From contig JBEPVF010000007.1 of assembly GCA_041691135.1 (NCBI GenBank), positions 1 through 64,000 of the forward strand: a stretch of 64,000 bases of DNA, written 5' to 3'. The stretch comes from Candidatus Peribacteria bacterium. Lineage in GTDB: Bacteria; Patescibacteriota; Gracilibacteria; Peribacterales; Peribacteraceae. Made by a program: the position numbers and the translations under genes. This document shows, piece by piece, positions 1 through 64,000 of this stretch. Every line of letters starts with the position of its first letter. The first letter of the stretch is position 1. The notes under the pieces were generated by a model. The model was not told the DNA's origin and did not search any database. It worked only from the letters and a program-made list of their open reading frames with translations.

Positions 1-329
1 TTGTCTCCCCGCGACAAGAAAAAGAACCAAAAAGAAGCACACCGCCTATGACCCACCTCGCCCTGCTGTCGCGCCTATGGGCATGCGACAGCAGGGCTTG
101 TAACCACTTATCCCCACCACATAGGCGGAGGGGCTGTTCCCTGGAATAGCGAACGTGCGAAGAGGTTGGGCGGCCTCTAGCCGCCTGGGCGTAGTGGAGA
201 GAGCTTCATTGGATAAAACACACAGAGCACGCACCTCCCTCTCCCGGCAGGTCTTTACTATTCAAGGACGAGCAGACGATCACCACTCCCTTTACGGCCT
301 GGGAAGGAGGGAGAGGGCCGGGGTGAGGG
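1..329. repeat. Structured modular intergenic repeat family R1, copy 1 (5' truncated by window edge)
   Basis: Shares GACAAGAAAAAGAACCAAAAAGAAGC, CCGCCTATG...CATAGGCGG, GGCGGC-CTCTA-GCCGCC and the GGGAGAGGGCCGGGGTGAGGG tail with copies at ~18430, ~36750, ~40640. Confidence 0.9.
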
Positions 330-332
330 CAG

Positions 333-1160
333 CTACGAGAGTAATTTTTTCATCTCTTCAACCTTCCCCTCCGCCGCCTTCATTCCCGCCTGCCAAAAGT
401 CTTCGGCTTTATCGAAGCGGAAAGGGCCGTGCGGCTGTGGGGGACGGATGACCAGGTCGCACGCGTCTTTGCTTTCTTCCAGCGAGTCGTAGCCGGCACG
501 CAGGAACTCTTTCCAGCCCGTGGGGAGAAAATCCATCACGTCTTCCCAGACGGGGTTGGTATCGGTGCACACCGTCACCTGTGGATGATGGATTTCTTGG
601 AGCGTGCGGGCGGGGATGGCACCAAAGGCGATCAGATCGACGAAGTGCTGGCCGTTCACCTCGGCTGGTTTAAAGATCATAGGCATGGCGCTGGATGCAA
701 CGATGGCATCGATAAGACGGGTTTCGGATGGAAATACGTAGCGCTCGATGCATTCCCGGACATGATCCAGAAAATCATCGCCGAGGATCTTAGTCCACTG
801 GATCGGCTTGATCACGCGGCCGGCGATACACACGAACGGCAGACGGCAATCGCCGATCGTCGCGTCACCCACCAGCGGAGACAGATGCTCTTCGATGCGT
901 TGGCGCAGCAGACCGCCGTGCAAGCCTTCTTTCATCGTCGGTCCGGTCCAGGCAGCAATGTTCGTCAGCGAAATCCGGTCCGTCAGCTCATGGATAGTGC
1001 TGACAGGAATGCCATACGCGTACAGCGCTCCGATAATGGCACCCATGCTGCTGCCCGCCAAAAAGTCAGGGCGTAATTGCTCTCGATCGAGTACTTCCAG
1101 CACGCCCCCGTTGGCGATGCCGGCCGCTGTGCCGCCCGACAGAACAAGACCCCATGTCAT
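333..1160 (-). CDS. Patatin-like phospholipase
   Basis: LVLSGG, GSSMG nucleophile elbow, ASSAMP; start trimmed to MTWG, which follows TATACT. Confidence 0.9.
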   Translation of the reverse strand: MTWGLVLSGGTAAGIANGGVLEVLDREQLRPDFLAGSSMGAIIGALYAYGIPVSTIHELTDRISLTNIAAWTGPTMKEGLHGGLLRQRIEEHLSPLVGDATIGDCRLPFVCIAGRVIKPIQWTKILGDDFLDHVRECIERYVFPSETRLIDAIVASSAMPMIFKPAEVNGQHFVDLIAFGAIPARTLQEIHHPQVTVCTDTNPVWEDVMDFLPTGWKEFLRAGYDSLEESKDACDLVIRPPQPHGPFRFDKAEDFWQAGMKAAEGKVEEMKKLLS

Positions 1161-1188
1161 AGAGACGAGTATAGCGTGGTTCGTGTAA

Positions 1189-2169
1189 TCAGGCGCCTGC
1201 TGGCGGGGGCATGATCTCCCGGACTCCCGTAGCTTCCGCAGTGATGGTTGAGCCTGAAATTTTGAGCGACTTCTTGATGGATGCCGGTCGTTTTTTGTGG
1301 GGAGCCCTGAGGACATTAATGTCGCCGCTCGTGCCGCGCAGATTGCCGTACAGAGAGACCAACGACAGTAGAAAAATCAGGAGCGCGATGCCGGTAAGTG
1401 ATTCTCCAATTATCTCGTTGAGAACCATCGGATGAGGCATGGTATCCAATGTCATTCCAATGAACAGCTCAAGTGCGAAAGCAGGGAGGAAAATGAGGGC
1501 CCCCAGTCCCAGGAGCCAGCTGATCACGGCACGCAATTTGCCGCTGGTGACCTCGCGACTGCGATCCAACGCTTCGCGATAGGCGCTCTCGTCGGTCACG
1601 ATAGCAACGGCGTAGAAGGTTGTACGGATGGTGTAATAGATGGCAGGGAGAAGAAGCGGGAGGAACAAGAACAATGGATAGAAACAACGCAGGTTATCGG
1701 TCAGTACGTCGCTGCTTTCGTTGCAATTGGGGACTGCTGTGATGTATAGCGCAGCCGGTACGACGAATAAGAGCGCCAGATAAGCGATAAAGCACAGGCG
1801 TAGCAGGGATGTGAGAAATATGGGAATTGCGAAGGAGAAGGATTCTTTTCGCAACGTTTTGAATGACGTGCGTGACCGACCGGCGCGATTCTGAATTTGC
1901 CGTTTGGCGATCAGGAACACCGCTCCGCATCCCCATGACATCAGGAAACACAGCAACGCCAGTGCCAGGACGACACCGATGAAAATCGTCCAGTACAACG
2001 TCGGTGTCTGTGACGGCATCTCACGAAAATTCTCCCAGCTATCCAGTACCAGAGTCATCAAAATTGACGGAAGGATGAACAGCCACAGCGTTGCCCACCA
2101 CAGAGCGGTGTGCTTTCGCGCGAAGGCGAGACTGCCGCGCGTCAGATCAAGAATGCCAGGACGAGGCAT
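1189..2169 (-). CDS. Multi-pass membrane protein of unknown function
   Basis: 326 aa, about six hydrophobic segments, 'ALDRSREVTSG' motif typical of GDPD-membrane-like proteins. Confidence 0.75.
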   Translation of the reverse strand: MPRPGILDLTRGSLAFARKHTALWWATLWLFILPSILMTLVLDSWENFREMPSQTPTLYWTIFIGVVLALALLCFLMSWGCGAVFLIAKRQIQNRAGRSRTSFKTLRKESFSFAIPIFLTSLLRLCFIAYLALLFVVPAALYITAVPNCNESSDVLTDNLRCFYPLFLFLPLLLPAIYYTIRTTFYAVAIVTDESAYREALDRSREVTSGKLRAVISWLLGLGALIFLPAFALELFIGMTLDTMPHPMVLNEIIGESLTGIALLIFLLSLVSLYGNLRGTSGDINVLRAPHKKRPASIKKSLKISGSTITAEATGVREIMPPPAGA

Positions 2170-2316
2170 AGGAAAGGGAAAAGGGGAGGATAAGTATAGG
2201 CCAGGAATGAGATTGATGGAAGTAGTCCTTTCTTGAAAGAAACCCAGTAATCCGAAGAAGCCGAGGGATTTTCATACGGAAGTCCCTCGGCATTATCGAC
2301 TGCATTGTCTTTGTGT

Positions 2317-3282
2317 TCAGGATCCTCTCTTCACCCTCACAAAGCCCGAGACATCGATCGTCTTCAGTTTTTTCTCTTCCTTGGACAGGCGGTCGAGCAA
2401 CAGGTTGATGCCGATGGCATCGCTGGCCATGTGGCTGCACTGGATCATATTTACGTGATGCTTGCGGGCTTCTTCCAGCGTCTTTTCGGTCACGTGCATC
2501 GAGAGGATGGTGCCGATGCCGGCGCGCGATTGCGATTCCAAAAACTCCTCCGGACCGTTGGTGCCGCCGGTGAATTCGGTCGCGGCGATCTTGCCTGGGC
2601 GGCTGTTGCCACTGCCATGCACGATGATCGGCGGATTACCCTTCTTGGCGTAGTACTTGTATTCCGGAATCTGTTCGATGGCTTTGATCACCTCGCTGAG
2701 GTCGTCGAATGGCTTGCTGCAGATTTCTTTTTCCATAAACCGCCACACCAGGTTGTCGGTGATGGTGTGACACGTGAAGGCGGGGATGCCCATTAATTCG
2801 GCTGCACGTTCGGTGCGGAACAAGTTATCGGCGTGGATCGCGCGCCATACTCGTTCCATGCGTGGTCGGATCTGTGCTTCGGAATGGTTCACTGGAACAC
2901 CATGAAGCTCCAGAAGATCGACCTGCATGGCCATCACTTTGTCCAAGTCGGCCAGTGCGCGTCCTTCGGGATGGTGGATGAAGATGGCGTCGATCTTCTC
3001 GCCGCGTTCGCGCAAGCGGTCGGCCAACAACACTTCGGGCGTTTCGATGTCGATGCCGACCATCAGCACCTGCACTTCTTCATCGCCATTGCCGTTGATC
3101 ACGCGTGAATCGTGGTACGGATTCCATGTGCGCTCCAGGTCGAACATCTCCTTATCCTTCTTGTCGAGTTTGTCGTACTTCTCTTTCTGTTTCTTCAGCA
3201 TTTTCTCAATAACCTTTTTTCCGCGCGGATCTTCGCTGATACCGATGTCGACGGCACGTTGCATCATGGTCTTCAATTTCAT
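2317..3282 (-). CDS. NIF3-like (NGG1p interacting factor) metal-binding protein
   Basis: VGIDI, IHHPEG, HTITDN, HMASD motifs. Confidence 0.85.
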   Translation of the reverse strand: MKLKTMMQRAVDIGISEDPRGKKVIEKMLKKQKEKYDKLDKKDKEMFDLERTWNPYHDSRVINGNGDEEVQVLMVGIDIETPEVLLADRLRERGEKIDAIFIHHPEGRALADLDKVMAMQVDLLELHGVPVNHSEAQIRPRMERVWRAIHADNLFRTERAAELMGIPAFTCHTITDNLVWRFMEKEICSKPFDDLSEVIKAIEQIPEYKYYAKKGNPPIIVHGSGNSRPGKIAATEFTGGTNGPEEFLESQSRAGIGTILSMHVTEKTLEEARKHHVNMIQCSHMASDAIGINLLLDRLSKEEKKLKTIDVSGFVRVKRGS

Positions 3283-3413
3283 AGATGATGTGGGAAGCAG
3301 ATAAATGGTTCTTCAGAAGGATAGATCAAGAGACGGAGGGGGGAAAGGTTGGTGACGAAAAATACGGCGAGCGGGGGAGCTCGTCTTTAAGAGGATTGGC
3401 GCCGTATGGCATC

Positions 3414-4361
3414 TCATCGCAACGATTTCACCATTGCTTTTGCCATCACCACCGGATGCCGCATTGCAAAGCGGATGATATCGCTTTTACGCATGTCGCC
3501 GATGCCTCCGCCTCCCTGACGACGACGGCGGTATTTACGGATCATATCGGCCAGAGCGTAGACCAGTGCGCGCCGCACACGCTGGCGCTCAGGGCCCTGC
3601 GGAACCCAAGTCATCAGTTCTTCAAAACATACTAACCGGTCGGTGAGACCGCGTCCCTGCGCACTATTGCGGCTGCTGGCGGCGGCTTCGTGCACGCGAA
3701 AATTGCCCAGCTCGTCGGCGATGAAATAGAGATTGTGGGCCAGGAGCAGGCGCATCCAGTACTCGCTGTCCAAATTTTGGACCATTCGTTCATTGAACGT
3801 GCCCGTCTGCGTCACGGCGCTCCGGCGCAACAGTACAAAGCTCGGTTCGCCGATGATGTTCGGGCGCAAGCCTTTGTCCGCCCATTCCAGCAGGAATTCA
3901 CGCCCAGTGTGTTTGCCGGGAGCCAGGGCTGCGCGCGCGTCACCTACTTCGCGGTAGATCGGCGAGAGGGCGACGGTGTTCATTTTGTCGGTGATGTACC
4001 GATGGTTCACGCCGACGAGACCGATGGATGGATCGTGCTCAATCGGCTCGAGCGCCGTTGCCAGGTATTGCGGTTCCCATGTGTCATCCTGGAACAAAAA
4101 CTGCAAAAAAGGAGCAGTTCCCAGCGGCAGACATGCGTTCCAATTGCCGCCGATCCCATGCCGGTGCGCGCTTTTGACGAACGTCATCCGATTGTCGTGT
4201 AGGAACGGCTGGAACATCGAGCGCACGTCTGTCCGCGATGCATCATCATGCACAAAAAGTTCCCAATCGGGCATGGTCTGTGCCAGCAACGATTTCACCG
4301 CTTCGTGCAGATATTCCTTCCGCGGTTCGTATGTCGGAAGCAGAATTGTGACTCGGGGCAT
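3414..4361 (-). CDS. Glycosyltransferase family 2
   Basis: ILLPTY, HDDAS, FLFQDD motifs. Confidence 0.9.
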   Translation of the reverse strand: MPRVTILLPTYEPRKEYLHEAVKSLLAQTMPDWELFVHDDASRTDVRSMFQPFLHDNRMTFVKSAHRHGIGGNWNACLPLGTAPFLQFLFQDDTWEPQYLATALEPIEHDPSIGLVGVNHRYITDKMNTVALSPIYREVGDARAALAPGKHTGREFLLEWADKGLRPNIIGEPSFVLLRRSAVTQTGTFNERMVQNLDSEYWMRLLLAHNLYFIADELGNFRVHEAAASSRNSAQGRGLTDRLVCFEELMTWVPQGPERQRVRRALVYALADMIRKYRRRRQGGGGIGDMRKSDIIRFAMRHPVVMAKAMVKSLR

Positions 4362-4380
4362 GTGGTCAGGATAGGCTAAG

Positions 4381-4462
4381 CGACCGACGCAACCAAGGGA
4401 ACCGACGAAACCGAAGATCCAGATCTTGCTTGTCTAAGAAGATCATCGGTCACCTCGGTCAC
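4381..4462. repeat. Degenerate 9-mer tandem repeat (ACCGAnGnn type) in inverted arrangement
   Basis: CGACCGACGCAACCAAGGGAACCGACGAAACCGAAG followed by CATCGGTCACCTCGGTCACC. Confidence 0.55.
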
Positions 4463-6525
4463 CGTATAATTACCTTCGCATCCAACACCACCGTTCCGTT
4501 CTCATCCACGAACACCGGGTTAAGATCCAGTTCGTTGATTTGTGGACAGTCGCTGATCAGATCCGAGATTGTCATCACAATCTGCACCAGTGCGGCGATG
4601 TCGGATTGTCCTTTACCGCGCATGCCCATCAGCAGCTTCCACGCATGCAGACCCTGCAGCATGGCGTAGACTTCTTTCTCTTCCACGGGAGCGATGCGGA
4701 AGACGACATCGTTGAACAGTTCGGTGTAAATGCCGCCCAGGCCGATCATGATCAGGTGGCCGAACGACGCATCTTCGGCGGCGCCGACGATAAACTCGTT
4801 GCCGGCCGGGAGGAATTTTTGAATCAGGATTCCTTCGAGATAAAAATCGGGATCGTAATTGTGGACATTCTGGATAATCTCGTCGTAGGCACGCCGAACG
4901 TCCTCCGGATTCATCAGGTTTGCCCGCACGCCGCCGATGTCCGTTTTGTGCGCCACATCGGGCGAGCTTGCTTTGGCCACCACCGGAAAGCCGATCTTCT
5001 CGGCGTAGCGGATGGCTTCGTCGACCGTCTGTGCCAGGGCCTGGGCCGGTGTCGGCAATTGGTACAGCGAGAAGAGTTCTTTAGTCACCTCTGCATTCAG
5101 CAGTCCATGCTGATTCGCGATGATTGCCTGTGCTTTGGCCGTGCGTTCAGGCGATAGTTTCCTTACCGTGAGGGTCTGCTCAACCATCGACTTCTGCAAA
5201 TGCTTCAGCGCATGCACGGCCCGCTCCGGTGAGGGGAAGTTCGGGATGCCATGTGACTGCAGCAGATCGATCGCTTCGCGGACGCTCTCGTCTCCCATGA
5301 AACACGTCACGATCGGCATCAGCGGATAATGCTGCAAGCCCTGGATCACCGTCTTTGCAATCTCCAGACTCGGCGTCATGATCTGCGGCGTAAGAACGAC
5401 GACCAAGCCGTCGATATTCTCGTCGCGACCGCAGGCTTCCACTGCATAGCCGTACCGGTCGGCCAGCGCATCGCCCAGCACATCGATCGGGTTTTCGACG
5501 CTGGCTGCTTTGGGCAGCAGCAGTCGCAGCGATGACTTGTGTTCCATATCGAGCGATGCGAGCATCAGCTTCTCTTTTTCAGCCGCATCAGTGGCAAGAA
5601 TGCCAGGACCGCCGGCATTGGTGATCACACCGATATTCGGCGACAACAGCGGCGGCTGCGTGCCGAGCGTCCGCACGAGGTCCAAAAACTCCTGTGTCGA
5701 TTGGGCGCGGTGGATTCCGGCCTGCGAACAGACGGCCGCAATGGCGCTCTCGGATCCGGCCATGGCGCCGGTATGCGACGACACGGCATGTTCGCCTTTT
5801 CGCGAGGTACCGGATTTGATCAGCACGATGTGTTTGGTCTGACTGACGCGCTTGGTGATATCCAGGAATTTGCGGCCGCCACGAATGTTCTCCAGATACA
5901 GGCCGATCACTTTTGTTTCGGGATCATTTTCGCAGATCTCCAGAAAATCACATTCATCCATCGTTGCTTTATTGCCCATACTCACGATGAACGAGAATCC
6001 CAGATACAGCGATTTGGCACTATCCATAATAGCCACAGCCATCGCGCCCGACTGGCTCAGTAGGGCAATGTTGCCTTTCTGCGGCAGGCTCACGGCGAAC
6101 GATGCGTTCATGCCGATGGAAGGACGCAGAATACCCAGGCAATTAGGTCCTACCAGCTGCATGCCATATTTTTGGACGATGGTTTTGAGTTCCTCTTCGC
6201 GCGTCTTGCCTTCGTCGTTGCCCAGTTCGCCGAATCCGGCGCTGATGACGACCAGGATTTTCACACCCTTCTGGCCACATTCTTCGGCGATGGTCGTGAC
6301 CACCTGCGATGGAGTGACAATAAGTGCCAGTTCCACAGCTTCGGGAATAGCCGACACCGACGGGAACGTTTTTTGTCCCAGCACCTCGGGATGCTTGGGG
6401 TTCACTGCATACAGCCGTCCCGTATATCCCTGCGTGAGCAGGTTCTGGAAGATGTAGTGGCCGACTTTGCCTTCCTCACTCGAGGCACCAATCACGGCGA
6501 TGGAGGCGGGATGGAGAAGAGACAT
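4459..6525 (-). CDS. ADP-forming acetate/acyl-CoA ligase, fused alpha-beta (AcdAB type)
   Basis: IAVIGAS, GPNCLG, SQSGA, SHTGAMAG, NPIDVLGDA and C-terminal ATP-grasp (HKTDIGGV, ELDLNP). Confidence 0.92.
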   Translation of the reverse strand: MSLLHPASIAVIGASSEEGKVGHYIFQNLLTQGYTGRLYAVNPKHPEVLGQKTFPSVSAIPEAVELALIVTPSQVVTTIAEECGQKGVKILVVISAGFGELGNDEGKTREEELKTIVQKYGMQLVGPNCLGILRPSIGMNASFAVSLPQKGNIALLSQSGAMAVAIMDSAKSLYLGFSFIVSMGNKATMDECDFLEICENDPETKVIGLYLENIRGGRKFLDITKRVSQTKHIVLIKSGTSRKGEHAVSSHTGAMAGSESAIAAVCSQAGIHRAQSTQEFLDLVRTLGTQPPLLSPNIGVITNAGGPGILATDAAEKEKLMLASLDMEHKSSLRLLLPKAASVENPIDVLGDALADRYGYAVEACGRDENIDGLVVVLTPQIMTPSLEIAKTVIQGLQHYPLMPIVTCFMGDESVREAIDLLQSHGIPNFPSPERAVHALKHLQKSMVEQTLTVRKLSPERTAKAQAIIANQHGLLNAEVTKELFSLYQLPTPAQALAQTVDEAIRYAEKIGFPVVAKASSPDVAHKTDIGGVRANLMNPEDVRRAYDEIIQNVHNYDPDFYLEGILIQKFLPAGNEFIVGAAEDASFGHLIMIGLGGIYTELFNDVVFRIAPVEEKEVYAMLQGLHAWKLLMGMRGKGQSDIAALVQIVMTISDLISDCPQINELDLNPVFVDENGTVVLDAKVIIR

Positions 6526-6579
6526 TTCCTTATAGTATAGCAGAATTTGAGGCTTTTTCCCATGCGTTTTCGGCACGTC

Positions 6580-6622
6580 AAAACCCCCCGGCGCGTCTAG
6601 ATCGACTGCGTCGGGGGTAAAA
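6580..6622 (-). terminator. Intrinsic terminator of the 6680-6973 cassette
   Basis: Minus strand CCCCCGACGC...GCGCCGGGGGG followed by TTTT. Confidence 0.65.
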
Positions 6623-6679
6623 GATTGATCGCCAGAGTGGCGTCGCTTTTTTGGCTACGAGGCTTCATGCCCTAATTCC

Positions 6680-6973
6680 TCAGTGAGGTCGGAAGGGATG
6701 GGGGAAGAAGCCGTGCGGCCCACGTGGAACGTGATGGCCGTAAAACATCACCCACGGTCTCACAGGGTGTGCGAATGGGGAGACGAAGCTTGGGACGACC
6801 CATCCGGGGTCGCCTGGCCGCATCTCGATGATGATCTGGTCGTGGGAGTGATCCTTCACTCCATTTAAGAACGGGCCCGTTCCCGGGGGGATGATGTAGC
6901 CAGGAACCGAAAGCAACGCTTTCAGCTCCAGGCTTTCCAGCTTGGGCTTGAAGTTCCGCATGTCGCGTTTCAT
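6680..6973 (-). CDS. Small Pro/His-rich protein with LEPR-XLL / Planc_extracel-like N-terminal motif
   Basis: MKRDMRNFKPKLESLELKALLS; GGAG SD upstream; own promoter and terminator. Confidence 0.7.
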   Translation of the reverse strand: MKRDMRNFKPKLESLELKALLSVPGYIIPPGTGPFLNGVKDHSHDQIIIEMRPGDPGWVVPSFVSPFAHPVRPWVMFYGHHVPRGPHGFFPHPFRPH

Positions 6974-7074
6974 TGCAATGCTCCGAAGGTAAGCGACGCT
7001 TTCAACGATCAGTCTAGAGGCGCGGTGCCTCCGCATTAGTTGATCGTCGACTAGGAGGCGACGCTCTATTGGTC

Positions 7075-7102
7075 ATGCTAAATCTTCTGGGCAAATTGTC
7101 AA
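7075..7102 (-). promoter_or_regulatory. Sigma70-type promoter for the 6680-6973 cassette
   Basis: Minus strand TTGACA-16 nt-TAGCAT. Confidence 0.6.
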
Positions 7103-7167
7103 CAATATTTGACATACAAATATTCTCTCTTAAAGCATCATTTTGAGCGAAAGGGTACAATCAGCTC

Positions 7168-7611
7168 ATGTTGATTCAAATTCTCTACGCCTCCACCAGC
7201 GGCCACACCGAATATGTGGTCGAGCAGTTGGCCAAATTCCTGCAGGAAAAGAAGATTGGTGCCGAAGTACTGCGGGCCGAAAAGGCACAGCCGGAAGATC
7301 TCTTGAAGGGAGACGTGCTGGTTCTTGCGACGAGCACTTGGAATACAGGAAACACCGAGGGTCAACTTAATCCTCACATGTACCATTACCTGCTTGATAT
7401 TGCCAAAGATGTTGAACTGAAAGGCAAGAAGATTGCGGTGATCGGTTTGGGTGATGAGCGGTATCACTACACCTGCCGGGCGGCGGATCACATGGAAAAA
7501 TTTGTCGAGGCGCATGGCGGCGAACTGGTGCAGCCAACATTGCGCATCGTCAATGAGCCATACGGACAAGAAGCGATGATACGCACGTGGGGTGAAGGCT
7601 TACTCAAATGA
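7168..7611 (+). CDS. Flavodoxin
   Basis: ILYASTSGHTE, TSTW..G, GLGDERY. Confidence 0.92.
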   Translation: MLIQILYASTSGHTEYVVEQLAKFLQEKKIGAEVLRAEKAQPEDLLKGDVLVLATSTWNTGNTEGQLNPHMYHYLLDIAKDVELKGKKIAVIGLGDERYHYTCRAADHMEKFVEAHGGELVQPTLRIVNEPYGQEAMIRTWGEGLLK

Positions 7612-7662
7612 AGGAAGAAATCCGCTATACTCTCGACGAGCATCTACTTCTCAATTCCGTCC

Positions 7663-9510
7663 GTGTCCCGTATTTCTCTCAAAATCGTCGGCGCATCGGG
7701 TCAGGGCATCGATTCGATTGGGAACATCTTGGCCAAAGGACTCAAGCGGTCGGGCTACTGCGTGTTCGGCTACCGCGAGTATCCGTCCCTCATCAAGGGC
7801 GGGCATGCGAGTTATCAATTAGATATCAGTGATCAGAAGTTGGAGAGCACCGAGACGACGGTGAATTTACTGTTCGCACTGAATCACCATGGCCTGGAAC
7901 TGAACCTGCGTGATTTGAAGGAGGGCGGTGTGATCGTGCACCAGTCACCTCAATGGCAATTCAAACCGGCTGAACAGGAGCTGCTCAAGAAGCGCAAGAT
8001 TCGTGTCGTGTATTTGCCGGTGGACGAAGTGCTGGCACGTCTGAAGGCGAAGCCGATTCTGGGGAATGTCTTCATCGCGGCGTTCGTGTGGGCGGCATTG
8101 CACAGGGATATCGAAACGCTTAAATCACTCGTCGGCGAACGCTTCGCCAAAAAGAAAGATTTGCTGGCGCTCAACATGCAATGCATTGATGAGGGATATG
8201 GTTTCACTGATCCCGAGGGCAAAGTATCCATCCCGTTACCTAAAGAAAATTCCCAGTGGAACGATCACCTGGTGCTGCGCGGTGCGGAGGCGATGGGAAT
8301 GGGTGCGATTCATGCGGGAGTGCGGTTGTACGCGGGCTATCCGATGACGCCGTCGAGCCCGATTTTGGGTTACATCGCATCGGTGCAGAATCAGACGGGC
8401 ATGGTGATCAAGCAGGCCGAAGACGAGATCACGGCAGCGCAGATGGTCAGTGGCGCCATGCACATGGGGACCCGCGCACTCACGGCGACATCCGGCGGCG
8501 GCTTCGATCTGATGACCGAGACGTTGTCACTTAACGGGATTATCGAAAATCCAACCGTGTTTATTCTGGCGCAACGCCCCGGACCAGCAACGGGCTTGCC
8601 GACGTGGACGTCGCAGGGCGATTTATTTCTATCGGTCTACGCCGCGCACGGCGAATTCCCGCGATGTGTGCTGGCGGTGAGTGATGCGCAGGATTCATTC
8701 GATCTGATGCCGGAGGCATTCAACTTGGCCGAAGAATTCCAGCTGAGTGTGATTGTCCTGACCGATAAGCAGATTGCCGAAGCGCTCTACACACAGGCGC
8801 CGTTCGATCAGTCCAAAGCAGTCATCAAGCGCGGCAGTCGACTGGTCACCGATCCGCAAACACTCAAGACTCTCAAGCCGAGTGACCGCTTCGATCCGCA
8901 TGTCAGCAGCGGCGTATCGCCGCGGTGGCTGCCTGGCTCGCAAGCTGCGCCGTACAACGCGCAGGGTGATGAGCACAGTGGCGATGGATCAATCGATGAG
9001 TCGGCGCTGAACGCGCATGCACAGATGGAGAAGCGTATGCGAAAAAGTGAAGCGCTGAAGAGTGCTTTGCCCGAACCGGAGTTGTATCAAGTGACCGGTG
9101 GCGAGTGGTCAGTGGTCAGCGACAAGGAAGCAGGGAAGTTGGATATGCTTTTGGTGGGATGGGGCAGTACGAAGGGGACGGTGATGGATGTAATGCAGAG
9201 TGACGAGCTGAAGGGCAAGAAGATCGGCTACTTGCACTACACCTACTTGTGGCCGCTTAAGACGGGGCGGTTGCAGGTGCTGGCGGCGCAGGCGAAAAAG
9301 GTCGTGCTGGTCGAAGGAAATTATCAGGGACAACTGGGTATGTTGATTCGTCAGGAATGCGGATTGGAGATCCGCGAAAAAATTCTGAAGTACGATGGTC
9401 GACCGTTCTTCTACGATGAGCTGCTGGCAGCGGTGCAGCAGCAGATGGGGAAGTCGGCATCGCCTGTTCAATCGGTGCTTAGCCGCGATCCCGCTTACGT
9501 TCTCTCCTAA
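7663..9510 (+). CDS. korA: 2-oxoacid:acceptor oxidoreductase subunit alpha (gamma-alpha fusion)
   Basis: GASGQG, YPMTPSS, QAEDEI, TATSGGG, QRPGPATGLPT. Confidence 0.93.
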   Translation: MSRISLKIVGASGQGIDSIGNILAKGLKRSGYCVFGYREYPSLIKGGHASYQLDISDQKLESTETTVNLLFALNHHGLELNLRDLKEGGVIVHQSPQWQFKPAEQELLKKRKIRVVYLPVDEVLARLKAKPILGNVFIAAFVWAALHRDIETLKSLVGERFAKKKDLLALNMQCIDEGYGFTDPEGKVSIPLPKENSQWNDHLVLRGAEAMGMGAIHAGVRLYAGYPMTPSSPILGYIASVQNQTGMVIKQAEDEITAAQMVSGAMHMGTRALTATSGGGFDLMTETLSLNGIIENPTVFILAQRPGPATGLPTWTSQGDLFLSVYAAHGEFPRCVLAVSDAQDSFDLMPEAFNLAEEFQLSVIVLTDKQIAEALYTQAPFDQSKAVIKRGSRLVTDPQTLKTLKPSDRFDPHVSSGVSPRWLPGSQAAPYNAQGDEHSGDGSIDESALNAHAQMEKRMRKSEALKSALPEPELYQVTGGEWSVVSDKEAGKLDMLLVGWGSTKGTVMDVMQSDELKGKKIGYLHYTYLWPLKTGRLQVLAAQAKKVVLVEGNYQGQLGMLIRQECGLEIREKILKYDGRPFFYDELLAAVQQQMGKSASPVQSVLSRDPAYVLS

Positions 9511-9514
9511 TTCT

Positions 9515-10402
9515 ATGGGTATCCCACTCGAAAACAGCGGCCCTAAGATGCAGGATTACCATTGTGCCAATCAGTGCACTTGGTGTGATGGCTGCGGCGA
9601 TTACGGCATCTGGACGGCGGCCAAGCGCGCGCTGGTGGAGCTGGAGATTGCGCCACAGAATGTGCTCCTCTGCTACGACGTCGGATGCCACGGCAACATG
9701 AGTGACAAGCTGGGTGGGTATCGATTCCATGGTTTGCACGGTCGTGTGTTGCCGTTCGCAGCCGGTGCCAAGCTGGCGAATATGAAGTTACCGGTGCTCG
9801 CGTTTGGCGGAGATGGCGCCAGTTTCTCGGAAGGAGTCGGCCACTTGGTTCATGCCATCCGCAGCAACTATCCGATCGTCTTCGTTCTGCATAATAATGC
9901 CAACTACGGTCTCACAACCGGACAGGCGAGTGCGCTTACGTGGCAGGGGCAGCCGATGAACTCCTCACCGAACGGCATTCCCGAACACACGCTGCCGAGC
10001 ATGGATTTCGTCTTCTCGCTGGAGCCGACCTTCGTGGCGCGTGGATTCAGCGGAAACATTCCGCAGATGGCGGAGCTGTTCAAGGCAGCCATCCAACACA
10101 ATGGTTTCGCTTTCGTCGACATTCTTCAGGCCTGTCCGACCTACAATCATTTTGCCACCCACGAGTATCTGCTCAGCAAATGCTACGACGCGAACGCCGA
10201 AGGCCATGATCCATCGGATTTTAAAAAGGCGCGCGAGCTAGCTGTGAATGCGCACGAGCGAATCGCGACGGGCATTCTGTATCAGAATACATCGATACCG
10301 TCGTTCTACGACCAGCTGGTACCGCGCAAAGATGTCCAAACCGCTTTGGTCGACGAGGTGAAGAAATTCGATGTGACGGGGTTAATGGGAGAATTCCGGT
10401 AG
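9515..10402 (+). CDS. korB: 2-oxoacid:acceptor oxidoreductase subunit beta (TPP-binding)
   Basis: TWCDGCGD, HGLHGR, GGDG...NN..YGLT.GQ, CPTYN. Confidence 0.93.
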   Translation: MGIPLENSGPKMQDYHCANQCTWCDGCGDYGIWTAAKRALVELEIAPQNVLLCYDVGCHGNMSDKLGGYRFHGLHGRVLPFAAGAKLANMKLPVLAFGGDGASFSEGVGHLVHAIRSNYPIVFVLHNNANYGLTTGQASALTWQGQPMNSSPNGIPEHTLPSMDFVFSLEPTFVARGFSGNIPQMAELFKAAIQHNGFAFVDILQACPTYNHFATHEYLLSKCYDANAEGHDPSDFKKARELAVNAHERIATGILYQNTSIPSFYDQLVPRKDVQTALVDEVKKFDVTGLMGEFR

Positions 10403-10407
10403 AGAGG

Positions 10408-11010
10408 TCATTCGGCCGTGTGTGTTCCTCCAAAACGGTCGACCAAAACTTCAAACAGGTTGACGTATATCAGACCTTCCTTTCCTAGAACTCGTTGTAC
10501 GTCTCTTTGAAAATGTTTCAAAGATGAATCAAACGACCATCCATCTGAATCTTCATTGCGCCAAGTTATTGCGCCTCCCACCGACAACACACGCTGATCG
10601 ATCCCCATGCTCACACTTCGAATGTCGTCGAGACGGCGTCTTGCTCCGATGATGGCCTGTAAAAGCGCCTGTGCAATTTGGGCGGGTTTTGTTCTTTCGC
10701 CTTGAGCCGTAAGTGCATATCTTCCTGTCATCGATAACGGTTTCGAATCCGACGGTGGCGCCGAAAAAGCGAAGTTGCTCAATTGCAGCGTGTCACCCAG
10801 GGTTATTATTAGCTTTTCTAACTGAGCTCGTCTTGCGATTTGCATCTCTACAAGTGCTCCATGAGGATCTGTGGACGTATCAATGAACAATTCCTTCACA
10901 TTAATTGTATCACTTGATCCTGCTGCTTCTATAAGCGCGGATCTCAATTCTGCTTCAGAAAGAATGGTTTCGCCTTGGGCCGATATAAAGTGTGGAAGAT
11001 GTGGCGCCAT
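10408..11010 (-). CDS. Hypothetical protein (AT-richer orphan)
   Basis: 200-aa ORF filling the gap between korB and trmD; no recognisable motif. Confidence 0.65.
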   Translation of the reverse strand: MAPHLPHFISAQGETILSEAELRSALIEAAGSSDTINVKELFIDTSTDPHGALVEMQIARRAQLEKLIITLGDTLQLSNFAFSAPPSDSKPLSMTGRYALTAQGERTKPAQIAQALLQAIIGARRRLDDIRSVSMGIDQRVLSVGGAITWRNEDSDGWSFDSSLKHFQRDVQRVLGKEGLIYVNLFEVLVDRFGGTHTAE

Positions 11011-11153
11011 GAAAAATATGGATACAAAGTAGGGTGTTCTTATAGTTAACCAAATTCGGTAAGTCAACGCATGAGCGCGAACCAAAGCCTTTGTGGCAGT
11101 CAGGAGAGGAAAAACCGGTTCCCCTCCAGAAACTCCATCGGTATCGTATTTGC

Positions 11154-11819
11154 ATGCGCATCGACATTCTCACCCTGTTCCCCGGCATGTTCACCGGCCC
11201 GCTCACCGAGAGCATTCTCCAGCGTGGGCAGGATGCGGGTCACCTGCAGATTCACCTGCATGATCTGCGAACCTTTGCGAAAGGCACGCACAAACAGGTC
11301 GACGACAAACCGTACGGCGGCGGCGCGGGGATGGTGATGATGGCCGAACCGATTGTGCAGTTGATTGAAGAAGTCAGTCAGAGCTCAGACAGTAAATCTA
11401 AAAAAGGTCCTCACAGAATTTATTTGTCGCCGCGCGGCAAGCGGTTGAAGCAGACGAAAGTAGAGCAGATGGCGAAGAACCATGATTGGTTATTGTTGTT
11501 GTGTGGCCATTACGAAGGCATCGATCAGCGTGTGATCGATGGATGGATCGACGAAGAGATTTCGATCGGTGATTACGTCCTCACCGGCGGTGAACTGCCG
11601 GCAATGGTGTTGGTGGATGCGGTGGCGCGGCATATTCCGGGCGTGCTCGGCAAAGAGGAATCGGCCGCCGAAGAGAGCTTCTCCAAGTCACTCGATCGCA
11701 AGCGCGAGTATCCGCTGTACACGCGACCGGAGGAGTTTAGAGACATGAAAGTGCCGCCTGTACTGCTGAGCGGGCATCACAAAGAGATTGAGAAATGGAA
11801 GAAAGAGAACCTGGCTTGA
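11154..11819 (+). CDS. trmD: tRNA (guanine-N1)-methyltransferase
   Basis: IDILTLFP, VDDKPYGGGAGM, CGHYEGIDQR, SIGDYVLTGGE. Confidence 0.97.
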   Translation: MRIDILTLFPGMFTGPLTESILQRGQDAGHLQIHLHDLRTFAKGTHKQVDDKPYGGGAGMVMMAEPIVQLIEEVSQSSDSKSKKGPHRIYLSPRGKRLKQTKVEQMAKNHDWLLLLCGHYEGIDQRVIDGWIDEEISIGDYVLTGGELPAMVLVDAVARHIPGVLGKEESAAEESFSKSLDRKREYPLYTRPEEFRDMKVPPVLLSGHHKEIEKWKKENLA

Positions 11820-11821
11820 TC

Positions 11822-12091
11822 ATGGATGTTCAATTGCTGAAAGACCGGCTGATACGAGAAGGAACACTGACGCTCGTTGTACGTGTGCGACCCAATGCGT
11901 CTCGATCACAATGGAAAGCGGTGATGGCTGACGGAGTGATCAAGATCGATCTGGCTGCCGTACCCGAAGACGGTAAAGCGAATGAAGAGCTCCTCGGTTT
12001 TTTGAGCGAAGAATTTGATGTGATGACGGTTAATATTTCATTGGTGTCCGGTCACACTTCCAAGCAAAAGCGGCTGAAAATAACGTTATGA
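11822..12091 (+). CDS. DUF167 / UPF0235 (YggU-like) protein
   Basis: VRVRPNA, PEDGKANEEL, SGHTSKQK. Confidence 0.88.
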   Translation: MDVQLLKDRLIREGTLTLVVRVRPNASRSQWKAVMADGVIKIDLAAVPEDGKANEELLGFLSEEFDVMTVNISLVSGHTSKQKRLKITL

Positions 12092-12898
12092 TTGGCAATG
12101 TGGGCACCACACCGTCCCGCGTTGGCCGATGGTCGTGCGCTTCAGCGTCGTCTCGCAGGTGAGGCAGGGCTTGCCGCCTCGGCCGTACACGAAGAGCTTC
12201 TTCTGGTTCTTGCCGGGTTTGCCGAACAGATCGGCGAAGTCCGAGAAACTTGTCCCCATGTTGCGAATGCCTTTCTGTAGCGTTTTTCGGATGGCTTTGT
12301 AGAGGGCTTTCCGTTCACTTTTTGTGAGAGTTGCCACGCGGCGGCGCGGGTCGATGCCGGCGACAAAACACGATTCATCGGCGTAGATGTTGCCGATGCC
12401 CGCCACAAATGTTTGATCCAGCAGGACTGACTTCAATATTCCCTTCTTCTTGCCGAGCCGCTTCAGAAAATCCGTCTCGGAAATCGTGAGCGCATCGGGT
12501 CCCAGTTTCTTCAAACTCGGATGCTGATCGATGTCTTTCGTTGGTACCAGCAATGCGCGTCCCAGCGTTCGAGGATCGTTGAAAATCAAGAGTTGATCAT
12601 CTTTCAAATGAAAACGAATTCGTTCGTAAGTGAGGGGCGGCTCGTGCTTTTTGCGCAGACCCAGCCTGCCACTCATTTTCAGATGCAAGATCAGTGTCAG
12701 ATCTTTCTGCAGATGCACCAGTAAGTACTTGCCTCGACGTTCCAGCGAGAGGATAGACCGGCCGCGCAGGTCCTCAATGAATCCTTTTTTGGGTCCGATC
12801 ATGTTCTTACGCAGAACTTCCACATCACGAATCAAATTCTTGCTGAGAATGGGTGCAACGGCGCGGAGCGTGGTTTCGACTTCGGGGAGTTCGGGCAT
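12086..12898 (-). CDS. mutM: Formamidopyrimidine-DNA glycosylase
   Basis: MPELPEVET, RRGKY, HLKMSG, GIGNIYADE, C-terminal Zn finger. Confidence 0.97.
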   Translation of the reverse strand: MPELPEVETTLRAVAPILSKNLIRDVEVLRKNMIGPKKGFIEDLRGRSILSLERRGKYLLVHLQKDLTLILHLKMSGRLGLRKKHEPPLTYERIRFHLKDDQLLIFNDPRTLGRALLVPTKDIDQHPSLKKLGPDALTISETDFLKRLGKKKGILKSVLLDQTFVAGIGNIYADESCFVAGIDPRRRVATLTKSERKALYKAIRKTLQKGIRNMGTSFSDFADLFGKPGKNQKKLFVYGRGGKPCLTCETTLKRTTIGQRGTVWCPHCQS

Positions 12899-12950
12899 AG
12901 GTGCACAGTATAAGTGTATTTGATATGTTTTTGTGAAAAGAGAAGCAGAC

Positions 12951-13070
12951 AGTGACCGATGTGACCGAGGTAGCAGAGGTGGCAGATGTGACGGATTATG
13001 AGGAGTATTTCCTCTTTTTATCCTCTGCAGCTTCATCCTCGGTCCCCCCGGTCACGTCTGTCACCTTTAT
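12951..13070. repeat. Degenerate 9-mer tandem repeat in inverted arrangement
   Basis: GTGACCGAT GTGACCGAG GTAGCAGAG GTGGCAGAT GTGACGGAT, then complementary units to ~13066; related tracts at 18935, 25791, 37121, 40917, 47752, 53831. Confidence 0.7.
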
Positions 13071-13078
13071 CTCATATT

Positions 13079-13753
13079 TCAGCGTACATCTTGCCCATTC
13101 GTCGATGTCTTCATCGTATTATTCAGCTTTACCCGGTAGATCAGTTCGACCATTTCGGCGCGGGTCATGTAGTGCGCGGCGGTTTTGATCGAGGTCGGGA
13201 TCGCCTTCAGGTCCGATAATTTATCGACGTACTGCTTGTACCAATGGTCACTCGACTTATCGGGATTCGCAAAGTCGGCAACGAAGGTGTTCACGACGAT
13301 CTTGGCGGCTTCGGCAAAGTTGATGGGATTCCCCGGACGGTACGATCCGTCGCTATAACCATCAATAATATCTTTTATCTGCGCAGCGCAGACGGCGTTG
13401 GCATACCAGGAATCTTTTTGCACATCGAAGAAGAAAATATGAATCTTGTCCGTCTCGTGATCCGACACGCAGTTATTGGTCACATCGGTGTTGAGGAAGA
13501 ATGGATTCGTGATGAAGTACGCGAATTCAGCGCGATTGATTTGCTGGTCAGGCTTGAATGTTCCATCGGCGTAGCCGCGAATTAAATTTTGCTGACGGAA
13601 GTATTCAATCGACGTGTAGAACGGTGATGTGGTCGGGACATCGGTGAACGGAGCATTCGAGAATGGTGTGGTGGCTGCCAGAGTCGGTGCGGCGGTACAC
13701 AGAATTGACAGCGCCGTCAGAAGGCCGAAGCCAGCGCGGAGATGCGTGGTCAT
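13079..13753 (-). CDS. Secreted S-layer homology (SLH) domain protein
   Basis: Signal peptide; FTDV, IRGYADGTFKPDQQINRAE, GYSDGSYRPGNPINFAE. Confidence 0.9.
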   Translation of the reverse strand: MTTHLRAGFGLLTALSILCTAAPTLAATTPFSNAPFTDVPTTSPFYTSIEYFRQQNLIRGYADGTFKPDQQINRAEFAYFITNPFFLNTDVTNNCVSDHETDKIHIFFFDVQKDSWYANAVCAAQIKDIIDGYSDGSYRPGNPINFAEAAKIVVNTFVADFANPDKSSDHWYKQYVDKLSDLKAIPTSIKTAAHYMTRAEMVELIYRVKLNNTMKTSTNGQDVR

Positions 13754-13820
13754 GGAAAGAAGGGGGAAAGGAGAGGAAGGGAGATCCTCGGGGTGTTACA
13801 ACGCATGTATACTCTTTTCC

Positions 13821-14555
13821 TTACAAGCCTGGGCTTGACGATGCCGGTCCGTGTTCGATGGCCGCATTGATTTTGCCGCGTAAATCGGCGTATTCGGGCA
13901 GCCCCACTGCTTTATCTTCGTCAAGGACGAATGTGGGCACCAGCGTGATGCCCAGCTGTTTCAGAGAGTGATTCTGCTCGTCGAGGGTTGCTTTGGTGGC
14001 GGCATCATGGAGACAGGCGGTGAAATCCTTCTCGTTCAGGGTCAATTGTTTTGCCAGTTTAACGACGGTTTTTTCGTCACGTGGCTGCAATGAAAACAGG
14101 GAATTGTGGATGGCCAGTCCCTTGCCTTGCTTGGCACCACATAGCAAAGCGGCGGCGAACAGATTGCTTTCGGTGTACTTCAGAAGCGGCAGTGTCACCA
14201 CTTGGTAACGCAGTAGTCCCGTATTGATGAAATCCTGTTTCAGGCGTGGAAAATCCTCCAGTTCAAATTGCCGGCAGTACGTGCAGGCATGGTTTGTGAC
14301 CAGCAGAAGGGTGTGCGGCGCGCCGCTCTTGCCTAGTTCCACAACACCGGAAGCCAAGAGAGATTCGCGCACGGCACCGGTACCTGCCTTCACCGACGCA
14401 GGTATCTGGACGGCCGTCCCATCGTCGCTGCTCACGGACGAAGAGACCGAACTGCGGCTGGAACTGCTTAGAAAAGATGTACTGGTTGGTCGTGGGGCGC
14501 AGGCAGCCAGCAAAAGCAGTCCCAGAACCAGGCCGACAACGTATGTCTTTTTCAT
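13821..14555 (-). CDS. DsbA-like thioredoxin-fold lipoprotein
   Basis: LAAC lipobox, CTYC, GITLVPTF. Confidence 0.85.
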   Translation of the reverse strand: MKKTYVVGLVLGLLLLAACAPRPTSTSFLSSSSRSSVSSSVSSDDGTAVQIPASVKAGTGAVRESLLASGVVELGKSGAPHTLLLVTNHACTYCRQFELEDFPRLKQDFINTGLLRYQVVTLPLLKYTESNLFAAALLCGAKQGKGLAIHNSLFSLQPRDEKTVVKLAKQLTLNEKDFTACLHDAATKATLDEQNHSLKQLGITLVPTFVLDEDKAVGLPEYADLRGKINAAIEHGPASSSPGL

Positions 14556-14619
14556 GACGATCGAGAGGATAGCGGGAATCGCTGGCTTGTCGCTAGTAGC
14601 AGCTTGTAGGATCTTGGTT

Positions 14620-15384
14620 ATGGGACAGCTGCCTCTTTCTTTGCGTCAGCGCATTCAGTTGTTGGGCGTACCTATCGATGTTCTCACGCACACGGAGGCG
14701 ATTCGCTGTCTGCAGGAATTTCTGATCGATGGCCATCAGCATCATGTGATGACACCCAACAGCGAGATGCTGGTTGCGTCATGTACTGATGCTGCATTTC
14801 GCGAGGTGCTCAAACACAGTGATCTGAACTTGCCCGACAGCAGTGGTCTGCTATTTGCCGCGCGCTGGACCGGTCAGCGTCTCCCCGAACGCGTGACAGG
14901 TGTCGATACGGTCACTCACTTGTGTGCCCAACTGGCGCCCGATCATCCGGTGTATCTGCTGGGTGCAGCACCGGGTATTGCCGAGCGAGCGGCTGCGGCG
15001 TTGCAGACCGTCAATCCTCAGCTTCGCATAGGGGGCACCTTTGCCGGTTCGCCGCGTGCAGAGGCCGTGGCTGACATTATCGAGCGCATCAATGCCGCCA
15101 AACCGCATGTATTATTTGTGGCCTATGGCGCACCGTCTCAGGATCAGTGGATCGCACGGTACCTCAGTCAGATGCCGAGCGTGCGCATCGCCATCGGCGT
15201 CGGCGGGACTTTCGATTTTTTGGCCGGTCATATCAAACGTGCGCCGTTGCTTCTCCGCCGGTTGCATCTCGAATGGGCATGGCGGTTTGGGCAGGAGCCA
15301 TCGCGTTGGAAAAGGATAGGGCGGGCGGCGGTCGTGTTTCCCATCCTGGTTCTGCGGTATGGAAAAGAAGCACCCAGAAATTGA
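14620..15384 (+). CDS. WecG/TagA/CpsF family glycosyltransferase
   Basis: TPNSE, RVTGVD, VAYGAPSQD, GVGGTFD, RAP...LEW. Confidence 0.92.
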   Translation: MGQLPLSLRQRIQLLGVPIDVLTHTEAIRCLQEFLIDGHQHHVMTPNSEMLVASCTDAAFREVLKHSDLNLPDSSGLLFAARWTGQRLPERVTGVDTVTHLCAQLAPDHPVYLLGAAPGIAERAAAALQTVNPQLRIGGTFAGSPRAEAVADIIERINAAKPHVLFVAYGAPSQDQWIARYLSQMPSVRIAIGVGGTFDFLAGHIKRAPLLLRRLHLEWAWRFGQEPSRWKRIGRAAVVFPILVLRYGKEAPRN

Positions 15385-15440
15385 GGATGGAAAATTAGAG
15401 CAGTCACACTGACTCCTGAACTACCTCCGGCATTCTCAAT

Positions 15441-15752
15441 TTACTCGTGTAGCAACTCCCGGTCTGTCATTGCCCATAGGCCATCCTCTTTTCGGATTTT
15501 GATCAATTCGTGTCCCTTGGGAGAGGTAACCAGATAGTCGCGTTGCGTCAGGCGTTCACGAAGGAGTTCGGCGTGAGTAATGGTCGGATCCAGTACGTAT
15601 AAAGCGAGATCGGGTTTATCGATAAGAGCAGCGTTTAAATTCAGCGTCGCACGTGCGAGCGCAGCCGCCAAACTTACGATGGCAATGCACAGAATCAATG
15701 TCCACACAGTGGCTTTGACGAAGTGCGGGCGAGGGATGGAAGAGAAGTCCAT
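15441..15752 (-). CDS. Hypothetical membrane-anchored protein
   Basis: 103 aa, N-terminal TM helix, TATAAT upstream. Confidence 0.7.
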   Translation of the reverse strand: MDFSSIPRPHFVKATVWTLILCIAIVSLAAALARATLNLNAALIDKPDLALYVLDPTITHAELLRERLTQRDYLVTSPKGHELIKIRKEDGLWAMTDRELLHE

Positions 15753-15877
15753 AAATCATAGTATTATACCAGAAAATTTGGTTGGAATCCAGGAATTAGG
15801 ATTCTCACAGGTTCTGCGACCTCAATCCCGTTTCCGGACTCGTGGCTCATTGCAGTCGCTCATGCTAGATTCGTGCC

Positions 15878-16546
15878 ATGTCGACGCTCATCCTTCTCCG
15901 CCATGGCCAGTCGCAGTGGAATCTGGAAAACCGGTTTACGGGTTGGACGGATGTGCCGCTCACCGCCCAAGGCGAAGCGGATGCGGCTAAGGCGGGACAG
16001 GCGCTCAAGGAATATTCTTTTCAGCGTGCATTCACATCGAAACTGCAACGGGCGACCAAAACGCTCGAGATTGTTTTGCGTGAACTCGGTCAATTGCAGA
16101 TACCAGTCGTATCAGATGTTGCGCTGAACGAGCGACATTACGGTGATCTGCAGGGGCTCAACAAAGCCGAGACGGCCGAGAAGTACGGGCAGGATCAGGT
16201 AAAGCTGTGGCGCCGGAGCTACGACACCGCGCCGCCGGGCGGCGAGAGCATGGCTGATTGTGAGAAGCGTACGAATCCGTTTTTCCTCGAACAAGTGTTG
16301 CCGCATGTTGAAGCGGGCGAGAATGTCATCGTCGTGGCACACGGGAATTCCCTGCGCCCGATCATCAAATATTTGGACAAACTGGAGCCCGAAGCAGCCG
16401 CGACGCTCGAGATCGGACTCTGCACGCCGTACATTTACACTTTCGAAGGAAAAAATCTGGTGAAGCGTGAAGTGCGTGAAGTGCCGGGGATTGTGACGAA
16501 AGGATCGAGTACGACCGAAAAGACGGTAGAAGGAGGAAGAGTTTAA
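15878..16546 (+). CDS. gpmA: 2,3-bisphosphoglycerate-dependent phosphoglycerate mutase
   Basis: LLRHGQSQWN, RFTGW, LNERHYGDLQG, AHGNSLR. Confidence 0.96.
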   Translation: MSTLILLRHGQSQWNLENRFTGWTDVPLTAQGEADAAKAGQALKEYSFQRAFTSKLQRATKTLEIVLRELGQLQIPVVSDVALNERHYGDLQGLNKAETAEKYGQDQVKLWRRSYDTAPPGGESMADCEKRTNPFFLEQVLPHVEAGENVIVVAHGNSLRPIIKYLDKLEPEAAATLEIGLCTPYIYTFEGKNLVKREVREVPGIVTKGSSTTEKTVEGGRV

Positions 16547-17003
16547 GAGGTGAAAGCTTCGTGTGCTTGTATCGAGACAATAGAACCTTTTTGTTTAAAA
16601 CTAAGGCAAAGGAACACACCCAATCGTTCCTGCTTAACGAGTTCTTGTACCGCCATAATTTCGCTATCCAATCCGCGAATATCCAAGATAGATCCTTCTT
16701 GATTGGTAGGACGTATTGTCAGGGTTTCTTCCGGACGCTTGTACCAGCTACTACCGTGCTGATCGATGGCCATATCTGCGAAGTTGCATTGGCGTTTCAG
16801 TCTTGCCTGTACGTGTTCATATTGGTGGAAAACTCTGCTGCGGTATTTTGGTGGGATGGATCGATGATGAGGCGAAACGCATAGTAAAAACCTGGCTCAA
16901 TGATTGTGAATTCTTGTAAGAGAGAATCAGCTTTGGTCTCAGTGGTTGTTTGTAATACGCCATTCCGTTCAGTACGGGTAAGAGACATGATTGAATTCTC
17001 CAT
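16543..17003 (-). pseudogene. Probable frameshifted hypothetical gene
   Basis: Two ORFs (68 and 76 aa) in different frames whose open frames overlap; one added base near 16850 would join them (…IIDPSH-PKYRSRVF…). Confidence 0.4.
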
Positions 17004-17039
17004 TCCCTCTATCCCTGAGTCAAAGTATTCTACTCACCG

Positions 17040-18377
17040 ATGCAAGATATCACGTACCGCTCCGACAAATTTTTCGAAGAGACCGGCGATCATCCCGATC
17101 GTCATGTGCATATTATTCTGATTGCCACGAAGCCGGATATCATTAAGCAGGTGCCGCTCTATAAAGAACTGAAGAAGCGGGGCCATTTGGTGCTCCTTGG
17201 GCATACCGGGCAGCACTACGACGAGAACTTATCGGGCGGAATGCTCAAGGAATTCGGCGTCGAACCGGATTTCAATTTGAATGTGCGCGGTGCGATGCAT
17301 GAAGTGGTGAGCCAGATCATCGGACGGCTGGGACATGTGATCGACGAACTGAAGAAACGCGACAAGATCGTGATCCCATACGTGCATGGCGATACGACCA
17401 CGGCGATGGCCGCATCGAATGCGGGATACTGTCATATGTTTGGATCGGTGCATGTGGAGGCAGGCATTCGCACGCTCACGCCGAAATATGGTGATGAAGC
17501 GCACCATGCGTGGGACAGCGAAGAGGCTTTCGATGTGAGCCACTGGTACAACTTTTTGCAGAAGGAAGAGAACTGGGAACGTGGCAGCCAGGAGCCGTTT
17601 CCGGAGCAGTTCAACACGCGTGCCAGCGAGGCGGCGACGGGGGTGCATCTGGCGCCGCACGAACTCGACCGGCATTTTTTGGAGAGTGAGGGCTACGCAT
17701 CGGATCGGATTTTCGTCGTCGGCAATTCGGTTGCTGATGCAACGTTGGAAGCCGTGGCGAATTCTGGAAGTACCAAGATTTTCCAGGAATATCCGCTGCT
17801 CAAGACCGGTAACTTTGTGCGTTTCTGCATCCATCGACGCGAAAACTGTTTATCCGAGCTGCGCTTCCGTTCGATCTACGATGCGATGGTCGGTTTGGTA
17901 CGTGACGGCAAAAGCGTCCTGCTCATTTCGATGTTTCAAACCGAACAAGCGCTCGATCGGTTTGGCATGCGCGAGGAAGTCGAGCGATTGCAGAATGAGT
18001 TTCCAAACTTCATCTACTCGCCGGTATGGTCGCAGTACACCGATGTGATCGCCGCTATGAGCAAGGCATCTGTCTGTGCCACCGATAGCGGATCGATGCA
18101 GGAGGAGATGAATATTCTCGGCGTGCCGTGCGTCACGCTCCGTTTCGGTTCCGACCGCAGCGAGTCCATCATGAACGGCGGCAATATCATCGCACCGCCC
18201 GTCAGCTCCTCGCTCATCCGCTCAGTGATCGACTTCGCCTGGGACAATGAATATATGCGGCGGCGTCCCAAAATCTATGGCGAGAATGTGAGTGCTAAAT
18301 GTATCGATGCGGTGGTGAAAGTATTGGCAGAAGGGGAGGTGTTTCGGAGTGAAGAGGAGAGATTGGGATTGCGGTAG
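17040..18377 (+). CDS. wecB: UDP-N-acetylglucosamine 2-epimerase (non-hydrolysing)
   Basis: TKPDIIK, HTGQHYD, VHGDT, HVEAGIR, HRREN, TDSGSMQEE. Confidence 0.93.
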   Translation: MQDITYRSDKFFEETGDHPDRHVHIILIATKPDIIKQVPLYKELKKRGHLVLLGHTGQHYDENLSGGMLKEFGVEPDFNLNVRGAMHEVVSQIIGRLGHVIDELKKRDKIVIPYVHGDTTTAMAASNAGYCHMFGSVHVEAGIRTLTPKYGDEAHHAWDSEEAFDVSHWYNFLQKEENWERGSQEPFPEQFNTRASEAATGVHLAPHELDRHFLESEGYASDRIFVVGNSVADATLEAVANSGSTKIFQEYPLLKTGNFVRFCIHRRENCLSELRFRSIYDAMVGLVRDGKSVLLISMFQTEQALDRFGMREEVERLQNEFPNFIYSPVWSQYTDVIAAMSKASVCATDSGSMQEEMNILGVPCVTLRFGSDRSESIMNGGNIIAPPVSSSLIRSVIDFAWDNEYMRRRPKIYGENVSAKCIDAVVKVLAEGEVFRSEEERLGLR

Positions 18378-18427
18378 GCTTTCACCTTTACCTTGGGAGC
18401 GGATCTGTCACCCTTCACCCTCACCCG

Positions 18428-18831
18428 CAGCAGCAGCCGTCCCCGGCTGCGGTGTCTGAACTATTCTCCTACACGAACAGTATCAGTCACCACTGGTGTT
18501 CTTTTTCTTGTCTCCCCGCGACAAGAAAAAGAACCAAAAAGAAGCGCACCGCCTATGACCCACCTCATGTCGATGGAGCGCCTATGGCTTGCTCCATCGA
18601 CATTCGTACCCACTCATCCCCACCACATAGGCGGAGGGGGTCATTGTCTGGAATAGCGAGCAGGCGAAGAGGTTGGGCGGCCTCTAGCCGCCTGGGAGTA
18701 GTGGAGACAGCTTCATTAAACAGTACACAAATACATCTCCCTCTCCCGGCAGGTTTCTGATGTTCCATGACGAACAGACGCTCACTACTTCCTTTGCGGT
18801 ATGGGAAGGAGGGAGAGGGCCGGGGTGAGGG
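18428..18831. repeat. Structured modular repeat R1, copy 2
   Basis: Same conserved blocks as copy 1; variable stem ATGTCGATGGAGC/GCTCCATCGACAT. Confidence 0.9.
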
Positions 18832-19024
18832 AGCACCCGCCAACGATGAATCGACCAGCTTCCACCGACCGCGTAGAAAGCGGCAGCGCCCTGCTGAAAA
18901 ATATCATCAAGCTCTTGATTCCCCTGCATCCTCTTCCTCTGTCCCCTCTGCCACCTCGGTCACTTCGGTCACCTCTCTCTTAAGACCCCGTGCCTCCTGC
19001 CTCTCAATCAGCTAGCATTGCTCT

Positions 19025-20506
19025 ATGCTTCAAAAAGCCCGTGAATCGCTCACGCTGATATTGATCACGTTGCTGCCGTTTCATGCCTTGTTTGTGACGG
19101 TTGTGACGAAGGTGCTCTTGGGAGAAGGACATGCTCCTTTGAGCGTGCTCGCACTGTGGAAGGAGGCATTGTTGGTCGTCATTGTCGGGTTTGCGTGCGT
19201 GGAAATTTTTCGAAGTGCATCTGCGCGGGAGATGCGGCGGGTCGATATTTTTGATGTGCTCCTGCTGGCATTGATTGCGATCGCTGTGCTGCTCACGGCA
19301 ATGAATCAGGAATGGAAGCATGCGCTCTACGGTTTCAAATACGACCTGTTTGTGCCGGCGGCGTTTTTGGTTTTGCGACGCGTGTCGTGGTCCGAACAAT
19401 TTCGCCATACCCTGGCGAAGTCCGTAATGATCGTCGGCGGGTTCTTGGCTCTGTATGGATTGCTCACGCTGCTCTTTCCCGAGTCGTTCTTCCATCTGCT
19501 CGGCTATTCGGATTTGCATTCACTGTATTTGCCGAATGGATCATTGGCGCCGTTCCAGCAAATCGGCGGCCTTGGGCTGCGTCGTATCCAGAGCACCATG
19601 AGCGGACCGAACCAATTTGGCCTATGGCTCCTCATTCCGTTTTCGATCGCCTTGTGTACGGCATGGAAAGGGGAAGATCACCTGCGGTCTCCTATGCGCA
19701 CTACCGCCGAAACGCTGCCGCAAGCTTATCGGCCACGCGAATATTTTCCTTACTTGCTGCTCCTGCTCCTCGCCATTCTCTTCACCTTCTCGCGCTCGGC
19801 GTGGATTGCGGTAATCCTCATCCTCTTTGGTTTCTTGTTCCTCACGCTTCCGCAACGCGTATCGTGGTCCATCACGCTGAGCACGCTGATTTTTGCTCTC
19901 CTGGTCGGCACGGTTGTCGGCTCGCTGGCGCCGGGAGTGGTGTTGCGTGTCGCATCATCCAAAGGACATATCGACCGGCCGATACAGGCCATGGAAACCA
20001 TGCGTGCCAACCCGTTGGGCCTCGGCCTCGGGACAGCGGGACCTGCCAGCAATCGCTTCAGTGATGCGTGTGTGGATGTGGAAGCCGGCAGTGATCTGTC
20101 GTGGGCGAAGTACCATCCGGAGCTGTGCTTATTGTCCGATGGTCGTCAGTTGAAGCCGGGAAACCGCACGTGCCACTGTCCGCTGCTCACCGAGAACTGG
20201 TATCTGCAGATCGGTGTGGAGCTCGGCATTGCGGGCTTGATCCTGTGGACACTCATTACCATTCTTATGTTGCTGAAAACCGGTCGCGTCGCGATCACTG
20301 CCACCCGACGTGTCTTCAATCCGCGGCTGATGCATCGTGGTACGCAAGAGGCGAATCAATTCATCATCGAACGCTCGGCATTCCTCATGTTTCTGGGTGT
20401 GAGCGTGGCTGCGCTGTTTCTCCATGCGTGGGAGGATAGTGCGGTGATGATGACGGTGTGGGTGCTGTTGGCGCTTTCTCTATCTCAGAAGGGAAATACA
20501 CGTTGA
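19025..20506 (+). CDS. O-antigen ligase/polymerase-like (Wzy_C) membrane protein
   Basis: Many TM helices, GPNQFG, TFSRSAW, PLGLGLG, ENWYLQIGVELGIAG. Confidence 0.85.
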   Translation: MLQKARESLTLILITLLPFHALFVTVVTKVLLGEGHAPLSVLALWKEALLVVIVGFACVEIFRSASAREMRRVDIFDVLLLALIAIAVLLTAMNQEWKHALYGFKYDLFVPAAFLVLRRVSWSEQFRHTLAKSVMIVGGFLALYGLLTLLFPESFFHLLGYSDLHSLYLPNGSLAPFQQIGGLGLRRIQSTMSGPNQFGLWLLIPFSIALCTAWKGEDHLRSPMRTTAETLPQAYRPREYFPYLLLLLLAILFTFSRSAWIAVILILFGFLFLTLPQRVSWSITLSTLIFALLVGTVVGSLAPGVVLRVASSKGHIDRPIQAMETMRANPLGLGLGTAGPASNRFSDACVDVEAGSDLSWAKYHPELCLLSDGRQLKPGNRTCHCPLLTENWYLQIGVELGIAGLILWTLITILMLLKTGRVAITATRRVFNPRLMHRGTQEANQFIIERSAFLMFLGVSVAALFLHAWEDSAVMMTVWVLLALSLSQKGNTR

Positions 20507-21062
20507 ATGCCTGTTGATACGATGTATCGCCGGCCTTACTTTCCTGGCGCAAGAAACGTAACCGCTCTCGAAGATATTTCCGCATTTCGCGAATGTCACT
20601 CGGCATTCCCACAGGGTCCTGTTCTACTAATGGCTTCGGACGCTGTTTCTTTGGAGCTGGTTGCCTAGTTTTCTTTACGCCTTTCCTCAGACAAGCAAGA
20701 TAGTGCTTGTTTCCCATTTTGTTTGGTTCGCAGTTCTTTTTAAACAAGTGCTCTTGGAAGATTGCCATCACTTTGGCAATATCGTGGTTTGTCATTACTT
20801 TCAGTACTTGGTCAGTATCATCGGCATTTCTTTCGGCATGTTCTATTTGCTCCGTTGCCAGTGTTGGTACACGTAACTTCAAACCCTCCATTCGCTGCCG
20901 ATAAGATTCCTGTTCGCTTAGAGCGACCACAATTGTGTAGATGCGACTTCGAAGTTGATTCCTTTGCGTGTTGGTTTGTATAGCTTCAAGTTCTTCGGCA
21001 GCGGTGATTCTTAGTACGTACTCGCACCATTCTTTTGGTGTAGCTGATGCAGAATATCCCAT
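20385..21062 (-). CDS. Hypothetical protein (3' end overlaps the convergent gene)
   Basis: 225-aa AT-richer ORF filling the gap; last ~40 codons overlap the neighbour. Confidence 0.55.
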   Translation of the reverse strand: MGYSASATPKEWCEYVLRITAAEELEAIQTNTQRNQLRSRIYTIVVALSEQESYRQRMEGLKLRVPTLATEQIEHAERNADDTDQVLKVMTNHDIAKVMAIFQEHLFKKNCEPNKMGNKHYLACLRKGVKKTRQPAPKKQRPKPLVEQDPVGMPSDIREMRKYLRERLRFLRQESKAGDTSYQQAFNVYFPSEIEKAPTAPTPSSSPHYPPTHGETAQPRSHPET

Positions 21063-21144
21063 GTGTATATAATGCGTTGTACAGCTTTTTTGTCAATTTT
21101 TTCGAGGCGTTGCCCTCGGAGCGCCTCTTACTTACACTGCACCC

Positions 21145-22968
21145 ATGGAGGCGCCCATTCATCCTCGCAGTATCGTCATTCTCGATTTTGGGGGCCAGTA
21201 TGCTCATCTGATAGCCCGACGCGTACGGCAGTGCGGGGCATATTCGGAGATTCTGCCACCCGAGACGTCGGCTGACAGATTGAAGGACGCTGCCGGAATC
21301 ATTCTGTCTGGCGGGCCGCAGAGTGTGTACGACGCCGGGAGTCCAAAGGCGGATCCGAAGATCCTGGAGCTTGGTATTCCTGTTCTTGGCCTGTGTTATG
21401 GCCTGCATTGGATGACACAAGCTTTGGGCGGACAAGTGAAAGGCGGCAACGTGAAGGAGTATGGCAAGACGCGTATTATCATCGAAAACGGTGGGGGCGC
21501 GCTGCTCCAGGATTGCGGTGACAGCTGTACGGTGTGGATGTCGCACGGTGACGAGGCGGCGAGGTTGCCCGATGGATTCACGCTTATCGCAAGCTCCGAG
21601 ACATGCAAGCATGCGGCATTCTCGGACGAAGACCGACGCCTGTTCGCGCTGCAATTTCATCCCGAGGTCACGCACAGCGAACACGGTTTCGATATGCTTC
21701 GTCGCTTCGTCGCGTTGTGCGATGCGGCACCTTGGGCGATCGAGAACTATACGGGCTACGTCGGTGAGCAGGTGAAGCAAGAAGTCAGCAATAGAAAAGT
21801 CTTTATGCTTGTGTCCGGCGGAGTTGATTCGACAGTAGCATTCACGCTGCTCAATCAAGTGCTGGGGAAAGATCGTGTGCAGGGATTGCTCGTGGACACG
21901 GGCCTGATGCGCAAGAACGAAGTGGCATTGATCAAAAATGCATTCGATCATCTGGGCATCGATAACTTGCACGTGGTCGATGAGTCCGAGACATTCTTCG
22001 AAAAATTGAAGGGAGTCTACGAACCGGAGCAGAAGCGAAAAATCATCGGCGACACCTTCCTCGATGTGCAGAAGCGTGTGAGCGAAGAGATGGATCTGCG
22101 CGTGGAAGACGGATGGATGCTCGGACAGGGAACCATCTATCCCGACACGATCGAAACTGGCGGAACCAAACATGCGGACAAGATCAAGACACATCACAAC
22201 CGTGTCGATGCGATTCAGCAGATGATCGAGAAGGGACTCGTGATCGAGCCGCTCAAGGAACTCTACAAAGACGAAGTGCGAGCGCTGGGCGAAGAATTAG
22301 GTCTGCCGCACGATCTGGTGTGGCGTCATCCATTCCCGGGACCGGGGTTGGGGGTCAGAATTCTTTGTGCCGAGCAGTCATCGCCTTTGTCGTGGGAGCA
22401 GGCAGTGCCGAATGGAGCGCAGCTGACTGACTTCATCCAAAGCGGCGTGATCCTTCCGGTCAAATCAGTGGGCGTGCAGGGTGATGGGCGCACCTACCGT
22501 CATGCGGTCGCATATTTCACAGATGATCTGCGACAAATCCATGATGTGCATGTGCTCGCCACGATGGTGCCCAATGCCGTACCGACGCTGAATCGTGTTC
22601 TCCTGTGTATAGATCCTGATAAGAAGCCGAAAAAGTTTACGTTCACTCCTGGTTACCTCACGCGCGCGCGAGCCGATCTGCTACGCGAGGCCGATGCGAT
22701 TGTGGATGACGAGATGCGGAGGGCCGAGCTGTACAAAGAGATTTGGCAGTTCCCGGTCGTTCTCTTGCCAGTCGGTGTACAAGACGGTGGTCAGTCCATT
22801 GTGCTGCGTCCCATTACGTCCATCGATGCGATGTCGGCGGACGCCAAGTTGTTGCCCGATGATGTTCTGCGGACGATCAACGATCGGATCCTGGCCGAAG
22901 TGCCGGGGATCGATGCGGTATTTTTGGATCTGACGAACAAACCGCCGGGCACGATAGAATGGGAATGA
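21145..22968 (+). CDS. guaA: GMP synthase (glutamine-hydrolysing)
   Basis: ILDFGGQY, GLCYG, QFHPEV, SGGVDS, QGTIYPD, HPFPGPGLG, KPPGTIEWE. Confidence 0.97.
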   Translation: MEAPIHPRSIVILDFGGQYAHLIARRVRQCGAYSEILPPETSADRLKDAAGIILSGGPQSVYDAGSPKADPKILELGIPVLGLCYGLHWMTQALGGQVKGGNVKEYGKTRIIIENGGGALLQDCGDSCTVWMSHGDEAARLPDGFTLIASSETCKHAAFSDEDRRLFALQFHPEVTHSEHGFDMLRRFVALCDAAPWAIENYTGYVGEQVKQEVSNRKVFMLVSGGVDSTVAFTLLNQVLGKDRVQGLLVDTGLMRKNEVALIKNAFDHLGIDNLHVVDESETFFEKLKGVYEPEQKRKIIGDTFLDVQKRVSEEMDLRVEDGWMLGQGTIYPDTIETGGTKHADKIKTHHNRVDAIQQMIEKGLVIEPLKELYKDEVRALGEELGLPHDLVWRHPFPGPGLGVRILCAEQSSPLSWEQAVPNGAQLTDFIQSGVILPVKSVGVQGDGRTYRHAVAYFTDDLRQIHDVHVLATMVPNAVPTLNRVLLCIDPDKKPKKFTFTPGYLTRARADLLREADAIVDDEMRRAELYKEIWQFPVVLLPVGVQDGGQSIVLRPITSIDAMSADAKLLPDDVLRTINDRILAEVPGIDAVFLDLTNKPPGTIEWE

Positions 22969-22971
22969 GGT

Positions 22972-23157
22972 CACCCCATCCGCGCTGCGGGGCACCTTCC
23001 CCGGCCCTCCCATACGCCAACACGGGGAAGGGCGAGAGAACAAAACAGAAACATTCCCTTCCCCGTGAAAGCCTCTGAAGATGTGTCATTTAGAAAAAAA
23101 GTCTGATTTTCTCAGAACAAGAATGGAGGAGGCGGGGGAAGGGCTAGGGATGGGGTG
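22972..23157. mobile_element. MITE/REP-like element R2, copy 1
   Basis: Terminal inverted repeat CACCCCATCC/GGATGGGGTG; near-identical reverse-complement copy at 33996-34183. Confidence 0.75.
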
Positions 23158-23192
23158 CTTCCACTGGCCAACTAGTCTAGAATCAAACTCTC

Positions 23193-23777
23193 ATGGCGAA
23201 TTCGTCTCTTGAGGAATCCGAGATTCAGCGGCTGGTCGTACAGGCGCAGGGTGGAGACACCGAGGCGTTCGGCCGTGTGTACGATCACTACTTTACTGCC
23301 GTGTATCGGTACACTGCGTTCCGGTCTCCGGCCGAGATGGCGGAGGATCTGGTGGCGGACATCTTCGTGAAAGCGTGGGAGAAGCTGCATCAGTACAAAC
23401 CGCAAAAAGACGTGTCCTTCGGGGCTTGGATTTTCCGTATCGCACGCCACACGGTGATTGATGCCTATCGTACACATCGGGCGTTTGAAGAAGTATCCGA
23501 GGATATCGTCGATCCAGATCAGTTTAACAGGGCTGATACGCGCATTAATAGTAAGGAACTTTTACAGACAGTTCGTCAAGCAGTAAGCCAGCTCCCCAAA
23601 CGCTACCGGGAGGTGATTCTATTGTGCTTCGTCGCCGATCTACCCCATAGCGAAGTGGCCAGGGTGCTCAAAACCAGCGAAGGAAACGTCCGTACGCTCA
23701 AATTACGGGCTCTCCAGAAGCTCGAAACCCTTCTCCCCCGCGATGTGCACGAAAAACCGCCGTCTTACCCCTCCTAA
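23193..23777 (+). CDS. ECF RNA polymerase sigma factor
   Basis: GDTEAF..Y, AEDLVADIFVKAW, AWIFRIARH, region 4 HTH. Confidence 0.93.
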   Translation: MANSSLEESEIQRLVVQAQGGDTEAFGRVYDHYFTAVYRYTAFRSPAEMAEDLVADIFVKAWEKLHQYKPQKDVSFGAWIFRIARHTVIDAYRTHRAFEEVSEDIVDPDQFNRADTRINSKELLQTVRQAVSQLPKRYREVILLCFVADLPHSEVARVLKTSEGNVRTLKLRALQKLETLLPRDVHEKPPSYPS

Positions 23778-23816
23778 ATTGTAACAGCATGCCATTTTCT
23801 TCGTTATCTGCAGTGC

Positions 23817-25691
23817 ATGGATCGTAAGCGAATACCCTCTGGCAAGCCGTTTGAATCCTCTTTGGAGGGACATCTGCACCAGGTGCAGCAGCATCTCGAT
23901 CCTCATCAGAGTGTGAAACAGAAAATTCATAGCCGTATTCAACAACGTATTCAGGAGCCGGCTGTTTTTGAGGATGTCCGCCGCGTTCTCTCGCCGAACG
24001 CAGCAACGAAGCTGCGTGTATGGCAGCGCGCGTGGGGTCGCATTGCGCCACTGGGCGATCTGAGTCTGTGGGATCGATTGCGGGCACTTCTTTCACCACA
24101 GCATTCGGTGCAGGAAGCCTTGCGCGGTCGCGTCATGAATCGCCTGCAGCCGACGCCCGTCTACGTGTATTCGTCGCATCCCATCAAATGGGTGGCGGCT
24201 TTCGTTCTCGTGGCGTTGGTCACCACGACGGTTGCACCGTTCCTCGTTGCACCCCGTACGATTGCCGACTCACAAGTGCTCGTGCAGGGGCAGGTGTTCC
24301 TGCTCATGGATGGTAATCTCTGGCAACCGATGCAGACCGAATTCCCGCTGACCAAGAGCGCGTTCCTGCAAACAGGCAAGAATTCCGCCAAGATCATTCT
24401 GTACGACGATGCGGTGTTTCGTATGGCGCCCAATACGACAATCGCATTGCATGATTTAACAGACCGTCCGGCAATACCGACCTATCCGACAACTCTCACC
24501 GTCTATAAGGGCAAAGTTTGGGCGCAGGGTTTTGTGGCAGATGGCGAAAGTCCGCTGACAATCGCGGTAGGTGATGAGACGGTTACGCTCAACGAAGGCA
24601 GCGTCTCCATCGACGAAACCGGTCGTGTGCAGGTGTGGAACCGTCGTGCGACGATTGCGCAGGCTGATCAGCAGTTGAACCTGCTCGCCGGAGAAGAAAC
24701 GCATGCCGTGAAGAACAGTCCGCTCATCGCCCAGAAGATACCGTCGAACGATTACGACACGCCGTGGGTTACCAAGAACCTGGCATTCGATGCGGTGCAC
24801 CAGCGCGAGATCGCGCAAATCCAGCAGGAGCGTCTGGCCGCGGCGGCGGGAATCCTACCCACCAGTCCTTTTTACGTCGTCAAACGTGCAGCCGAAGCAG
24901 TGGATCGCGCGTTTACCTTCACGCCGGAGCAGAAAACCAAGAAGATCCTGGCGCAGGCCAATACGCGATTGAAGGAAGCGGCGGCTTTGATCGTGGATGG
25001 AAGTTCGGATGTCTCCGCACCGCTTGCCGAGTACCGTGCAGCCGTGTTATCGGTAGCCAGCGGATCAACCGTAACGCAGTCGCTGGTTCAGGAAGACATC
25101 ACCAATACGACGGCAGACTTATCGGCCGCACTGCCCAATGATGCCGGTTACCAGCTTAAAGAAACGGTGCTCGGGACAGCGGCCGCACTGCCGAACAGTT
25201 CGATCAATGTTCAAGATGTGCTGCTCGCCGACAAACTGATGGCCGTGAAGCAGACGGTGGAGGAAGGCAAAGATGTGCAGCCGAATGTACTCAGCGATCT
25301 GGCACCGAATCTCGGCAACCAGGACAGTGCTTCACCTGAGCTGCAGGAAGCTGCAGCCTCGCTCTCGGTAGCGCAGAACGCCTTCGAGAATGTCGATGGC
25401 TTGGCCGGCACCGGTGCATCGAAAGACATGAAGAGCGTACGTCCATCGCATGCTCCCACGAGTCCAATCGCCGCCGATATTCCTGCGGCAGTGGGCATGT
25501 TACTTGGAAGGATGAATACGTATCACTTGTCCGCTTCCATTACGGCGCAGGCTGTCACAGAAGTACGTAACCTCCAGGGAAATCCTGATCGCGATGCCAT
25601 TATCCGCGAGGCGATCCGCCAGCTGGATGCACCGTACAATACGGCTTTGGCACATGCGTTGCAGAAAGCGAAGGGGAAGGGGCAGTGGTAA
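23817..25691 (+). CDS. Putative membrane anti-sigma factor with FecR-like and DUF5667-like domains
   Basis: Directly after ECF sigma; single TM; FecR-like beta region; AGILPTSPFYVVKRAAE motif. Confidence 0.65.
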   Translation: MDRKRIPSGKPFESSLEGHLHQVQQHLDPHQSVKQKIHSRIQQRIQEPAVFEDVRRVLSPNAATKLRVWQRAWGRIAPLGDLSLWDRLRALLSPQHSVQEALRGRVMNRLQPTPVYVYSSHPIKWVAAFVLVALVTTTVAPFLVAPRTIADSQVLVQGQVFLLMDGNLWQPMQTEFPLTKSAFLQTGKNSAKIILYDDAVFRMAPNTTIALHDLTDRPAIPTYPTTLTVYKGKVWAQGFVADGESPLTIAVGDETVTLNEGSVSIDETGRVQVWNRRATIAQADQQLNLLAGEETHAVKNSPLIAQKIPSNDYDTPWVTKNLAFDAVHQREIAQIQQERLAAAAGILPTSPFYVVKRAAEAVDRAFTFTPEQKTKKILAQANTRLKEAAALIVDGSSDVSAPLAEYRAAVLSVASGSTVTQSLVQEDITNTTADLSAALPNDAGYQLKETVLGTAAALPNSSINVQDVLLADKLMAVKQTVEEGKDVQPNVLSDLAPNLGNQDSASPELQEAAASLSVAQNAFENVDGLAGTGASKDMKSVRPSHAPTSPIAADIPAAVGMLLGRMNTYHLSASITAQAVTEVRNLQGNPDRDAIIREAIRQLDAPYNTALAHALQKAKGKGQW

Positions 25692-25877
25692 TAGACAGGA
25701 TCGTGCAGTGGTTATCCTTCTTCAAGAGAAGCCGACGGCTGAAGGAGAGGATTATGAGGATTTTTTCACGATGATTTGAAATTGTAATTGTCGCTTCTAT
25801 CGGTTCCCTCGACGCCGCCGGTTTCCTCTTCGTTGAAGTATTGACTAGCCTCCGGTCCCCCTGCACACTTTGCTCCC

Positions 25878-26441
25878 ATGTATACCATTACGGATCTCAA
25901 GCCCGGCCGCGCCATCAATATCGATGGCGAACCGTACCTCATTCTCAGCTCGCAGTTCGGCCGCAAAAGCCAGAGCAAGGCGAACATGCAGACCAAGCTG
26001 AAGAACCTGAAGACAGGCGCCATCGTCGCCAGGAACTTCCAGGGATCCGAAAAGATCGAGCCGGCCGATGTGGGCTACCGCAAGGTGCAGTACCTCTACA
26101 ACGACGGTTCCAATTACACGTTCATGGATCTGCAGACCTACGATCAGTACGAGTTATCGGCTGAGGTGATGGAAGAGACGGGCGGTTATCTGGTGGATGG
26201 TCAGGAAGTGGATGCGCTCATGTTCCAGGACAATCCTATCGGTATCAATGTGCCGTCTACTGTCACCTTGGTAGTCAAAGAGACGATCCCTGGCGTGAAG
26301 GGCGACACGGCCACCGGCGGTTCCAAACCGGCCACGCTGGAAACAGGCATGACGGTGAACGTTCCACTCTTCATCAACGAAGGCGATAAAGTGAAAGTGA
26401 ATACCGAGACGGGGGAGTATATGGAGCGAGTGAATTCTTAA
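25878..26441 (+). CDS. efp: Elongation factor P
   Basis: KLKNLKTG, QYLY, PGVKGDT, KPATLETG, VPLFINEG. Confidence 0.97.
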   Translation: MYTITDLKPGRAINIDGEPYLILSSQFGRKSQSKANMQTKLKNLKTGAIVARNFQGSEKIEPADVGYRKVQYLYNDGSNYTFMDLQTYDQYELSAEVMEETGGYLVDGQEVDALMFQDNPIGINVPSTVTLVVKETIPGVKGDTATGGSKPATLETGMTVNVPLFINEGDKVKVNTETGEYMERVNS

Positions 26442-26447
26442 CTAGTT

Positions 26448-26735
26448 ATGCCAAGGGAAACCATAAGAGACTTCTTTGATTTTGGCGACGAGAATCCGCC
26501 GCCTCTTCGATCCTTGCGCGAAGAGCTCGGTCTGCCCGAGCCGGAGAATGTACCTGGCGGCCCTACTGTTTCAGAAGATTTATTGTTGAGCCTTATCCGA
26601 AAACAGCTTAGCCGAGAGTTGGCAGTAGTTCTGTACAGCTTGATTGAAAAATATATAGCCTGGAGGAAGGCCCATATTCGATTGCTTCTTGAAGAAGCAG
26701 GACGAAGCGTGGCCAATCAAACAGAATCAAACTGA
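26448..26735 (+). CDS. Hypothetical protein
   Basis: 95-aa ORF directly after efp. Confidence 0.65.
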   Translation: MPRETIRDFFDFGDENPPPLRSLREELGLPEPENVPGGPTVSEDLLLSLIRKQLSRELAVVLYSLIEKYIAWRKAHIRLLLEEAGRSVANQTESN

Positions 26736-26753
26736 AAGGAGAAATACTGCTGT

Positions 26754-28181
26754 TTACGTAATTTTCTTCAACAATAATTCATTCACTTTCTTCGGGTTCG
26801 CCTGACCTTTGGATTCTTTCATAATCCATCCCACTACCGGACCCAGTGCCGATTGCTTGCCTGCTTTGTATGATTCAATTGCTCCCTGATTCGCGGCTAC
26901 GGCTTTGTCGACAAGTTCCTGCAGAGCGCCGTCATCCGAGATCTGTCCCATACCTTCTTCCTTGATGATGTCGTAGGCGGATTTGCCGGTGGTGACCATC
27001 TTTTCCAGAACATCTTTTCCGGCATTGCCGGAAATTGTGCCGTCTTCGATATTCGTAGCCAAATCCAAAAGTGCTTGCACATCGGGCGCATCGGCGAGGG
27101 TGTTGCCGTGAGCATTAAGGAAGCCCATCAGCTGCGTGAGCACGATGCTCGAGGCCTTCTTGGCGTCGTTCAGTTTGGTGTAGACGGCGTCGAAGCGCAG
27201 GCGCAGAGCCGCTTCATCGATGAGCATGGTAGCCTCAGCGTTGGAAAGCTTCAGATCCAGATATTGCTGCTTCAGTTCGCGGGGCAGCGGTGGTAAGGCG
27301 CCCTGTACTTGTTTGAGCATTGCCGTGTCCACATGCATCGGTGGAATATCCGGTTCGGGGAAGTAGCGATAGTCGCCGGCATTCTCTTTGTCGCGCAGTA
27401 GACGCGTCTTCTCTTCGTCATCCTGCCAGCCGACTGTAATGTCGCCCGTGAGCGGACCGCCTGTCTCTTCCCACAATTTGCGCAGCCGTTTTTCCTCGTA
27501 CTGCAGGGCTTTTTCGAGTGACTTGAAGGAGTTCAGGTTCTTGATCTCGCTACGTGGGTTCAGTTTCTCGGTTCCCTTTTCACGCAACGAAATCGACGCG
27601 TCGAAGCGCATCATGCCTTTGAACATATCGGCCTCGCTGCTGTCGACGGCCACGACGATGCGCCGCAGTTCCTGGGCAAAAGCCACGGCTTCGTCCGACG
27701 AACGCAAGTCTGGCTCAGTCACAATCTCCATCAAGGGCGTGCCGGCGCGGTTGTAATCGCACAGTGTTTTGCCGCCTTCGTGGCTCAGCTTACCGGCATC
27801 GTTCTCCATGTGCAGCCGCGTGATGCCGCAGCGCATTTCTTTGTTCGGCAGGTCGTAATGGACCTCGCCGTGCTGCGCCAGTGGGAAGTCGTACTGCGAG
27901 ATTTGGAAGCCCGAAGGGAGATCAGGGTAAAAGTAGTGCTTGCGGTCGAAGTGGCTGTGCTCGTTCACTTTGCATTTGAGCGCCAGTGACGCCTTGATCG
28001 ATTTGAAGAACGCTTCTTTGTTGGGCACCGGCAATGTTCCGGGGTGTCCCATACATACCGGACACACTGTCGTGTTCGGTTCTTTGCCAAACGCATCGTT
28101 GTCGCAATTGCAGAACATCTTCGTCTTCGTATTCATCTGTGCGTGCACTTCCAAGCCGATAATCACTTCCAATTCAGCCAT
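26754..28181 (-). CDS. gatB: Asp/Glu-tRNA amidotransferase subunit B
   Basis: IGLEVHAQ, FDRKHYFYPDLP, EIKNLNS, DYRYFPEPD. Confidence 0.98.
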   Translation of the reverse strand: MAELEVIIGLEVHAQMNTKTKMFCNCDNDAFGKEPNTTVCPVCMGHPGTLPVPNKEAFFKSIKASLALKCKVNEHSHFDRKHYFYPDLPSGFQISQYDFPLAQHGEVHYDLPNKEMRCGITRLHMENDAGKLSHEGGKTLCDYNRAGTPLMEIVTEPDLRSSDEAVAFAQELRRIVVAVDSSEADMFKGMMRFDASISLREKGTEKLNPRSEIKNLNSFKSLEKALQYEEKRLRKLWEETGGPLTGDITVGWQDDEEKTRLLRDKENAGDYRYFPEPDIPPMHVDTAMLKQVQGALPPLPRELKQQYLDLKLSNAEATMLIDEAALRLRFDAVYTKLNDAKKASSIVLTQLMGFLNAHGNTLADAPDVQALLDLATNIEDGTISGNAGKDVLEKMVTTGKSAYDIIKEEGMGQISDDGALQELVDKAVAANQGAIESYKAGKQSALGPVVGWIMKESKGQANPKKVNELLLKKIT

Positions 28182-28276
28182 GCCAAAAGATTACTTTTTT
28201 GCGCTCGCATATGCAATTATTCATAAGCTTGACAATACATAATTGACATTGTTTAAAGCAAGAATACGATTTGTGT

Positions 28277-28867
28277 ATGATTCAACGAATCCGTCCTGAA
28301 GGCAGTGAACGGGCTGAAGAATCTGATGAGATACTCATGAGCCGATATAAGGGCGAAGGGAATCAAGAAGCCTTCGCACAACTTCTTGACCGTTATCAGG
28401 CGGAATTGCTTCGATATCTTACCAAATACACCGGTTCGTCCGAGCTGGGGGCCGATATTTTGCAAAATACATTTATGCAGATACTTCTCAAAAAACATCT
28501 TTATAAAGATGGGGCTTTGGTAAGACCGTGGCTTTATTCTATCGCAACCCATCAGGCAATTGATGTGCTTCGCAAAATAGGAAAACATCCAACTGTTAGT
28601 TTAGATCAGCCAATAAAAAGTGAGTTCATGGATCCTTTGGTTGTTGAAGAGCAAAAAGACTGCGTGAGAACTGCAATAGCCGACCTTAGCCCTGTATTGC
28701 GTGAAGTTGTGGTGTTGGCGTACTTCCAAAATTTTAAATACCGAGAGATTTCTGATAGGCTTAAAGTTCCTATAGGTACTGTGAAATCTCGGCTGCACGC
28801 TGCATTGTTAAAGTTGCGAGAAGAAAGACGTCTATTGTTTGGTGAAAATGAAGTACCTCAAACTTAA
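28277..28867 (+). CDS. Orphan ECF sigma factor (Planctomycetota-like sequence)
   Basis: SDEILM.RY, QNTFMQ, VRPWLYSIATHQAID, GTVKSRLHAA. Confidence 0.9.
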   Translation: MIQRIRPEGSERAEESDEILMSRYKGEGNQEAFAQLLDRYQAELLRYLTKYTGSSELGADILQNTFMQILLKKHLYKDGALVRPWLYSIATHQAIDVLRKIGKHPTVSLDQPIKSEFMDPLVVEEQKDCVRTAIADLSPVLREVVVLAYFQNFKYREISDRLKVPIGTVKSRLHAALLKLREERRLLFGENEVPQT

Positions 28868-28875
28868 AATCACTT

Positions 28876-29313
28876 CTAATAATCCACGATCAACATCCCT
28901 TCCAAATGATCCACCTCGTGCTGCACCACGCGTGCATCAAAGTTTTGGAGTTGGCGCTCCTGGGGTTTACCTTTTTCGTCGAGATACTTGACTGTGATTT
29001 CGACCGAACGGGGAACCGGAATCCAGACGTGCGGCAGGCTGAGGCAGCCTTCTTCGTCGATGGCTTTCTCGTCGCTGCGAAAAGTAATTTCTGGATTGAT
29101 CAGCGGTGTGATTTTGTCGTTGATGTAAGCCAGGCATACGCGTGATTCGTCGGCAATCTGCGGTGCGGCGAGGCCGACGCCTTTGGCTTCTATCATCGAA
29201 TCCTTCATGTCTTCAATCAGTTTGAGTATTTTTTTAGTCACCTTAGGCACGGGTTTTGTCTTCTTGCGAAGAATGGGGTTATCGGCGCCGAAGACAATTG
29301 GCAGGATAGCCAT
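28876..29313 (-). CDS. def: Peptide deformylase
   Basis: GVGLAAPQI, EGCLS, QHEVDHLEG. Confidence 0.97.
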   Translation of the reverse strand: MAILPIVFGADNPILRKKTKPVPKVTKKILKLIEDMKDSMIEAKGVGLAAPQIADESRVCLAYINDKITPLINPEITFRSDEKAIDEEGCLSLPHVWIPVPRSVEITVKYLDEKGKPQERQLQNFDARVVQHEVDHLEGMLIVDY

Positions 29314-29381
29314 GCTCAGATTCTACAACAGAAAATTTGAAGCACTAGATTAGATGCATTCGAATGTCGTGCTTCGTGCTT

Positions 29382-29963
29382 TTAGGCCACCAGTTGCTTC
29401 AGTCCGGCTTTCTTCCTCAGATCCTCCAAGGTCTTGATATTCCCCACTTCCATCATTTTCAAAACCGCTTGCGCCGCCAGGATCGTATCACCAAGAGCGC
29501 GGTGTCGTTCGACCGGCATCTGCAAATTGAATTTACGGCAGATGACATCCAGACTGTGGCGGAATTCCTGGGGGTAGAGGCTCTGGCTGAGGCGCATGCT
29601 GCACAGGCATTCGGGCAGGTCGACGTAGCCCCAGCAGAATTCTTTTTCGCTGGTCAGGAAGCCATGGTCAAATGCGGCATTGTGGGCGATGAGGATCGTG
29701 CCGCTGGCAAACTCCAGAAACTGCGGCAAGACGGCGTCGATAGTCGGCGCATCTTTCACGTCAGATTCATCGATCTTGTTCACTTGTTTGGCTTCCCAGG
29801 GAATGTCCCGCTCCGGATTCACGAACGAAACGAATGTTTTGTCTTCGCACAGCTTACCGTCTTGCACGCGTATACCGGCAATTTCGATAATGCGATGGCC
29901 TTTCTTCGGATCGAGGCCGGTCGTTTCCAGATCAAAAACGGTAAGAGGTGGCAGTGCGGACAT
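29382..29963 (-). CDS. DEDDh 3'-5' exonuclease (DnaQ/PolC-epsilon-like)
   Basis: FDLETTG, IAHNAAFD, HRALGD. Confidence 0.92.
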   Translation of the reverse strand: MSALPPLTVFDLETTGLDPKKGHRIIEIAGIRVQDGKLCEDKTFVSFVNPERDIPWEAKQVNKIDESDVKDAPTIDAVLPQFLEFASGTILIAHNAAFDHGFLTSEKEFCWGYVDLPECLCSMRLSQSLYPQEFRHSLDVICRKFNLQMPVERHRALGDTILAAQAVLKMMEVGNIKTLEDLRKKAGLKQLVA

Positions 29964-30132
29964 TGGGGGCTGACTATAGTGATAGGCGGAGCGCGGCTCT
30001 AGCAATTTTTATTGACGTCAAAAGATCTCGTCTCTTCCAAGGATGACGCAGGATGAGAACAGATTCCAGCAGATAGTGGTTTTTCTTCTGTGGGTAGAGA
30101 ATACAGCGAAGAGGATTTACACTCCTTCCATC

Positions 30133-30810
30133 ATGCTTTCCGTCGATACTGTTCTCCGCACGCTCAAGAAACTCTATCAGCCGCCCAAGACTTTTTCGGA
30201 GTGGAAGACGCCGCTTGAGTTGGTGATCGCGACAGTCTTGAGCGCCCAGTGCACGGATGCACGTGTGAATCTGGTCACCCGGGAGCTGTTTCGCAAGTAC
30301 CGCTTACCGCAGGACTACCTGCGTGTTTCAATGCGGCAACTGGAGGACGATATCCGTCCGTGCGGCCTGTATCACAACAAGGCGAAATTCATTCGTGCGC
30401 TGTGCGCGATTCTGTTGAAGGAGCACAACGGCGAAGTGCCGCAGACGATGAAGGAACTGACGGCACTGCCGGGAGTCGGGCGCAAGACAGCATCAATCGT
30501 GCTCTATGCGGGATTCGACAAACTTGAAGGGATCGCCGTAGACACTCACGTGCTCCGCCTCGCTTTGCGGTTGGGTTTCACCCGTTCCAAGGATCAGAAG
30601 CACGCGGAGGCGGATTTGATGCGTCAGACACCCAGGCGCGATTGGGGTGTGATCAATCCGCTGCTCATCAGTCATGGCCGGGCCGTGTGTACGGCCCGTG
30701 ATCGGCGCTGCGAACGGTGTCCGTTTGCAGGGGAATGTCCGTCGTCGCGCATACTTGGCCATGACGATTTGGCGCGGACAGGCAAATCGGGGCCAAAAAA
30801 GAAAAAATGA
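30133..30810 (+). CDS. nth: Endonuclease III
   Basis: LSAQCTD, LPGVGRKTA, VDTHV, C-x6-C-x2-C-x5-C FeS motif. Confidence 0.96.
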   Translation: MLSVDTVLRTLKKLYQPPKTFSEWKTPLELVIATVLSAQCTDARVNLVTRELFRKYRLPQDYLRVSMRQLEDDIRPCGLYHNKAKFIRALCAILLKEHNGEVPQTMKELTALPGVGRKTASIVLYAGFDKLEGIAVDTHVLRLALRLGFTRSKDQKHAEADLMRQTPRRDWGVINPLLISHGRAVCTARDRRCERCPFAGECPSSRILGHDDLARTGKSGPKKKK

Positions 30811-30907
30811 CACAACAGTATTACGATGTTTTTGCTGTAGTTCCGCACGTTTCTTTTTCGACCTGTCGCTGTACCATTCTCAGGTTGTATTCGTTTCTTT
30901 TGTCTCT

Positions 30908-31360
30908 ATGTCCAAGAAACTTTTTGCCCTCCTCGCTTTATCGACACTTGCTGTGGTTGCTTGCGGCACAGGTACGCCCTCCGCTCCGGATCAGACGTCG
31001 ACAGATACCACCGCTTCGACCAACGAAAGCGCTGCTGCGCAGAACAACTGGCAGCCGGCGAGCGATGGTACCTGGAAAGACGGCGATGGCTTGACGATGA
31101 AAGTGCAGGACGGTTTTCTGATGTCGAGCCAGGATGGCAAGACATGGGCCGAAGTGCCCGACAATATGTGGCAGGGTACCGATGGCAATTGGTACAAGTT
31201 CGATGCGCAGGGGATGGTGTGGGTGAGTCATGATCAGGGGAAGGTGTGGGCTGCGGCATCCAACAACTCTTGGGCCGGTGGGAATGACATTTCTTTCACC
31301 ATCAAAGACGGCCAGTTGATGCAGGGCAATACGACGGATCAGACGTCGAGCCACTCATAA
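30908..31360 (+). CDS. Lipoprotein with Trp-rich internal repeats
   Basis: VVAC lipobox; repeated S.DGKTW…W.G.DG.W units. Confidence 0.8.
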   Translation: MSKKLFALLALSTLAVVACGTGTPSAPDQTSTDTTASTNESAAAQNNWQPASDGTWKDGDGLTMKVQDGFLMSSQDGKTWAEVPDNMWQGTDGNWYKFDAQGMVWVSHDQGKVWAAASNNSWAGGNDISFTIKDGQLMQGNTTDQTSSHS

Positions 31361-31416
31361 TTGTCTTGAAAGACCGGAAGCGCTACGGTTCGCGCAGTTT
31401 CCTTCTCTCGACGTTC

Positions 31417-31881
31417 ATGTCTACACCTCGTCCACTTCTCTTGATTCTGACGCTTTCGGCTCTGCTTGTCGCGTGCGGTAAGTCGCTCCCGCAGGCAACC
31501 AGTACTCCTCCGTATCCGGTCGATAATTTCGGGGCAACCAGCGGAACGGGTGCAATGGCGAGGTCGCTCTTGCCGGGAGAAACCGGTTACATTGATTTCC
31601 AAGATGGAGCGGTTGGAAATGGCGAGAAGTCACTCCTGTTTTTCTACGCCAAGTGGGATCCGTTCTCGAATGCCAACGATGCGACCCTGCAAGCGTTGTA
31701 TCAGCAACAACCTCTTCCCATTCGCATCTATAAGGTCGATTACGATACGCAGACTGATCTGAAGAATCGTTACGGCATCACCCAGTCGAATACGTTTGTG
31801 TTGATTAATGCCAACGGCGATCCGCTCAAGATCATCAGTTATCCCAGCCAGGAGGATCTGAAGGTGCTGATTCAGGGATAA
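31417..31881 (+). CDS. Thioredoxin-fold lipoprotein lacking CXXC
   Basis: LVAC lipobox; LFFYAKWDPFS in place of WCPxC; YKVDYD, YGITQSNTFV. Confidence 0.8.
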   Translation: MSTPRPLLLILTLSALLVACGKSLPQATSTPPYPVDNFGATSGTGAMARSLLPGETGYIDFQDGAVGNGEKSLLFFYAKWDPFSNANDATLQALYQQQPLPIRIYKVDYDTQTDLKNRYGITQSNTFVLINANGDPLKIISYPSQEDLKVLIQG

Positions 31882-31971
31882 AACGTGTAATGACCAAATT
31901 CCAAGCCTCAATCAGCATGTTATTGGTAATTGAATTTTGGTGATTGGGATTTTAGCATCCGTTTTTATCTA

Positions 31972-32214
31972 TTGACTAGAGATCCGTGCTAAGTTAATGT
32001 AATTATGTAACGGTACAAAGGTACAAATGACTATCCTCCTTTCACCCGTCGGCTTTTGGCGGCAGGGAACTCCCAAGCGGGGCTCTCTGAGGATCGTCTG
32101 ATAGACAATTCAGGTCAGTAGGGAGCTCTGCTTCTTGTCGAAGCGGGGCATTTGGGTGGTTCCACAGGGAATTCGCTCGGCTGCTGATCTGTGAAAACAT
32201 CGGAGGACGTAGAC
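31972..32214 (+). promoter_or_regulatory. Promoter and long structured 5' leader of the HPVTG/HWKFDP operon
   Basis: TTGACT-17-TAATGT; alternative pairings; 24-codon uORF at 32027-32101; GGAGG SD. Confidence 0.55.
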
Positions 32215-32853
32215 GTGACTAACCAATTCTTGATTTTGACAGGCTTCTCGCCGTACAAGTTCCATCCTGTTACCGGTTGCGAGCTTGACGCTCTTGTCCT
32301 ACTGGACCCCATCTATGGCGTGTTCGGTCAACCTGGAGACCCTCTGGATCCGATCATCTTTTTTGATGAAAAGGACGAACCGGATATCAGGCACTGGAAG
32401 TTCGATCCTCGCACGCGACACCCGTGGAAGCATCCGGAACTCCGCTCGGATTGGCCCAAGTTTCCCAGTTGCTACAGTGCGGAGCAGTTGGATCGCGGCC
32501 AGGCGATGATCATTCATCCAATCACGGCAGTACTGTTGAATCTGTTGCCTCGGTGTTACAGGTGTATCAATGACTACTCTGATCAGGAGATGAGAGTCGC
32601 GGAGCAGTTTCCCAACTTCCATGCACCAAGTTCTTTTCCTTGGGACCTCGACTACTGCGAAGAATCCATGCAGTTCGTCGAACACGAACATGGAGGGGGC
32701 AGGCAAAGAAAGCGTTACCACGGGCGCATTGGAACGGGATTCAATATGTACGAGCTGGTCAGTTCGTACCCGTACCACTGGCTTTACGATCCGTTCACAG
32801 GCAGATACCTTCAAGAAGAGGAGGTCGAAGGTGACAAGCATCAAGCTGGTTGA
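32215..32853 (+). CDS. Hypothetical protein with two HPVTG/HWKFDP domains
   Basis: FHPVTG…HWKFDPRT and HPITA…HWLYDPFTG; GGAGG SD before GTG. Confidence 0.8.
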   Translation: MTNQFLILTGFSPYKFHPVTGCELDALVLLDPIYGVFGQPGDPLDPIIFFDEKDEPDIRHWKFDPRTRHPWKHPELRSDWPKFPSCYSAEQLDRGQAMIIHPITAVLLNLLPRCYRCINDYSDQEMRVAEQFPNFHAPSSFPWDLDYCEESMQFVEHEHGGGRQRKRYHGRIGTGFNMYELVSSYPYHWLYDPFTGRYLQEEEVEGDKHQAG

Positions 32854-33199
32854 ACACGGTATCTTCCCGCGAGCATATCGCTCGTTCCAGCTCGACTGGG
32901 GCTTGGATATGCTCCGGCATCCGGTGACGGGTGATGTGCTGTCTCGTCAGATGCCGTACGATCACGATAAGCATGTTTGCTACATCCGTATCCTCCATAC
33001 TCGTGGGGGATGGAAAGCGCCGACCGTCTCTTACCGATTCCTCCCACGAATCGGCTTGGGTCAGGACGTCTCTAAAGGCGATCTCTTCCCGGCACACTGG
33101 AAGTTCGATCCCTACGAGCAGGAAAGTACGGTGGCGGCAGTGTCGACAGTTATTGTGACCACGACTGCTGTGCCGATGGGTGGTTGGGCGATGGACTGA
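32831..33199 (+). CDS. Hypothetical protein with an HPVTG/HWKFDP domain
   Basis: HPVTG…FPAHWKFDPY; GAGGAGG SD before GTG. Confidence 0.8.
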   Translation: MTSIKLVEHGIFPRAYRSFQLDWGLDMLRHPVTGDVLSRQMPYDHDKHVCYIRILHTRGGWKAPTVSYRFLPRIGLGQDVSKGDLFPAHWKFDPYEQESTVAAVSTVIVTTTAVPMGGWAMD

Positions 33200-33215
33200 G
33201 AAAGGAGAATCCGCA

Positions 33216-33515
33216 ATGCAACGAGTCTTCACAGACTGGTATAGGCCTCGTCAGATGATCCAGGGAATCGGGCTTACTTTCCATCCCATCGTGGGCTTGG
33301 AACTTAAGGACCTGGTCTATCATGCCATGGACGGTCGTTTGTCTCTTCGGAATCCAGGGAACTGGCTCATGAAGCAGGGCCTCTCTCCCTCAGCGTGCGA
33401 AGTCATCGAGGAAATCTACTTTCCATGCATCACCGACGGAAGGGATGACTACACTGTGGGCAGCCCATACCCGCAGCACTGGAAGTTCGATCCCTTCACA
33501 GGTGAACCTTTGTGA
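33216..33515 (+). CDS. Hypothetical protein with an HPVTG/HWKFDP domain
   Basis: HPIVG…YPQHWKFDPFTGEPL; AAGGAG SD. Confidence 0.8.
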   Translation: MQRVFTDWYRPRQMIQGIGLTFHPIVGLELKDLVYHAMDGRLSLRNPGNWLMKQGLSPSACEVIEEIYFPCITDGRDDYTVGSPYPQHWKFDPFTGEPL

Positions 33516-33523
33516 GGAGAACA

Positions 33524-33835
33524 ATGCACAGACGACGTTTTCGTGTCCCCTATCGTGCTGCCGAGCTCAATGCCGGCGTCACCATGGCGTACCACCCGGT
33601 GACCGGGCGCAAGCTCCGGTCACTCAGCTACTGCGATCGATGCTGTTGTTACTACTTCATCGAGCGTGAGTATGAGCCCGGCCTTTCGATTTTCGGTCTT
33701 GATGCGACGGTTACCGAAACGAAAGTATATCTGCCGATGATTAGTGTCGGCCAAGGCGTCGATGCCGATGAGCTCTACCCGGCTCACTGGAAGTTTGATC
33801 CGTTCCTCGGAGCATTGATCAATGACTCCGTGTGA
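33524..33835 (+). CDS. Hypothetical protein with an HPVTG/HWKFDP domain
   Basis: HPVTG…YPAHWKFDPFLG; GAGGAG SD. Confidence 0.8.
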   Translation: MHRRRFRVPYRAAELNAGVTMAYHPVTGRKLRSLSYCDRCCCYYFIEREYEPGLSIFGLDATVTETKVYLPMISVGQGVDADELYPAHWKFDPFLGALINDSV

Positions 33836-33861
33836 ATCCTCCGATAACCCTTCAGTAGCCT

Positions 33862-33899
33862 ACCCCTCCCATTGTCCATTCGGACCGGGAGGGGTTTTT
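33862..33899 (+). terminator. Intrinsic terminator
   Basis: ACCCCTCCC…GGGAGGGGT plus T-tract. Confidence 0.8.
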
Positions 33900-33995
33900 A
33901 TTGTGCATGCATACAGTAATTCTGTTTTAGCATTTGGGGCGCTGCTGCTTTCTGCGCGGTGGGTAGCCAGAAGCATATTCAGCATGAGTTTTGCC

Positions 33996-34183
33996 GTACC
34001 CCATCCCTAGCCCTTCCCCCGCCTCCTCCATTCTTGTTCTGAGAAAATCAGACTTTTTTTCTAAATGACACATCTTCAGAGGCTTTCACGGGGAAGGGAA
34101 TGTTTCTGTTTTGTTCTCTCGCCCTTCCCCGTGTTGGCGTATGGGAGGGCCGGGGAAGGTGCCCCGCAGGGCAGATGGGGTAC
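33996..34183. mobile_element. MITE/REP-like element R2, copy 2 (inverted)
   Basis: TIR GTACCCCATC/GATGGGGTAC; reverse complement of 22972-23157. Confidence 0.75.
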
Positions 34184-34328
34184 ACAAGCTGACGATGAAT
34201 CGGATACCCAGGAACTCACCGCACAGAAAGCGACAGCGCCAATCTGAAAATTCAGAAGAGCACACGGCTATCAATCATGATAAAAAAGGACGGCGTTTAC
34301 CGTCCTGATTCACTACAGTGGTTTTGCC

Positions 34329-35741
34329 TTATACGTCGTAGTAGCGGAAGAATTCACTCGGGCTCGGACGCTTGCGCTCATCGGCCACTTCATCGCGTTT
34401 CACGTCGATGAAGTCGCGCAGATAGTCTTCGGTAAACACACCTGACGACAGCAGGAACTCATGATCCTTGTCGAGCGCATCCAGGGCTTTATCGAGCGTC
34501 TCTGGTGCATGTGGAATTTTGGTGAGCTTCTTCGGATCCATGTGATACAGATTCTCATCAGTGGGAGCGCCCGGGTCGATCTTGTTCTTGATGCCGTCCA
34601 GACCGGCTAACAGCATGGCCGAGAAGGCGACATATGGGTTGCAGGCGGGGTCTGGCGAGCGGAACTCTACGCGCTTGGCTTTGGGGCTTTGCGAATACAT
34701 CGGGATGCGGAAAGCAGCACTGCGATTGCGGGCCGAGTAGATGAAGTTCACCGGCGCTTCGAATCCGGGCACCAGACGCTTGTAGCTGTTGGTGGTGGGG
34801 TTACAGATGGCGCACAGCGCCTGAGCGTGTTTGAGGATGCCGCCCATGTAATGCAAAGCCATCTTGGACAGACCGGCGTACTCATTGCCGGCGAAGAGGG
34901 GTTTGCCTGCCTTCCATAGACTCATATGCGTATGCATACCGGAGCCGTTGTCGCCGTAGATCGGCTTGGGCATAAAGGTGACGGTCTTGCCATAGCGCTG
35001 GGCCACGTTGCGGACGATGTACTTGTAGCGCGTCAGCTTGTCGGCCATGCGGAACATCTCGTCGTACTTCATATCAATCTCGGCCTGACCGCCGGTAGCG
35101 ACTTCGTGGTGGAACGTCTCGATCTCGATGCCGGCCTTTTCCAATTCCATCACCATGGCGGCTCGTACATCTTGATGCTTGTCGGCGGGCGAAGCAGGGA
35201 AGTAGCCTTCTTTGTGACGGATCTTGTAGCCCAAGTTTCCACCCTCGCAATCGTCCTCGCCGCAGTTCCATGTCGCTTCCTCGCTGTCCACGCGGTAGTG
35301 CGCATCCCCAATACCGGCGTTGTAGCTCACATGGTCGAAAATGAAGAACTCGGCTTCGGGCCCGTAGTACGCCTTATCGGCCAAACCGGTTTTCTTCAGG
35401 TAGTCTATGGCCTTGCGGGCGATGGAGCGCGGGCTGCGGGCGTAGAGTTTATTGGTGATCGGTTCGTGTACGTCGCACAGGAGCGAGAGCGTCGGTTCTT
35501 CGGTGAACGGATCGATCATGGCGGTGGCTAAGTCAGGGATCAGGAGCATGTCCGATTCCTGGATCTGCTGGAAGCCCCGGATACTGGAACCGTCGAATCC
35601 GGCGCCGCCGTCCAGCACATCTTCGAGCTGGTGGATGGGTTTGCTCGTGTGATGGAGCGTGCCGGGTACATCGACAAAAGTGAGATCCAGGACGGTGCAC
35701 TTATTCTTCTTGGCGAAGGCGATGAGGTCTTTGCTGTTCAT
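34329..35741 (-). CDS. glnA: Glutamine synthetase type I
   Basis: [44 protein letters not shown]. Confidence 0.98.
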
Positions 35742-35973
35742 ACAATTGGAGAGAAGTAATGAAGTAAATACACATCTCTTTTCGCTTTTTTCGGCATTAT
35801 TTTCAAGAGCACGGCGTTAAACTTTTTTGTTTTGTTCATTTTATTTACAACGAAGTGAAAGCATCACTTTTTGCCTTTGATAAGATCAAAATTAGATATC
35901 ACGGCTGATGCATGTTTCGGATGGTTTCTTTTTCGTTGTTCAAAACAATAACGACTTGCTACACTCTTGAAGT

Positions 35974-36735
35974 ATGGCCACAGACCTCCACTATGTTCTC
36001 CGTTCAGTCGGGTTCGACGAAAAAGAAACGCAGCTCTATTTGGCAGGCTTACAGCTCGGTCCGGCGCCCGCATCGGACTATGCCAAAGCAGCGACACTCA
36101 ATCGTATCACTGCATACAACACGCTTGAGTCCCTAGCGCAGCGCGGGTACTTCACGATTCTCAAAAAAGCACGGGGCAAATGCTACGCCCCGGTGTCGCC
36201 GGAATATCTGGCATTGGAGGCGCGCAAGAACGTGGCGGCGCTCGATCGGGCACTGCCGGAACTGCGATCGATGCAGGGAGTGAAATACCGTCGTCCCAAT
36301 GTGCGGTTTTTTGAAGGATGGGAGGGGATGCGGCATGTGTACGAAGACACACTGAGCGCCAAATCAGAAGTACTGAACTTTGCAAACTCGGCGGTAGTAC
36401 GTACTTTCTGGCCGCAATACGATGACGAATATGTAGCCGAACGCGTAAAGCGCGGCATTCGTCTGCGTGGCATTTGTCCCAACGATACGATCGGCCGTCA
36501 GGTGCATGGCGAGGACAAACAACATCTGCGCGAGATCCGCTTGGTCCCGGCCAGTGAGTTCGATTTCACCAACGAGATCAACATTTACGATCACAAAGTG
36601 GCGATCTGTTCGTTCGCATCCGGACCGCGTGGCGACAGCGATATGTTCGGCGTCATCATCGAAAGCAAAGAAGTCGCCGAAACGCAGCGGCAAATTTTTG
36701 AAATGGCGTGGCGGTATGCAGGGAGGAAGAAGTAA
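35974..36735 (+). CDS. TrmB-like transcriptional regulator
   Basis: GFDEKETQLY wHTH, VRFFEG.EG, EINIYDHKV, QRQIFEMAW (type common in CPR). Confidence 0.85.
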   Translation: MATDLHYVLRSVGFDEKETQLYLAGLQLGPAPASDYAKAATLNRITAYNTLESLAQRGYFTILKKARGKCYAPVSPEYLALEARKNVAALDRALPELRSMQGVKYRRPNVRFFEGWEGMRHVYEDTLSAKSEVLNFANSAVVRTFWPQYDDEYVAERVKRGIRLRGICPNDTIGRQVHGEDKQHLREIRLVPASEFDFTNEINIYDHKVAICSFASGPRGDSDMFGVIIESKEVAETQRQIFEMAWRYAGRKK

Positions 36736-36747
36736 CTTTTCCTCGCC

Positions 36748-37114
36748 CAGCAGCAGCCGTCCCCGGCTGCGGTGTCTGATTGTTAATCAAACACATTCTT
36801 CACACGCAGAGCGCCGTAACTCGGCGCGGTGCTGAGGTGTTTGCCTGCACAAAATTTTTTCAATCGCTCAGGGTGTTCTTTTTCTTGTCTCCCCGCGACA
36901 AGAAAAAGAACCAAAAAGAAGCGCATCCGACTTCGCCTGCGGGCTACGCCGGACAGGCCGCCTCTATGACCCACCTCACTTCCTTGTCGCGCCTAACGGT
37001 TTGCGACAAGGAAGTTCGTACCCACCTATCCCCACCACATAGGCGGAGGGACTGTTCCCTGGAATAGCGAACGTGCGAAGAGGTTAGGCGGCCTTTAGCC
37101 GCCTGGGTGTAGTG
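36748..37114. repeat. Structured modular repeat R1, copy 3 (with nested insertion)
   Basis: Same blocks; variable stem ACTTCCTTGTCGC/GCGACAAGGAAGT; extra TCCGACTTCGCCTGCGGGCTACGCCGGACAGG. Confidence 0.9.
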
Positions 37115-37206
37115 AAGGGGGTCCTCGGATTCATCGGCGCCCTCGGCACCGTCGGATTCCTCATTAACAAACCCTCTTCCACTCTGCTACCATCCCCTGA
37201 AAAACC

Positions 37207-38487
37207 ATGCCCCCCCGACGCACGAGTGGTTCATCGGCTTCAGTGTCTCGTCTTCAAGATGAGCTTTCCTTTACGAAGCCGGCGCCGGGACCACGCAAGA
37301 GCAGGGCGATGCCCTTACTTTTTCTGGTGGTAGGCGTGATGGGACTCACTTTTTTCGCTTCGCCGGCAACGCAGGGTGCCGTGCGCGGATGGGTGGGTGG
37401 TGAACAGGCGAAGACGGATCAGACGATTGATACCAGCAAGTTTCTGGCATCATTTTTACATTTCAAAAACCGTACGGCCGACGAAGGGCCGGTCATCACT
37501 GATCCGCCGGTCAATCCGTATAACAAACGCGGCGTGTATCTGGCGGCCAGCAGCGTGGCGAATCCGGTTTTCTATGATCAGACGATCAAGAACCTACTCG
37601 ACAGTGGTGGTTCCTCCTTTGTCTTCGACGTGAAGGGGCCGTTCGTATACTTCGAGAGCGACGCGGCGATTGCCAAGGAGCTCAAGCTCTCGTTGCCGCT
37701 CTACGATTTACCGGCAGTGATTAAGAAAGCGCACGACAAAGGCCTGTATACGATCGCGCGTTTTATCGCGCTCAAAGACCCGCTTTTTTCTCAGCGGGTA
37801 CCGGAAGTGCAAATTCGCAATCCCAAGACGGGCCACAGTTTGGGTGATGTGTGGGTCGATGGAATAGCGCCGATCACGCTTGAATTTAACAGGCAGATTC
37901 TGAAGAGCCTGCTCCAATCTGACGTCGACGAAGTGAACTTCGACTACATCCGCTATCCGAGCGAGTACGCACAGTCATCCATCAATCTTACTGGCGACGA
38001 GAAGGCCGATCACGTCGAGGCGTTTCTCAAAATGGCCAAGGAAACGCGTGATGAAGTGAACCCCCACACCAAGCTCGGCATCAGTACATACGCAATTCTG
38101 GGCTGGTCGTTCAAGATCAATAAAGAGGCGATCGGTCAGGACTTCATCCGCTTCGCGCCGCTCGTGGACGTGATTTCGCCGATGGCGTATCCGCAAACAT
38201 TCTCGGAGAATGCATACTACTACCCGGGTCGCGATCCAGGCAGCCGCGATTACTATTTGGTCTACCGCACGCTCACCGGCTACCGCGACCTGCTGCCACC
38301 CGAACACCGCAACAAGATTCGCCCGTGGATCCAGGGATACTACACCACCGTGCAGGACATGAAGGACCAGATGCAGGCTGTCTACGATGCCGGCTACTGC
38401 GGATTCCAGGTGTGGAATGCGAATAATCACTACGATGTTACATATCCGGCGATCAAGGCCATGAAGGTGCCGGCAGAGTGCCAATAG
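37207..38487 (+). CDS. Putative glycoside hydrolase (DUF4015 family), membrane-anchored
   Basis: RGVYL, FDVKG, YTIARF…KD, DEVNFDYIRYP, SPMAYP, RPWIQ, WNANN.Y. Confidence 0.85.
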   Translation: MPPRRTSGSSASVSRLQDELSFTKPAPGPRKSRAMPLLFLVVGVMGLTFFASPATQGAVRGWVGGEQAKTDQTIDTSKFLASFLHFKNRTADEGPVITDPPVNPYNKRGVYLAASSVANPVFYDQTIKNLLDSGGSSFVFDVKGPFVYFESDAAIAKELKLSLPLYDLPAVIKKAHDKGLYTIARFIALKDPLFSQRVPEVQIRNPKTGHSLGDVWVDGIAPITLEFNRQILKSLLQSDVDEVNFDYIRYPSEYAQSSINLTGDEKADHVEAFLKMAKETRDEVNPHTKLGISTYAILGWSFKINKEAIGQDFIRFAPLVDVISPMAYPQTFSENAYYYPGRDPGSRDYYLVYRTLTGYRDLLPPEHRNKIRPWIQGYYTTVQDMKDQMQAVYDAGYCGFQVWNANNHYDVTYPAIKAMKVPAECQ

Positions 38488-38572
38488 TTCGCGTAATTAT
38501 TGACTTATTATCATTTTTGTTTAAAAATACGTTTAGTGGTCATTGAATTCAGTGTCTAGAGGAGAGAAAAGG

Positions 38573-38836
38573 ATGTCGGATGTCCAATTGGTTCTCGTTC
38601 TGTGTGTTGTGGCGAGTACAGGGATGTATTTTCTCAACAGACATCGGGCGAAAAAGTATCCTTCGGGCTCAGAACTCCGAGCAAAGCTGCGAAAAGCGCG
38701 ACACTCCAGTGAGGCAAACTTGCTCAAGTATGAGCGTGCCGTTAAGGCCCCAGAAAGAGCGAGCTTGGCAATGAAGTTTGCGATCGGCTTTCTCATGATT
38801 CTTGCACTGACTTACGTTCGAAGCGTGCTCCCATGA
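38573..38836 (+). CDS. Small two-TM hypothetical protein
   Basis: GAGGAG SD, TTGACT upstream, palindromic terminator downstream. Confidence 0.65.
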   Translation: MSDVQLVLVLCVVASTGMYFLNRHRAKKYPSGSELRAKLRKARHSSEANLLKYERAVKAPERASLAMKFAIGFLMILALTYVRSVLP

Positions 38837-38857
38837 TGCTCGCCGATGACTGCACGC

Positions 38858-38881
38858 GGGGGCGACGTCGCCCCCTTCTTT
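38858..38881 (+). terminator. Terminator-like palindrome
   Basis: GGGGGCGACGTCGCCCCC followed by TTCTTT. Confidence 0.6.
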
Positions 38882-38918
38882 ATCGATTTTTGTCGCGTGT
38901 TCCGTGTATCATAGTCGC

Positions 38919-39764
38919 ATGCGCCAGTACCTCGATCTCCTCCAAACCGTTCTCGACAAGGGCCAGAAGAAAGACGATCGAACCGGTACGGGGACACTGA
39001 GTATGTTTGGCTATCAGATGCGGTTTCATTTAAATGACGGATTTCCGCTGCTGACGACTAAAAAGCTCCACACACGTTCGATTTTCCACGAACTGCTCTG
39101 GTTTTTGAAAGGCGAGACAAAGATCAATTACCTGCGCGAGAATGGTGTGACGATTTGGGATGAGTGGGCGACGGCCGAGAAGACGGGAAAGTTCGAACGG
39201 TCGGAAGGAGACTTGGGTCCTGTCTACGGTCATCAGTGGCGCAATTTCGGAGCGACGCTCAAGCCTGATGGATCGTACGAACAGGATGGCGTCGATCAAG
39301 TTAGTCGATTGATTGAGGGACTGAAGAAGAACCCGAGCAGCCGTCGGCACATCATCTCGGGCTGGAATCCGAAGGAAGCGGATCAGGTGGAGCTGCCGCC
39401 GTGCCACACGTTGTTTCAATTCTATGTATCAGCGGATAAGAAGCTGAGCTGTCAGCTGTACCAGCGCAGCGCCGATATCTTCCTGGGCGTGCCGTTCAAC
39501 ATCGCCTCGTACGCGCTGCTCACACATATGATCGCGCAGGTGTGCGACTACGGCGTCGGGGACTTCGTACATACACTGGGTGACGCACATCTGTATTTGA
39601 ATCATCTCGATCAGGCGAAGGAACAGCTCAGTCGTGGAGCACGGCCTTTGCCTCAACTGAAATTGAACCCGGCAGTGAAGGATATTTTTGACTTCAAGTT
39701 CGAGGATATTGAGATCATTGGCTACGACCCGCATCCGAGTATCAAGGCACCAATTGCCGTTTAG
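38919..39764 (+). CDS. thyA: Thymidylate synthase
   Basis: [39 protein letters not shown]. Confidence 0.98.
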
Positions 39765-39831
39765 TAGACAAAAATTTACTTTGTTAGTAGCGTAACTCTG
39801 TCTTCCCACTTGGTCCTTTTGGAGAAAGCAC

Positions 39832-40059
39832 GTGAGAAATCCTTTGTTCAAGGCGGTGTTTACGCTGATCTTTGCACTCGCCCTCCTGGGCGATGCTGGA
39901 TCGGTGACCGCCCAAATGATCATTGTGGCGCTTCTGTGCACCATCTATGGATTGATGGCGCTTGCTCTAGTTCTAACGGTTCTTATGAGGCCCCTCGATC
40001 GCCTAGTCGACCTCGTACAGGACTGTCGGTACGGAGATTACCGTTACTGGCCTCGGTGA
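39832..40059 (+). CDS. Small two-TM hypothetical protein
   Basis: GGAG SD before GTG; TAGACA-17-TAGCGT promoter; own terminator. Confidence 0.6.
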   Translation: MRNPLFKAVFTLIFALALLGDAGSVTAQMIIVALLCTIYGLMALALVLTVLMRPLDRLVDLVQDCRYGDYRYWPR

Positions 40060-40074
40060 GTCCGAAGACGTCCG

Positions 40075-40109
40075 TCCCTGTCGTCGCGCGAGCGGCGACA
40101 GGGATTTTT
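40075..40109 (+). terminator. Intrinsic terminator
   Basis: TCCCTGTCGTCGC-GCGA-GCGGCGACAGGGA-TTTTT. Confidence 0.8.
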
Positions 40110-40135
40110 CTCAGGAGGTGTGGCAAGATGGAGAC

Positions 40136-40642
40136 GTGATCCTCTCGTTGGTGTTAGCGGCATCGGAAAACAACGTGATTGGCGACAGCCAGGCAGCGAA
40201 CCATGCTATTCCGTGGCATCTGCCGAACGACTTCAAACATTTTCGTGATCTCACCAAGGGTAAGCCGGTGATCGTGGGACGCAAGACGATGGAGAAGATT
40301 GGACGATTACTTCCAGGGCGGCGAAACATCGTGATCACCCGCGGCGATGCAGTGCCGTTCGAAGGAGCGGAGCGCGCAGGTTCATTAGAGGAGGCAATCG
40401 AGTTGGCCAAGCAGGGGAACCCCGAAGAGATCTGTGTGATTGGTGGCGGCGAAATTTACCGTCAGGCGCTGTCGATTGCGGATCGGGTGTATCTGACACG
40501 GGTGCATGCGACAGTGGAGGGTGATACGACTTTTCCGGGGTTAGATGATGCGTGGAAGGAAGTTTCTCGCGAAATGCATAGTGCCGATGAGGAGCACAAG
40601 TATGCGTATACGTTTTTGGTGTTCGAAAAAAGAGAAAAGTAG
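40136..40642 (+). CDS. folA: Dihydrofolate reductase
   Basis: NNVIG, IPWHLPNDF, GRKT, LPGRRN, IGGGEIY, GDTTFP. Confidence 0.96.
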   Translation: MILSLVLAASENNVIGDSQAANHAIPWHLPNDFKHFRDLTKGKPVIVGRKTMEKIGRLLPGRRNIVITRGDAVPFEGAERAGSLEEAIELAKQGNPEEICVIGGGEIYRQALSIADRVYLTRVHATVEGDTTFPGLDDAWKEVSREMHSADEEHKYAYTFLVFEKREK

Positions 40643-40911
40643 AGCGCCGTCTCTCGGCGCGGCTCTGAGGTCTTGGCCTGCACAAACTTTTCCAATCGCT
40701 CAGGGTGTTCTTTTTCTTGTCTCCCCGCGACAAGAAAAAGAACCAAAAAGAAGCGCACCGCCTATGACCCACCTCGCCCTGCTGTCGCGCCTGTGGGCTG
40801 GCGACAGCAGGGCTTGTAACCACTCATCCCCACCACATAGTCGGAGGGGTGTTTGCCTGGAATACCGAACGTGCGAAGAAGTTAGGCGGCTGTAGCCGCC
40901 TGGGAGTAGTG
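40642..40911. repeat. Structured modular repeat R1, copy 4
   Basis: Same blocks; stem GCCCTGCTGTCGC/GCGACAGCAGGGC. Confidence 0.9.
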
Positions 40912-40963
40912 AATGGGTCCTCGGATTCCTCGGCGCCGTCGGTTCCCTCGGGTTTCTCCTACT

Positions 40964-41013
40964 TCAAAATAGTCGACTTTCTCTCTTGAATTAGAGGGAA
41001 AGCGAAATTTTTC
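40964..41013 (+). promoter_or_regulatory. Duplicated upstream motif (second copy at 41363-41412)
   Basis: TCAAAATAnTCGACTTTnTCTnTTGnnTTAGA…TTTTCT precedes both 41070 and 41462. Confidence 0.6.
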
Positions 41014-41069
41014 TGTCATCGAAGGTCCTTTTACTTTTCTTCCAGATTTTCACTTCTATTATTGTTGCC

Positions 41070-41351
41070 ATGGCATTAGAAGCACCACCACAGGCATTGC
41101 CTTACGAGCTGCCCCCTATCGAGCAGATTGAGGCAATAAAAGAGCGAGAAGCCGCAAGGGCGACCACGATTGATGAGTACACTCGGAATGTAGAGGCACT
41201 TGCCGCGCAGCTGATGCAACCGGGGTTCGGTCCTCGTGTCGTTACCACGACAGAGGTACAACCCCAGCCGACTGCCGCACCAGCTCCTGCTCCCACACCA
41301 GGCGGAGAGGGGGCAGGTAGAGGTGGAAGCGCTGGAGGTGGAGGCGCCTAG
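41070..41351 (+). CDS. Hypothetical protein with Pro/Gly-rich tail
   Basis: 93-aa ORF, helical N-terminus, low-complexity C-terminus. Confidence 0.7.
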   Translation: MALEAPPQALPYELPPIEQIEAIKEREAARATTIDEYTRNVEALAAQLMQPGFGPRVVTTTEVQPQPTAAPAPAPTPGGEGAGRGGSAGGGGA

Positions 41352-41461
41352 AAATCTCCCTCTCAAAATACTCGACTTTATCTATTGCCTTAGATGTAAA
41401 ACAGGAGTTTTCTAATCTCTAATTTAATTAGTTCAAGCAAAATTGTAATTCCCAAAACACT

Positions 41462-42334
41462 ATGGCACCACTACACGAATCTCGGCAGGTCTATAAAGAA
41501 ATCGCTCGCGAGAGCGAGGGACAAAGTGGCCACCAGCTTGCTGAAAAATTGCGCCAGCGAGGTGCGCAACTGAAAACTATGCAGAGCGATACAAGTACTC
41601 GGTTAAAGCTGGTCGTTCCCGAAGCGCATTCATCGCAAGAATTACAAGATGAAGCGGGACAGACAGTGGAACGCATGAGCGATGCAGACCGTCTCAAATA
41701 TATGCGGCTCGTTGGAGTGGATGAGCAGGCACCTGCATCGACTGAAAAGATAGAAGCGGTAGCTGATGATCTAACGGAAGCGGCAGAGGATATTGACGAC
41801 ACTGTAGGCGACGCGACCATGGCGAAGTTGCCGGAGGGTGTCGCCGGTCAGGCGAACTTGGAACGACGCGGAAGCAAGCAAGTAGATCCGCTTAGTACAC
41901 AGGGTCAAGACAGGTTGGTAAATCGTGAATTCGCCACAGGGGTGAATGTTCACGAAACATTCCATGAGAATCAAACAGCTCCCAATGCCAATGCTGTCTC
42001 GATCGACGCTGCTGCTCAGGCTATAGAGTATGAACGTTTCCAAGCCAAGGTATTTGATGCCTCTCCAATCCCCAATGATGAATTTGCCAATCATATCGAG
42101 TCGACTTCTCAAACATCGGATGATGTAGTCGATGCACATGAATTCATTGAGGCAGGGGCTATTGCGGCACAGATCGACGCGGCGCCGCAGAGCTTTGATG
42201 GGCTGTCTAGCGAATACAAGACTCTCTACAGCAAAGTGACAGGGATGCTCGATCACAATCAGGTGCGTGATTTTTCCAAAGAAGGGGATATGGTTGGTTT
42301 TGCACAGGCAGTCGCTGAAAAACGAGCAGCGTAA
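41462..42334 (+). CDS. Hypothetical acidic protein with HExxH motif (possible zincin)
   Basis: VHETFHE and a downstream EFIEAGA. Confidence 0.7.
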   Translation: MAPLHESRQVYKEIARESEGQSGHQLAEKLRQRGAQLKTMQSDTSTRLKLVVPEAHSSQELQDEAGQTVERMSDADRLKYMRLVGVDEQAPASTEKIEAVADDLTEAAEDIDDTVGDATMAKLPEGVAGQANLERRGSKQVDPLSTQGQDRLVNREFATGVNVHETFHENQTAPNANAVSIDAAAQAIEYERFQAKVFDASPIPNDEFANHIESTSQTSDDVVDAHEFIEAGAIAAQIDAAPQSFDGLSSEYKTLYSKVTGMLDHNQVRDFSKEGDMVGFAQAVAEKRAA

Positions 42335-42344
42335 CCGGATTGTT

Positions 42345-42884
42345 TTATCTCACCAGATCCAAAAATTCCTGCCGGGTGCGGGCGTCGGATTTGAAGTTGC
42401 CGCGGACGTGGCTGGTCACGGCCTGGCTGTGCTGCTTCTCCACGCCGCGCATCATCATACATAAATGATTGGCTTCGATCACAACACCGATGCCCTTAGG
42501 CTGCAGAATCTGGTCCAAGGCGTCGCAGATCTGCTGACCCAAACGTTCTTGTACTTGGAGCCGGCGGGCGAACATGTCGACGATGCGGGGGATTTTGCTG
42601 AGGCCGATCACTTGTTTGCTTGGGATATAACCCACGTGCACTTTGCCGAAGAACGGCAGCAGGTGGTGTTCGCACAGCGAGTAGCATTCGATGTCCTTCA
42701 CGATCACCATGCCGTCGGTATCAACTGGGTACAGGGCGCCGTTCACAAGTTCATCGAGGTTCTGCGTGTAGCCGGAGGTCAGAAACTTCATTGATTCTGC
42801 CGTGCGTTTAGGCGTGCCTTGGAGGCCGTCGCGGGACGGATCTTCGCCGATTTGCTCTAACAGCTGACGGTAGAGTTCTTCCAT
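42345..42884 (-). CDS. folE: GTP cyclohydrolase I
   Basis: [45 protein letters not shown]. Confidence 0.97.
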
Positions 42885-42942
42885 AGGTCGGAAAGTATGA
42901 GGGATACTGCGTATGGAAGCCAGACTATTCACCGCCAATCCT

Positions 42943-44208
42943 TTATCGCCCCGCTGCCCCCAATGCCGCTTTTACCAGTGAATCCAGTGTCTCGAACGGC
43001 ACTGCGCCGCCGATTTCCTGTATATCACCGGTATTATTATTGATCAGGAAACTGGTGGGTGCACCGGCGATGTTGGCGTTGTCTGCAGCGCGCAGGGCGG
43101 TTCTGATTTTAAGGCCAAAGCGATGGTTCCCGATGCAGCTTGCGAGGGCGGCAGGATCTATAGTGGCTGCCAGTGCAGCTTCCTTGGCATCAAATTGTTC
43201 CTGGGCGTGGGCAGCGAACAGGAAAGCCCAAAAACCGTCGTCACCTTTTTGTGCTGCGGCACATTCAGCCGCTTCGGCCGCCACCGCGTCCGATGGGTAC
43301 AGCATGGTCAGCGGAAAATGACGGAAGACCCAACTGACGTCATGTGGGTAGGCAGCCACTAATTTTTTCATATCGGGAGTGAAGTGCTTGGAGAACGGTT
43401 CGGTCATGCCGCCGTACTCGACAATCGTGATGGCGGCATCCGCCGGGCCGTAGCGGTGCTCAGTCGCCCGGACGGCTTGTATGAGTGGCTTGTCGGAGGT
43501 GGCCGGGACGACAGGGTTTGATGGGGTCGGTGGCACGGGAAGCGGCTTCTTCGGGGGTGTTTTGCTGGGAATGAGCGGGTCGATTCGCTTCTCCATTTCT
43601 TCCAAAGGCAGGGAGCCGTCTATTTCCAGCTGAGTTCCTGTTCTGTTGTTTACCAGGAAGCTGGTAGGTGTGCCGTTGATGCCGGGCTGAAGATGATCCG
43701 TGATAGCGGTTTGATTCTTCGTGTCAGCGATGCAGGCAGCGAACATAGTCGTATTCAACTTCTGGTCGGCAGCGAGTTTGCCCATATCAATGGTGTCCAA
43801 GGAATCAGCAGCGAAGAGTGCGTCGGCCATTCTCCAGTACGCACTGTTCCCTCCCTGGGCCACTGCGCATTCGGCAGCCACTGCAGCCGGCAGTGCCTGC
43901 GGGTGAATGCTTGTGAGGGGATAGTTGCGATACACCACGTTCAGGCGTCCGCGGTAATGACGGATCAGCTGTTTGACAGTTGTGTGGTGGATTTTGCAGA
44001 ACGGACATTCGAAATCCATGTACACAACCAGGCTCAATGGCGCTTCTTTGTTTCCCAGGATGTGATCCTTTGTCAGATCCACTGACGGAACTGTAGTTGT
44101 CTGTTCGATGGCCGGCTTGGTCGCAGGGACTGTGGGTAACTGACGTGCGTAGCTCACAGTGGGCAACAGGCTCAGGGCGACGAAGGCGGAGAGAGGGAAG
44201 AAGCGCAT
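42943..44208 (-). CDS. Secreted protein with tandem DsbA/thioredoxin domains
   Basis: Domain 1 DFECPFC…GTPT; domain 2 MTEPFS (no CXXC)…GAPT. Confidence 0.88.
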
Positions 44209-44292
44209 GAGAAAAGTATACGTCAGAAAAGCACGAAATCCGAAATTCGAAAAGACGTACCTTATTTTTTCGAGTTTCGTGCGTCGGATTTC

Positions 44293-44757
44293 CTATAAGA
44301 CTATCTCTGTTTTTTCCAACTCCTGATCCTTCACGGTCGCAAGGAGCTCACTATAACCGGTGTCTTCTGGTAGGAGTTCTGTGAGCGGCTCGAGCACAAA
44401 GCGGCGCTCGCCCATACGTGGATGAGGAAGCTGCAAGCCCGGTTCGTTGAGCATAACATCGCCGTACAGGAGGAGATCGAGATCGATCGTCCGGGGTCCG
44501 TCTTTGAATGGTGTTGCTTTGCCGAGTTGCCGTTCGATCTGTTGGAGCCGCGACAAGACATCGGCTGTTGTTTCGTCTGACTCAAAACCGGCCACGGCAT
44601 TCAGAAAATCCGGTTGGTCCGTATAGCCTACCGGTGCTGTGCGATACACTGACGAGAAGCGAATAGCGGGCCAGTGGTCGCGCAATAAACCGGCCGCTGC
44701 ATGCATGTTTGCTTCGGAATCGATATTGGAGCCGAGAGCGATGAAAATAGAAGTCAG
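44293..44757 (-). CDS. folK: 2-amino-4-hydroxy-6-hydroxymethyldihydropteridine pyrophosphokinase (non-ATG start or split fusion)
   Basis: IALGSN (upstream of the first ATG), QPDFLNAV, GPRTIDLDLL, LPHPRM.ERRFVL.PL. Confidence 0.93.
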   Translation of the reverse strand: MTSIFIALGSNIDSEANMHAAAGLLRDHWPAIRFSSVYRTAPVGYTDQPDFLNAVAGFESDETTADVLSRLQQIERQLGKATPFKDGPRTIDLDLLLYGDVMLNEPGLQLPHPRMGERRFVLEPLTELLPEDTGYSELLATVKDQELEKTEIVL

Positions 44758-44767
44758 TGTTCAGAGG

Positions 44768-45121
44768 TCAGTGCTCAGTTGGACGAAAAATAGTTGCGGC
44801 GACAGAGCGGACGCCGGGGATCGGGAACTTCCAGACGGATACTTTGACCCCGCCGGCCGGTGTAAATTGTTTGAGGATCATGGCTGCGATGTCTTCGGCC
44901 AGTGCTTCGATGGTCTTGCGTTCGGTTTTGGCGAGTTCCCGCACCTGCTGCGTCACGGCCAAATAGTCGATGCTTCGGGTAAGATCATCGTTTGTTCCAG
45001 CCGGAGACAGGTCCAAAAAGAGCTCGATGTTCACTGTCAGGCGTTGCTCCTTTTCGCGTTCCTCGTCGGCGATGCCGATACGAGTCCAGAGTTCGAGGCC
45101 GTCGATGAAGAGAGAATCCAT
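44768..45121 (-). CDS. folB: Dihydroneopterin aldolase
   Basis: IG…EEREKEQRL, DDLTRSIDY, TIEALAE. Confidence 0.92.
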   Translation of the reverse strand: MDSLFIDGLELWTRIGIADEEREKEQRLTVNIELFLDLSPAGTNDDLTRSIDYLAVTQQVRELAKTERKTIEALAEDIAAMILKQFTPAGGVKVSVWKFPIPGVRSVAATIFRPTEH

Positions 45122-45188
45122 CTTGGAAAAGCACGAAGCACTCAATCCTAATGCTCTCCATAGGCTTCTACAACAGCAGTTGAGCGAA

Positions 45189-47621
45189 TTAGGACTTCGT
45201 CTCGTCGTCTCGCTTAATCCCGAACAGCTTGGGCTTTTCCGCCCAATGCGTCACCGCAAGGTGCCGTAGCATCCAGCGGGTGATGACGATGGCGGTGAAG
45301 AGGGACAGGAGCACGCCCAGAGCGAGGGTGACGGCGAAGCCACGGACGATGGAGGTGCCGATCGTGAACAGGATGAAGCAGGTGATGAGCGTCGAGACGT
45401 TGCCATCGCGGATGGCAGGCCAGGCGTACTGGAAGCTGGTTTCGACGGCCGTCTTGACCGACTTGCCTTTGCGAAGCTCTTCGCGCATGCGTTCGAATAC
45501 GAGCACGTTGGCATCCACGGCCATGCCGATGCTAAGGATAATACCGGCCATGCCGGCTACGGTGAGCACGACGTACGTGTGTGTGACAAGCAGCAACGGC
45601 AGCTTGAGCATCGCGAAGAAGATCATGGCGTACATCAGCAGTCCTACGTCGGCGACAAGGCCGAGCAGGCGGTAGCGCAGAATCATGTAGAGCATCAGGA
45701 TTACCAGACCGATGAGCGCAGCATGCAATGAGGTGGCCAGAGCTGCGGAGCCGAGCGTGGCCTCTACCGTGTGCTGACCGACCAGGTGGATCGGAGCGGG
45801 GATGGCGCCGGTATTCAGATCCTGGGCCAGGCTCTTGGCCTCGTCGAAGTTGCCGTTACCGGTGATGATGGCTGTGCCACCGGCGATTTCCGTCTGCACA
45901 CGTGGGGCAGACACCAGCTCGCCGCCGACGAAAATGGCGATCTGCTTGCCGATGTTATTCTTGGTCAGTTCCTGGAATAACTTGCCGCCTTCGGTGTCGA
46001 AGATGATCTGGACGACCGGAACTCCCGTTACCTGGTCGACAGTCACAGTTGCCGTGCGGAAATGTTTGCCGTCGAGCTGCGTGTCTTTCCAACCGGTGGG
46101 CTTGAGCGAGAAGAATAGCGTGCGCAGGTGGATGGCTTCCTCTTGATCGCGTACCTCGCCGGCCTGGAGCTTTTTAATCAGGGCATCCGCCGTCTTGAGC
46201 GGCTCTTTGCCGGACAAAAGGAGGTCGTCATAACTCACGACATCAGGCGATTTGGTGGCAGCCTTATCAAGGCGAATGATGTGGTAGCCGAATTGTGTTT
46301 CGAGTACCGGCGAGAGATCGCCGGGCTTCACCAGTTTGTACGCCGCCTGTTCGAAGGCCGGCACCATCACGCCGTGACCGAAGGCTCCCAGTTTGCCGCC
46401 CTGCGCTTTCGATGGACCGTCGGACTCCGTCCGGGCGATCTGATCAAAACTCTCGCCCTTATCCAATCGCTGCTTGATATCATTGATCTTCGCGAGGGCC
46501 TCCTGTTTGGTGCGGGTTACCGATTTGTCGGCATTTTCGGCGCCTTTGTACTGGATCAGGATGTGGCTTGCCTCGATCTGCTCATCGCCCTTCGCGAACT
46601 CACGTTCGAATAGAATGTGTCCCTTGCCATCTTCCGTCTGCACGGACTTAAGGTCGCCCGGCTTCATGGCACGCAGAGTGCCGGTGATGCGTGCGCCCAC
46701 TTTTTCGTCCAGCTTCTCTTTATCGTGGTACACGTACGATGCACCCGACTGCGCCTTAGTGAGGTAGGCGAATGCTTTAGGTGCTTCGGAGATCAAGCGG
46801 CCGGTCATGGTCTTGGGCTGCACCACTTCGGCGATGAAAATGCCGTCTACTGTTTCTTCCGTGGGCTTACCAGCGCTATCGGTCTGCGATACCTGTACCG
46901 ATCCGTCATGCATCACGACCTTGCCAGGTTGCATGGTCCACAGATCCTCAAGCCCCTTTGGCAACGTATCCTGATAGAACATGCCATTATCGTTGTAGGC
47001 CATGCCGAGCTGTGTGCCGATATCCTGGCCTTCTTTGTTCAGTGTGGATCCGCTTTGCGTGATCGCTTTATAGGTGGCATCTGCTTTGGCACGAACGCCC
47101 GCTTTGTACTCATCCGTTGCCTGAGTGAATTCTTCTTTAAATTCAAGTTGGATCGTTTTGCCGACAACCTTGATGCATTCCTGTACGTCCACGACGCCCG
47201 GACATTCTACGAGCAGGTGCTTCTCGTTGCCGAAATACGAAGGCGTAATTGTGGCTTCGCTCACACCGAGACCGTTGATACGGCGCTCAAGCACAACGCG
47301 GATCGCTTCCATCAGGTTCTGTTTCTGATCCTGAATGCTCTGGCGCTCAGCCTGCAGCTGCGCGAGGGCATTGCCACCACCCTCTTGCTGGGCTGCGGCG
47401 ATCTGTTTATCGAGGTCGGCCAACTGGCTGGTAATTTCTTCCTCGGAGATACGGAAATCGAGTTGCGTACCGCCGGCGAGATCCAATCCCAAATGCAGGC
47501 TGGGAGCCTGGATGAACGACGGCGCCCACTTCTTCCATTCCTGCGGCATGGCAACAAGCATCACTGCGATCGCCACGATCACAGTAACAATAGGCCACAG
47601 AGGGGAACGACGCGCTGCCAT
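45189..47621 (-). CDS. secD: Protein translocase subunit SecD with an inserted parvulin-type PPIase domain
   Basis: LGLDLAGG, RRINGLGVSE, GMAVDANVL.FER; insert ASHILI…SDGPS…GG.LG…F…TQFGYHII. Confidence 0.93.
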   Translation of the reverse strand: MAARRSPLWPIVTVIVAIAVMLVAMPQEWKKWAPSFIQAPSLHLGLDLAGGTQLDFRISEEEITSQLADLDKQIAAAQQEGGGNALAQLQAERQSIQDQKQNLMEAIRVVLERRINGLGVSEATITPSYFGNEKHLLVECPGVVDVQECIKVVGKTIQLEFKEEFTQATDEYKAGVRAKADATYKAITQSGSTLNKEGQDIGTQLGMAYNDNGMFYQDTLPKGLEDLWTMQPGKVVMHDGSVQVSQTDSAGKPTEETVDGIFIAEVVQPKTMTGRLISEAPKAFAYLTKAQSGASYVYHDKEKLDEKVGARITGTLRAMKPGDLKSVQTEDGKGHILFEREFAKGDEQIEASHILIQYKGAENADKSVTRTKQEALAKINDIKQRLDKGESFDQIARTESDGPSKAQGGKLGAFGHGVMVPAFEQAAYKLVKPGDLSPVLETQFGYHIIRLDKAATKSPDVVSYDDLLLSGKEPLKTADALIKKLQAGEVRDQEEAIHLRTLFFSLKPTGWKDTQLDGKHFRTATVTVDQVTGVPVVQIIFDTEGGKLFQELTKNNIGKQIAIFVGGELVSAPRVQTEIAGGTAIITGNGNFDEAKSLAQDLNTGAIPAPIHLVGQHTVEATLGSAALATSLHAALIGLVILMLYMILRYRLLGLVADVGLLMYAMIFFAMLKLPLLLVTHTYVVLTVAGMAGIILSIGMAVDANVLVFERMREELRKGKSVKTAVETSFQYAWPAIRDGNVSTLITCFILFTIGTSIVRGFAVTLALGVLLSLFTAIVITRWMLRHLAVTHWAEKPKLFGIKRDDETKS

Positions 47622-47810
47622 GCGGAAAGGGGAGGAAGTATCTCCTTCGGCTGGGTCATCGGCAAGATGACAATCCGAAAGTAGGTGGCACAGTAGCAGG
47701 AGAAGGGGTGAGGTCCAAGGCCAAGACGCCTAAAAATTTGAAACCTCATAGACAAGGAAAGCAATGAAACCGAGGACAATTCCTTGGTTTCTTCGATTAC
47801 GTCGGTTTCC

Positions 47811-48500
47811 TTATTTAGTCACCGGCACGTACTGCACGTGCAATCCTCGATTCACATCATCGGCAAAGATGGTGGCTATCTCCAGCGACGGAATGCCCGA
47901 GATACTGATGACGTCCATGGGCTTGTCGCTTTCCACCTGCATCACCGAGATAAGCTTATTGCGGACAAAGATTCCCAGTGTCTTGCCTTTATTATCCTTG
48001 AATACCTGGCTGAGCTGATCGCGGCCGGCCGGAGTGAAGTCCAAGCGTACTTCGGCTTTCGTATCGCCTGCAATGGGCGAAGCGGTTACCCAATCGAGCG
48101 ACTTTTCGGTGATGCCGGTTTCGCTGAAACCCAGTTGCTTCCCGGTTCCCTGTACCGTTATATCCGCCGTCTTCGTATCGTCATGTTCGGCCATGACCCG
48201 CAATTTGAAAGGAGACGTCAGAATATCGGTGAGGGTGGCAATGGCCTTGGGATCATCCAGTTTGATCTGGAGGACCGGATCGGTTGAGCTGGTGTCGATC
48301 GAATCTGCCACTATTTTCTTCTCCATACTTTCCACCACACGTTCGGCTACTTTCTTGGCTGCTTGCGTCAGCTCCGTTCGCTTTGCCGCATCTGTCGCAT
48401 CAATTTTGAGGGTATAGCGAATAGTATCGCTGGAGGTCGCTGCTTTGGAGCAGGCGGTGACGAGTAACAGTGAACAGAAAAGGAGGGAGAGGCGTTTCAT
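47811..48500 (-). CDS. Lipoprotein resembling the SecDF P1 periplasmic domain
   Basis: VTAC lipobox; VRLDFTPAG…NKGKTLGIFV…ISISG parallels the SecD P1 head. Confidence 0.7.
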   Translation of the reverse strand: MKRLSLLFCSLLLVTACSKAATSSDTIRYTLKIDATDAAKRTELTQAAKKVAERVVESMEKKIVADSIDTSSTDPVLQIKLDDPKAIATLTDILTSPFKLRVMAEHDDTKTADITVQGTGKQLGFSETGITEKSLDWVTASPIAGDTKAEVRLDFTPAGRDQLSQVFKDNKGKTLGIFVRNKLISVMQVESDKPMDVISISGIPSLEIATIFADDVNRGLHVQYVPVTK

Positions 48501-48554
48501 CTGAGGAAGTGTAGGGGCCTCGGTCAGGGGATGCAATTTGATCCGGAGCCATCG

Positions 48555-49511
48555 TCAATTCGTCAGCACGGTTCCAGCCCGGATCATCTTTCCTGTCAGA
48601 TCGACACCCTTCAGCCGGCAGTTTTCGTCAATCACACAGTTGCGGAGGACACAGTCGTCGATGTGGCAGTTGCTGAAGATGACGCAGTCCGTCAGTTCGC
48701 TCTTGGCCACTACGCTATCCCTGCCGACAAAAACGCAGCCATTGGTCTGTGTCTCCACGAGGGATGCCTGCGGATGGACGATGGTTTGTTGATCGATGAG
48801 CAATCTGTGCGCTTCCAAATACGCGGCGAACGAGCCGATGTCGAGCCATGGTTCGGTGAATCGGAAGCAACGGAGTGGAATGCCGCGGCGCAGAAACTCC
48901 TCAAAGATGCCGCCGACGTTATCGGGATGCTTGCGTGAAAATTCCACGAGGATAGGCAGATGTGCTTTGGGAATGATGCAACAGCCGCTGCTGACCAGGC
49001 TTGTCTTCGGGTCTTTGGGCTTCTCCTCAAAACCCGCGATTGTGTCAGGATTACTGTCGTCAGTCAGCACCGTGCCGAAAGCTGCCGCTTTTTCCTTGCT
49101 GCCAATATCGAAGGCGGCAAGCAGCGGAGTGCCGTCCTGATAGGCATTCAAAAATTCTTCCATCGAGAAGCCCAGGTAGTTGTCGCCGGTCAGCAGGAGA
49201 ATATCATCATCGATTTGTTTCGATTCGATCCACTCGCGCGTTGCGCCCAGCGCGCCGAGTTTATGGTCATCATGTTTGGTGTCTTCGATAATCAGCTCAA
49301 TATCTTTGCGAGGTAAAAGAGCGAGCCATTCCTTAAAGTCTGTTTCGAAAGAAGCATTCGTACTGATACTGATGGGAATCTGTGCAGGGATTTTTTCCAC
49401 CAGATATTCAATGATCGGTTTACCGGCAATAGGGAGAAGTGGCTTTGCTCGTTTCTCTGTTAATGGCCACAAACGAGTGGCAAAACCGCCGGCCAAAATA
49501 AATGCGTGCAT
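48555..49511 (-). CDS. Sugar-phosphate nucleotidyltransferase
   Basis: ILAGGFATRLWPLT..KPLLP, GDN, FEEKP, WLDIGS, hexapeptide tail. Confidence 0.92.
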   Translation of the reverse strand: MHAFILAGGFATRLWPLTEKRAKPLLPIAGKPIIEYLVEKIPAQIPISISTNASFETDFKEWLALLPRKDIELIIEDTKHDDHKLGALGATREWIESKQIDDDILLLTGDNYLGFSMEEFLNAYQDGTPLLAAFDIGSKEKAAAFGTVLTDDSNPDTIAGFEEKPKDPKTSLVSSGCCIIPKAHLPILVEFSRKHPDNVGGIFEEFLRRGIPLRCFRFTEPWLDIGSFAAYLEAHRLLIDQQTIVHPQASLVETQTNGCVFVGRDSVVAKSELTDCVIFSNCHIDDCVLRNCVIDENCRLKGVDLTGKMIRAGTVLTN

Positions 49512-49518
49512 GAGAGAA

Positions 49519-50322
49519 TTATCGGAAAAACCACATCCATGGGTTTTGCTTAGGACTCACCATTGTCACTCCTTTTCCTTCGAGCGATTCAATTCGTTCA
49601 TCACGTTCCACAATGCCCATGACTGACGGCAGAATTCCGTACGTGATTCCTCTGTTTCGACAGGCGGATAGCAGATTGAGAGATTGCTCCAGATCGCTGC
49701 ACTGGATCAGGTGAGTAATCTTTTTTGAAGTGAGTGTTTCTTCCAGCTTGTTCAGTTTTCCAAGCACCGGAACACCATCGATGTCATTTTCCTTTGTACC
49801 CATGCCATCGAGTACAGCAACCGGACGCAGCGGATTTTTATGGCGGTTGAGTTGATGGATCAACTCTTTCGATTCGCGCGTCACGCCCACGATGAGCGTG
49901 GGAAACGTCGGAGGATCGCTCCACAGAGTAAGGCGCAGAATTTTCTCGTACACGATGTGCCAGAGCATGGTCAGCAGAAAGCTGAAGACCAGTGCTTCCA
50001 ACAGCAACAGTCGGCTGAACGATGCTTTGTAGAGGAAGTAATACGCGAGGGCAAAGAAGGCAGTTCCGACGACTGTTGCGTACGCGACGTAGGCGGCATT
50101 GCGCGGTGTGGCCTGCCTTCGTGTGAGGGCGAACGTGCGGGTCGTCGCCAGAGCGAGGAGCCATAGCGGTGCGATGACGGCGGCAATACCGATGTACTGC
50201 GAAAAGGGAAAATCAGTCGATACGAACGAACCGAGACGCAGGTAATAGGCGAGGGCGTACGAGGCCACGAACAGCAGCGCATCAGTGAGTAACCAGAGGA
50301 AAAGCATCATGTGATACCGCAT
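49519..50322 (-). CDS. WcaJ-like N-terminal module (4 TM + CoA_binding_3) without the catalytic domain
   Basis: LTDAL…AYYLR, TLIVG, GVPVLG; ends before the KR..D transferase domain. Confidence 0.75.
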   Translation of the reverse strand: MRYHMMLFLWLLTDALLFVASYALAYYLRLGSFVSTDFPFSQYIGIAAVIAPLWLLALATTRTFALTRRQATPRNAAYVAYATVVGTAFFALAYYFLYKASFSRLLLLEALVFSFLLTMLWHIVYEKILRLTLWSDPPTFPTLIVGVTRESKELIHQLNRHKNPLRPVAVLDGMGTKENDIDGVPVLGKLNKLEETLTSKKITHLIQCSDLEQSLNLLSACRNRGITYGILPSVMGIVERDERIESLEGKGVTMVSPKQNPWMWFFR

Positions 50323-50370
50323 GGCGAAAGGATAGCCGAAGCGCACATCATCAAGAAGATGGTTTCTTCC

Positions 50371-51309
50371 TCAGTTCATGACCACCATATCTTCCTTCGC
50401 CGGCAATTTGGTCGCATCCCACGGGCGATTGTCTCCATCGGCGACATACGTGCCCTGCAGGACGGGGGTTTGCTCCGGCAGATACGTCTGCATCCAGCTC
50501 AGTTTTTGAGCGATGGCAACATTGTGTTTGGCCATCTCCTCAAATGCATCGGGCTGCGACAGGTACATGGCGACCGTGTCGGCGAATTCTTCTTCTTCGT
50601 CGGTGGCCGCGTAGCCGGTGACGAAGTCGGCATTCGTCGTGCCGACTTTCCATACTTTATTGGTGGACCACGAGATCTGGAGGAACGACACAAGCGGCGC
50701 GTCGGCGGGGATCGGTGTGTTACCGTCCTTGAATGCACTCGGCGCGCTGCCGGATGTGCCGGCCAGACACGTCAGTCCCTGGAAGTGTCCCAGTGCTTCG
50801 TGCAGGAGAATTTTCTGGAGTTCACTCTTCGGCAGTGTGCCATCGATCATCACGACGCCTTTGCCGGCGAAACCGCGACTGGTAAGCGAGTGATTGTAGA
50901 CGACGTAGAAGTTATCCAACTTAGCCAGACAATCGGGCGGTAACAGATTCAAAACCCGGGCGATCAGTTGTTGATCTTCGGGATGGATATCGGGTTGGTT
51001 GATGACCGCGGGGATGGATGTTGGATTGAGGAGCGATGCAGTGAGAGGAACAGGCGACGGCGTAGGTGCAGATGCAGGTTGCTCCTGGAGCGTGGCATTG
51101 CTGATGGGTAACGGAAGAATCACCTGTGGGTTTGGCTTGAGAACAAACGCGACCCGTATCAGCTTGGGATTTGTGGCCGCTTGGAGCAGAGGAGAAGCCG
51201 CGACTTCCCTTGATCCGTGCGTGCTGTCTGCTACGATAAGCAGTACCTGCAGCGAGAGCGTGACAACTCCAAGGAGGAAACCGGCAAGGACAGTCTGAGA
51301 GCGTTTCAC
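50371..51309 (-). CDS. Membrane-anchored putative zinc metallopeptidase (start uncertain)
   Basis: LHEALGH, FVTGYAATD.EEEFAD. Confidence 0.75.
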   Translation of the reverse strand: MKRSQTVLAGFLLGVVTLSLQVLLIVADSTHGSREVAASPLLQAATNPKLIRVAFVLKPNPQVILPLPISNATLQEQPASAPTPSPVPLTASLLNPTSIPAVINQPDIHPEDQQLIARVLNLLPPDCLAKLDNFYVVYNHSLTSRGFAGKGVVMIDGTLPKSELQKILLHEALGHFQGLTCLAGTSGSAPSAFKDGNTPIPADAPLVSFLQISWSTNKVWKVGTTNADFVTGYAATDEEEEFADTVAMYLSQPDAFEEMAKHNVAIAQKLSWMQTYLPEQTPVLQGTYVADGDNRPWDATKLPAKEDMVVMN

Positions 51310-51356
51310 GAATTTGGCTGATGGAAAGTATGAATTTATACTATAATCCTTATTAA

Positions 51357-52814
51357 ATGTCAATAGACTCCACTGCGCCTCTTGCCCCAGGGCAGGAGCA
51401 CAAAGTTACGGTCGAGAAACTCACCTTTGGTGGGTCAGGATTGGCTCATATCCAAGGTTTGCCGGTATTTATTCCCGACAGCATTCCGGGTCAGCAGCTC
51501 ACAGTTGTCCTTACCAAGCTCAAAGATAACTATGCCGAAGCCAAGGTGGTGAAGGTCAATCGTAAGGCGAAAGACGAAATCCCGGCCCGTTGCCCCCATT
51601 TCCACGACTGCGGCGGCTGTATATGGCAGAACCTGCCCTACAATAAGCAAATTGAATATAAAGAGGAGATCGTGCGCGAAACATTGGGGCATCTGACGCC
51701 TGTTGATGAAGATGTGCGCAAAACGCTCGTCGGCCGGGTGCTGAACATTGTCCCCAGCCCGCAGGTGTTCTATTACCGCAACAAAATGGAGTTCAGCTTC
51801 GGCTACCAGATCATGCGCAATGAGGAGCGCAACGGAAAGCGCATCTACCTGGATGAAAACCCGACCATCGGCCTGCATCAGCCCGGTCAGTGGTCGACGG
51901 TGGAACCAATCACGGAGTGTCATCTGTACGACGAACAAGTGATGACGTTGCTGGCCGATGTTCGCCGCTTTATGGAGCAGACGCGTCTGTCGGTCTACAA
52001 CCCCAAGACGCAGAAGGGGATGCTCCGCACACTGCTCCTCCGCCGCGGTATCCACACCGGCGAACAGATGATCTGTTTCCTGGTGCAAGCCCGCAAGAAA
52101 GAACTGGAGCCGCTCTTCCAACACTTCCTGCGCGCTTTCGGCGGCCGTCCGCATTTGGCATCGCTGCTCATTGTTGAACACATGGGTGCCAACGATAAGC
52201 CGGAAATGCCGAAGATCCACACGCTCATCGGTAAGCCGACGATCAGCGAGCGGCTGTTCGATCTCACGTTTGATATTTCGCCGTTCTCGTTCTTCCAGAC
52301 GAATACACTCGGAGCCGAGAAGCTCTATCGCGCAATCGCCGAGGCAGCGGATCTGTCCATGCGCGATACGGTTCTGGATTTGTACTGCGGCATGGGAACG
52401 ATCGGACAGTACCTGGCGCGCTTCTGCCAAAAAGTAGTCGGCGTCGAGAGCCATCCGTCGGCCATCGAAGACGCGCTCAAGAGCGCTGGCAAGAACAAGA
52501 TCGGCAACATCAGCTTCTACAAAGGCCGCGCCGAGCAGGTGCTTCTGCAGCAGCTGAAGCCGGGTGGCAAATACAAATTTGACGTCATCATCCTCGATCC
52601 GCCGCGGGCCGGTCTGCATCCCAAAGCGCGCGAGACGGTGCTCGAACACAAGCCGAAGAAGATCGTCTACGTCTCGTGCAACACGTCCACGTTCGCCCGT
52701 GATTTGGGCGAGATGCTGAAAGCCGGCTACGAACTGCGCACGGTGCAGCCGGTGGACCTGTTCCCGCACACGGCGCATATCGAAACGGTGGCACTTCTGC
52801 AACGAAAGGATTAG
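51357..52814 (+). CDS. rlmD: 23S rRNA (uracil-1939-C5)-methyltransferase
   Basis: TRAM domain, CPHF..CGGC, YRNK, SFFQTN, DPPRAG, YVSCN, DLFPHT.H.E. Confidence 0.95.
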   Translation: MSIDSTAPLAPGQEHKVTVEKLTFGGSGLAHIQGLPVFIPDSIPGQQLTVVLTKLKDNYAEAKVVKVNRKAKDEIPARCPHFHDCGGCIWQNLPYNKQIEYKEEIVRETLGHLTPVDEDVRKTLVGRVLNIVPSPQVFYYRNKMEFSFGYQIMRNEERNGKRIYLDENPTIGLHQPGQWSTVEPITECHLYDEQVMTLLADVRRFMEQTRLSVYNPKTQKGMLRTLLLRRGIHTGEQMICFLVQARKKELEPLFQHFLRAFGGRPHLASLLIVEHMGANDKPEMPKIHTLIGKPTISERLFDLTFDISPFSFFQTNTLGAEKLYRAIAEAADLSMRDTVLDLYCGMGTIGQYLARFCQKVVGVESHPSAIEDALKSAGKNKIGNISFYKGRAEQVLLQQLKPGGKYKFDVIILDPPRAGLHPKARETVLEHKPKKIVYVSCNTSTFARDLGEMLKAGYELRTVQPVDLFPHTAHIETVALLQRKD

Positions 52815-52847
52815 GGTTTGCCTCCGGACATTTTCTCTTCCTCTGAT

Positions 52848-53351
52848 ATGTCAGTTGAGACGGAATCTTTGATCGATCCTCTTCGGTTGCACATAATCGA
52901 TAAGAATGCAGAGTTATGGGTTCGCCAGCTGCAATTGCTTGAAGATTTCCCGGAGCGGAACAATGCCCCCTTGCTAAGGCAAAAACTTAAGCGCCCCGAA
53001 AACGACGCCATTTTGATATCGCATTATGAAGGAGGGTTTCTCTCTCGTCATGTTCTTGCTGCACTTATCGGCCATCGTCGTTCTGACTTATTCCATATTA
53101 CGATGACGGGTGTGGACGTTCGTATGACTGGTGATCGCGAGCTCAGCAAAATCGCCGACGAATTGAGGAACGAACTTCGCAGATTACAGGAATATCGAGG
53201 ATGGGAGGCTGTGTCGGTAGATCTGCATCCAGAACATCCATGTTTACGTCGTTTGTACGACATGATGGGTGCCGATATAAAGCATGAATCTGAAAGTGGA
53301 GTAAGGACCGCGGTTTGGAATCCATCGCTTGTGGACGCATCGGACTGGTAA
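52848..53351 (+). CDS. Hypothetical protein
   Basis: 167-aa ORF between rlmD and rlmH; no confident motif. Confidence 0.65.
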   Translation: MSVETESLIDPLRLHIIDKNAELWVRQLQLLEDFPERNNAPLLRQKLKRPENDAILISHYEGGFLSRHVLAALIGHRRSDLFHITMTGVDVRMTGDRELSKIADELRNELRRLQEYRGWEAVSVDLHPEHPCLRRLYDMMGADIKHESESGVRTAVWNPSLVDASDW

Positions 53352-53360
53352 GCTGCCCGT

Positions 53361-53828
53361 ATGCAAAAAATCATCTTCCTCACGGTGGGCAAAGTGAAGA
53401 CGGCGTGGATCGCCGAAGGATGTACAGAGTTTGCGCGACGTCTGGGATCAGCCATCGATCTGCAGCGCATCGAACTGACACCCAGCAAGAACCTGGATCC
53501 AAAGAAGTACGCGGCCGAAGAATCGGCGACTATTCAGGAAAAACTGACGAAGTACACGGATGCCGATATCTGGCTGCTCGACGAGAAAGGCAAGACGATG
53601 ACATCGCCGGAATTTTCGTCGACGCTGTCGAAAGCAGAAGACATCGGTCGCACCCTGGTGTTCGTTCTTGGCGGATCCTACGGCACGACAGATGAGTTGA
53701 AGAAGGCGCTGCCACGTCAGTTGAAACTCAGCGACATGACCTTTCCGCATGAGCTGTGTCAGGTGATTTTTCTGGAGCAGGTGTACCGGGCGATCGAGAT
53801 CAAGAAGGGGACGGGATATCACCATTAA
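53361..53828 (+). CDS. rlmH: 23S rRNA (pseudouridine-1915-N3)-methyltransferase
   Basis: LDEKG…SPEF, GGSYG, LSDMTFPH, LEQVYRA…YH. Confidence 0.96.
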   Translation: MQKIIFLTVGKVKTAWIAEGCTEFARRLGSAIDLQRIELTPSKNLDPKKYAAEESATIQEKLTKYTDADIWLLDEKGKTMTSPEFSSTLSKAEDIGRTLVFVLGGSYGTTDELKKALPRQLKLSDMTFPHELCQVIFLEQVYRAIEIKKGTGYHH

Positions 53829-53882
53829 ACGGTGACCGATGTGACCGAGGGGGGCAGAGGTGACAGAAGATACGGCTTTTTC

Positions 53883-53926
53883 AAAACGCCGGCGTCTCCT
53901 CTTGCGAGGGTGGGCCGGCGTTTTTT
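53883..53926. terminator. Bidirectional intrinsic terminator
   Basis: AAAACGCCGGC…GCCGGCGTTTTTT. Confidence 0.75.
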
Positions 53927-54011
53927 CCGAAACAATGTCTCGGAAGTGTGCGCACCGAAGTGCACGAGGTAGCTCTTTGGCATCCGTGTTCACTCCACGT
54001 TCCATTGAAGA

Positions 54012-54587
54012 TCAGGGTTCGTCAGCCTTTTTCTGGCTGATAAGACGGCGCACTCGCTCAGCGAGGAGGGCGCCGTCGAATGGCTTCTTGAACGCGTCGT
54101 TGAATCCGAAGCCGTACAGTTCCTCGCTCGGCTCGTTGCTGGTGAGGGCGACGATGATCGTGGTCTGGTAGGCCTCATTCTTACGCAAGTTCTGTGCGAT
54201 CTGGCCGGCTTCGATCCGGCCGATCGTCAGGTCGATCACGATGCAGTCAGGATGGAAACTCTCGGCACGAACGCCAGCCTCAAAACCCGAGGTGGCCGTC
54301 TCGATCCGGAAGTCGTCGGTTTCCCGAAATTGCTCGCGGAGACTGGCCAGCAGGGGCGCGTCGGCCCCCACGACTAGAATCTTGCCGTAAGCCGCCGTTT
54401 CGAAATTCCCGAGTGGCATTCCATGCTCCTTGAGAAATTGAAGCAAATTCTGTCGAGGAATTCGGCGATCCTGCGACCCGGGGATGCGATACCCGCGCAA
54501 GCGGCCTGAGTCGAACCACTTGCTGACGGTACGTGGCGCGACCTTACAGATCGCGGCCACCTGCCCGGTTGTAAACACTTTTTTCAT
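54012..54587 (-). CDS. Excisionase-like HTH plus receiver-domain regulator (Planctomycetota-type)
   Basis: VFTTGQVAAICKVAPRTVSKWFDSGRLRGYRIPGSQDRRIP; SGFEAG…FHPD…IDL; KKPFD; strong AAGGAGGT SD. Confidence 0.9.
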   Translation of the reverse strand: MKKVFTTGQVAAICKVAPRTVSKWFDSGRLRGYRIPGSQDRRIPRQNLLQFLKEHGMPLGNFETAAYGKILVVGADAPLLASLREQFRETDDFRIETATSGFEAGVRAESFHPDCIVIDLTIGRIEAGQIAQNLRKNEAYQTTIIVALTSNEPSEELYGFGFNDAFKKPFDGALLAERVRRLISQKKADEP

Positions 54588-54813
54588 GGTGTTTACAACC
54601 TCCTTTCTTTGGAAAGAAAAGGAATTGTCCTCCCGCCTAGGGCCAACACGAAAGAACCCGTGATGCGGAAAGAGCTGAAAGTACTGAATTGGTTTTGAGA
54701 GAGTGCGTCAATAATCTCATACGCTCATCACTGTAACAGCGCTGTAGCATTCACAAGAAGGCTGGTGAATGATGTGAATGTCCGTAGACTGATTTCACTC
54801 CTTCTCCTTCATC

Positions 54814-55596
54814 ATGCGTCGATTGGTCCTCTCTTTCTTGTCGGTTTTCCTGATGGTACCGGCGGTACAAGCTGCCACTGTTAAGGCACCGAAATGGGAT
54901 GGTGTTCTCCTCCACGGTATACATCCGGTGATTCTTCACACGACGAAAGGAGATATCACCATCGAACTCGATGCCACGGCCGCACCGAAAACGGTGACGA
55001 ACTTCATCACGCTCGCGAAGGCTGGTTACTATGACGGGCTCACGTTCCATCGGGTGATTCCCACGTTCATCATCCAGGCCGGTGATCCCAATGGCGATGG
55101 CACCGGTGGCGACAGTATCTACGGGCCGACGTTTGAAGATGAGATCAATGCCAACAGCTATGGGCTCGATACGCAAAAATTGAGTGATAGGGCGCAGGGG
55201 CAATTTATGCCGGATGCATTGAAAAATATGACTCTGAAGCAGTACAACGAACAGAATGGGTACACCTACAACGATGCGCTTCCGTCACTTCGCCTGACGC
55301 AGGGTTCTGTTGCGATGGCGAATCGCGGTCCCAATACCAATGCCAGCCAGTTCTTCATCACTCTAGGTCCTGATTTGCAAGAACTTGAAGGTAAGTACAC
55401 GGTCTTCGGTCGTGTAACAAAAGGCATGGATGTCGCTACCAAGATTGCAGCGGTTGATACTGATGAAGCCACGAATAAACCCAAGACACCCATTACCTTC
55501 ACGGTCGAGGTGCACAAAACAAAGGCAGATAGTCTGCACCAGAATGCACTCAAGCGGCGTCAGAAGCGGATGAGTGTTGGCGGAAAAGGGAAGTGA
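54814..55596 (+). CDS. Secreted cyclophilin-type peptidyl-prolyl isomerase
   Basis: APKTVTNF, YYDGLTFHRVI, AMANRGPNTNASQFFI, YTVFGRV. Confidence 0.95.
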   Translation: MRRLVLSFLSVFLMVPAVQAATVKAPKWDGVLLHGIHPVILHTTKGDITIELDATAAPKTVTNFITLAKAGYYDGLTFHRVIPTFIIQAGDPNGDGTGGDSIYGPTFEDEINANSYGLDTQKLSDRAQGQFMPDALKNMTLKQYNEQNGYTYNDALPSLRLTQGSVAMANRGPNTNASQFFITLGPDLQELEGKYTVFGRVTKGMDVATKIAAVDTDEATNKPKTPITFTVEVHKTKADSLHQNALKRRQKRMSVGGKGK

Positions 55597-55665
55597 TAGT
55601 GTAAGCGGTATTTTAAAAAACCCGCGCGCAGCCCGGAGGCAACGCACGGGGACCGTCGTCGATCA

Positions 55666-55860
55666 TTATGCAGCGACCACGTTCGAGGCCTTGGGGCCCT
55701 TCTCGCCTTTTTCAAGGTCGAACTGCACCGTCTGGCCGATCTGCAAACTGTCATACTGACCGTTGCAGGCGCTGTTGTGAAAAAATACATCGTCGGATCC
55801 TTCGACGGAGATAAAACCGAAACCCTTATCGGTCTTCGTTTTGATAGTTCCTGTTGCCAT
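55666..55860 (-). CDS. cspA: Cold-shock protein
   Basis: KGFGFI, DVFFH, GEKGPKASNV. Confidence 0.93.
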   Translation of the reverse strand: MATGTIKTKTDKGFGFISVEGSDDVFFHNSACNGQYDSLQIGQTVQFDLEKGEKGPKASNVVAA

Positions 55861-56191
55861 GGAGTAGAAATAAAAGATAAAAATGTCTGTAAGACAAGTG
55901 ATCGTACCCTGTTTCTGTCGATAAAGCTATCGAATATTTGTCAATCTGGGGCGATGGGATTTTTGGGTCGCTCGGACCTTCCTCTATCTCCGTTCTCCTC
56001 GTGGAGCGAGAATTACTACTTTTTCCCAAGAAAAAGCAGCTTCTCGTCGCGAAGAAGAGAAAAATGGAGTACGGTCGCTGTACGCATGTTGCGGGTTCTT
56101 CCTCTCCCTCTTTATTCAAAAACGACGCGATGTTTGCCTGGTGGGCGGATGCGGCAAGGCTACTAACGGAAAACACTACTGCGACAAGCAT

Positions 56192-56350
56192 ATGACGCCC
56201 GGACAGCGGAGGCAATTGACGAGCGAACTCAGCGCGCTCATTCGGTCGGATTGCTGCGACGAAAAATGCGTGGCGGGCAAACTACACGACAACGGCGAGC
56301 AATATTGCAGCAAGTGCAAGGAGCCGTGCTGCTGGAGGACGGCAAAGTGA
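56192..56350 (+). CDS. Small Cys-rich protein (start uncertain; may extend to 56141 or further upstream)
   Basis: SDCC…YCSKCKEPC zinc-ribbon-like. Confidence 0.55.
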   Translation: MTPGQRRQLTSELSALIRSDCCDEKCVAGKLHDNGEQYCSKCKEPCCWRTAK

Positions 56351-56428
56351 GAATGACCAGAAAATCCGTCACCTGTTTGTCGGTGCGTCGGGCGCCCAGT
56401 ACAATTTTACGTATTCTTCCCATTACGT

Positions 56429-56821
56429 ATGACTGAACTGAAGAGCAACTCCGTCGGCTGGTTCGAAATTCCGGTTGAGGACATGGACCGCGCAACTACA
56501 TTTTACGAAGCGGTCTTCGCCTGCACTCTCGAGCATCACGATATGGGGCCGCTGCAGATGGCGTGGTTTCCGTCGGTGGAGAACGGCAAAGGTTCGGCCG
56601 GTGCACTGGTGAAGCACAGCGACTGGTATCGTCCCTCCGATTTTAACGGTGTGATGATCTATTTCACCGCGCACTCGGGAGATGTGGCTACCGAACTCGG
56701 ACGCGTCGAACAAGCAGGTGGCAAGATTCTGCAGCAGAAAAAATCCATCGGCGAATATGGCTTTGTCGCCTTCTTCCTGGATTCCGAAGGCAATCGCATC
56801 GGGTTGCATTCCAGGGTCTGA
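56429..56821 (+). CDS. VOC/glyoxalase family protein
   Basis: WFEIPV.D..RA..FY, AGGKI, DSEGNRIGLHS. Confidence 0.93.
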   Translation: MTELKSNSVGWFEIPVEDMDRATTFYEAVFACTLEHHDMGPLQMAWFPSVENGKGSAGALVKHSDWYRPSDFNGVMIYFTAHSGDVATELGRVEQAGGKILQQKKSIGEYGFVAFFLDSEGNRIGLHSRV

Positions 56822-56835
56822 TATATCGGTCGCTG

Positions 56836-57594
56836 CTAGCGGATCAATGACTTGATCGTCGGTAGCATGGCGTTGGCCCACAGCTGGTAGCCCAATCCTG
56901 TCAGATGCAGGCCGTCAAACAGAATGTCCGGCCCCACATTTCCGTTTGCATCAAGGAAGGCCGATCCCACGTCTAGGTACGTGATGTTCTTGTCGGCCAT
57001 TGTTTTGATCCGATTATTGATGGCGGTGATTTTTGAACGAACGGGATCGTATGCTTTTCCGCCTCGCGGGAAGATTCCCAATAGTAGAACTTTTGCCTGA
57101 GGTCGCTTCTGCCGGAGCTGCGCGATTACGGCGCCTATTTGTTCGACGATGTCATCATCCGATCTCAGCATTAGATCATTCGTGCCTATCAGCATGACAA
57201 AAAGTTTGGGATCCATACTTCCCAGTAGCTTTCCTTTCTCCAAATGCCACTGCAATTGTGCAGCCTGCTCGTTGTTGATGCCGAAATCGGCTGCATTAAG
57301 CGGCGCTAACGCCGTATCCCAGGTCTGTTTTCCGAATGTTTCCCATCCCTGCGTGATCGAATCGCCCAGAAACACAATAGTGGGTTTGATCGTCGCACTT
57401 GCCTGGATCAGAGAGGGAAAACGGCTGCTGTCCTTCTCCGTATAGGCAACATATTTTATGATCGGCGGCGATTGAACGGGCGGCAGCTGCACGGGGATTG
57501 ATCGCATCAATATCAGCGCTAAGACCAGATTTTCGGCGCTCACTACAAAAATGATGAGCAGGGGATCCAGTAGTGAGTGTTTGTGCAAATTCAT
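56836..57594 (-). CDS. SGNH/GDSL hydrolase (PAF-acetylhydrolase-like)
   Basis: FLGDSITQGW, IGTND, LLGIFPRG, DGLH. Confidence 0.9.
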   Translation of the reverse strand: MNLHKHSLLDPLLIIFVVSAENLVLALILMRSIPVQLPPVQSPPIIKYVAYTEKDSSRFPSLIQASATIKPTIVFLGDSITQGWETFGKQTWDTALAPLNAADFGINNEQAAQLQWHLEKGKLLGSMDPKLFVMLIGTNDLMLRSDDDIVEQIGAVIAQLRQKRPQAKVLLLGIFPRGGKAYDPVRSKITAINNRIKTMADKNITYLDVGSAFLDANGNVGPDILFDGLHLTGLGYQLWANAMLPTIKSLIR

Positions 57595-57687
57595 TGGCGG
57601 CTGATGACGAGAGAAGGATGATCGTCATCACGTATCGTATCTTCTGCCTTTCCGTGCGTCACTGGAAGTCGTTGGACAGAGAGCCCA

Positions 57688-58266
57688 CTACCATACGAAT
57701 GGAATGAGGGCCTTCGTCCGTGCTTTGTATGCCGGGTAGGCATCGGGGAAATGCTGCGTCAGAAGTTTCTCTTCATCTTTTGCTTTGAGCGAAAAGCCGA
57801 TGGCCACGAATACGAGAACAAGAAAAAAGCTCGCTGAGCCATACCAAATTGCTTCGCCCAGAAACAGGAGCAGCAGACCGGAGTAGATGGGATGACGGAC
57901 AACGGCATACGGACCGCGTTGAATAAGTTCATGGTCCTGTTTGAATGTGACAGAGGCGCTCCAATTGCTGCCCAGTATCACGCGCGACCAGAGCATCAGC
58001 AGCAGACCACACCCGGCGATGATATCGGCGATGATGCCGACTGTGAGCGAGTAGGGCCAAAGTCTGAGATTCGTAAACGAGAAGAAATGGCCCAGGATCA
58101 GCACGGCAAAAATGGCAATACACATGCGAAACAAAATCTGCTTACTCGACCGACTTACTTCCACCGTTTGCTTTACCGAAAATGAAGCGATGATCCAGAA
58201 AATGAGGAAGACCGCCCAGCAGCCGAGAATGAATTGGCCGGTGGAGACACTGGTGATGGGAGGCAT
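57688..58266 (-). CDS. Isoprenylcysteine carboxyl methyltransferase family membrane protein
   Basis: LGSNWS, GPYAVVRHPIYSG, EEKLL…F..Y..Y. Confidence 0.92.
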   Translation of the reverse strand: MPPITSVSTGQFILGCWAVFLIFWIIASFSVKQTVEVSRSSKQILFRMCIAIFAVLILGHFFSFTNLRLWPYSLTVGIIADIIAGCGLLLMLWSRVILGSNWSASVTFKQDHELIQRGPYAVVRHPIYSGLLLLFLGEAIWYGSASFFLVLVFVAIGFSLKAKDEEKLLTQHFPDAYPAYKARTKALIPFVW

Positions 58267-58360
58267 GACTCTATTGTACGTCTGGAAAGATGTGAGTCAG
58301 CGGAATTGCCGAGAAAATGGCTATTATGCATTCTTACCGTCTTAACCTATACTTATTCCT

Positions 58361-58858
58361 ATGAATGTTGAGACGATCATTATCCGGCGCAGCCCTGTGA
58401 TGGCGATTTTTCGATTGGTTGTGGTGCTCGTCGTGCTTTCTCTCATCTTTGCTGCCGCTTTTTCATTCATCGGAAATGACACTACCGATAGCAGACAACT
58501 GCAGATGTTGCATGTGCAACTGCTTGCCATCTATTCCATCCTTTCCATTCTGTTGGCGATTGTCATTCTATGGCAATGGGCGTTTGAATGGTTTGAAGTA
58601 CGCGAGGGATTAATGGTGCATCACAAAGGGATCATCTTTCGCCGCACAACCGGGACATCGCTCCAGCATTTGGAGGAAATCAGCGTACGCGAAGGACTCT
58701 TTGGTCGAATTCTCAAGTATGGCACTCTTGTATTGCACAATCCGATGCTTAAGCAGCAGGTTACATTGCATGATGTGCTGGATCCGCTTGTGCAAGCACG
58801 AGCGCTCAGAAGCGCGATTGGTAAACAGGGAGAGAGAATTGTGCCTTTGGCACAGTAG
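58361..58858 (+). CDS. Membrane protein with a bacterial PH (bPH_2) domain
   Basis: Two TM helices then KGIIFRR…GLFGRILKYGTL. Confidence 0.8.
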   Translation: MNVETIIIRRSPVMAIFRLVVVLVVLSLIFAAAFSFIGNDTTDSRQLQMLHVQLLAIYSILSILLAIVILWQWAFEWFEVREGLMVHHKGIIFRRTTGTSLQHLEEISVREGLFGRILKYGTLVLHNPMLKQQVTLHDVLDPLVQARALRSAIGKQGERIVPLAQ

Positions 58859-58924
58859 ACAGGAATCAGTAAAAATTGGGGCAAAAAATTGCAAACTATG
58901 CAGCACTGTAATGCGCACTAAAAC

Positions 58925-58954
58925 AAAAAAGGCCCGATGGATATTCCATCGGGC
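58925..58954 (-). terminator. Intrinsic terminator
   Basis: GCCCGATGGA-TAT-TCCATCGGGC with T-tract on the minus strand. Confidence 0.75.
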
Positions 58955-58986
58955 GGCCTCGTTCTCGTTGGCTGTCCAAACTCCTT

Positions 58987-59505
58987 TTAGCAGGTGAAGT
59001 TGGCAACCAGGAATTGTCCGTATGCGCATGTTTCCGGCCCCAGCCAGCCACGCTTTCTGGTGAGCTGTGCGAAGTACTGCTGCACAGCAGAGGACTTGCC
59101 GCTGAGGCTGAATATCAGTCCGCTGCCACGCACATGGTTTGCGTGGATAGACAGTGGAAGCTGACGGTAGACGGACATCTCGGTCACGTCGGTTTTGAGG
59201 AAGAGGTAGAGCCCGTCATTTTCCATGTGACGGGGGCCGTGGAAGTAGGCCATTTCCTGGCTTGCTTCCTCTCTCACTCGATTGTCTTGTGGACCAAAAC
59301 CTCTGGCGGTCCAATACAAGTCGAAGTACCGACTGAGGAAGGCAATCCGTTGCCTTCGGGATTCCTCTTTTAGCAGTTGTTTGACTTCATTGCTTGTTCC
59401 GTCAGTGCTCGACGGAATAATGAGCGCCACCTCCGTATCTGTGCGCTCTTTATTACGACGAGCAAGGATTTGCTGCAACGTGACGTTCTTGCCTTTGCCC
59501 CACAC
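58987..59505 (-). CDS. Hypothetical protein (start uncertain)
   Basis: ~172-aa ORF, GAGG before GTG, own terminator. Confidence 0.6.
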   Translation of the reverse strand: MWGKGKNVTLQQILARRNKERTDTEVALIIPSSTDGTSNEVKQLLKEESRRQRIAFLSRYFDLYWTARGFGPQDNRVREEASQEMAYFHGPRHMENDGLYLFLKTDVTEMSVYRQLPLSIHANHVRGSGLIFSLSGKSSAVQQYFAQLTRKRGWLGPETCAYGQFLVANFTC

Positions 59506-59808
59506 GGGTTTTGCCCTCAAAACTAACAAACGACGAGAAAAAGAACGAGCCCCCCTAGGGGGTATCGGACTCTACCAATAGGAAACAAGAGAAGCCATTA
59601 AATTGATGCATCTTAGTGGCAGCCCAAAGGCTCGTGATAACAAACTCTGTGCTTTGGGAGGTGATCGATTGGTACAAAGTCCTGAATGTCTTATTGAAGC
59701 CAGAAACGGAATTCGTGATCTGAGAGAAGGACTTGAATATCCGAAAACTATCGGGCGTCAACAGACACTTCTTCGTTTTTTTACGGAAGAAGCGATAGAC
59801 TGGCGTTT

Positions 59809-60894
59809 ATGACTTTCAAAATTTTCGTCGTACTCTTGCTCGTTCTTAGTGCGGAATTTATCAATGGATACACTGATGCTCCGAATGCAACAGCCACCGC
59901 TGTTGCCACCGGGCTTCTCTCACGAAAACATGCACTCTGGTGGGCTGCTATTTCGAACTTGCTCGGTTTGTTTCCTTCCCTCATCTTCGGTGCCGCTGTT
60001 GCGAACACCGTCGGCAAAGGGATTATCGATCCTGCAGCTGTGAATTTGGATCTCATTGCAGCAGCCATGTGCGGCGTGATCATATGGGGAAGAATCGCCT
60101 CGCTCGTCGGTCTTCCTGTCAGCAAGTCTCATGCACTCTTTGCAGCCCTTGCCGGCGCTGCCTATATTGGCGGTGGCATGCACGCACTTTTGGCTTCGGG
60201 GTGGACAAAGATTGGAGAGGGCGTCATTATCTCGATCTTCTTGGCGTCATCGTTCTCGTGGCTACTCGGTCGTTCCATAATAGAACTACAGAAGTACAAA
60301 CACATACCCGACTCCTCATGGCGGCGCATGCAGCTTGTTACGCTCACGCTGGTTGCAGGCATGCACGGCTGGAATGACGGTCTCAAGTTCGTTGGTGTCT
60401 TCTCCTTAGTGCTGTTACTGGGCGGTGTGACGTCCAGCTTTGTGGTGACGCCGCAGATCATTCTTATCTGTGCCATGGTAATGGGCGCAGGAACTCTCTG
60501 CGGAGGTTGGCGTATCGTCGCTCGTATCAAGAAGATGACACATAATGATTGCAAACCATGGCAGGGAGTGACGGCTGAAACAATTTCTGCGCTGTGCATC
60601 GGAGTCTCCGCGTTTGGCGGCGTACCGATGAGCACGACACATACCGTCGTCTCTTCCATCGCCGGAGCAATGGCTTCTCGAAGCGTGAAAAACGTACACT
60701 GGCAAACCGCTCTGCTCATTGGTTGGGGCTGGCTGCTTACCATCGTATTCTGCAGTATTGGAACCGGAGTGATTGCGATGATCGGATGGAAAATCGTGGC
60801 TGTCCTTTACTTCATCTGCGAAATCGTCATCCAATGGCTGGAAAGCAAGGCACGCAAAGCAGTGCCCGAAGCAACAAGTATACTTGCGTACTAG
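59809..60894 (+). CDS. Inorganic phosphate transporter (PiT family)
   Basis: NGYTDAPNA, GLPVSKSHA, HGWND, GGWRI, PMSTTH. Confidence 0.92.
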   Translation: MTFKIFVVLLLVLSAEFINGYTDAPNATATAVATGLLSRKHALWWAAISNLLGLFPSLIFGAAVANTVGKGIIDPAAVNLDLIAAAMCGVIIWGRIASLVGLPVSKSHALFAALAGAAYIGGGMHALLASGWTKIGEGVIISIFLASSFSWLLGRSIIELQKYKHIPDSSWRRMQLVTLTLVAGMHGWNDGLKFVGVFSLVLLLGGVTSSFVVTPQIILICAMVMGAGTLCGGWRIVARIKKMTHNDCKPWQGVTAETISALCIGVSAFGGVPMSTTHTVVSSIAGAMASRSVKNVHWQTALLIGWGWLLTIVFCSIGTGVIAMIGWKIVAVLYFICEIVIQWLESKARKAVPEATSILAY

Positions 60895-60965
60895 CGATAC
60901 ACTACCCGCAAGACGATAAATATATATTGACAAACGATAAGCACTAAAATTAAGATGGAATCACT

Positions 60966-61445
60966 ATGAAAAGAAGCTCAACCATATTTCTCCAGATCGT
61001 CATCGTTCTCCTCGGCATTGGTGCTCTTGCTCTGCTGCTTTGGGAGCCTCAAATCGAGGGCGTGAATGCGCATGCTACGAACTTTAAGATTTACTTCCAA
61101 GATCCCTTTATAGCGCTTGCATACATAGGATCTATTCCTTTTTTCGCAGCACTCTATCAGGCATTCAAGGTATTGGGATATGCCGGACACGATAAGATAT
61201 TCTCAAAAGAGGCGGTTAAAGCTCTGCGGACTATAAAGTATTGCGCAATAGCCATCGTTGGTTTTGTTGTGGCGGAAGAAATTTTTATTATGTCGGCCAA
61301 TAGTAGTGATGATCGTGCCGGCGGAGTTTTTATGGGCATCCTCATTACCTTCGGCTCGATCGTTATCGCCACAGCGGCCGCGATGTTTGAACGGATTTTG
61401 CAAAATGCCGTCGAGATGAAGTCCGAAAACGATTTAACGGTTTAA
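60966..61445 (+). CDS. DUF2975 family membrane protein
   Basis: FS…VKALRTIKYCA, LQNAVEMKSENDLTV. Confidence 0.9.
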   Translation: MKRSSTIFLQIVIVLLGIGALALLLWEPQIEGVNAHATNFKIYFQDPFIALAYIGSIPFFAALYQAFKVLGYAGHDKIFSKEAVKALRTIKYCAIAIVGFVVAEEIFIMSANSSDDRAGGVFMGILITFGSIVIATAAAMFERILQNAVEMKSENDLTV

Positions 61446-61449
61446 TACT

Positions 61450-61650
61450 ATGGCAATTATCATCAACATCGATGTCATGCTGGCAAAAAGAAAAATGAGC
61501 GTCACTGAACTTGCGGAGAAAGTTGGGATTACGATGGCTAATATTTCTGTGTTGAAAAACGGAAAGGCAAAAGCAATCCGCTTCTCTACACTAGAAGCCA
61601 TCTGCAAAGCTTTGGAGTGTCAGCCTGGTGATATTTTGGAATATAGATAG
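61450..61650 (+). CDS. XRE family HTH regulator (YozG-like)
   Basis: MAIIINIDVMLAKRKMS…KAIRFSTL…CQPGDILEY. Confidence 0.95.
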   Translation: MAIIINIDVMLAKRKMSVTELAEKVGITMANISVLKNGKAKAIRFSTLEAICKALECQPGDILEYR

Positions 61651-62081
61651 GACTGGTTTCCGTTCACGAAGTATTGGCAGAACGACGGGGTCTGACACCA
61701 AAAAAGTTGAGTCCCAGACAAGGTTTTTGAGGGGGTCATTTTGAGTACTCGAAGGCCAAAGGGTCTGTGGGTCAAATGAGACAAATGAGACAGTACAATA
61801 GGGGGTGTCTCATACTGGACAATATGACTTATTTTGGCTTATATAAGGCATTTATAAGCAACTATTGACTCAGGATACTTTTTGTAATCTGCCATCCCAT
61901 TTTTCCAAGTCGCGGACCAATTGTGCAGAATGTGGGTCTCTACTTATCGGCGTTTGCATGAAATATATCGACAGAGGATGAGCGTTTTTTCTCAGAAAAA
62001 AATTCCTAATATATTATTAAGAAACTATTTCATATAAAAGAGAATGGTTCCCAACCACGTTTGAATTGTGTTAAAGTCATT

Positions 62082-62110
62082 GACTATATATCCGTTACGG
62101 ATATATAGTC
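62082..62110. promoter_or_regulatory. Perfect palindromic operator overlapping the PadR promoter
   Basis: GACTATATATCCGT-T-ACGGATATATAGTC spanning TTGACT and TATAGT. Confidence 0.8.
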
Positions 62111-62115
62111 TGAAC

Positions 62116-62448
62116 ATGCTCCATCCCGATCCTACCGTTCCCCTCACTCCCGCCGTCTTTCATATCCTTTTGGCATTGCTGCCGTGTGAACGGCATGGAT
62201 ATGACATTATGCAGCAGGTGAAAACGGACTCTGAAGACACCGTGACCATGGGGCCGGGTACACTCTATGGCTCTATTGACCGCATGATTGATGCGGAATT
62301 GGTGGAAGTGACACCTCATCGTCCCGAACATCGGCGAAGGATCTATTACAAGCTCACACAAAAAGGAAGGTCTACGCTGAACGCGGAAATACAGCGCCTT
62401 GAGAACGCCGTACACGTCGCTCGTAAACGCAATACCCAGCCCGCTTAG
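62116..62448 (+). CDS. PadR family transcriptional regulator
   Basis: FHILLAL, HGYDIM, GPGTLYG, RRIYYKLT.KG. Confidence 0.93.
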   Translation: MLHPDPTVPLTPAVFHILLALLPCERHGYDIMQQVKTDSEDTVTMGPGTLYGSIDRMIDAELVEVTPHRPEHRRRIYYKLTQKGRSTLNAEIQRLENAVHVARKRNTQPA

Positions 62449-62450
62449 TT

Positions 62451-62927
62451 ATGGAACACATCGGGAACTCCATCGGCTTTTCGCACCGACTGTACATATT
62501 ATTGCTCCGGCTGTATCCGAGTTCGTACCGTAAGCGACACGGTGACGAGATGATTCAGATATTTGAAGACCTGGAACGGGAAAACGACTCTTCAGTTGCC
62601 CTGTGGCTCTTTCTTTTGAAAGACCTTTGTATCAGCTTACCTCTTCAATATATGGAATATTTTAAGCGCTCTAAAAAACTCCAATTATCCATTCCGGCCG
62701 TGCTCATAGCCATATTAGGGTTAGGATCGTATCAGGTGCTTACGCTTAATAAAGCTCATAGTACATTCACCAACTATGCCGCTTTTCGAGGGTGTACGCA
62801 GATAGTCAGCCGTAATACGACATCGGGAACGTGTAAAACAGCCGATGGCAACACGGTGAATATCGTAAATTTTAAAGACAAATGGTATCTGGCTGGCGAC
62901 TTGCCATGTGGTTTTCTATGTTTTTAA
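62451..62927 (+). CDS. PadR-associated membrane protein
   Basis: LY.LLLRLYP..YR..HGDEM…F motif; single TM; small Cys-containing outer domain. Confidence 0.75.
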   Translation: MEHIGNSIGFSHRLYILLLRLYPSSYRKRHGDEMIQIFEDLERENDSSVALWLFLLKDLCISLPLQYMEYFKRSKKLQLSIPAVLIAILGLGSYQVLTLNKAHSTFTNYAAFRGCTQIVSRNTTSGTCKTADGNTVNIVNFKDKWYLAGDLPCGFLCF

Positions 62928-62971
62928 GTTAACTAATGGGAGTCTGCGGCAATGGTATATCTCTGAATCCA

Positions 62972-63415
62972 TCACACGTCAGCAGCCGGTTTCGATGCGA
63001 CCAATCCTGCCGCGCTCATCAACTGCATAAGGTCGTTCGGATTGGCATAGAAGCAAATCACGGGCTTGTCTTTCATAGAAAGGATATAGGTTGCTTGCTG
63101 GCGTACTTCAACGGGTTTCCTATCTTTGTGAAACAGCATCGTGACCTGCGCTTTCACAAGGGTATAAAAATCATCCAAGGCTACTTCCTCCACCGGTACT
63201 GTTTCTGAAGACTGTAAACCGAATGTATTGAACATCTCTTTTTGCTTTGTGACGGCAGCTGCGAAGTGCTCTTTTTTGATGACCTGTGTCCCTTTCGCAT
63301 TGGCATACAGGAAACTCTCTGTGAACTCCGACAGAATGACTGGCAGGTCCAAGGCATTGCTGGCACGTGTGAACTCTGTAAAAAATTTCTGGACTGCGGG
63401 AGTGATGCTAATCAT
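62972..63415 (-). CDS. NTF2-like (SnoaL/DUF4440-like) protein
   Basis: 147 aa with a helix-then-beta pattern typical of the NTF2 fold; weak call. Confidence 0.6.
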   Translation of the reverse strand: MISITPAVQKFFTEFTRASNALDLPVILSEFTESFLYANAKGTQVIKKEHFAAAVTKQKEMFNTFGLQSSETVPVEEVALDDFYTLVKAQVTMLFHKDRKPVEVRQQATYILSMKDKPVICFYANPNDLMQLMSAAGLVASKPAADV

Positions 63416-63616
63416 AGTGTTATGATATATCCGAAATATAATAATTTGTACACTCCATCGATATCACAATCGGTAGTGGATAGAGCGGCTGCTTTCTTAC
63501 ACGTTTCGTTTGCATAAATTGCAGAGTACAGTTGGGAATTATGAACCTTACGGCAACTGGACACTCGCCATTTTCTCACTTTGCAAGGCTGTTTATGAAA
63601 AATCCACACTAGCAAC

Positions 63617-64000
63617 ATGAAAAATATTTCACGAATCCTGTTTTGCATCATCATTGCTAACTATCTGGCTCAGATTGTTTATGCACAGCACGTCTATCAT
63701 AACGTAATAGGGAAAAATCTGAGTGGCTTGCTTTTATTGGGTGCCACATTTTTCCTGTTCATTATTCCCTATTTTCTTCTTCAAAAAGGCATACGAGGCG
63801 GGTATGTCGGCATGATCTTCTTCTTGAGCGCCGAATTTTTGTTCTACTTCATGAATCTTATTTTTTCAATGATTCACGGCTATCCGCCGTTCTTCCAATT
63901 GGCAAATCCTGACCGGATTCTTTTCATGGTTTTCCTCATTGGCTATATCAATCTTTTTGCTTCTGCTTATTATCTCTATTACCTGCTCAAAAATAGAAAA
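63617..64000 (+). CDS. Hypothetical multi-pass membrane protein (runs off the window)
   Basis: MKNISRILFCIIIANYLAQIVY… open to the window end; CACACT 6 nt before ATG. Confidence 0.7.
   Translation, partial: MKNISRILFCIIIANYLAQIVYAQHVYHNVIGKNLSGLLLLGATFFLFIIPYFLLQKGIRGGYVGMIFFLSAEFLFYFMNLIFSMIHGYPPFFQLANPDRILFMVFLIGYINLFASAYYLYYLLKNRK

What the first reader, a model, noticed from the sequence alone, without database searches (positions are those of the whole stretch)
6580..59580. A second gene class: self-contained SD-led mini-cassettes in a leaderless genome
Seen: six units (6680-6973, 32215-33835, 38573-38836, 39832-40059, 54012-54587, 58987-59505) each have a 5' leader (often structured), an SD (GGAG, GAGG or AAGGAGGT) and their own terminator hairpin; several also have a clear -35/-10 promoter. 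They sit between housekeeping genes, two of them flanking thyA. All encode unknown or Planctomycetota-like proteins. Inference: either a separately regulated programme, recent imports, or (speculatively) transcripts formatted for an SD-using host ribosome, i.e. candidate host-directed effectors of an epibiont.
Basis: inference. Interest (0 to 1): 0.8.

Follow-up and report, generated by a model that had tools for sequence, protein, structure and literature searches.

The report
Few SD-led genes, leaderless CPR genome
In a small bacterial genome that starts most proteins without the usual ribosome-docking signal, a handful of small, mostly species-specific genes still carry that signal, but they are a mixed bag of accessory genes read by the cell's own ribosomes, not a special programme aimed at a host.

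Summary
The background claim holds. In 1102 typical genes on core contigs, SD 5-mers at -16..-4 are at control level (19 vs 18 and 21), a -10 box sits just before the start in 273 (control 70), and the 16S anti-SD core reads UUUCC, as in sister genera.

The six units are real ORFs with strong terminators. Only U2 (four paralogous cistrons), U3 and U5 have SDs beyond chance. U1, U4 and U6 have 4-mers.

Genome-wide the class is tiny: 18 small ORFs with a 6-mer SD against 6-8 at control spacings. SD-rich typical genes lie on high-GC contigs that look mis-binned.

The units are heterogeneous:
- U5 is an HTH_17-REC regulator.
- U2 is a rare unnamed family.
- U1 is a conserved cassette in two of four sister species.
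- U3 and U4 are insertions beside thyA.
- U6 is an ORFan.

Housekeeping folA carries the strongest SD in the window. This argues that the cell's own ribosomes read these signals.

Best reading: leadered accessory genes using a residual, wobble-weakened SD pathway. The host-effector idea has no support.

The parts
6580..7102 (-). U1 cassette. Promoter TTGACA 7102-7097 / TAGCAT 7080-7075. About 95-nt leader that folds as a long stem. GGAG 6984-6981. ORF ATG 6973 to stop 6680 (97 aa). Terminator hairpin 6617-6584 plus TTTT 6583-6580.
   Evidence: Positional homologs in G004 and G001 keep the same promoter-to-start distance (129-131 nt) and carry stronger SDs (AAAGGAGG, GGGAGGTG). N-terminal protein similarity, pairwise E 2e-5.
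31972..33900 (+). U2 operon. TTGACT 31972-31977 / TAATGT 31995-32000. About 207-nt structured leader. Four paralogous cistrons: A GTG 32215-32853 (two domains), B GTG 32831-33199, C ATG 33216-33515, D ATG 33524-33835. SDs: GGAGG 32202-06, GAGGAGGT 32818-25, AAGGAG 33202-07, GAGGAG 33514-19. Terminator 33862-33900.
   Evidence: Family alignment A2 has invariant HP and HW.FDP columns. AF2 model pLDDT 92.
38500..38885 (+). U3. TTGACT 38500-05 / AAAAAT 38523-28. GAGGAGAG 38559-66. ATG 38573 to 38836 (87 aa, two hydrophobic segments read by eye). Terminator stem 38858-38875.
   Evidence: Absent from 40 relatives and from the syntenic spacers. Self-hit only in the 5.8-billion-protein search.
39821..40110 (+). 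U4. GGAGA 39821-25. GTG 39832 to 40059 (75 aa, two hydrophobic segments read by eye). Terminator 40074-40105 plus T-run.
   Evidence: Absent from 40 relatives and from the syntenic spacers. The SD is at chance level.
40113..40642 (+). folA (DHFR) with AGGAGGTG 40113-40120. A three-codon ORF runs from ATG 40128 to TGA 40139, and its stop overlaps the folA start GTG 40136.
   Evidence: -10.8 kcal/mol with the organism's own tail, the strongest in the window; DHFR_1; N-terminus agrees with relatives.
53883..54605 (-). U5. AAGGAGGT 54605-54598. ATG 54587 to 54012 (191 aa, HTH_17 + REC). Perfect 12-bp inverted repeat 54600-54589 / 54578-54567 with the ATG in its loop. Terminator hairpin 53920-53887 plus TTTT, shared with the convergent rlmH-like gene.
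58932..59562 (-). U6. Upstream hairpin plus T-run 59562-59550. GAGG 59518-15. GTG 59505 to 58987 (172 aa ORFan). Terminator 58954-58932.
   Evidence: Coding score is positive (+13.3). The SD is at chance level.

Best explanation
The window belongs to a small CPR-type genome, probably Peribacteria-like. Its ribosomes start most genes without an SD. Starts are either leaderless, from a -10 box 6-8 nt before the start codon, or follow short C/U-rich leaders. Its 16S anti-SD core has decayed from CCUCC to UUUCC.

The six units are unrelated accessory genes in variable intergenic slots, mostly species-specific or fast-evolving. Each is its own transcription unit, closed by a strong terminator.

Their mRNAs carry leaders of about 40-200 nt, some strongly folded, so they cannot use the leaderless route. 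The units with real SDs are U2 (all four cistrons), U3, U5 and the U1 orthologs in sister species. The re-initiation ORF in front of folA belongs with them. All recruit the cell's own 30S subunit through a residual SD pairing. Extended purine tracts of GGAGA/GGAGG type still form 6-8 pairs with the variant tail, using G.U wobble opposite the two changed bases.

U4 and U6 have no credible SD, and U1 is weak in this species. They form no functional class.

Shown: the sequence signals, the genome-wide statistics, the 16S variant and its spread among relatives, and the insertions relative to sister genomes.

Inferred: that these SDs act in initiation, that they act on the cell's own ribosome, and that leader length is the reason they are kept.
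For: 1. Core contigs, 1102 typical genes:
- SD 5-mers at -16..-4: 19, against 18 and 21 in control windows.
- SD 4-mers: 43, against 61.
- TANNNT at -15..-5: 273, against 70.
The upstream window also pairs less well with the anti-SD than a control window (mean -0.91 vs -1.77 kcal/mol).

2. The 16S 3' end reads ...CAUUUCCUUA. G003, G018 and (as CGUUUCC) G019 carry the same UUUCC core. G008 and G009 have UCUCC. G005 has CCUCC. The downstream spacer changes in step, AGGGAG to AGGGAA. The 16S contig C9 shows the leaderless signal and carries the same dispersed repeat as the window's contig.

3. U2B, U2C, U2D, U3 and U5 lie in the top 0.7% of pairing energies for the organism's own tail. The folA upstream SD is -10.8.

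4. The U1 cassette is conserved in G004 and G001, with SDs AAAGGAGG and GGGAGGTG at 5-6 nt.

5. In G000, folA has only about 25 nt between the U4 terminator and its start. In sister species the thyA-folA spacer lacks U4.

6. Small atypical ORFs on core contigs, repeats masked: a 6-mer SD before the first start in 18 of 708, against 6, 8 and 8 at shifted windows. GGAGA scores 17 against 9, 9 and 6.
Against: - There is no expression or ribosome data. No RNA run holds the locus.
- The energy-based count for small ORFs shows no excess: 14 against 11, 20 and 12.
- Typical genes with flexible starts show none either: 49 against 54 and 66.
- Starts of small ORFs come from my own caller, and some ORFs may not be genes. 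U1-U4 have zero or negative coding scores.
- GGAAA, the perfect complement of the variant anti-SD, is not enriched. Adaptation of SDs to the variant tail is therefore unproven.
- The organism's identity rests on one named relative and on the lack of a uL30 hit.
- 127 operon-internal genes manage without an SD (4/127 carry a 5-mer). A leader or an internal position alone does not force SD use.
Confidence: 0.6

Rival explanations
1. Recent horizontal imports from SD-using donors. The SDs, promoters and terminators are unameliorated donor signals and have no particular role in this host.
For: - U2, U3 and U4 are absent from syntenic sites in the same genus.
- U5 is patchy: a full-length match in 1 of 40 relatives. 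Its nearest Atlas clusters are mostly Planctomycetota.
- U1-U4 have atypical coding scores.
- The U2 homolog in another Peribacteria MAG is also a stand-alone unit with GGAG and a terminator.
Against: - The U1 cassette keeps an SD in three species of the genus.
- The folA SD serves a native gene.
- Atypical ORFs of 200 aa or more have an SD 5-mer at their first start in 0 of 81, yet carry the leaderless -10 signal in 20, against 9 in the control window. Imports here evidently adopt the host mode.
- No integrase, target-site duplication or repeat flanks U3 or U4.
- U6 has native-like coding statistics.
Confidence: 0.2
2. No class at all. The reader picked intergenic ORFs that happened to have purine-rich motifs and hairpins, so the pattern is selection bias plus chance.
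For: - U1, U4 and U6 have only 4-mers, at background frequency.
- An SD-by-terminator association in small ORFs is absent by the energy measure (6/57 vs 50/720, p 0.29).
- Two non-SD small ORFs are as genus-specific as three SD-led ones.
Against: - Four consecutive U2 cistrons each carry an SD of 5 nt or more at 4-8 nt. The per-gene background is 1.7% (19/1102).
- A 6-mer SD before the first start occurs in 18 small ORFs, against 6-8 in controls.
- 6-mer SD ORFs carry terminators in 6/32, against 41/676 (Fisher p 0.015).
Confidence: 0.15
3. Some units (U1, U3, U4) are not protein genes. They are small RNA genes or regulatory leaders whose ORFs are incidental.
For: - Coding scores are zero or negative.
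- The terminators are strong.
- The U1 leader fold and its promoter-to-start distance are conserved.
- U3 and U4 have no homolog anywhere searched.
Against: - The U1 N-terminus is conserved at protein level, with 24 invariant columns across three species.
- U3 and U4 each encode two clear hydrophobic segments (read by eye).
- Rfam gives no match in the window.
- The acs-like gene downstream of U1 has its own leaderless promoter.
Confidence: 0.1
4. Host-directed transcripts: mRNAs formatted with SDs so that an SD-using host ribosome translates them.
For: Only the contrast between SD-led units and an SD-poor genome with a degenerate anti-SD.
Against: - The strongest SD serves folA.
- U5 is an intracellular DNA-binding regulator.
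- The variant tail still pairs with these SDs at -7 to -11 kcal/mol.
- No mechanism for exporting mRNA to a host was found or searched for here.
- The units share no common feature beyond small size.
Confidence: 0.01

Closest known systems
Prokaryotes with mixed initiation modes: mostly leaderless or SD-less mRNAs plus a minority with SD (for example Haloferax volcanii, PMC3986360; search listing and abstract only)
   Same: The majority of genes are leaderless or lack an SD, and a minority of leadered genes carry SD-like motifs.
   Different: Here the anti-SD itself has changed (UUUCC). The SD-led minority is about 1% of genes, and apart from folA, U5 and the U1 cassette it consists of small ORFs of unknown function.
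Bacteroidetes-type SD-independent translation with a sequestered anti-SD (PMC7797042; search listing and abstract only)
   Same: Genome-wide lack of SDs.
   Different: Per that abstract, Bacteroidetes keep the canonical anti-SD sequence and hide it. This lineage has mutated two of the five core bases. No Pfam S21 match above the cut-off was found here (20.5 bits vs 27).
CPR lineages lacking the anti-SD motif (Parcubacteria subgroup; Tsurumaki et al., RNA 2022, PMC9297842; passages read)
   Same: A CPR bacterium with a non-canonical 16S 3' end. uL30 was not found, as that paper reports for CPR.
   Different: In the passages I read, that paper reports the loss for Parcubacteria, not Peregrinibacteria/Peribacteria. 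Its supplements, which I could not open, may cover this. Here the change is a stepwise C-to-U decay within one family, and wobble pairing remains possible.
Surveys of 16S 3' ends and variant anti-SDs (Amin et al. 2018, PMC6107228; Lim et al. 2012, PMC3457768; search listing and abstracts only)
   Same: Rare natural variation of the anti-SD.
   Different: I did not check whether this lineage or this variant is listed there.

Membership tests
Shine-Dalgarno-led genes | A purine-rich motif complementary to the organism's own 16S 3' tail | tested here: met
   Met for U2B, U2C, U2D, U3, U5 and the folA upstream ORF (-7.3 to -10.8 kcal/mol; 0.7% of 1087 core genes reach -7). Marginal for U2A, U4 and U6 (-5.0 to -5.8). 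Not met for U1 (-3.8).
Shine-Dalgarno-led genes | Spacing of about 4-10 nt between the motif and the start codon | tested here: met
   U2A 8, U2B 5, U2C 8, U2D 4, U3 8, U4 7, U1 7, U6 9. U5 is 10-11, at the long end.
Shine-Dalgarno-led genes | Motif enriched at that position over background in the genome | tested here: inconclusive
   None in 1102 typical core genes (19 vs 18 and 21). A modest excess in 708 small atypical ORFs (18 vs 6, 8, 8 for 6-mers) but none by energy (14 vs 11, 20, 12).
Shine-Dalgarno-led genes | The SD contributes to initiation | not testable with these tools
   Needs reporter or Ribo-seq data. No RNA run was listed.
Leaderless genes (the background class) | A -10 box ending 6-8 nt before the start codon, with no 5' UTR | tested here: met
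   TANNNT starts at -12 in 16%, at -14 in 10% and at -13 in 4% of 506 forced-start genes, against 1-3% elsewhere. Contig C7: 23/60. thyA has TATCAT + 6 nt + ATG. The acs-like gene has TATACT + 8 nt + ATG. TSSs were not mapped.
Intrinsic (rho-independent) terminators | A G+C-rich hairpin directly followed by a T-run downstream of the stop | tested here: met
   6 of 6 units, at -18.8 to -29.6 kcal/mol.
Horizontally acquired island or cassette | Absent from syntenic sites of close relatives | tested here: met
   Met for U2, U3 and U4. Not met for U1, which has positional homologs in G004 and G001. U5 and U6 lie where synteny breaks or DNA matches stop.
Horizontally acquired island or cassette | Mobility hallmarks: integrase, target-site duplication or flanking repeats | tested here: not met
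   The only repeats around U3 and U4 are a 13-nt direct pair, an internal palindrome and the terminator arms. None flanks a unit. No integrase was seen among the flanking genes scanned.
Two-component response regulator (U5) | A receiver domain plus an output domain, both above Pfam cut-offs | tested here: met
   Response_reg 42.4 bits (cut-off 30.2). HTH_17 39 bits (cut-off 27).
Two-component response regulator (U5) | Conserved phospho-acceptor Asp and a partner kinase | not tested
   An Asp in the ...CIVIDL... stretch is visible by eye. No alignment-based check was made and no kinase was searched for.
Secreted or host-directed effectors | An export signal, a secretion-system association, or evidence of transfer to a host | not tested
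   No tool here predicts signal peptides. Nothing in the loci suggests a secretion system (one search covers the flanking genes only).

The most novel reading that the evidence does not exclude
In this Peribacteria-like family the anti-SD has decayed stepwise (CCUCC, then UCUCC, then UUUCC). A weakened, G.U-dependent SD channel has been kept on purpose for about 10-15 leadered genes, with GGAGA-type SDs partly re-tuned to the new tail. This would give the cell a separately throttled translation channel for lineage-specific small proteins and for regulators such as U5. Structured leaders (U1, U2) and a start-codon hairpin (U5) would act as switches on that channel.
Probability: 0.15. Interest if true: 0.6.

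Novelty: new member of a known kind. Interest (0 to 1): 0.35.

Why it matters
It gives a concrete natural case for asking what happens to SD-led genes when the anti-SD decays. One family holds a graded series of 16S tails: CCUCC, UCUCC, UUUCC. In the same genome, typical genes avoid SDs, while a few leadered genes, including a native folA, keep strong ones.

This makes the co-evolution of SD and anti-SD directly testable by comparing genomes of one family.

It also corrects the more exciting reading. Nothing here points to host-directed mRNAs. The apparent SD-rich 'core' genes elsewhere in the assembly lie on contigs that probably belong to another organism. That matters for anyone using this bin.

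Tried and rejected
- Rfam at gathering thresholds: 0 matches in the window. tRNA scan: 0 genes.
- RNA evidence: no RNA holder listed for 31900-40200. One DNA run holds it and may be the source sample. Read laying was not run, because a DNA source cannot show expression.
- Fold of the U2 family: no Foldseek PDB match at E <= 0.001, and no VIA-align match at Z >= 2 among 48,161 chains. The function stays unknown.
- U3 against U4: no similarity. No flanking repeats.
- U1 protein against 5 relatives with HMMER at E <= 1: nothing. Homology appeared only after I fetched the syntenic spacers. Negative searches for such small proteins are therefore weak.
- My first terminator rule was too loose, scoring 29-44% of all genes, and was dropped.
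- Energy-based SD counts for typical genes with flexible starts showed no excess.
- Repeat copies inflated the early small-ORF counts. These were recounted with repeats masked.
- Papers: 0 papers hold both 'anti-Shine-Dalgarno' and 'Patescibacteria'. 0 hold both 'Peribacteria' and 'ribosome binding site'. Of the 3 papers holding 'leaderless', 'Candidate Phyla Radiation' and 'Shine-Dalgarno', I opened two, and they use the terms only in reference lists or a figure legend. The third I did not open.
- Supplements of PMC9297842 could not be opened. They may list anti-SD status for Peregrinibacteria.
Full report
WHAT THE GENOME IS

The window is contig C7 (bases 1-64000) of a 1.74-Mb, 35-contig assembly. 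It is 92% complete with 3.8% contamination. Its relatives have genomes of 0.7-1.9 Mb, and several carry 16S genes with insertions.

No uL30 match was found. The only S21 match is below the Pfam cut-off, 20.5 against 27 bits. A multi-S1-domain ORF is present.

The only named relative that any search returned is an 'uncultured Candidatus Peribacteria' MAG. I therefore treat the organism as a Peribacteria-like CPR bacterium. This is an inference, not a verified placement.

THE BACKGROUND CLAIM HOLDS

No gene caller was available, so I trained a periodic Markov model on the genome's long ORFs.

In 506 genes whose first in-frame start is also the best-scoring one:
- TANNNT begins at -12 in 16%, at -14 in 10% and at -13 in 4%. 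At every other position before -10 it is 0-3%; the further values in the row (3% at -6 and -4, 4% at -1) lie too close to the start to be a -10 box.
- GGAG and GAGG never exceed 1% at any upstream position.
- G is depleted upstream.

On contigs with GC below 0.555 there are 1102 typical genes:
- SD 5-mers at -16..-4 occur in 19, against 18 and 21 in shifted windows.
- SD 4-mers occur in 43, against 61.
- TANNNT at -15..-5 occurs in 273, against 70.
- CTCC or CCTC occurs in 211, against 103.

The region upstream of starts pairs less well with the anti-SD than a control window does (mean -0.91 vs -1.77 kcal/mol).

In the window itself, thyA has TATCAT, six bases, then ATG. The acs-like gene has TATACT, eight bases, then ATG at 6525. 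My caller had placed that start wrongly at 6576.

THE ANTI-SD

The single 16S gene lies on C9. After helix 45 it ends ...GGAACAUUUCCUUA, so the CCUCC core reads UUUCC.

This is not a sequencing error or a stray contig:
- G003 (same genus) and G018 have the same tail, and G019 has the same UUUCC core (CGUUUCC).
- G008 and G009 have UCUCC, and G005 has CCUCC.
- In these f1 tails the downstream spacer changes in step with the core (AGGGAG beside CCUCC and UCUCC, AGGGAA beside UUUCC).
- Of the twelve other-family tails listed, seven keep CCUCC; the rest vary (CCUCU, CCGCC, CCACC).
- C9 shows the leaderless signal and shares a dispersed repeat family with C7.

The variant tail can still pair with long purine tracts through two G.U pairs.

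SD-led 'typical' genes do exist elsewhere in the assembly. They are concentrated on eleven high-GC contigs: C6, C15, C20, C22, C24, C26, C27, C29, C32, C34 and C35.
- SD 5-mers occur in 29 of 125 genes there, against 4 and 2 in control windows.
- TANNNT occurs in 11, against 5.
- A 20-kb piece of C6 has one ~120-nt DNA match in 2 of 4 same-genus genomes. Window segments give dozens of matches.
- The dispersed repeat has copies on 14 core contigs and none on these eleven.

These contigs probably come from another organism.

THE SIX UNITS, ONE BY ONE

U1 (6973-6680, minus strand)
- It has the best promoter match in the window, TTGACA-16-TAGCAT.
- Its ~95-nt leader folds at -31.7 kcal/mol.
- It has only GGAG as an SD (-3.8 kcal/mol).
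- Its terminator is -22.6 kcal/mol.
- HMMER found no homolog in five relatives.
- I then fetched the syntenic spacers of G004 and G001. Both hold the same architecture: TTGACA, 131 nt to the start, a long leader stem (-58 and -55 kcal/mol), a small ORF with a matching N-terminus, and a terminator. The pairwise E is 2e-5, with 24 invariant columns across the three species.
- Their SDs are stronger: AAAGGAGG and GGGAGGTG.
- U1 is therefore an old, fast-evolving cassette of the genus, not an import.

U2 (32215-33835)
- It is an operon of four paralogous cistrons, five domain copies in all, sharing HP(V/I)TG and HWKFDP motifs.
- Each cistron has an SD of 5 nt or more at 4-8 nt.
- The ~207-nt leader folds at -82.8 kcal/mol (z -3.4; 0 of 200 shuffles fold as well). 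In the predicted fold a UCCUCC stretch pairs with the first SD.
- The family has 24 other members among 5.8 billion proteins. None is named and none has a Pfam family.
- It was found in 1 of 40 relatives and in 1 locus among the GTDB representatives. There it is also a stand-alone unit with GGAG and a terminator.
- An AlphaFold model is confident (pLDDT 92). It matches nothing solved.
- The region has no DNA match in four same-genus genomes. G001 holds a 473-aa ORF in that slot.

U3 (38573-38836) and U4 (39832-40059)
- Each encodes a small protein with two hydrophobic segments (read by eye). The two are unrelated.
- Neither was found in 40 relatives.
- G001, G003 and G004 keep DUF4015-thyA-folA with spacers of about 100-150 nt, which leaves no room for either.
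- U3 has GAGGAGAG at 8 nt (-7.7). U4 has GGAGA at 7 nt (-5.0, within the 5% tail).

U5 (54587-54012, minus strand)
- It is an HTH_17 + receiver-domain protein.
- It carries AAGGAGGT 10 nt before the ATG (-8.3).
- A perfect 12-bp inverted repeat puts the ATG in its loop.
- A full-length ortholog was found in 1 of 40 relatives (G010, 51% identity). That ortholog also has a leader of about 55 nt and the motif AGGAAAT six bases before its ATG. This is a single observation.
- The nearest Atlas clusters share the architecture and are mostly Planctomycetota. This is a lead, not proof of transfer.

U6 (59505-58987, minus strand)
- It has native-like coding statistics (+13.3).
- It has only GAGG at 9 nt.
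- It matches nothing but itself among 1.84 billion representatives with full HMMER, and nothing in 40 relatives.
- It lies in a stretch (55.6-64 kb) that mostly lacks DNA matches in the genus, together with non-SD genes.

THE TELLING COUNTER-EXAMPLE: folA

The strongest SD in the window is AGGAGGTG at 40113-40120. It pairs at -10.8 kcal/mol with the organism's own tail.

It does not serve an orphan gene. It serves a three-codon ORF (ATG 40128 to TGA 40139) whose stop overlaps the GTG start of folA.

Only about 25 nt separate the U4 terminator from folA, and they contain no -10 box. In this species folA therefore cannot be leaderless, and it appears to depend on SD-led initiation followed by re-initiation. 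That last step is inferred.

A housekeeping enzyme that depends on an SD argues that the cell's own ribosomes read such signals.

IS THERE A GENOME-WIDE CLASS?

- Typical genes: none, even when alternative starts are allowed (49 vs 54 and 66 at -7 kcal/mol or better).
- Small atypical ORFs on core contigs, repeats masked, n = 708. A 6-mer SD before the first start occurs in 18, against 6, 8 and 8 at shifted windows. GGAGA occurs in 17, against 9, 9 and 6. By energy there is no excess (14 vs 11, 20, 12).
- 6-mer SD ORFs have a strong terminator in 6 of 32, against 41 of 676 (p 0.015).
- Units of the same look elsewhere are C1:4510-5177 (two ORFs), C8:42512-42937 and C8:56630-56914.
- Pfam: 0 of 10 such ORFs elsewhere have a family. 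Among 10 random non-SD small ORFs, 3 do.
- Genus conservation: 0 of 4 genomes for three SD-led ORFs, and also 0 of 4 for two non-SD controls.
- ORFs of 200 aa or more with atypical composition have an SD 5-mer at their first start in 0 of 81, yet carry the leaderless -10 signal (20 vs 9).

So about 10-15 SD-led small ORFs exist, under 1% of genes. Beyond being small and unannotated, they show no demonstrable functional or taxonomic bias.

MECHANISM I COMMIT TO

These are ordinary accessory transcription units. They carry leaders, so they cannot use the leaderless route. The ones with real SDs use a residual SD pairing with the cell's own variant 16S tail, weakened by wobble. Strong terminators insulate the neighbouring leaderless genes.

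Confidence is 0.6. The rivals are unameliorated imports (0.2), chance plus selection bias (0.15), and non-coding units for U1, U3 and U4 (0.1). These overlap in part. Host-directed mRNAs rate about 0.01.

WHAT IS KNOWN

- SD-poor and leaderless-rich prokaryotes are well described (PMC3986360 and PMC7797042; abstracts only).
- Loss of the anti-SD motif has been reported for a Parcubacteria subgroup of CPR (PMC9297842, passages read).
- I found no paper that links Peribacteria to this. The searches were made, and supplements were closed.

The finding is a new member of a known kind. Its most useful piece is the graded anti-SD series within one family.

Noticed in passing
window 1-196, 18495-18703, 36820-37162, 40650-40960: A dispersed repeat family of about 250-300 nt. 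It has at least 30 copies (73-94% identity) on core contigs, often at contig ends. Copies also occur in same-genus genomes. None lies on the high-GC contigs. It could be a MITE-like element or a small-RNA family.
   Followed up: partly
window 34100-34185 and 22973-23054: A second short repeat of about 85 nt with at least 12 copies in the genome. It shows 90-95% identity to pieces in G001 and G004. It sits between the U2 terminator and the glnA terminator.
   Followed up: partly
window 54567-54600: A perfect 12+12 inverted repeat with a 10-nt loop that holds the U5 start codon. It overlaps the 3' end of the SD. It is either an RNA hairpin limiting translation or an operator for U5's own HTH domain. 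The G010 ortholog lacks it.
   Followed up: partly
window 32008-32230: The U2 leader is unusually stable (-82.8 kcal/mol, z -3.4). A UCCUCC stretch at 32034-32039 is predicted to pair with the first SD. This is a candidate cis-regulatory RNA with no Rfam match.
   Followed up: partly
window 40113-40139: A three-codon ORF (ATG 40128, TGA 40139) behind AGGAGGTG, with its stop overlapping the folA start GTG 40136. It looks like termination-reinitiation coupling created when U4 was inserted.
   Followed up: partly
genome contigs C6, C15, C20, C22, C24, C26, C27, C29, C32, C34, C35: High-GC contigs whose genes use SDs (29/125) and lack the leaderless signal. C6 has almost no DNA match in the genus. 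They are probably mis-binned from another organism.
   Followed up: partly
upstream of core gene starts, genome-wide: C/U-rich words that resemble the anti-SD (CTCC or CCTC) are enriched just before start codons: 211 vs 103 of 1102. Position -1 is C in 44% of genes. The meaning is unknown.
   Followed up: no
L001 and loci L006, L010, L011, L013, L014, L021: In family f1 the spacer just after the 16S 3' end covaries with the anti-SD (CUCCUUACCAGGGAG vs UUCCUUACCAGGGAA). This suggests a pre-rRNA hairpin that pairs with the anti-SD.
   Followed up: no
L046 (G010) about 2060-2150, minus strand: The U5 ortholog has a near-consensus TTGACA/TATAAT promoter, a leader of about 55 nt, and AGGAAAT six bases before its ATG. 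That motif is fully complementary to a UUUCC-type tail. No 16S was found in that assembly.
   Followed up: no
window 6525-6539: The acs-like gene (ADP-forming acetyl-CoA synthetase domains) starts at ATG 6525 with TATACT eight bases upstream. It does not start at GTG 6576, which the longest ORF suggests. G001 and G004 have the same arrangement.
   Followed up: yes

Follow-up and report, generated by a model that had tools for sequence, protein, structure and literature searches.

A mini-gene of 97 codons in a genome of Candidatus Peribacteria appears, from its sequence relationships, to be restricted to its lineage and to carry a variant, native to this organism, of a described N-terminal surface-protein motif, LEPR-XLL/Planc_extracel. 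We consider the chances even that it is a genuine small gene of Candidatus Peribacteria, restricted to this lineage, and the prospect that it is now expressed as a small exported or surface peptide is finely balanced. The case for a functional mini-protein is moderate; it is built on a reading frame that stays open in four diverged genomes, on conservation of about 40 N-terminal residues at the amino-acid level, and on the start and terminator that every version retains.

The stretch of DNA that was analysed, 64,000 nucleotides in length and called the window below, represents contig C7 of assembly G000, a Candidatus Peribacteria (CPR) genome of 1.74 Mb in 35 contigs with an estimated completeness of 92%. 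The larger open reading frames (ORFs) of the window encode TrmD, Fpg, GMP synthase, EF-P, GatB, glutamine synthetase, and SecDF, as assigned with Pfam, and sigma factors and an SLH-domain protein are encoded as well. The neighbour that had been called an acyl-CoA ligase in a reading of the sequence alone (the sequence-only reading) has the Pfam domains of an ADP-forming acetyl-CoA synthetase. The synthetase is 80-81% identical to the proteins encoded at two related loci, L009 (genome G004) and L010 (G001). Among 37 genome records with a synthetase homologue, 36 are assigned to Peribacteria, Peribacteraceae, Peribacterales, Peregrinibacteria, or Patescibacteria, and the remaining, distant one (43% identity) belongs to Anaerolineae. 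Because the relatives of the synthetase are nearly all of the Peribacteria type and the window contains housekeeping genes, we assign the window to the chromosome of a CPR bacterium; it is neither planctomycete nor phage DNA.

The mini-gene occupies a gap of 642 nt between the divergent synthetase and flavodoxin genes, 153 nt upstream of the synthetase start at 6525, and genes for subunits of a 2-oxoacid:ferredoxin oxidoreductase (Pfam POR_N/POR and TPP_enzyme_C) lie beyond the flavodoxin gene. The gap and the divergence of the flavodoxin gene agree with the sequence-only reading, but the mini-gene is co-directional with the synthetase gene. The same reading regarded the mini-gene as inserted, which finds no support: its G+C content is the same as that of the flanks, and its position in the genus is syntenic. 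The coordinates of the features are collected in Table 1.

Table 1. Positions of the mini-gene, its predicted signals, its neighbours, and the large motif proteins of the same genome. Coordinates refer to the window unless a contig is given; G000 is the genome that carries the window.
Feature	Position	Strand	Basis
ADP-forming acetyl-CoA synthetase gene, downstream of and co-directional with the mini-ORF	4459..6525	-	Pfam CoA_binding_2, Succ_CoA_lig, ATP-grasp_5
Terminator-like hairpin followed by UUUU, G+C-rich, between the mini-ORF and the synthetase gene	~6580..6617	-	z -2.5
Mini-ORF P0001, 97 aa and stop codon	6680..6973	-	Translation of the window
Pro/His/Phe/Gly-rich tail, residues 41-97, and stop codon	6680..6853	-	Composition; unconserved; disorder predicted
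Second conserved block, residues Y26-K40 (Y.I.PG.G.FL.GVK)	6854..6898	-	Alignment A2
N-terminal LEPR-XLL-like motif, residues F8-G25 (FKPKLESLELKALLSVPG)	6899..6952	-	Kept in the L009 and L010 orthologues
Predicted long leader hairpin, outer stem UCGACGAUCA/UGAUCGUUGA, inner stem G+C-rich	6991..7066	-	RNA folding and alignment fold
Predicted sigma-70-like promoter, TTGACA-16-TAGCAT	7075..7102	-	Promoter scan; TTGACA...TAGGAT in L009 and L010
Flavodoxin gene, divergent from the mini-ORF	7168..7611	+	Pfam Flavodoxin_1
WD40 motif proteins	G000:C2:222704-226462 and C2:50722-55866
Split DUF11 protein	G000:C2:23201-26132

The mini-protein begins with MKRDMRNFKPKLESLELKALLSVPG..., as translated from the minus strand of 6680-6973, and its frame is the sole open frame across this interval in the window as well as at L009 and L010. 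An alternative in-frame ATG at 7036 would give a form of 118 aa; this codon sits within the leader hairpin and is absent from the relatives in an alignment of the locus. Since the upstream ATG is not conserved, 6973 is the likely start. A GGAG sequence 7 nt before this start was dropped as Shine-Dalgarno support, because such 4-mers are uninformative in this genome: they are equally frequent upstream of the first ATGs of 799 long ORFs (9%) and in internal control windows (9%). The mini-protein is basic (pI 9.9), and the basic stretch MKRDMRN directly precedes the motif. The Pro/His/Phe-rich tail described in the sequence-only reading is present; its 57 residues include 11 Pro, 8 His, 6 Phe, and 5 Gly. 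When AlphaFold2 was run on alignment A2, which consists of the proteins of the window and its orthologues, the mean pLDDT for the mini-protein was 44.9 and the model contained no confident structural element. A search of the ESM Atlas with the mini-protein gave a best score of 0.75 and no lead. The maximum Kyte-Doolittle mean over 15 residues was 1.19, and in the three proteins examined, namely the mini-protein and a protein of contig C2 of G000 (by hydrophobicity) and L060 (by eye), no Sec-type hydrophobic signal was found.

The promoter, leader of ~95 nt, and terminator attributed to the mini-gene in the sequence-only reading were recovered as predicted signals. A promoter scan of 6400-7300 found two promoter-like sites where 0.5 was expected, and the predicted promoter of the mini-gene implies the ~95-nt leader, which can be folded into a long hairpin with an energy of -33.4 kcal/mol (z -1.8). 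The alignment fold, calculated from three sequences, contains 28 predicted pairs, of which 3 show compensatory changes, and the hairpin is single-copy in G000. A DNA alignment of the locus (A1) revealed that the two closest genomes keep the promoter, the leader hairpin, the start position, and the terminator hairpin, the last with altered loop and stem bases. A scan of the entire window against Rfam yielded no match that reached the gathering threshold, and 6450-7250 gave none even at E<=1. The mini-gene would thereby form a transcription unit consisting of a predicted promoter, a structured leader, an ORF of 97 codons, and a terminator, upstream of the synthetase gene. A search for sequencing runs of this organism listed a single DNA run, which may be the source of the assembly, and no RNA run.

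We compared the synthetase loci of related genomes and checked which genome each of the loci named here belongs to. L009 contains a motif-bearing ORF of 107 aa and L010 one of 101 aa with a GTG start, both at the same place and in the same orientation as the mini-ORF. These two proteins share with the window protein the sequences F-x-P...L-E-x-[K/R]-x-L-L-S-x-x-G and Y-x-I-x-P-G-x-G-x-F-L-x-G-V-K, and Y26, I28, P30, G31, G33, F35, L36, G38, V39, and K40 are invariant columns in A2. BLASTP aligned the window protein with the L009 protein at E = 2e-5. The more distant L030 (G002) has an ORF of 126 aa at the same place with a degenerate motif, SFERLEGRM. This version is equipped with its own TTGACA-17-TATAGT promoter and with a hairpin and T-run after the ORF that are analogous to the terminator, and it does not contain the long leader hairpin. 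At L011 (G003), the position is occupied by a DUF11 protein of 1000 aa with IENLEGRQLMAA near its N-terminus. A motif-bearing ORF thus adjoins the synthetase gene in all five genomes of the genus, as four small ORFs and one 1000-aa protein; pattern searches found no comparable ORF at the other 33 synthetase loci. Two further 'small' motif ORFs, on G004:C40 and G206:C118, are cut by contig ends and were discarded as not being true mini-proteins. The tails differ between the orthologues, being Ala/Pro-rich in L009 and L010 and a duplicated Pro-rich unit, in tandem, in L030. Searches with tblastx detected no hidden frame-shifted homology of the tails, either between lineages or to the large gene of L011, and the matches obtained reflected conservation of the promoter and leader in other frames.

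The likeness of the N-terminus to the planctomycete motif was compared with the published consensus RRLxxExLExRxLLA (PMC8567305, 'Cell Surface Proteins'). By eye, residues 13-22 of the mini-protein read E-S-L-E-L-K-A-L-L-S, in which E, L, E, L, and L of the consensus are identical; R is replaced by K and A by S, and there are basic residues upstream. The Arg replaced by Lys is the invariant Arg of the motif. The sequence-only reading proposed a search with the Pfam model PF07595 (20 positions, gathering threshold 25.5 bits) and with the LEPR-XLL model, here NF012209 (24 positions, cut-off 17 bits), and took the lack of a match as a refutation of its claim. Neither model matched the 97-aa or the 118-aa form at E<=10, so formal LEPR-XLL membership of the mini-protein is refuted by that standard. 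Over the whole of G000, PF07595 gave a single match of 10.9 bits (G000:C2:226412-226438) that did not touch the mini-ORF, and NF012209 gave two sub-threshold matches, neither of them at the mini-ORF. A profile built from the 16 Peribacteraceae instances above the curated threshold scored the window protein at 3.4 bits (E about 130). No Pfam or NCBIfam domain, these two models included, was found at E<=10 in the mini-protein or in its L009 and L010 orthologues. What stands of the planctomycete-type claim is a real likeness, with kin among the large surface-type proteins of the lineage.

When 5.8 billion proteins were searched by a word index, the query was the only match. Five weak matches (E 1.5e-5 to 8.7e-4) came from an exhaustive phmmer search, which covered 1.84 billion representatives; all five were rejected as driven by composition or repeats, and Pfam scans of three of them identified unrelated proteins with SH3, EGF, and phage head-fibre repeats. 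Beyond the genus, no homologue was found among either the 5.8 billion or the 1.8 billion proteins.

The motif was then counted in the genome itself. Across 3.48 million six-frame residues, the strict pattern [LIVM]E.[RK].[LM][LM]S has three occurrences, and only one of them, in the mini-ORF, falls within an ORF of at least 60 aa. The lineage pattern [FY].P.{1,2}[LVIF][EDR].[LM]E.[RK], derived solely from the large relatives, has four matches in 2.77 million six-frame residues of G000 with 0.48 expected and none in reversed decoys; together with subsequent LLS-type residues, it defines the lineage-specific motif of Peribacteraceae as used here. These four are a WD40 protein of 1252 aa, a protein of 1460 aa, the N-terminal piece of a DUF11 protein, and the mini-ORF; the genome-wide count of similar peptides suggested by the sequence-only reading accordingly yields three large proteins, each of about 1000 aa or more, besides the mini-ORF. 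With a profile of 18 large Peribacteraceae N-termini, the stop-to-stop segment of the mini-ORF ranked first among 39,811 six-frame segments (E 0.0053), followed by three N-termini of large proteins; on the 97-aa protein alone the same profile gave 13.7 bits (E 0.068). The profile itself contains no mini-proteins, but its members were first gathered with an alignment that included the window protein, and the recognising profiles therefore carry an ascertainment bias. Searches of all six-frame segments of G000 with phmmer and blastp-short found no significant paralogue of residues 1-40. Because of its conservation in orthologues, the excess of pattern matches in G000, and the rank in the 18-protein profile search, we judge from these sequence comparisons that the motif FKPKLESLELKALLS is not a chance occurrence.

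The motif is widespread on large proteins of the family. A profile of six N-termini (A3, threshold E<=0.05) matches 49 of 200 Peribacteraceae genomes, including 37 of the 151 of high quality, and most of the 24 matches that were inspected place the motif close to the N-terminus of an ORF of 500-1800 aa. The Pfam domains found among the 18 large motif proteins are Laminin_G_3, DUF11, CARDB, WD40, NPCBM, and RTX nonapeptide repeats. NF012209 exceeds its cut-off in 2 of these 18 proteins. PF07595 gives sub-threshold scores (11.6-17.5 bits) in 6 of them, always exactly at the motif, and 25.5 bits was reached by none of the 18 nor by the L011 protein, the best score being 17.5. At the genome level, NF012209 passes its cut-off in 16 of the 200 Peribacteraceae genomes versus none of 14 control genomes, and in 4 of 301 genomes sampled across the phylum; G000 and six other Peribacteraceae genomes within the latter sample gave no pass.

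Genome G000 encodes motif proteins of this kind, to which the 18-protein profile search adds a 1715-aa paralogue of the WD40 protein. Its DUF11 gene is split into a motif-bearing ORF of 108 aa and a remainder of 893 aa in the +1 frame, and over about 800 residues the split protein shares 37% identity with the protein found upstream of the synthetase gene in G003. Of the N-termini compared by eye, that of the split DUF11 protein (RGFKPQSLEGLEDRLVLSAV) comes closest to that of the mini-protein (RNFKPKLESLELKALLSVP). The large motif proteins of G000 and of the family share with the mini-protein the extension F-x-P-x-[LVF]-E-x-L-E-x-[RK]. They differ in what follows: 900-1700 aa of beta-propeller or DUF11 repeats in the large proteins, whereas the mini-protein, of only 97 aa and with no domain or predicted fold, ends in a disordered tail of 57 residues. 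On the basis of these alignments, the motif of the mini-protein belongs with the N-termini of the large surface-type proteins of the lineage and appears to be the organism's own.

These results bear on the proposal of the sequence-only reading that the mini-gene is a host-signal mimic or a decoy for the host export pathway, here taken to mean one that is carried by a phage or mobile element and imitates a planctomycete export signal. The likeness of the motif and a protein that is little more than this motif speak for such a decoy, but the genome is that of a CPR bacterium with housekeeping genes as neighbours, the mini-gene does not differ from its flanks in base composition, and synteny within the genus extends to its position. 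No relative was detected in viral and metagenome contigs (scanned with A2) or in 50,697 phage records (tblastn), and the same genome encodes its own large motif-bearing proteins. A decoy is thus very improbable.

Since the split DUF11 gene of G000 exemplifies the birth of a stub and its N-terminus is the closest to that of the mini-protein, the mini-gene was probably derived, as a copy or a stub, from the 5' end of a gene for a large surface protein. Coding potential and selection bear on whether it is functional. The codon-usage score of the mini-ORF (0.11) is the best of the six frames and corresponds to the 14th percentile of real-gene windows, and 20% of shadow ORFs exceed it. The score is gene-like over the first 40 codons (0.37) but non-genic over the tail (-0.07). 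Between the window and the DNA of its relatives, blastn found only a 42-nt match, in the promoter region of L010. The window and L009 proteins nevertheless have 19 identical residues in the first 56 alignment columns, and 9 of the 19 are specified by different codons, for instance Ser by TCG and AGC. Since residues are kept through different codons while the DNA is nearly unalignable, a constraint at the amino-acid level is suggested. The indels between L009 and L010 are multiples of three in 3 of 3 cases within the ORF (6, 12, and 3 nt) versus 1 of 8 in the leader and downstream spacer, a bias that is equally compatible with any of the six frames. The dN/dS ratio between L009 and L010 was 0.66 for the mini-gene, and 0.94 over the first 55 alignment columns, compared with 0.10 for the acetyl-CoA synthetase and 0.18 for the flavodoxin. 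As judged from the alignments, conservation ends at about residue 40; the tail beyond it, for which disorder is predicted, diverges quickly.

The relaxed dN/dS is what would be expected if the mini-gene were a functionless relic, namely a stub left from the 5' end of what was once a large gene for a LEPR-type surface protein. The ORF of the stub would then remain open by chance in G+C-rich DNA, and its promoter and leader would persist by also serving the divergent flavodoxin-oxidoreductase operon. The 1000-aa motif protein at the same position in G003, with its homologue located elsewhere and split into a stub and a remainder in G000, fits this explanation, as do tails that are unrelated between lineages, the non-genic codon score of the tail, the absence of a predicted fold, and the variation in ORF length from 97 to 126 aa. 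On the other hand, the ORF is open in four diverged genomes, while the chance of at least 97 stop-free codons in one such sequence is roughly 0.03-0.08 as estimated from base composition. A relic would also not be expected to keep the residues of the motif through different codons, to restrict its indels to multiples of three, or to retain in every version a start codon in an unchanged position and, beyond the stop codon, a terminator hairpin, nor would it account for the L030 version with its own promoter and duplicated Pro-rich tail unit. A relic of this kind is less likely than a functional small gene but is a serious alternative.

The leader hairpin and the unusually high DNA identity between L009 and L010 in the first part of the ORF raised a different explanation, in which the unit acts at the RNA level as a regulatory RNA, a dual-function sRNA, or an attenuator of the synthetase gene, and the peptide is incidental. 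The identity there reaches 92.7%, and 40 codons show about one synonymous change, versus a pS of 0.30-0.37 in the neighbouring genes. The conserved hairpin with its three compensatory pairs, the terminator hairpin between the ORF and the synthetase gene, and the adjacency to the synthetase gene throughout the genus are likewise consistent with an RNA-level role. Such a role does not explain why the window and L009 share an amino-acid motif but little DNA, or why the L030 version is without the long hairpin. Moreover, the synthetase gene has its own conserved TGnTAtAAT box, no Rfam family matches, and the stability of the hairpin is unexceptional. We therefore consider an RNA-level unit with an incidental peptide improbable.

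If the mini-gene is a small protein-coding gene, as we favour, the first ~25 residues of its product would be the lineage version of LEPR-XLL/Planc_extracel, in which a basic stretch is followed by F-x-P-x-L-E-x-L-E-x-[R/K]-x-L-L-S. The mini-protein might then be delivered to the surface or the outside by the same route as the large motif proteins, and would represent a peptide made of a signal plus a short Pro-rich tail. It is like the LEPR-XLL/Planc_extracel proteins in that a basic stretch is followed, within the first ~25 residues, by what by eye is the core E-x-L-E-x-[R]-x-L-L-[A/S], and in that a Sec-type hydrophobic region is absent. It differs from them in that the curated models miss it, Lys takes the place of Arg, the cargo is domainless and only 97 aa long, and the host is a CPR bacterium. 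A narrower possibility, to which we give little weight, is that the mini-protein is a 'signal-only' substrate of an export route that recognises LEPR-XLL, or a competitor or regulator of this route. Double-glycine and other leader peptides belong to small precursors with a conserved N-terminal leader and a variable C-terminal part. The mini-protein resembles them in its conserved N-terminus and variable C-terminus but is without a Gly-Gly cleavage motif, and a scan of the 30 larger ORFs of the window revealed neither an evident peptidase-domain ABC transporter nor an evident modification enzyme.

For planctomycetes, a role as a non-classical signal for export or the cell surface has been proposed for the motif, and the passages of PMC8567305 that concern this function describe it as hypothetical. 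There, 52 proteins of Tuwongella immobilis are reported to have a related motif, and 20 of the 52 were found in the proteome, 8 of these exclusively in the SDS-soluble fraction; the motif is carried by 8 of the species' 10 longest proteins (PMC8567305). A LEPR-XLL annotation is also given for a Vibrio protein of ~8000 aa (PMC10868602), and a giant protein with this annotation is mentioned for a Limnohabitans. None of the publications retrieved in a full-text search by the family names concerned CPR bacteria.

LEPR-XLL/Planc_extracel has been called a planctomycete-specific export signal. The present comparisons show that a recognisable version of it is common in one CPR family on large proteins of the surface type: the curated model detects it in 16 of 200 genomes and the lineage profile in 49 of 200. 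The motif as defined by the curated model is rare elsewhere in the phylum sample (4 of 301 genomes). One genus of this family keeps a protein of roughly 100 aa that contains little beyond the motif. For annotation, the lesson is that such a mini-gene is ordinary chromosomal content and not a phage decoy. If it were only a stub, it would be an example of orphan small ORFs originating at the 5' ends of surface genes that are large and evolve fast. If it is expressed, the mini-protein would be a minimal test substrate, and the very small genomes of these bacteria would leave a short list of candidates for the transport system. Should the 'signal-only' reading be true, it would be the smallest known cargo for testing the role of the motif, kept in a genome of ~1.7 Mb, and a comparison of the 49 carrier genomes with the rest of the 200 could expose the cognate machinery.

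With the curated LEPR-XLL model (NCBIfam NF012209), 16 of the 200 Peribacteraceae genomes searched had a match at or above the cut-off, compared with only 4 of the 301 genomes of a phylum-wide sample and none of 14 control genomes. The motif appears to be concentrated in Peribacteraceae within CPR. In the present genome (G000), three large ORFs outside the window carry the LEPR-XLL-like lineage motif near their N-terminus, and Pfam assigned WD40 repeats to the 1252-aa one. This WD40 protein and one of the other two appear to be paralogues, as judged from the similarity of their N-terminal regions.

A gene for a large DUF11 surface-type protein (loci L002 and L114), which also lies outside the window, is broken into two overlapping ORFs, one of 108 aa and a second, in the +1 frame, of 893 aa; the split reflects either a genuine frameshift or an error in the assembly. 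Its product has the N-terminal motif RGFKPQSLEGLEDRLVLSAV and shares 37% identity over ~800 aa with the 1000-aa protein encoded upstream of the acetyl-CoA synthetase gene in the related genome G003. The split gene adjoins a gene read by eye as pheS.

Features of the window (64,000 nt) and of contig C2 of the same genome
Feature	Location	Strand	Length
Extended -10-like box upstream of synthetase ATG	window ~6527-6545	-	
Second small hairpin	window 6619-6650		
Protein with two S-layer-homology domains	window 13079-13753	-	224 aa
SecDF-type protein with inserted PPIase (rotamase) domain	window 45189-47621	-	810 aa
Split DUF11 gene	C2:23201-26132		108 aa + 893 aa
Large ORF with lineage motif	C2:50722-55866	-	up to 1715 aa
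Large ORF with lineage motif	C2:222704-226462	-	1252 aa
Large ORF with lineage motif	C2:240357-244739	+	1460 aa

When the copies of the mini-ORF at two same-genus loci were compared, the first part (L009:3467-3590 versus L010) showed 92.7% DNA identity with ~1 synonymous change per 40 codons, whereas the tail showed 76.7% identity and the neighbouring genes differed at 0.30-0.37 synonymous differences per site. The high identity of the first part relative to the tail and neighbours suggests that it is under extra constraint at the nucleotide level or has recently recombined.

Upstream of the synthetase ATG lies an extended -10-like box (TGCTATACT / TGCTACAAT / TGCTATAAT), which is kept at the equivalent site in L009, L010, and a further same-genus locus, L030. 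Since the box ends only ~7-10 nt before the ATG, its predicted position suggests that the synthetase mRNA may have a very short leader or be leaderless. Across the whole genome, Shine-Dalgarno-like 4-mers showed no enrichment upstream of long ORFs when the first ATG was taken as the start, a crude choice of start site (9% of 799 ORFs, versus 9% of internal control windows).

The second small hairpin adjoins the terminator hairpin between the mini-ORF and the synthetase gene, and has a run of A on the minus strand and a run of T on the plus strand at its flanks. A simple terminator scan called it as a plus-strand terminator (6630-6642); no plus-strand gene ends at this hairpin.

The S-layer-homology protein and the SecDF-type protein encoded in the window are both relevant to the cell envelope and export of the organism.

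What the first reader, a model, noticed from the sequence alone, without database searches (positions are those of the whole stretch)
18428..18831. Four-copy modular repeat with a fully compensated, sequence-swapped 13-bp stem
Seen: copies at 1-329, 18428-18831, 36748-37114 and 40642-40911, all in the same orientation, three just after + strand stop codons. The fixed scaffold is a 15-bp hairpin GTTCTTTTTCTTGTC/GACAAGAAAAAGAAC, an enclosing CCGCCTATG/CATAGGCGG stem and a GGCGGC/GCCGCC hairpin. Inside it, a 13-bp stem reads GCCCTGCTGTCGC (60-97, 40776-40813), ATGTCGATGGAGC (18567-18603) or ACTTCCTTGTCGC (36978-37015). It differs at 8 and 6 positions from copy 1 yet always pairs perfectly, around a GCCT-starting loop. 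Inference: an undescribed structured RNA/ssDNA element (REPIN-like non-autonomous element or ncRNA) with a variable slot.
Basis: partly seen in the sequence, partly recalled or inferred. Interest (0 to 1): 0.75.

Follow-up and report, generated by a model that had tools for sequence, protein, structure and literature searches.

The report
Replication-oriented repeat ending in triple helix
A folded non-coding repeat of about 30 copies in a tiny uncultured bacterium ends in a knot with a three-stranded helix, nearly always points the same way relative to DNA replication, and carries a swappable stem that looks like a structural spacer rather than a guide.

Summary
The genome (Ca. Peribacteria) has 25 copies with both core anchors. 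The 13-bp stem comes in five alleles, pairs perfectly in 19 of 25 copies, matches nothing else in the genome and is missing from some relatives' copies, so it is probably a spacer, not a guide. The strand that folds is the minus strand. It ends in a pseudoknot with a pyrimidine third strand: C mirrored in 19 of 20 and T in 53 of 53 positions; a knot pair is Watson-Crick in 24 of 25 variants. The same end follows Pseudomonadales TwoAYGGAY RNAs, but Rfam RF01731 does not match here. The flanks are known modules: REPs of three RAYT genes, always 41-44 nt from the core, and a BoxC-like repeat. Orientation follows replication (21 of 22 here, 21 of 22 in five relatives), not neighbouring genes. The core also occurs in genomes with no Y1 transposase found. 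Best reading: a non-autonomous structured element spread at replication forks, probably by RAYT in this genus; function untested. This scan noted the same repeat in this genome and the knot-triplex end on other DNA before. New variant of a known kind.

The parts
18427..18452 (+). REP type A (GTAG-type hairpin; GCAG in this copy), single, not an inverted doublet
   Evidence: Same hairpin flanks the RAYT gene at G000:C1:268373 as an inverted pair
18453..18497 (+). Linker of fixed length between the last REP and the core; includes a small hairpin at 18484-18495
   Evidence: 41-44 nt in 24 of 24 copies whatever the REP type
18498..18534 (-).
   Evidence: 5 of 15 pairs change on both sides; 23 exact motifs in the genome, all in this element, 0 in 3 shuffles
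18536..18544 (-). Third strand Y1, mirror image of Y2 around the GGTTC spacer
   Evidence: C mirrored 19 of 20, T 53 of 53 in 21 variants chosen on the hairpin alone; shuffle mean 6.4, max 13
18518..18547 (-). Short pseudoknot helix: 18545-18547 pair with 18518-18520 in the hairpin loop
   Evidence: 24 of 25 and 21 of 25 Watson-Crick at the two main pairs, shuffle means 11.2 and 14.1
18549..18634 (-). Outer stem (18549-18557 with 18626-18634) enclosing a G-rich asymmetric internal loop
   Evidence: 96% paired but 7 of 9 pairs never vary in this genus; compensated variants seen by eye in the family
18567..18603 (-). Variable 13-bp stem with apical CC-loop-GG motif, bracketed by conserved ACGA and GAGG
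   Evidence: Five alleles in 25 copies; at least 11 other stems of 6-9 bp inside the same brackets in the family
18676..18704 (-). 5' hairpin GGCGGC/GCCGCC and approximate 5' end of the core; found only in this genus
   Evidence: no pair changes on both sides; not in family copies
18737..18831 (+). BoxC-like G-rich module
   Evidence: 24 of 26 aligned columns identical to the repeat beside the DUF559 gene at G000:C8:53394; also occurs alone in 5 places
1..329 (-). Copy 1, cut by the contig start; core + BoxC-like module
36748..37162 (-). Copy 3: REP A (36748-36772) + REP B (36806-36829) + core with nested insert (36927-36957) + 9-nt repeat tail (37122-37162)
   Evidence: insert is 24 of 25 identical to a palindrome beside a GIY-YIG gene; site also occupied in G004 with another stem
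40639..40958 (-). Copy 4: REP B (40639-40662, overlapping the folA stop) + core + 9-nt repeat tail
   Evidence: at this site G001 and G004 have a REP doublet without core, G002 and G003 nothing

Best explanation
A non-autonomous, multi-copy structured element of the TwoAYGGAY-extension kind. Its minus strand folds (most likely as RNA) into a long stem with a G-rich internal loop and an exchangeable inner stem, followed by an H-type pseudoknot whose first loop lies in the major groove as U*A-U and C*G-C triples. Shown: the covariation, the modules, the strand bias, gain and loss at orthologous sites, and reassortment of modules among copies. Inferred: new copies arise at the replication fork, with the + strand (the GTAG-REP strand) placed on the lagging-strand template; in this genus the RAYT enzymes, acting on the REP fixed 41-44 nt away, are the likely motor; recombination between copies shuffles five old stem alleles; the stem acts as a spacer that presents the apical loop, not as a guide.
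For: Triplex and knot covariation. Wobbles favour the minus strand: 3 G-U and no A-C in intact variable stems, 3 against 1 in the spacer helix. Same end module 3' of TwoAYGGAY on the Rfam strand, with a REP downstream in the same polarity in L435; the preprint reports a 3' pseudoknot and REP arrays at a fixed downstream position. Strand bias 21 of 22 by codon-corrected skew (18 of 22 raw) while genes are unbiased, 686 against 650; 21 of 22 raw (18 of 22 corrected) in five relatives; no tie to gene direction (11 against 5 here, p = 0.21; 9 against 8 in the family). Of 43 REPs away from RAYT genes, 35 lead into a core, 7 run into contig ends, 1 has the linker only. Y1 transposases act on the lagging-strand template (PMC6006769 and PMC3971601, passages). 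Presence and absence at orthologous sites.
Against: The core and its strand bias persist where no Y1 transposase was found (0 matches in G339, G074, G167, G343) and where no reverse transcriptase was found (G339, G014, G004), so RAYT cannot be the general motor. The strand that folds is the leading-strand template, not the strand exposed at forks, and as RNA it would be made head-on to the fork. No sigma-70 promoter-like site near copy 2. No excision product or clean empty site was seen. In one Pseudomonadales genome TwoAYGGAY shows no strand bias (7 of 13). Copies are related, so all counts overstate independent evidence.
Confidence: 0.45

Rival explanations
1. It acts only as folded single-stranded DNA. 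The orientation is kept by selection against having the stable fold on the lagging-strand template, and REP, BoxC and GIY-YIG-type repeats pile up on it as passengers.
For: Bias tied to replication, not transcription; persists without Y1 or RT; small palindromes insert into its stems in several genomes; GNA triloops, stable in DNA (recalled), are enriched on the folded strand of TwoAYGGAY elements, 9 against 2.
Against: No GNA enrichment in the Peribacteria family (7 against 7, about 5.7 expected). A pseudoknot with major-groove U*A-U triples is an RNA-type design (recalled: telomerase RNA). Selection alone does not explain the fixed REP distance.
Confidence: 0.22
2. A domesticated multi-copy RNA module: read-through or own transcripts end in the triple helix, which shields the 3' end (ENE-like), while the apical loop binds a host protein (a Csr/Rsm sponge was proposed for TwoAYGGAY).
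For: 20 of 21 copies have a gene ending into them; 22 of 44 family sites with both neighbours called are tail-to-tail; copy 3 is kept at one site in two species; tract order U, U, A is that of ENE elements (recalled).
Against: No preference for the folded strand in read-through direction; copy number and sites turn over within a genus; AYGGAY loops are absent; replication bias is unexplained.
Confidence: 0.17
3. The variable stem is information: a guide, or a template copied into a short cDNA hairpin between conserved motifs as in UG27 arrays.
For: A sequence-free central stem bracketed by short conserved motifs in an asymmetric loop, plus a pseudoknot, resembles the UG27 units of the preprint (sections 9, 10).
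Against: Five alleles in 25 copies, no 13-mer match elsewhere in the genome; copies are dispersed, not arrayed; no recurring neighbour among 87 flanking ORFs; no RT in 3 of 5 genomes; stem absent in short forms; both arms are locked in a duplex.
Confidence: 0.07
4. An ordinary BIME-like mosaic of REP and BoxC repeats; stem 'compensation' comes from template switching that repairs imperfect palindromes, with no selected fold.
For: Flanking modules are known repeat types; one copy shows a slippage-type collapse and one a chimera.
Against: Template switching copies a complement, not a mirror image, and cannot give the third-strand or pseudoknot covariation; a direct-repeat origin fits at best 8 of 20; the core exists without REPs in other genera.
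Confidence: 0.06

Closest known systems
Extended TwoAYGGAY elements of Pseudomonadota (Rfam RF01731; bioRxiv 10.64898/2026.09.22.753630, abstract, sections 8-10 and passages read; PMC2864571, supplement passages)
   Same: Dispersed, multi-copy, intergenic; long basal stem, 3' pseudoknot, REPs at a fixed downstream position, short repeats upstream; the same pyrimidine-spacer-pyrimidine-purine end on the same strand; long family forms also have two hairpins on the stem.
   Different: No AYGGAY loops and no RF01731 match at E up to 5 in five genomes; pseudoknot helix only 2-3 bp; no divergent doublets; host is Patescibacteria. The preprint's main text has no word 'triplex', 'lagging', 'replichore' or 'Patescibacteria'; its supplements could not be read.
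BoxC / PIT / TM-ECO intrastrand triplex repeats (Holder et al. 2015, PMC4666352, passages read)
   Same: Hairpin plus mirror tract; intergenic; the element's + strand tail is of this G-rich kind.
   Different: The core triplex is A/T-rich, class IV on the folded strand, built into a pseudoknot and attached to a 200-nt structure; BoxC is a 36-nt class II purine motif that cannot form in RNA.
REP / BIME / REPIN with RAYT (PMC3116915, PMC3337134, PMC6006769, passages read)
   Same: GTAG-type hairpins identical to those flanking three RAYT genes; extragenic; mostly after gene ends.
   Different: REPs are single or in direct tandem and nearly all fused to the core; no inverted doublets; the core occurs without REP or RAYT in other genera.
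UG27 reverse transcriptase ncRNA units (same preprint, sections 9-10)
   Same: Sequence-free central stem between conserved motifs, with a pseudoknot.
   Different: No array, no linked RT or accessory genes, few alleles.
Telomerase RNA pseudoknot and MALAT1 ENE triple helices (recalled; search found no paper)
   Same: U-rich strand in the major groove of a U-A-rich helix; same order of tracts.
   Different: Bacterial dispersed repeat; no known protein partner; no sequence relation tested.

Membership tests
TwoAYGGAY (RF01731) | Two hairpins with AYGGAY loops; match to the Rfam model | tested here: not met
   0 matches at E up to 5 in G000, G339, G074, G014, G153; none in the window or in 15 family loci
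Extended TwoAYGGAY | 3' pseudoknot after a long basal stem | tested here: met
   same module in Pseudomonadales loci
Extended TwoAYGGAY | REPs at a fixed position downstream | tested here: met
   41-44 nt in 24 of 24 copies
Extended TwoAYGGAY | Divergent doublets | tested here: not met
   No two of the 25 cores lie within 2 kb (positions)
Extended TwoAYGGAY | Match to the preprint's extended covariance model | not testable with these tools
REPIN | Two REPs in inverted orientation forming one hairpin | tested here: not met
   Only three inverted pairs, each around a RAYT gene
REPIN / REP | GTAG-type hairpin matching the flanks of a RAYT gene in the same genome | tested here: met
   REP A and REP B; three proteins above the NF047646 cut-off. 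No RAYT gene flanked by REP C was found in G000
REPIN / REP | Cleavage or mobilisation by the RAYT | not testable with these tools
   Needs biochemistry
BoxC / TM-ECO | G-rich hairpin directly followed by a mirror G-tract | tested here: inconclusive
   The tail module has the G-rich mirror head but a long insert between its arms; the core triplex is A/T-rich and of another class
IS110 bridge/seek RNA | Linked IS110 recombinase | tested here: not met
   No PF02371 match in G000, 92% complete
UG27 / retron-type template RNA | Reverse transcriptase beside the RNA | tested here: not met
   The two RT matches in G000 lie on C8 and C28, where no core was found; none in G004, G014, G339
Small-protein gene | Conserved reading frame | tested here: not met
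   The ATG inside the core opens frames of 25-100 codons that shift between alleles; ATG absent in many family copies

The most novel reading that the evidence does not exclude
A phylum-spanning class of small RNA-based mobile elements, defined by a 3' pseudoknot-triple helix like that of telomerase RNA, that copy themselves at replication forks with a host or still unknown enzyme; the apical domain is a swappable cargo (AYGGAY hairpins in Pseudomonadota, the variable stem here), and REP-RAYT systems are secondary hitchhikers or boosters.
Probability: 0.15. Interest if true: 0.85.

Novelty: new variant of a known kind. Interest (0 to 1): 0.55.

Why it matters
It extends the unsolved TwoAYGGAY-type elements to Patescibacteria in a form Rfam cannot see, and adds two testable features not in the main text of the one preprint found on them: a triple helix with three-way covariation and a strong orientation to replication. 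In this genome nearly every REP is fused to the core at one distance, which offers a direct in vitro test of whether a RAYT moves something other than a REPIN. The 50-nt end module is small enough for probing or structure work.

Tried and rejected
Rfam: 0 matches at gathering in the window and in 20 of 52 viral loci; only sub-threshold noise at E up to 10 on copy 2; only tRNA, rRNA and noise in 15 family loci. An exact two-anchor pattern found only G000 among 401 genomes of the class (G004 was not in that draw). The metagenome scan gave 119 17-mer matches, 0 passing my element filter and none aligning beyond 36 nt. Both viral matches to the genus motif were chance. Most of the 120 loose viral matches were chance; only hairpin-bearing ones entered. 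No RNA holder listed. The one DNA run, possibly the source, is contigs only; its two joints are switches between repeat copies, not excision. No partner gene: 3 pairwise hits among 87 flanking ORFs, which were not scanned against Pfam. GNA-triloop test for DNA folding: no enrichment in this family. RNAalifold did not recover the outer stem in full, where the alignments have gaps. A k-turn or hammerhead reading of the ACGA/GAGG bracket was considered by eye and dropped (wrong partners, wrong topology). The recalled link to the R200 repeat of P. fluorescens could not be checked beyond a table entry. Arms were not searched against phage collections: 13 nt would match by chance. Paper searches found no description of this element in Peribacteria or of a triple helix in it; subscription journals and bioRxiv supplements are not covered.

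Full report
1. The observation. The four copies, their orientation and the three stem sequences are as described. The window is the start of contig C7 of a 1.74-Mb, 92% complete genome. Six of the ten named records that carry the conserved end motif are labelled Candidatus Peribacteria, which I take as the host group. BLAST gave 47 merged intervals; 25 carry both core anchors, and more are cut by contig ends. The stem pairs 13 of 13 in 19 of 25 copies; the others have wobbles, 1-2 mismatches, a collapse, or are a chimera of two alleles. On 17 copies (15 from G000 without the insert, 2 from G004) 94.9% of 787 cells pair and 17 of 47 pairs change on both sides, 12 of them in the variable arm; no shuffle reached this. 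The outer stem and the 5' hairpin show no such changes in this set.

2. The variable stem is five alleles, not a slot per copy. Counts are 10, 8, 3, 3 and 1. No arm has an exact 13-mer match elsewhere in the genome. Stem alleles, triplex tracts, REP types and tails occur in mixed combinations (for example both common stems with both tract types), which points to recombination between copies. In relatives the same brackets (GACGA before, GAGGAG after, a CC-loop-GG tip) hold at least 11 other stems of 6-9 bp, G004 has two longer ones, and short forms have none.

3. The flanks are known modules. Three genes pass the NCBIfam cut-off for REP-associated tyrosine transposase, each between inverted copies of the hairpins that start the element on the + strand. 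Of 43 REPs away from these genes, 35 lead into a core, 7 run into contig ends and 1 has only the linker; the last REP lies 41-44 nt from the core in 24 of 24 cases, whatever its type, and no inverted REP pair exists except around the RAYT genes. The G-rich tail matches the repeat beside a DUF559 gene at 24 of 26 columns and the nested insert matches a palindrome beside a GIY-YIG gene at 24 of 25. No IS110 was found.

4. The core folds on the minus strand and ends in a pseudoknot with a triple helix. Read on the minus strand, the '15-bp hairpin' is preceded by a pyrimidine tract that mirrors its 5' arm around a 5-nt spacer. Such motifs occur 23 times in the genome, always in this element, and 0 times in three shuffles. 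Among 21 distinct variants from G000, relatives and viral contigs, selected on the hairpin only (45 of 283 spacer hits), positions 4-7 from the spacer mirror C in 19 of 20 and T in 53 of 53 cases; shuffles give 6.4 on average and 13 at most; a direct-repeat reading fits at best 8 of 20. In the family set the figures are 12 of 14 and 32 of 33. Two bases just before the third strand covary with the start of the hairpin loop: 24 of 25 Watson-Crick (C-G, G-C, A-T, plus one T-G; shuffle mean 11.2, 0 of 20,000) and 21 of 25 (mean 14.1, 4 of 20,000). This is an H-type pseudoknot. From established geometry (recalled), its first loop crosses the major groove, which fits U*A-U and C*G-C triples on the minus strand; on the + strand the purine tract would be the minor-groove loop and the exact mirror would not be needed. 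Wobbles lean the same way but are few. Holder et al. state that pyrimidine-type triplexes occur in RNA and purine-type do not (PMC4666352, passages).

5. Distribution. A model of the minus-strand core hit 89 of 149 other genomes of the family at E up to 0.01, many only over the end module, and 0 of 134 genomes of other families of the class at E up to 0.001. The end module itself is wider: it appears in viral contigs with unrelated 5' domains. No neighbour gene recurs. At the site of copy 3, G004 has a core with another stem, G001 only a REP, G003 nothing; at the site of copy 4, G001 and G004 have a REP doublet without core, G002 and G003 nothing; at the seven sites where relatives carry a core and G000's orthologous stretch was printed, I saw no core in G000, and one keeps REP, linker and tail. 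Copies are thus gained and lost within a genus.

6. Orientation follows replication. The + strand of the window's form lies on the G-rich strand in 21 of 22 triplex hits by codon-corrected skew (18 of 22 by raw skew) and in 23 of 26 core-motif hits (20 raw; one hit is probably chance), while genes split 686 to 650. In five relatives it is 21 of 22 raw and 18 of 22 corrected. Direction of neighbouring genes does not explain it. The G-rich strand is the lagging-strand template, where Y1 transposases act (PMC6006769, PMC3971601, passages), and it is the strand that shows the REP's GTAG. Against a simple RAYT story, four of five family genomes with the core had no Y1 match, two of them in one contig, and three of five had no RT.

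7. Comparison. A 2026 preprint describes extended TwoAYGGAY elements with a long basal stem, a 3' pseudoknot, short upstream repeats and REP arrays at a fixed downstream place, largely confined to Pseudomonadota. I fetched 30 TwoAYGGAY loci from 8 of 81 Pseudomonadales genomes and examined 29: 7 match a strict spacer pattern just 3' of the Rfam hit and 0 on the other side; by eye about 16 carry the module, with a longer knot helix that covaries; four genomes lack it. My model gave six hits at E up to 0.055, all over the end module, four directly behind the Rfam match. One such genome shows the same strand bias (8 of 9), another none (7 of 13). RF01731 itself does not match here. So the element works like an extended TwoAYGGAY element but is not a member by the Rfam definition; it is not a REPIN; and only its tail is BoxC-like. 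Earlier notes of this scan describe the same knot-triplex end in other phyla; they are unchecked and are not counted as support.

8. Mechanism and verdict. Shown: fold by covariation, modules, strand bias, turnover. Inferred: the minus strand is the folded form, probably RNA; copies spread at the fork, in this genus probably through RAYT acting on the fused REP; recombination mixes old stem alleles; the stem is a spacer under a conserved tip. Open: expression, the motor in genomes without RAYT, and any benefit to the host. New variant of a known kind; interest 0.55.

Noticed in passing
G000:C1:268373, C11:30505, C5:61831 (L004, L002, L003): Three RAYT genes, each between inverted REPs; RAYT systems in Patescibacteria did not come up in the paper search. 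Relatives G001, G004, G014 have 4-6 matches each.
   Followed up: partly
G000:C8:12924-13331 (L001): IS200/IS605 TnpA between short GC-rich hairpins, near a reverse transcriptase match at C8:10387 (350 aa; my YxDD pattern did not find the motif).
   Followed up: no
L034, L062, L083, L119, L120, L129: In these viral-collection loci the triplex hairpin lies 250-400 nt ahead of a gene on the purine strand; in two the protein start looks like ArdC/DUF1738 (recalled, not scanned), and inverted CTTGAC/GTCAAG boxes suggest a single-strand promoter of a conjugative leading region.
   Followed up: no
G000:C12:22862, C12:44017, C2:257961, C3:163, C3:103397: Five stand-alone copies of the BoxC-like module with a long insert, three preceded by a second G/C-rich hairpin like that after the DUF559 gene on C11.
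   Followed up: partly
G000:C9:19673-19770: REP B and linker joined straight to the 9-nt repeat tail with no core; L326 has a core at the orthologous site. Deletion or empty site.
   Followed up: partly
L371 (G020:C32) and L393 (G103:C9): Two different triplex-ended elements lie close together on opposite strands.
   Followed up: no
window 33059-33801: Three 53-nt look-alike stretches spaced 382 and 308 nt, probably a repeated protein motif in an unannotated gene (family D6).
   Followed up: no
window 25785, 37119-37162, 40915-40958: Degenerate 9-nt tandem repeats occur as element tails and alone; 20 matches genome-wide, weakly strand-biased.
   Followed up: partly
G000:C3:14038 and C3:96322: Stand-alone GIY-YIG genes directly behind tRNA genes, one followed by a tRNA-like remnant with a palindrome insert.
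   Followed up: no
G000 contigs C6, C15, C20, C24, C26, C27, C29, C32, C35: GC 56-61% against 51-54% for most contigs, none with a core; may be islands or foreign bins.
   Followed up: no

Follow-up and report, generated by a model that had tools for sequence, protein, structure and literature searches.

A probably tryptophan-linked operon of paralogous small proteins in a Candidatus Peribacteria bacterium, bracketed by an rRNA-type boxA and a long-range stem

An array of four paralogous genes in a Candidatus Peribacteria genome, lying within the 64,000-nt stretch of DNA that we analysed (the window), stands behind tandem TrpR-type operators, a leader with a tryptophan codon, and a boxA-like motif, and its coding part is closed end to end by a long-range stem. 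Judging by these elements, all of them absent from the initial annotation, the operon is very probably controlled by tryptophan starvation, and the same elements indicate when its products would be made. Its cargo is a new protein family, under a control circuit that belongs to a known kind but departs from it in an rRNA-like way that is new. On balance we favour, with modest confidence, a tryptophan-starvation operon whose products are binding modules that act on partner proteins and help the cell to obtain tryptophan. It is an open question how bacteria of the candidate phyla radiation (CPR) detect and exploit their hosts, and there is no handle on the majority of their small proteins; here the family occupies the trp operon's position in auxotrophs, which specifies the condition in which its expression, partners, and phenotype should be sought.

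The array and its protein family

The array comes from contig C7 of a 1.74-Mb, 92%-complete genome and runs on the forward strand. ORF1 (32215..32853, 212 aa) carries a degenerate first domain, of which the motifs alone are left, and a second domain that is complete and has a long insert; ORF2 (32831..33199, 122 aa) has one domain and a C-terminal GGW..D tail; ORF3 (33216..33515, 99 aa) and ORF4 (33524..33835, 103 aa) have one domain each. A purine-rich Shine–Dalgarno (SD) site stands 5–15 nt 5' of every gene, and the motifs HP.[TV]G and HW.[FY]DP occur jointly nowhere in the genome except at the array. A profile of 97 relatives, from which all window sequences were left out, was run on the 33,650 frames of the genome and gave 88.2 bits for ORF2, 87.9 for ORF4, 83.3 for ORF3, and 54.8 for the second domain of ORF1, the next-best frame scoring 13.6 bits. 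The four genes and five domain copies of the initial annotation are thus confirmed by frames, SD sites, motif pairs, and an independent profile, and its description of the first copy as keeping the core motifs alone agrees with the two motif-sized pieces that the profile sees there (6.0 and 8.4 bits, singly not significant). Just 5' of the array (window positions 30911–31881) lie two likely lipoprotein genes, one with Asp-box-like repeats and one thioredoxin-like.

A profile of the five window domains retrieved 110 clusters at 50% identity, consisting of the four window proteins, one chance match, and 105 relatives, all of an unannotated family. The family consensus is R.YT..ELDRG.GM.FHP..G..L..L.Y, a hairpin, frequently with a G-W tip, and then L.RIGDG.....GD.YP.HW.FDP.TG..L; the near-invariant positions are His, Pro, Gly, Ile, and Asp. 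Searches of Pfam, PHROG, NCBIfam, and PDB sequences gave no credible match to the window proteins, and 100 family members had no match in Pfam, in agreement with the earlier remark that the family was not recognised. Within the window's Peribacteria family it is present in 26 of 200 genomes, one of them with a weak partial match; searches found it in 0/260 other members of the class, 0/389 other members of the phylum, and 0/4 genomes of the window's own genus. Thirteen of the 14 named loci belong to Peribacteria or Peregrinibacteria, the fourteenth being without a profile match. Occurrence is patchy within genera, the copies per genome range from one to five, and at least 6 of 109 family proteins are two-domain fusions. 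The window copies are 26–40% identical to one another, no closer than to members in other genomes, and are scattered rather than grouped in a quick, poorly resolved tree in which most forks are open; for these reasons we regard them as old paralogs and not as a recent expansion.

The stretch between the two motifs had been called a hypervariable core. It does vary in length and sequence (33–97 residues, median 52, in 101 domains) but is not free of motifs: the family retains L..L.[YF]D....F as well as a Trp where the hairpin turns at its tip (76 of 111 middles). Diversifying selection, implied by the idea of a diversified specificity array, finds no support. The one unsaturated pair of seven had a dS of 0.10 and a dN of 0.01 in middle and flanks alike, which places dN/dS far below 1, though as the sole informative pair it has little power; the other six pairs, with dN values under 0.85, were at or close to saturation. 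The sequence comparisons point to strong purifying selection.

The AlphaFold2 model of ORF4 (pLDDT 92.5) predicts a clasp of two knuckles holding a beta-hairpin, and in the model of the second domain of ORF1 the clasp reached pLDDT 94–96 and the insert 47–76, with the same pattern of strands. The two models agree with each other on a predicted shared fold and with the proposal that a conserved clasp presents a variable insert; this confidently modelled fold matched no characterised one among solved or viral structures. The suggestion that the knuckles derive from a zinc ribbon fared less evenly. As in Zn_Ribbon_1 (PF13240) or a double zinc ribbon, there are two x-P-x-x-G turns at like spacing and, in the model, beta-bridged hairpins, and Cys occurs occasionally in ligand positions; unlike a zinc ribbon, the family has His/Thr and Asp/Thr in place of Cys, an insert of 33–97 residues, and further conserved motifs. 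Across about 100 domains, position 4 of the first knuckle is T37 S15 N13 C8, and in the second knuckle position 1 is D80 C8 and position 4 is T81, with Cys at each of two knuckle positions in just 8 domains. The four-Cys/His ligand set of a zinc ribbon is missing from the two knuckles, and no zinc-ribbon profile or fold matched, for a 25-residue knuckle pair that may be too small to score; an Atlas neighbour with Zn_Ribbon_1 at 0.79 is a lead only. The knuckle-like turns thus stand, and the ancestry is unproven.

Operators, leader, and genomic slot

In 21 of 24 relatives the family lies directly 5' of pnp, mostly after rpsO and a trpR-like gene; two of the others are cut by a contig end with trpR upstream, and one is inverted beside trpR-rpsO. 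The same rpsO-trpR-pnp slot holds the family in some relatives and trp biosynthesis genes in others. The array studied here is flanked by a thioredoxin-like gene and glnA and has lost its adjacency to pnp; in its genome, trpR is found on C1 and rpsO-pnp on C8, where the slot is filled by a different small ORF preceded by the same operator.

A 20-bp palindrome stands 5' of the slot genes in relatives. We trained a matrix on 16 sites of 13 relative loci, and its top two matches in the whole array genome, starting at 32006 (26.0 bits) and 31998 (24.9 bits), form two overlapping operators 8 bp apart at 31998..32025. The genome holds 10 matches at 11 bits or more and three shuffled genomes 6–15, while at 17 bits or more the shuffled genomes hold 0, 1, and 0. 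A site was found in 18 of the 24 relatives within the fetched DNA, 5 of these being outside the training set, and none in the fetched DNA of the other 6; the exact pattern occurs in 72 of the 200 family-level genomes and its reversed control in 0. A candidate −35 box, TTGACT (31972..31977, forward strand), is placed so that its −10 region would overlap the operator, and relatives have TTG[AC] about 20 nt 5' of theirs; a simple scan called neither a forward-strand promoter nor a terminator at the array.

Compared with the motifs in PMC9413887, the operator agrees with that of TrpR but not with that of HisR in Firmicutes. The proteobacterial HisR motif in the same paper is similar, and the assignment of tryptophan as the ligand therefore rests on other evidence. 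Among the matches listed for 30 operator loci, the same operator stands 5' of anthranilate synthase, TrpD-like, and TrpB-like genes in relatives (L094, L091, L076, L054/L013, and L123), and other cargo includes a B3/4 domain and a racemase. The array genome encodes a TrpR-family repressor (C1:204084-204317) that exceeds the cut-off of PF01371, as in 189 of the 200 genomes including this one, and can be aligned with E. coli TrpR across the ITRGS helix. It falls below the cut-offs of the TrpR equivalog TIGR01321 (58 vs 67.25 bits) and of the YerC/HisR model (37.8 vs 42.2) and scores higher with the TrpR model.

Further operator matches may be recorded. The third-best in the array genome (C11:8711-8730, 22.0 bits) has no clear gene assigned. 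In genome G094 (L081 and others) the regulon is expanded, with 12 matches to the operator and 8 to the TrpR family. In L127, of the same genus, a weak operator-like site of 13.0 bits lies about 60 nt after the thioredoxin-like gene, in the corresponding position, at a locus with no family gene and is possibly a remnant after loss of the array.

Two nucleotides past the operators begins a 24-codon leader peptide (32027..32101, forward strand), whose single Trp codon is at position 11 (32057–32059). It runs into an attenuator (32075..32149, forward strand) in which segment 3 (32113–32133) can pair with segment 2 (32075–32094) or with segment 4 (32140–32149), so that the 2:3 and 3:4 helices are mutually exclusive. 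A model built from 18 leaders matched 24 of 150 genomes. In 25 of 27 loci, and in 9 of the 10 held-out ones, an in-frame TGG begins 27–31 nt ahead of the helix anchor, against a chance of 0.128 for any TGG in a comparable window, a test that is not fully blind because the model included the Trp codon region and so favoured TGG among its matches. The 2:3 helix is 95.4% paired, with two-sided change in 9 of 18 pairs (28 rows, in an alignment fitted to the structure), and its covariation was matched by 0–1 of 500 shuffles and by no slid register. The 3:4 hairpin appears in the minimum-energy fold of the window (z −3.2), and when segment 2 is covered its probability is at least 0.49 in 24 of 25 loci; with a ribosome stalled at the Trp codon, an equilibrium model lets 2:3 win in 15 of 25. 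The window's own switch does not flip at equilibrium (2:3 at 0.10, 3:4 at 0.60), and the order of synthesis would therefore have to decide. The U-tract after 3:4 is weak in the window and clear in some loci, and none of this attenuator was found in the one-gene loci L025, L026, and L028. At many loci the tail of a long gene serves as the leader, its Trp being 5 codons before the stop, and in L123 the same attenuator leads into an anthranilate synthase gene.

These parts suggest two layers of control. When tryptophan is present, the TrpR-family repressor would bind the tandem operators over the promoter, and any ribosome passing the leader Trp codon would let the 3:4 hairpin form and stop transcription. 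When tryptophan is short, a ribosome stalled at that codon would favour the 2:3 helix and read-through; conservation establishes the codon position and the 2:3 helix, and the switching is inferred.

The slot and its control elements also serve other genes. A second unannotated family, with no match in Pfam or NCBIfam, occupies the position next to the TrpR operator in the rpsO-pnp slot (L062:1463-1804, L092:1157-1501, and L087:1139-1501). The first of these is C8:47962-48306 of the array genome, where the operator is present and the terminal Trp absent; in relatives the last codons hold the attenuator Trp codon, a gene of 110–200 aa doubling as leader peptide. The attenuator-boxA cassette further carries unrelated small ORF families (L107, L116, L117, L119, L120, and L122) without a Pfam match, several of them ending in GGW..[DE], and one of them also occurs fused to the C-terminus of the array's own family (L012, P0081). 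Finally, a hairpin with GGGTTTAC and GTGAATCC arms is kept 5' of pnp in L016, L017, L018, L019, L022, L025, and L053, and the same hairpin is found at C8:48380-48432 in the array genome; we take it to be, probably, the RNase III site of pnp autoregulation, with a role as in E. coli.

boxA and the stem around the coding cassette

Just before the first SD site lies a boxA-like motif (32186..32201, forward strand) as seen in 16S rRNA leaders. The same boxA stands 125–245 nt 5' of 16S rRNA in 4 of 4 leaders, from the array genome and three relatives, and in these leaders it marks the start of the processing stem. In 5 of 5 genomes the genes for NusB and RNase III are neighbours, the nusB-rnc pair of the array genome being at C2:220-1369. 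In the same five genomes Rho scored below the cut-off, and protection from Rho therefore cannot be the purpose of boxA.

At the array, the coding cassette is closed by a stem whose 5' arm (32179..32187, forward strand) is directly 5' of boxA and whose 3' arm (33852..33860, forward strand) lies between the last stop codon and the terminator. With an 11-nt arm from the window, the best duplex between 32209 and 34330 falls at 33848–33861, and with a 16-nt arm that site is not the best. In 13 of 19 loci, two of the 13 being near-copies, the best duplex among approximately 1,000–2,500 windows each falls −10 to +25 nt of the last stop. Cognate arms of 17 loci formed duplexes with a mean of −17.3 kcal/mol, compared with −13.3 kcal/mol for swapped arms, and none of 20,000 permutations was as good. 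Across these loci the stem shows two-sided changes and G–U pairs, the latter indicating that it acts as RNA. It fails in 2 of the 17, L017 and L018, and was not found in L002; elsewhere it is 9–13 bp long, and its arms are 0.3–1.7 kb apart. The stem is followed by an intrinsic-terminator-like hairpin with a T5 tail (33862..33899, forward strand, −24.7 kcal/mol), which gives a place to the single terminator of the initial annotation; the simple scan left it uncalled because the hairpin exceeds the scan's loop limit.

In rRNA transcription, Nus complexes keep the 5' end attached to the polymerase and assist RNase III in processing (PMC8632103; bioRxiv 10.64898/2026.03.17.712431). By analogy with the rRNA case, the boxA of the array may load NusB/E, so that the 5' arm stays with the polymerase until the last gene has been transcribed and the 3' arm emerges. 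The closed stem could then release the Nus complex before the terminator, or be cut by RNase III, or both, and the outcome would be a short pulse of cassette mRNA. In the papers searched we found no mRNA cassette of Rho-less cells that is enclosed by a covarying end-to-end stem together with an rRNA-style boxA; with this combination, the role of Nus factors as RNA chaperones could be tested directly on a transcript other than rRNA.

Function of the proteins and likeness to known systems

Searches with the relatives' proteins (tblastn) found none of trpE, trpG, trpD, trpC, and trpB in the 92%-complete array genome, nor was there a trpA, and the bacterium is, judging by this gene content, likely unable to make tryptophan. 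Over the 200 genomes, trpA exceeds its cut-off in 29 and the family is present in 26 with an overlap of 0, about 3.7 being expected (hypergeometric P 0.013; related genomes are not independent, which makes the exclusion weaker than this value says). Both types are found, in different species, within genera g91 and g62, and two family genomes, L013 and L027, retain an anthranilate synthase-like gene.

Under the starvation-operon reading, the hairpins would let the deeply diverged domains, of which a genome has one to five, bind different targets, and these would most likely be those of the host on which the cell feeds, as suggested by the trpA exclusion and by the variability of the family. Host-side targets are favoured because factors for the cell's own conserved machines should be less divergent and less patchy; members are in fact 25–45% alike and are absent from 174 of the 200 genomes. 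We nonetheless propose a host-directed binding role tentatively. The family proteins have no clear signal or membrane segment (1 of 109 above a hydropathy of 1.6), which leaves export unexplained, and they are rich in Trp (2.74% vs 1.12%, a 2.4-fold enrichment), which would be costly under starvation and counts against our best explanation.

The main rival reading keeps the same Trp control, and the absence of signal peptides would suit it: the proteins would serve as an intracellular hunger response similar to anti-TRAP, binding the cell's own machinery of translation or RNA decay (ribosome, TrpRS, PNPase) or the repressor, and so slowing growth or guarding fidelity. The B3/4 domain and the racemase behind the same operator would also fit, as intracellular amino-acid quality control, and so would pnp as the usual neighbour and the GGW..[DE] tail, which 22 of 60 tails share with unrelated cargo proteins and which resembles a docking motif. 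The adjacency to pnp, however, follows from the slot and is lost in the array genome, and the divergence and scarcity just described are unlike those of factors for conserved targets; we consider this reading rather unlikely.

It seems quite improbable that the genes are a defence, immunity, or antitoxin set, the specificity array of the initial annotation, for which Trp shortage is merely a stress cue. One to five diverged tandem copies, patchy within genera, and the predicted display of a variable hairpin on a fixed clasp would agree with such a set, but PHROG gave no match, no relative of the family was found in viral contigs, which also leaves a phage or anti-defence origin unsupported, and the loci listed show no adjoining cognate toxin; a fixed chromosomal slot and a dN/dS far below 1 in the informative pair argue in the same direction. 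We give equally little credence to the proteins being passengers or Trp-codon timers in a vacated trp promoter, with ribosome stalling or a Trp store as the selected trait: the Trp enrichment, the filling of the same cassette by unrelated small ORFs, and the long upstream ORFs that act as leader peptides with a Trp codon 5 codons before the stop are set against a confidently predicted fold, near-invariant residues, and apparently strong purifying selection, which indicate a folded, working protein.

Taken to its full extent, the starvation-operon reading would be that an auxotrophic episymbiont lineage has swapped trp biosynthesis for an array of host-directed binders of a new fold, which make the host give up tryptophan and are made in a timed pulse from a pre-rRNA-like mRNA that is loaded through boxA, closed by a Nus-chaperoned stem, and excised or set free at that stem; as a whole, this scenario is unlikely.

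Among known systems, anti-TRAP, like the family proteins, has two knuckle-like motifs and a link to Trp starvation. Unlike it, the family lacks the zinc ligand set, is about twice the size, and has a hairpin insert and several diverged paralogs; no sequence or fold match between the two was found in PDB. As described in the consulted parts of PMC11255114 and PMC4027176, the Bacillus subtilis protein (RtpA) is small, is induced by uncharged tRNA-Trp, and binds another protein. The occurrence of trp biosynthesis genes in some Gracilibacteria is noted in the part of PMC9166423 used here. With subscription papers and supplements outside its scope, our search of the literature found nothing on this protein family, on TrpR in Peribacteria, or on Trp attenuation or leader peptides in Patescibacteria.

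The control region resembles that of the E. coli trp operon in its TrpR-family repressor, its 20-bp operator, and its tandem sites 8 bp apart, and resembles trpL in having a leader peptide with a Trp codon and 2:3 and 3:4 helices that form as alternatives; in relatives, true trp genes stand behind these same elements. It differs in that the cargo is non-biosynthetic, the leader has one Trp codon, trpR is elsewhere in the array genome, a whole upstream gene is often the leader, and a boxA and an end-to-end stem follow. These last elements resemble rRNA operons, as the boxA is that of the four 16S leaders and a 5' arm beside it pairs with a distant 3' arm; unlike in rRNA operons, they bracket an mRNA, and the stem, approximately half as long as that of rRNA, stops where boxA begins.
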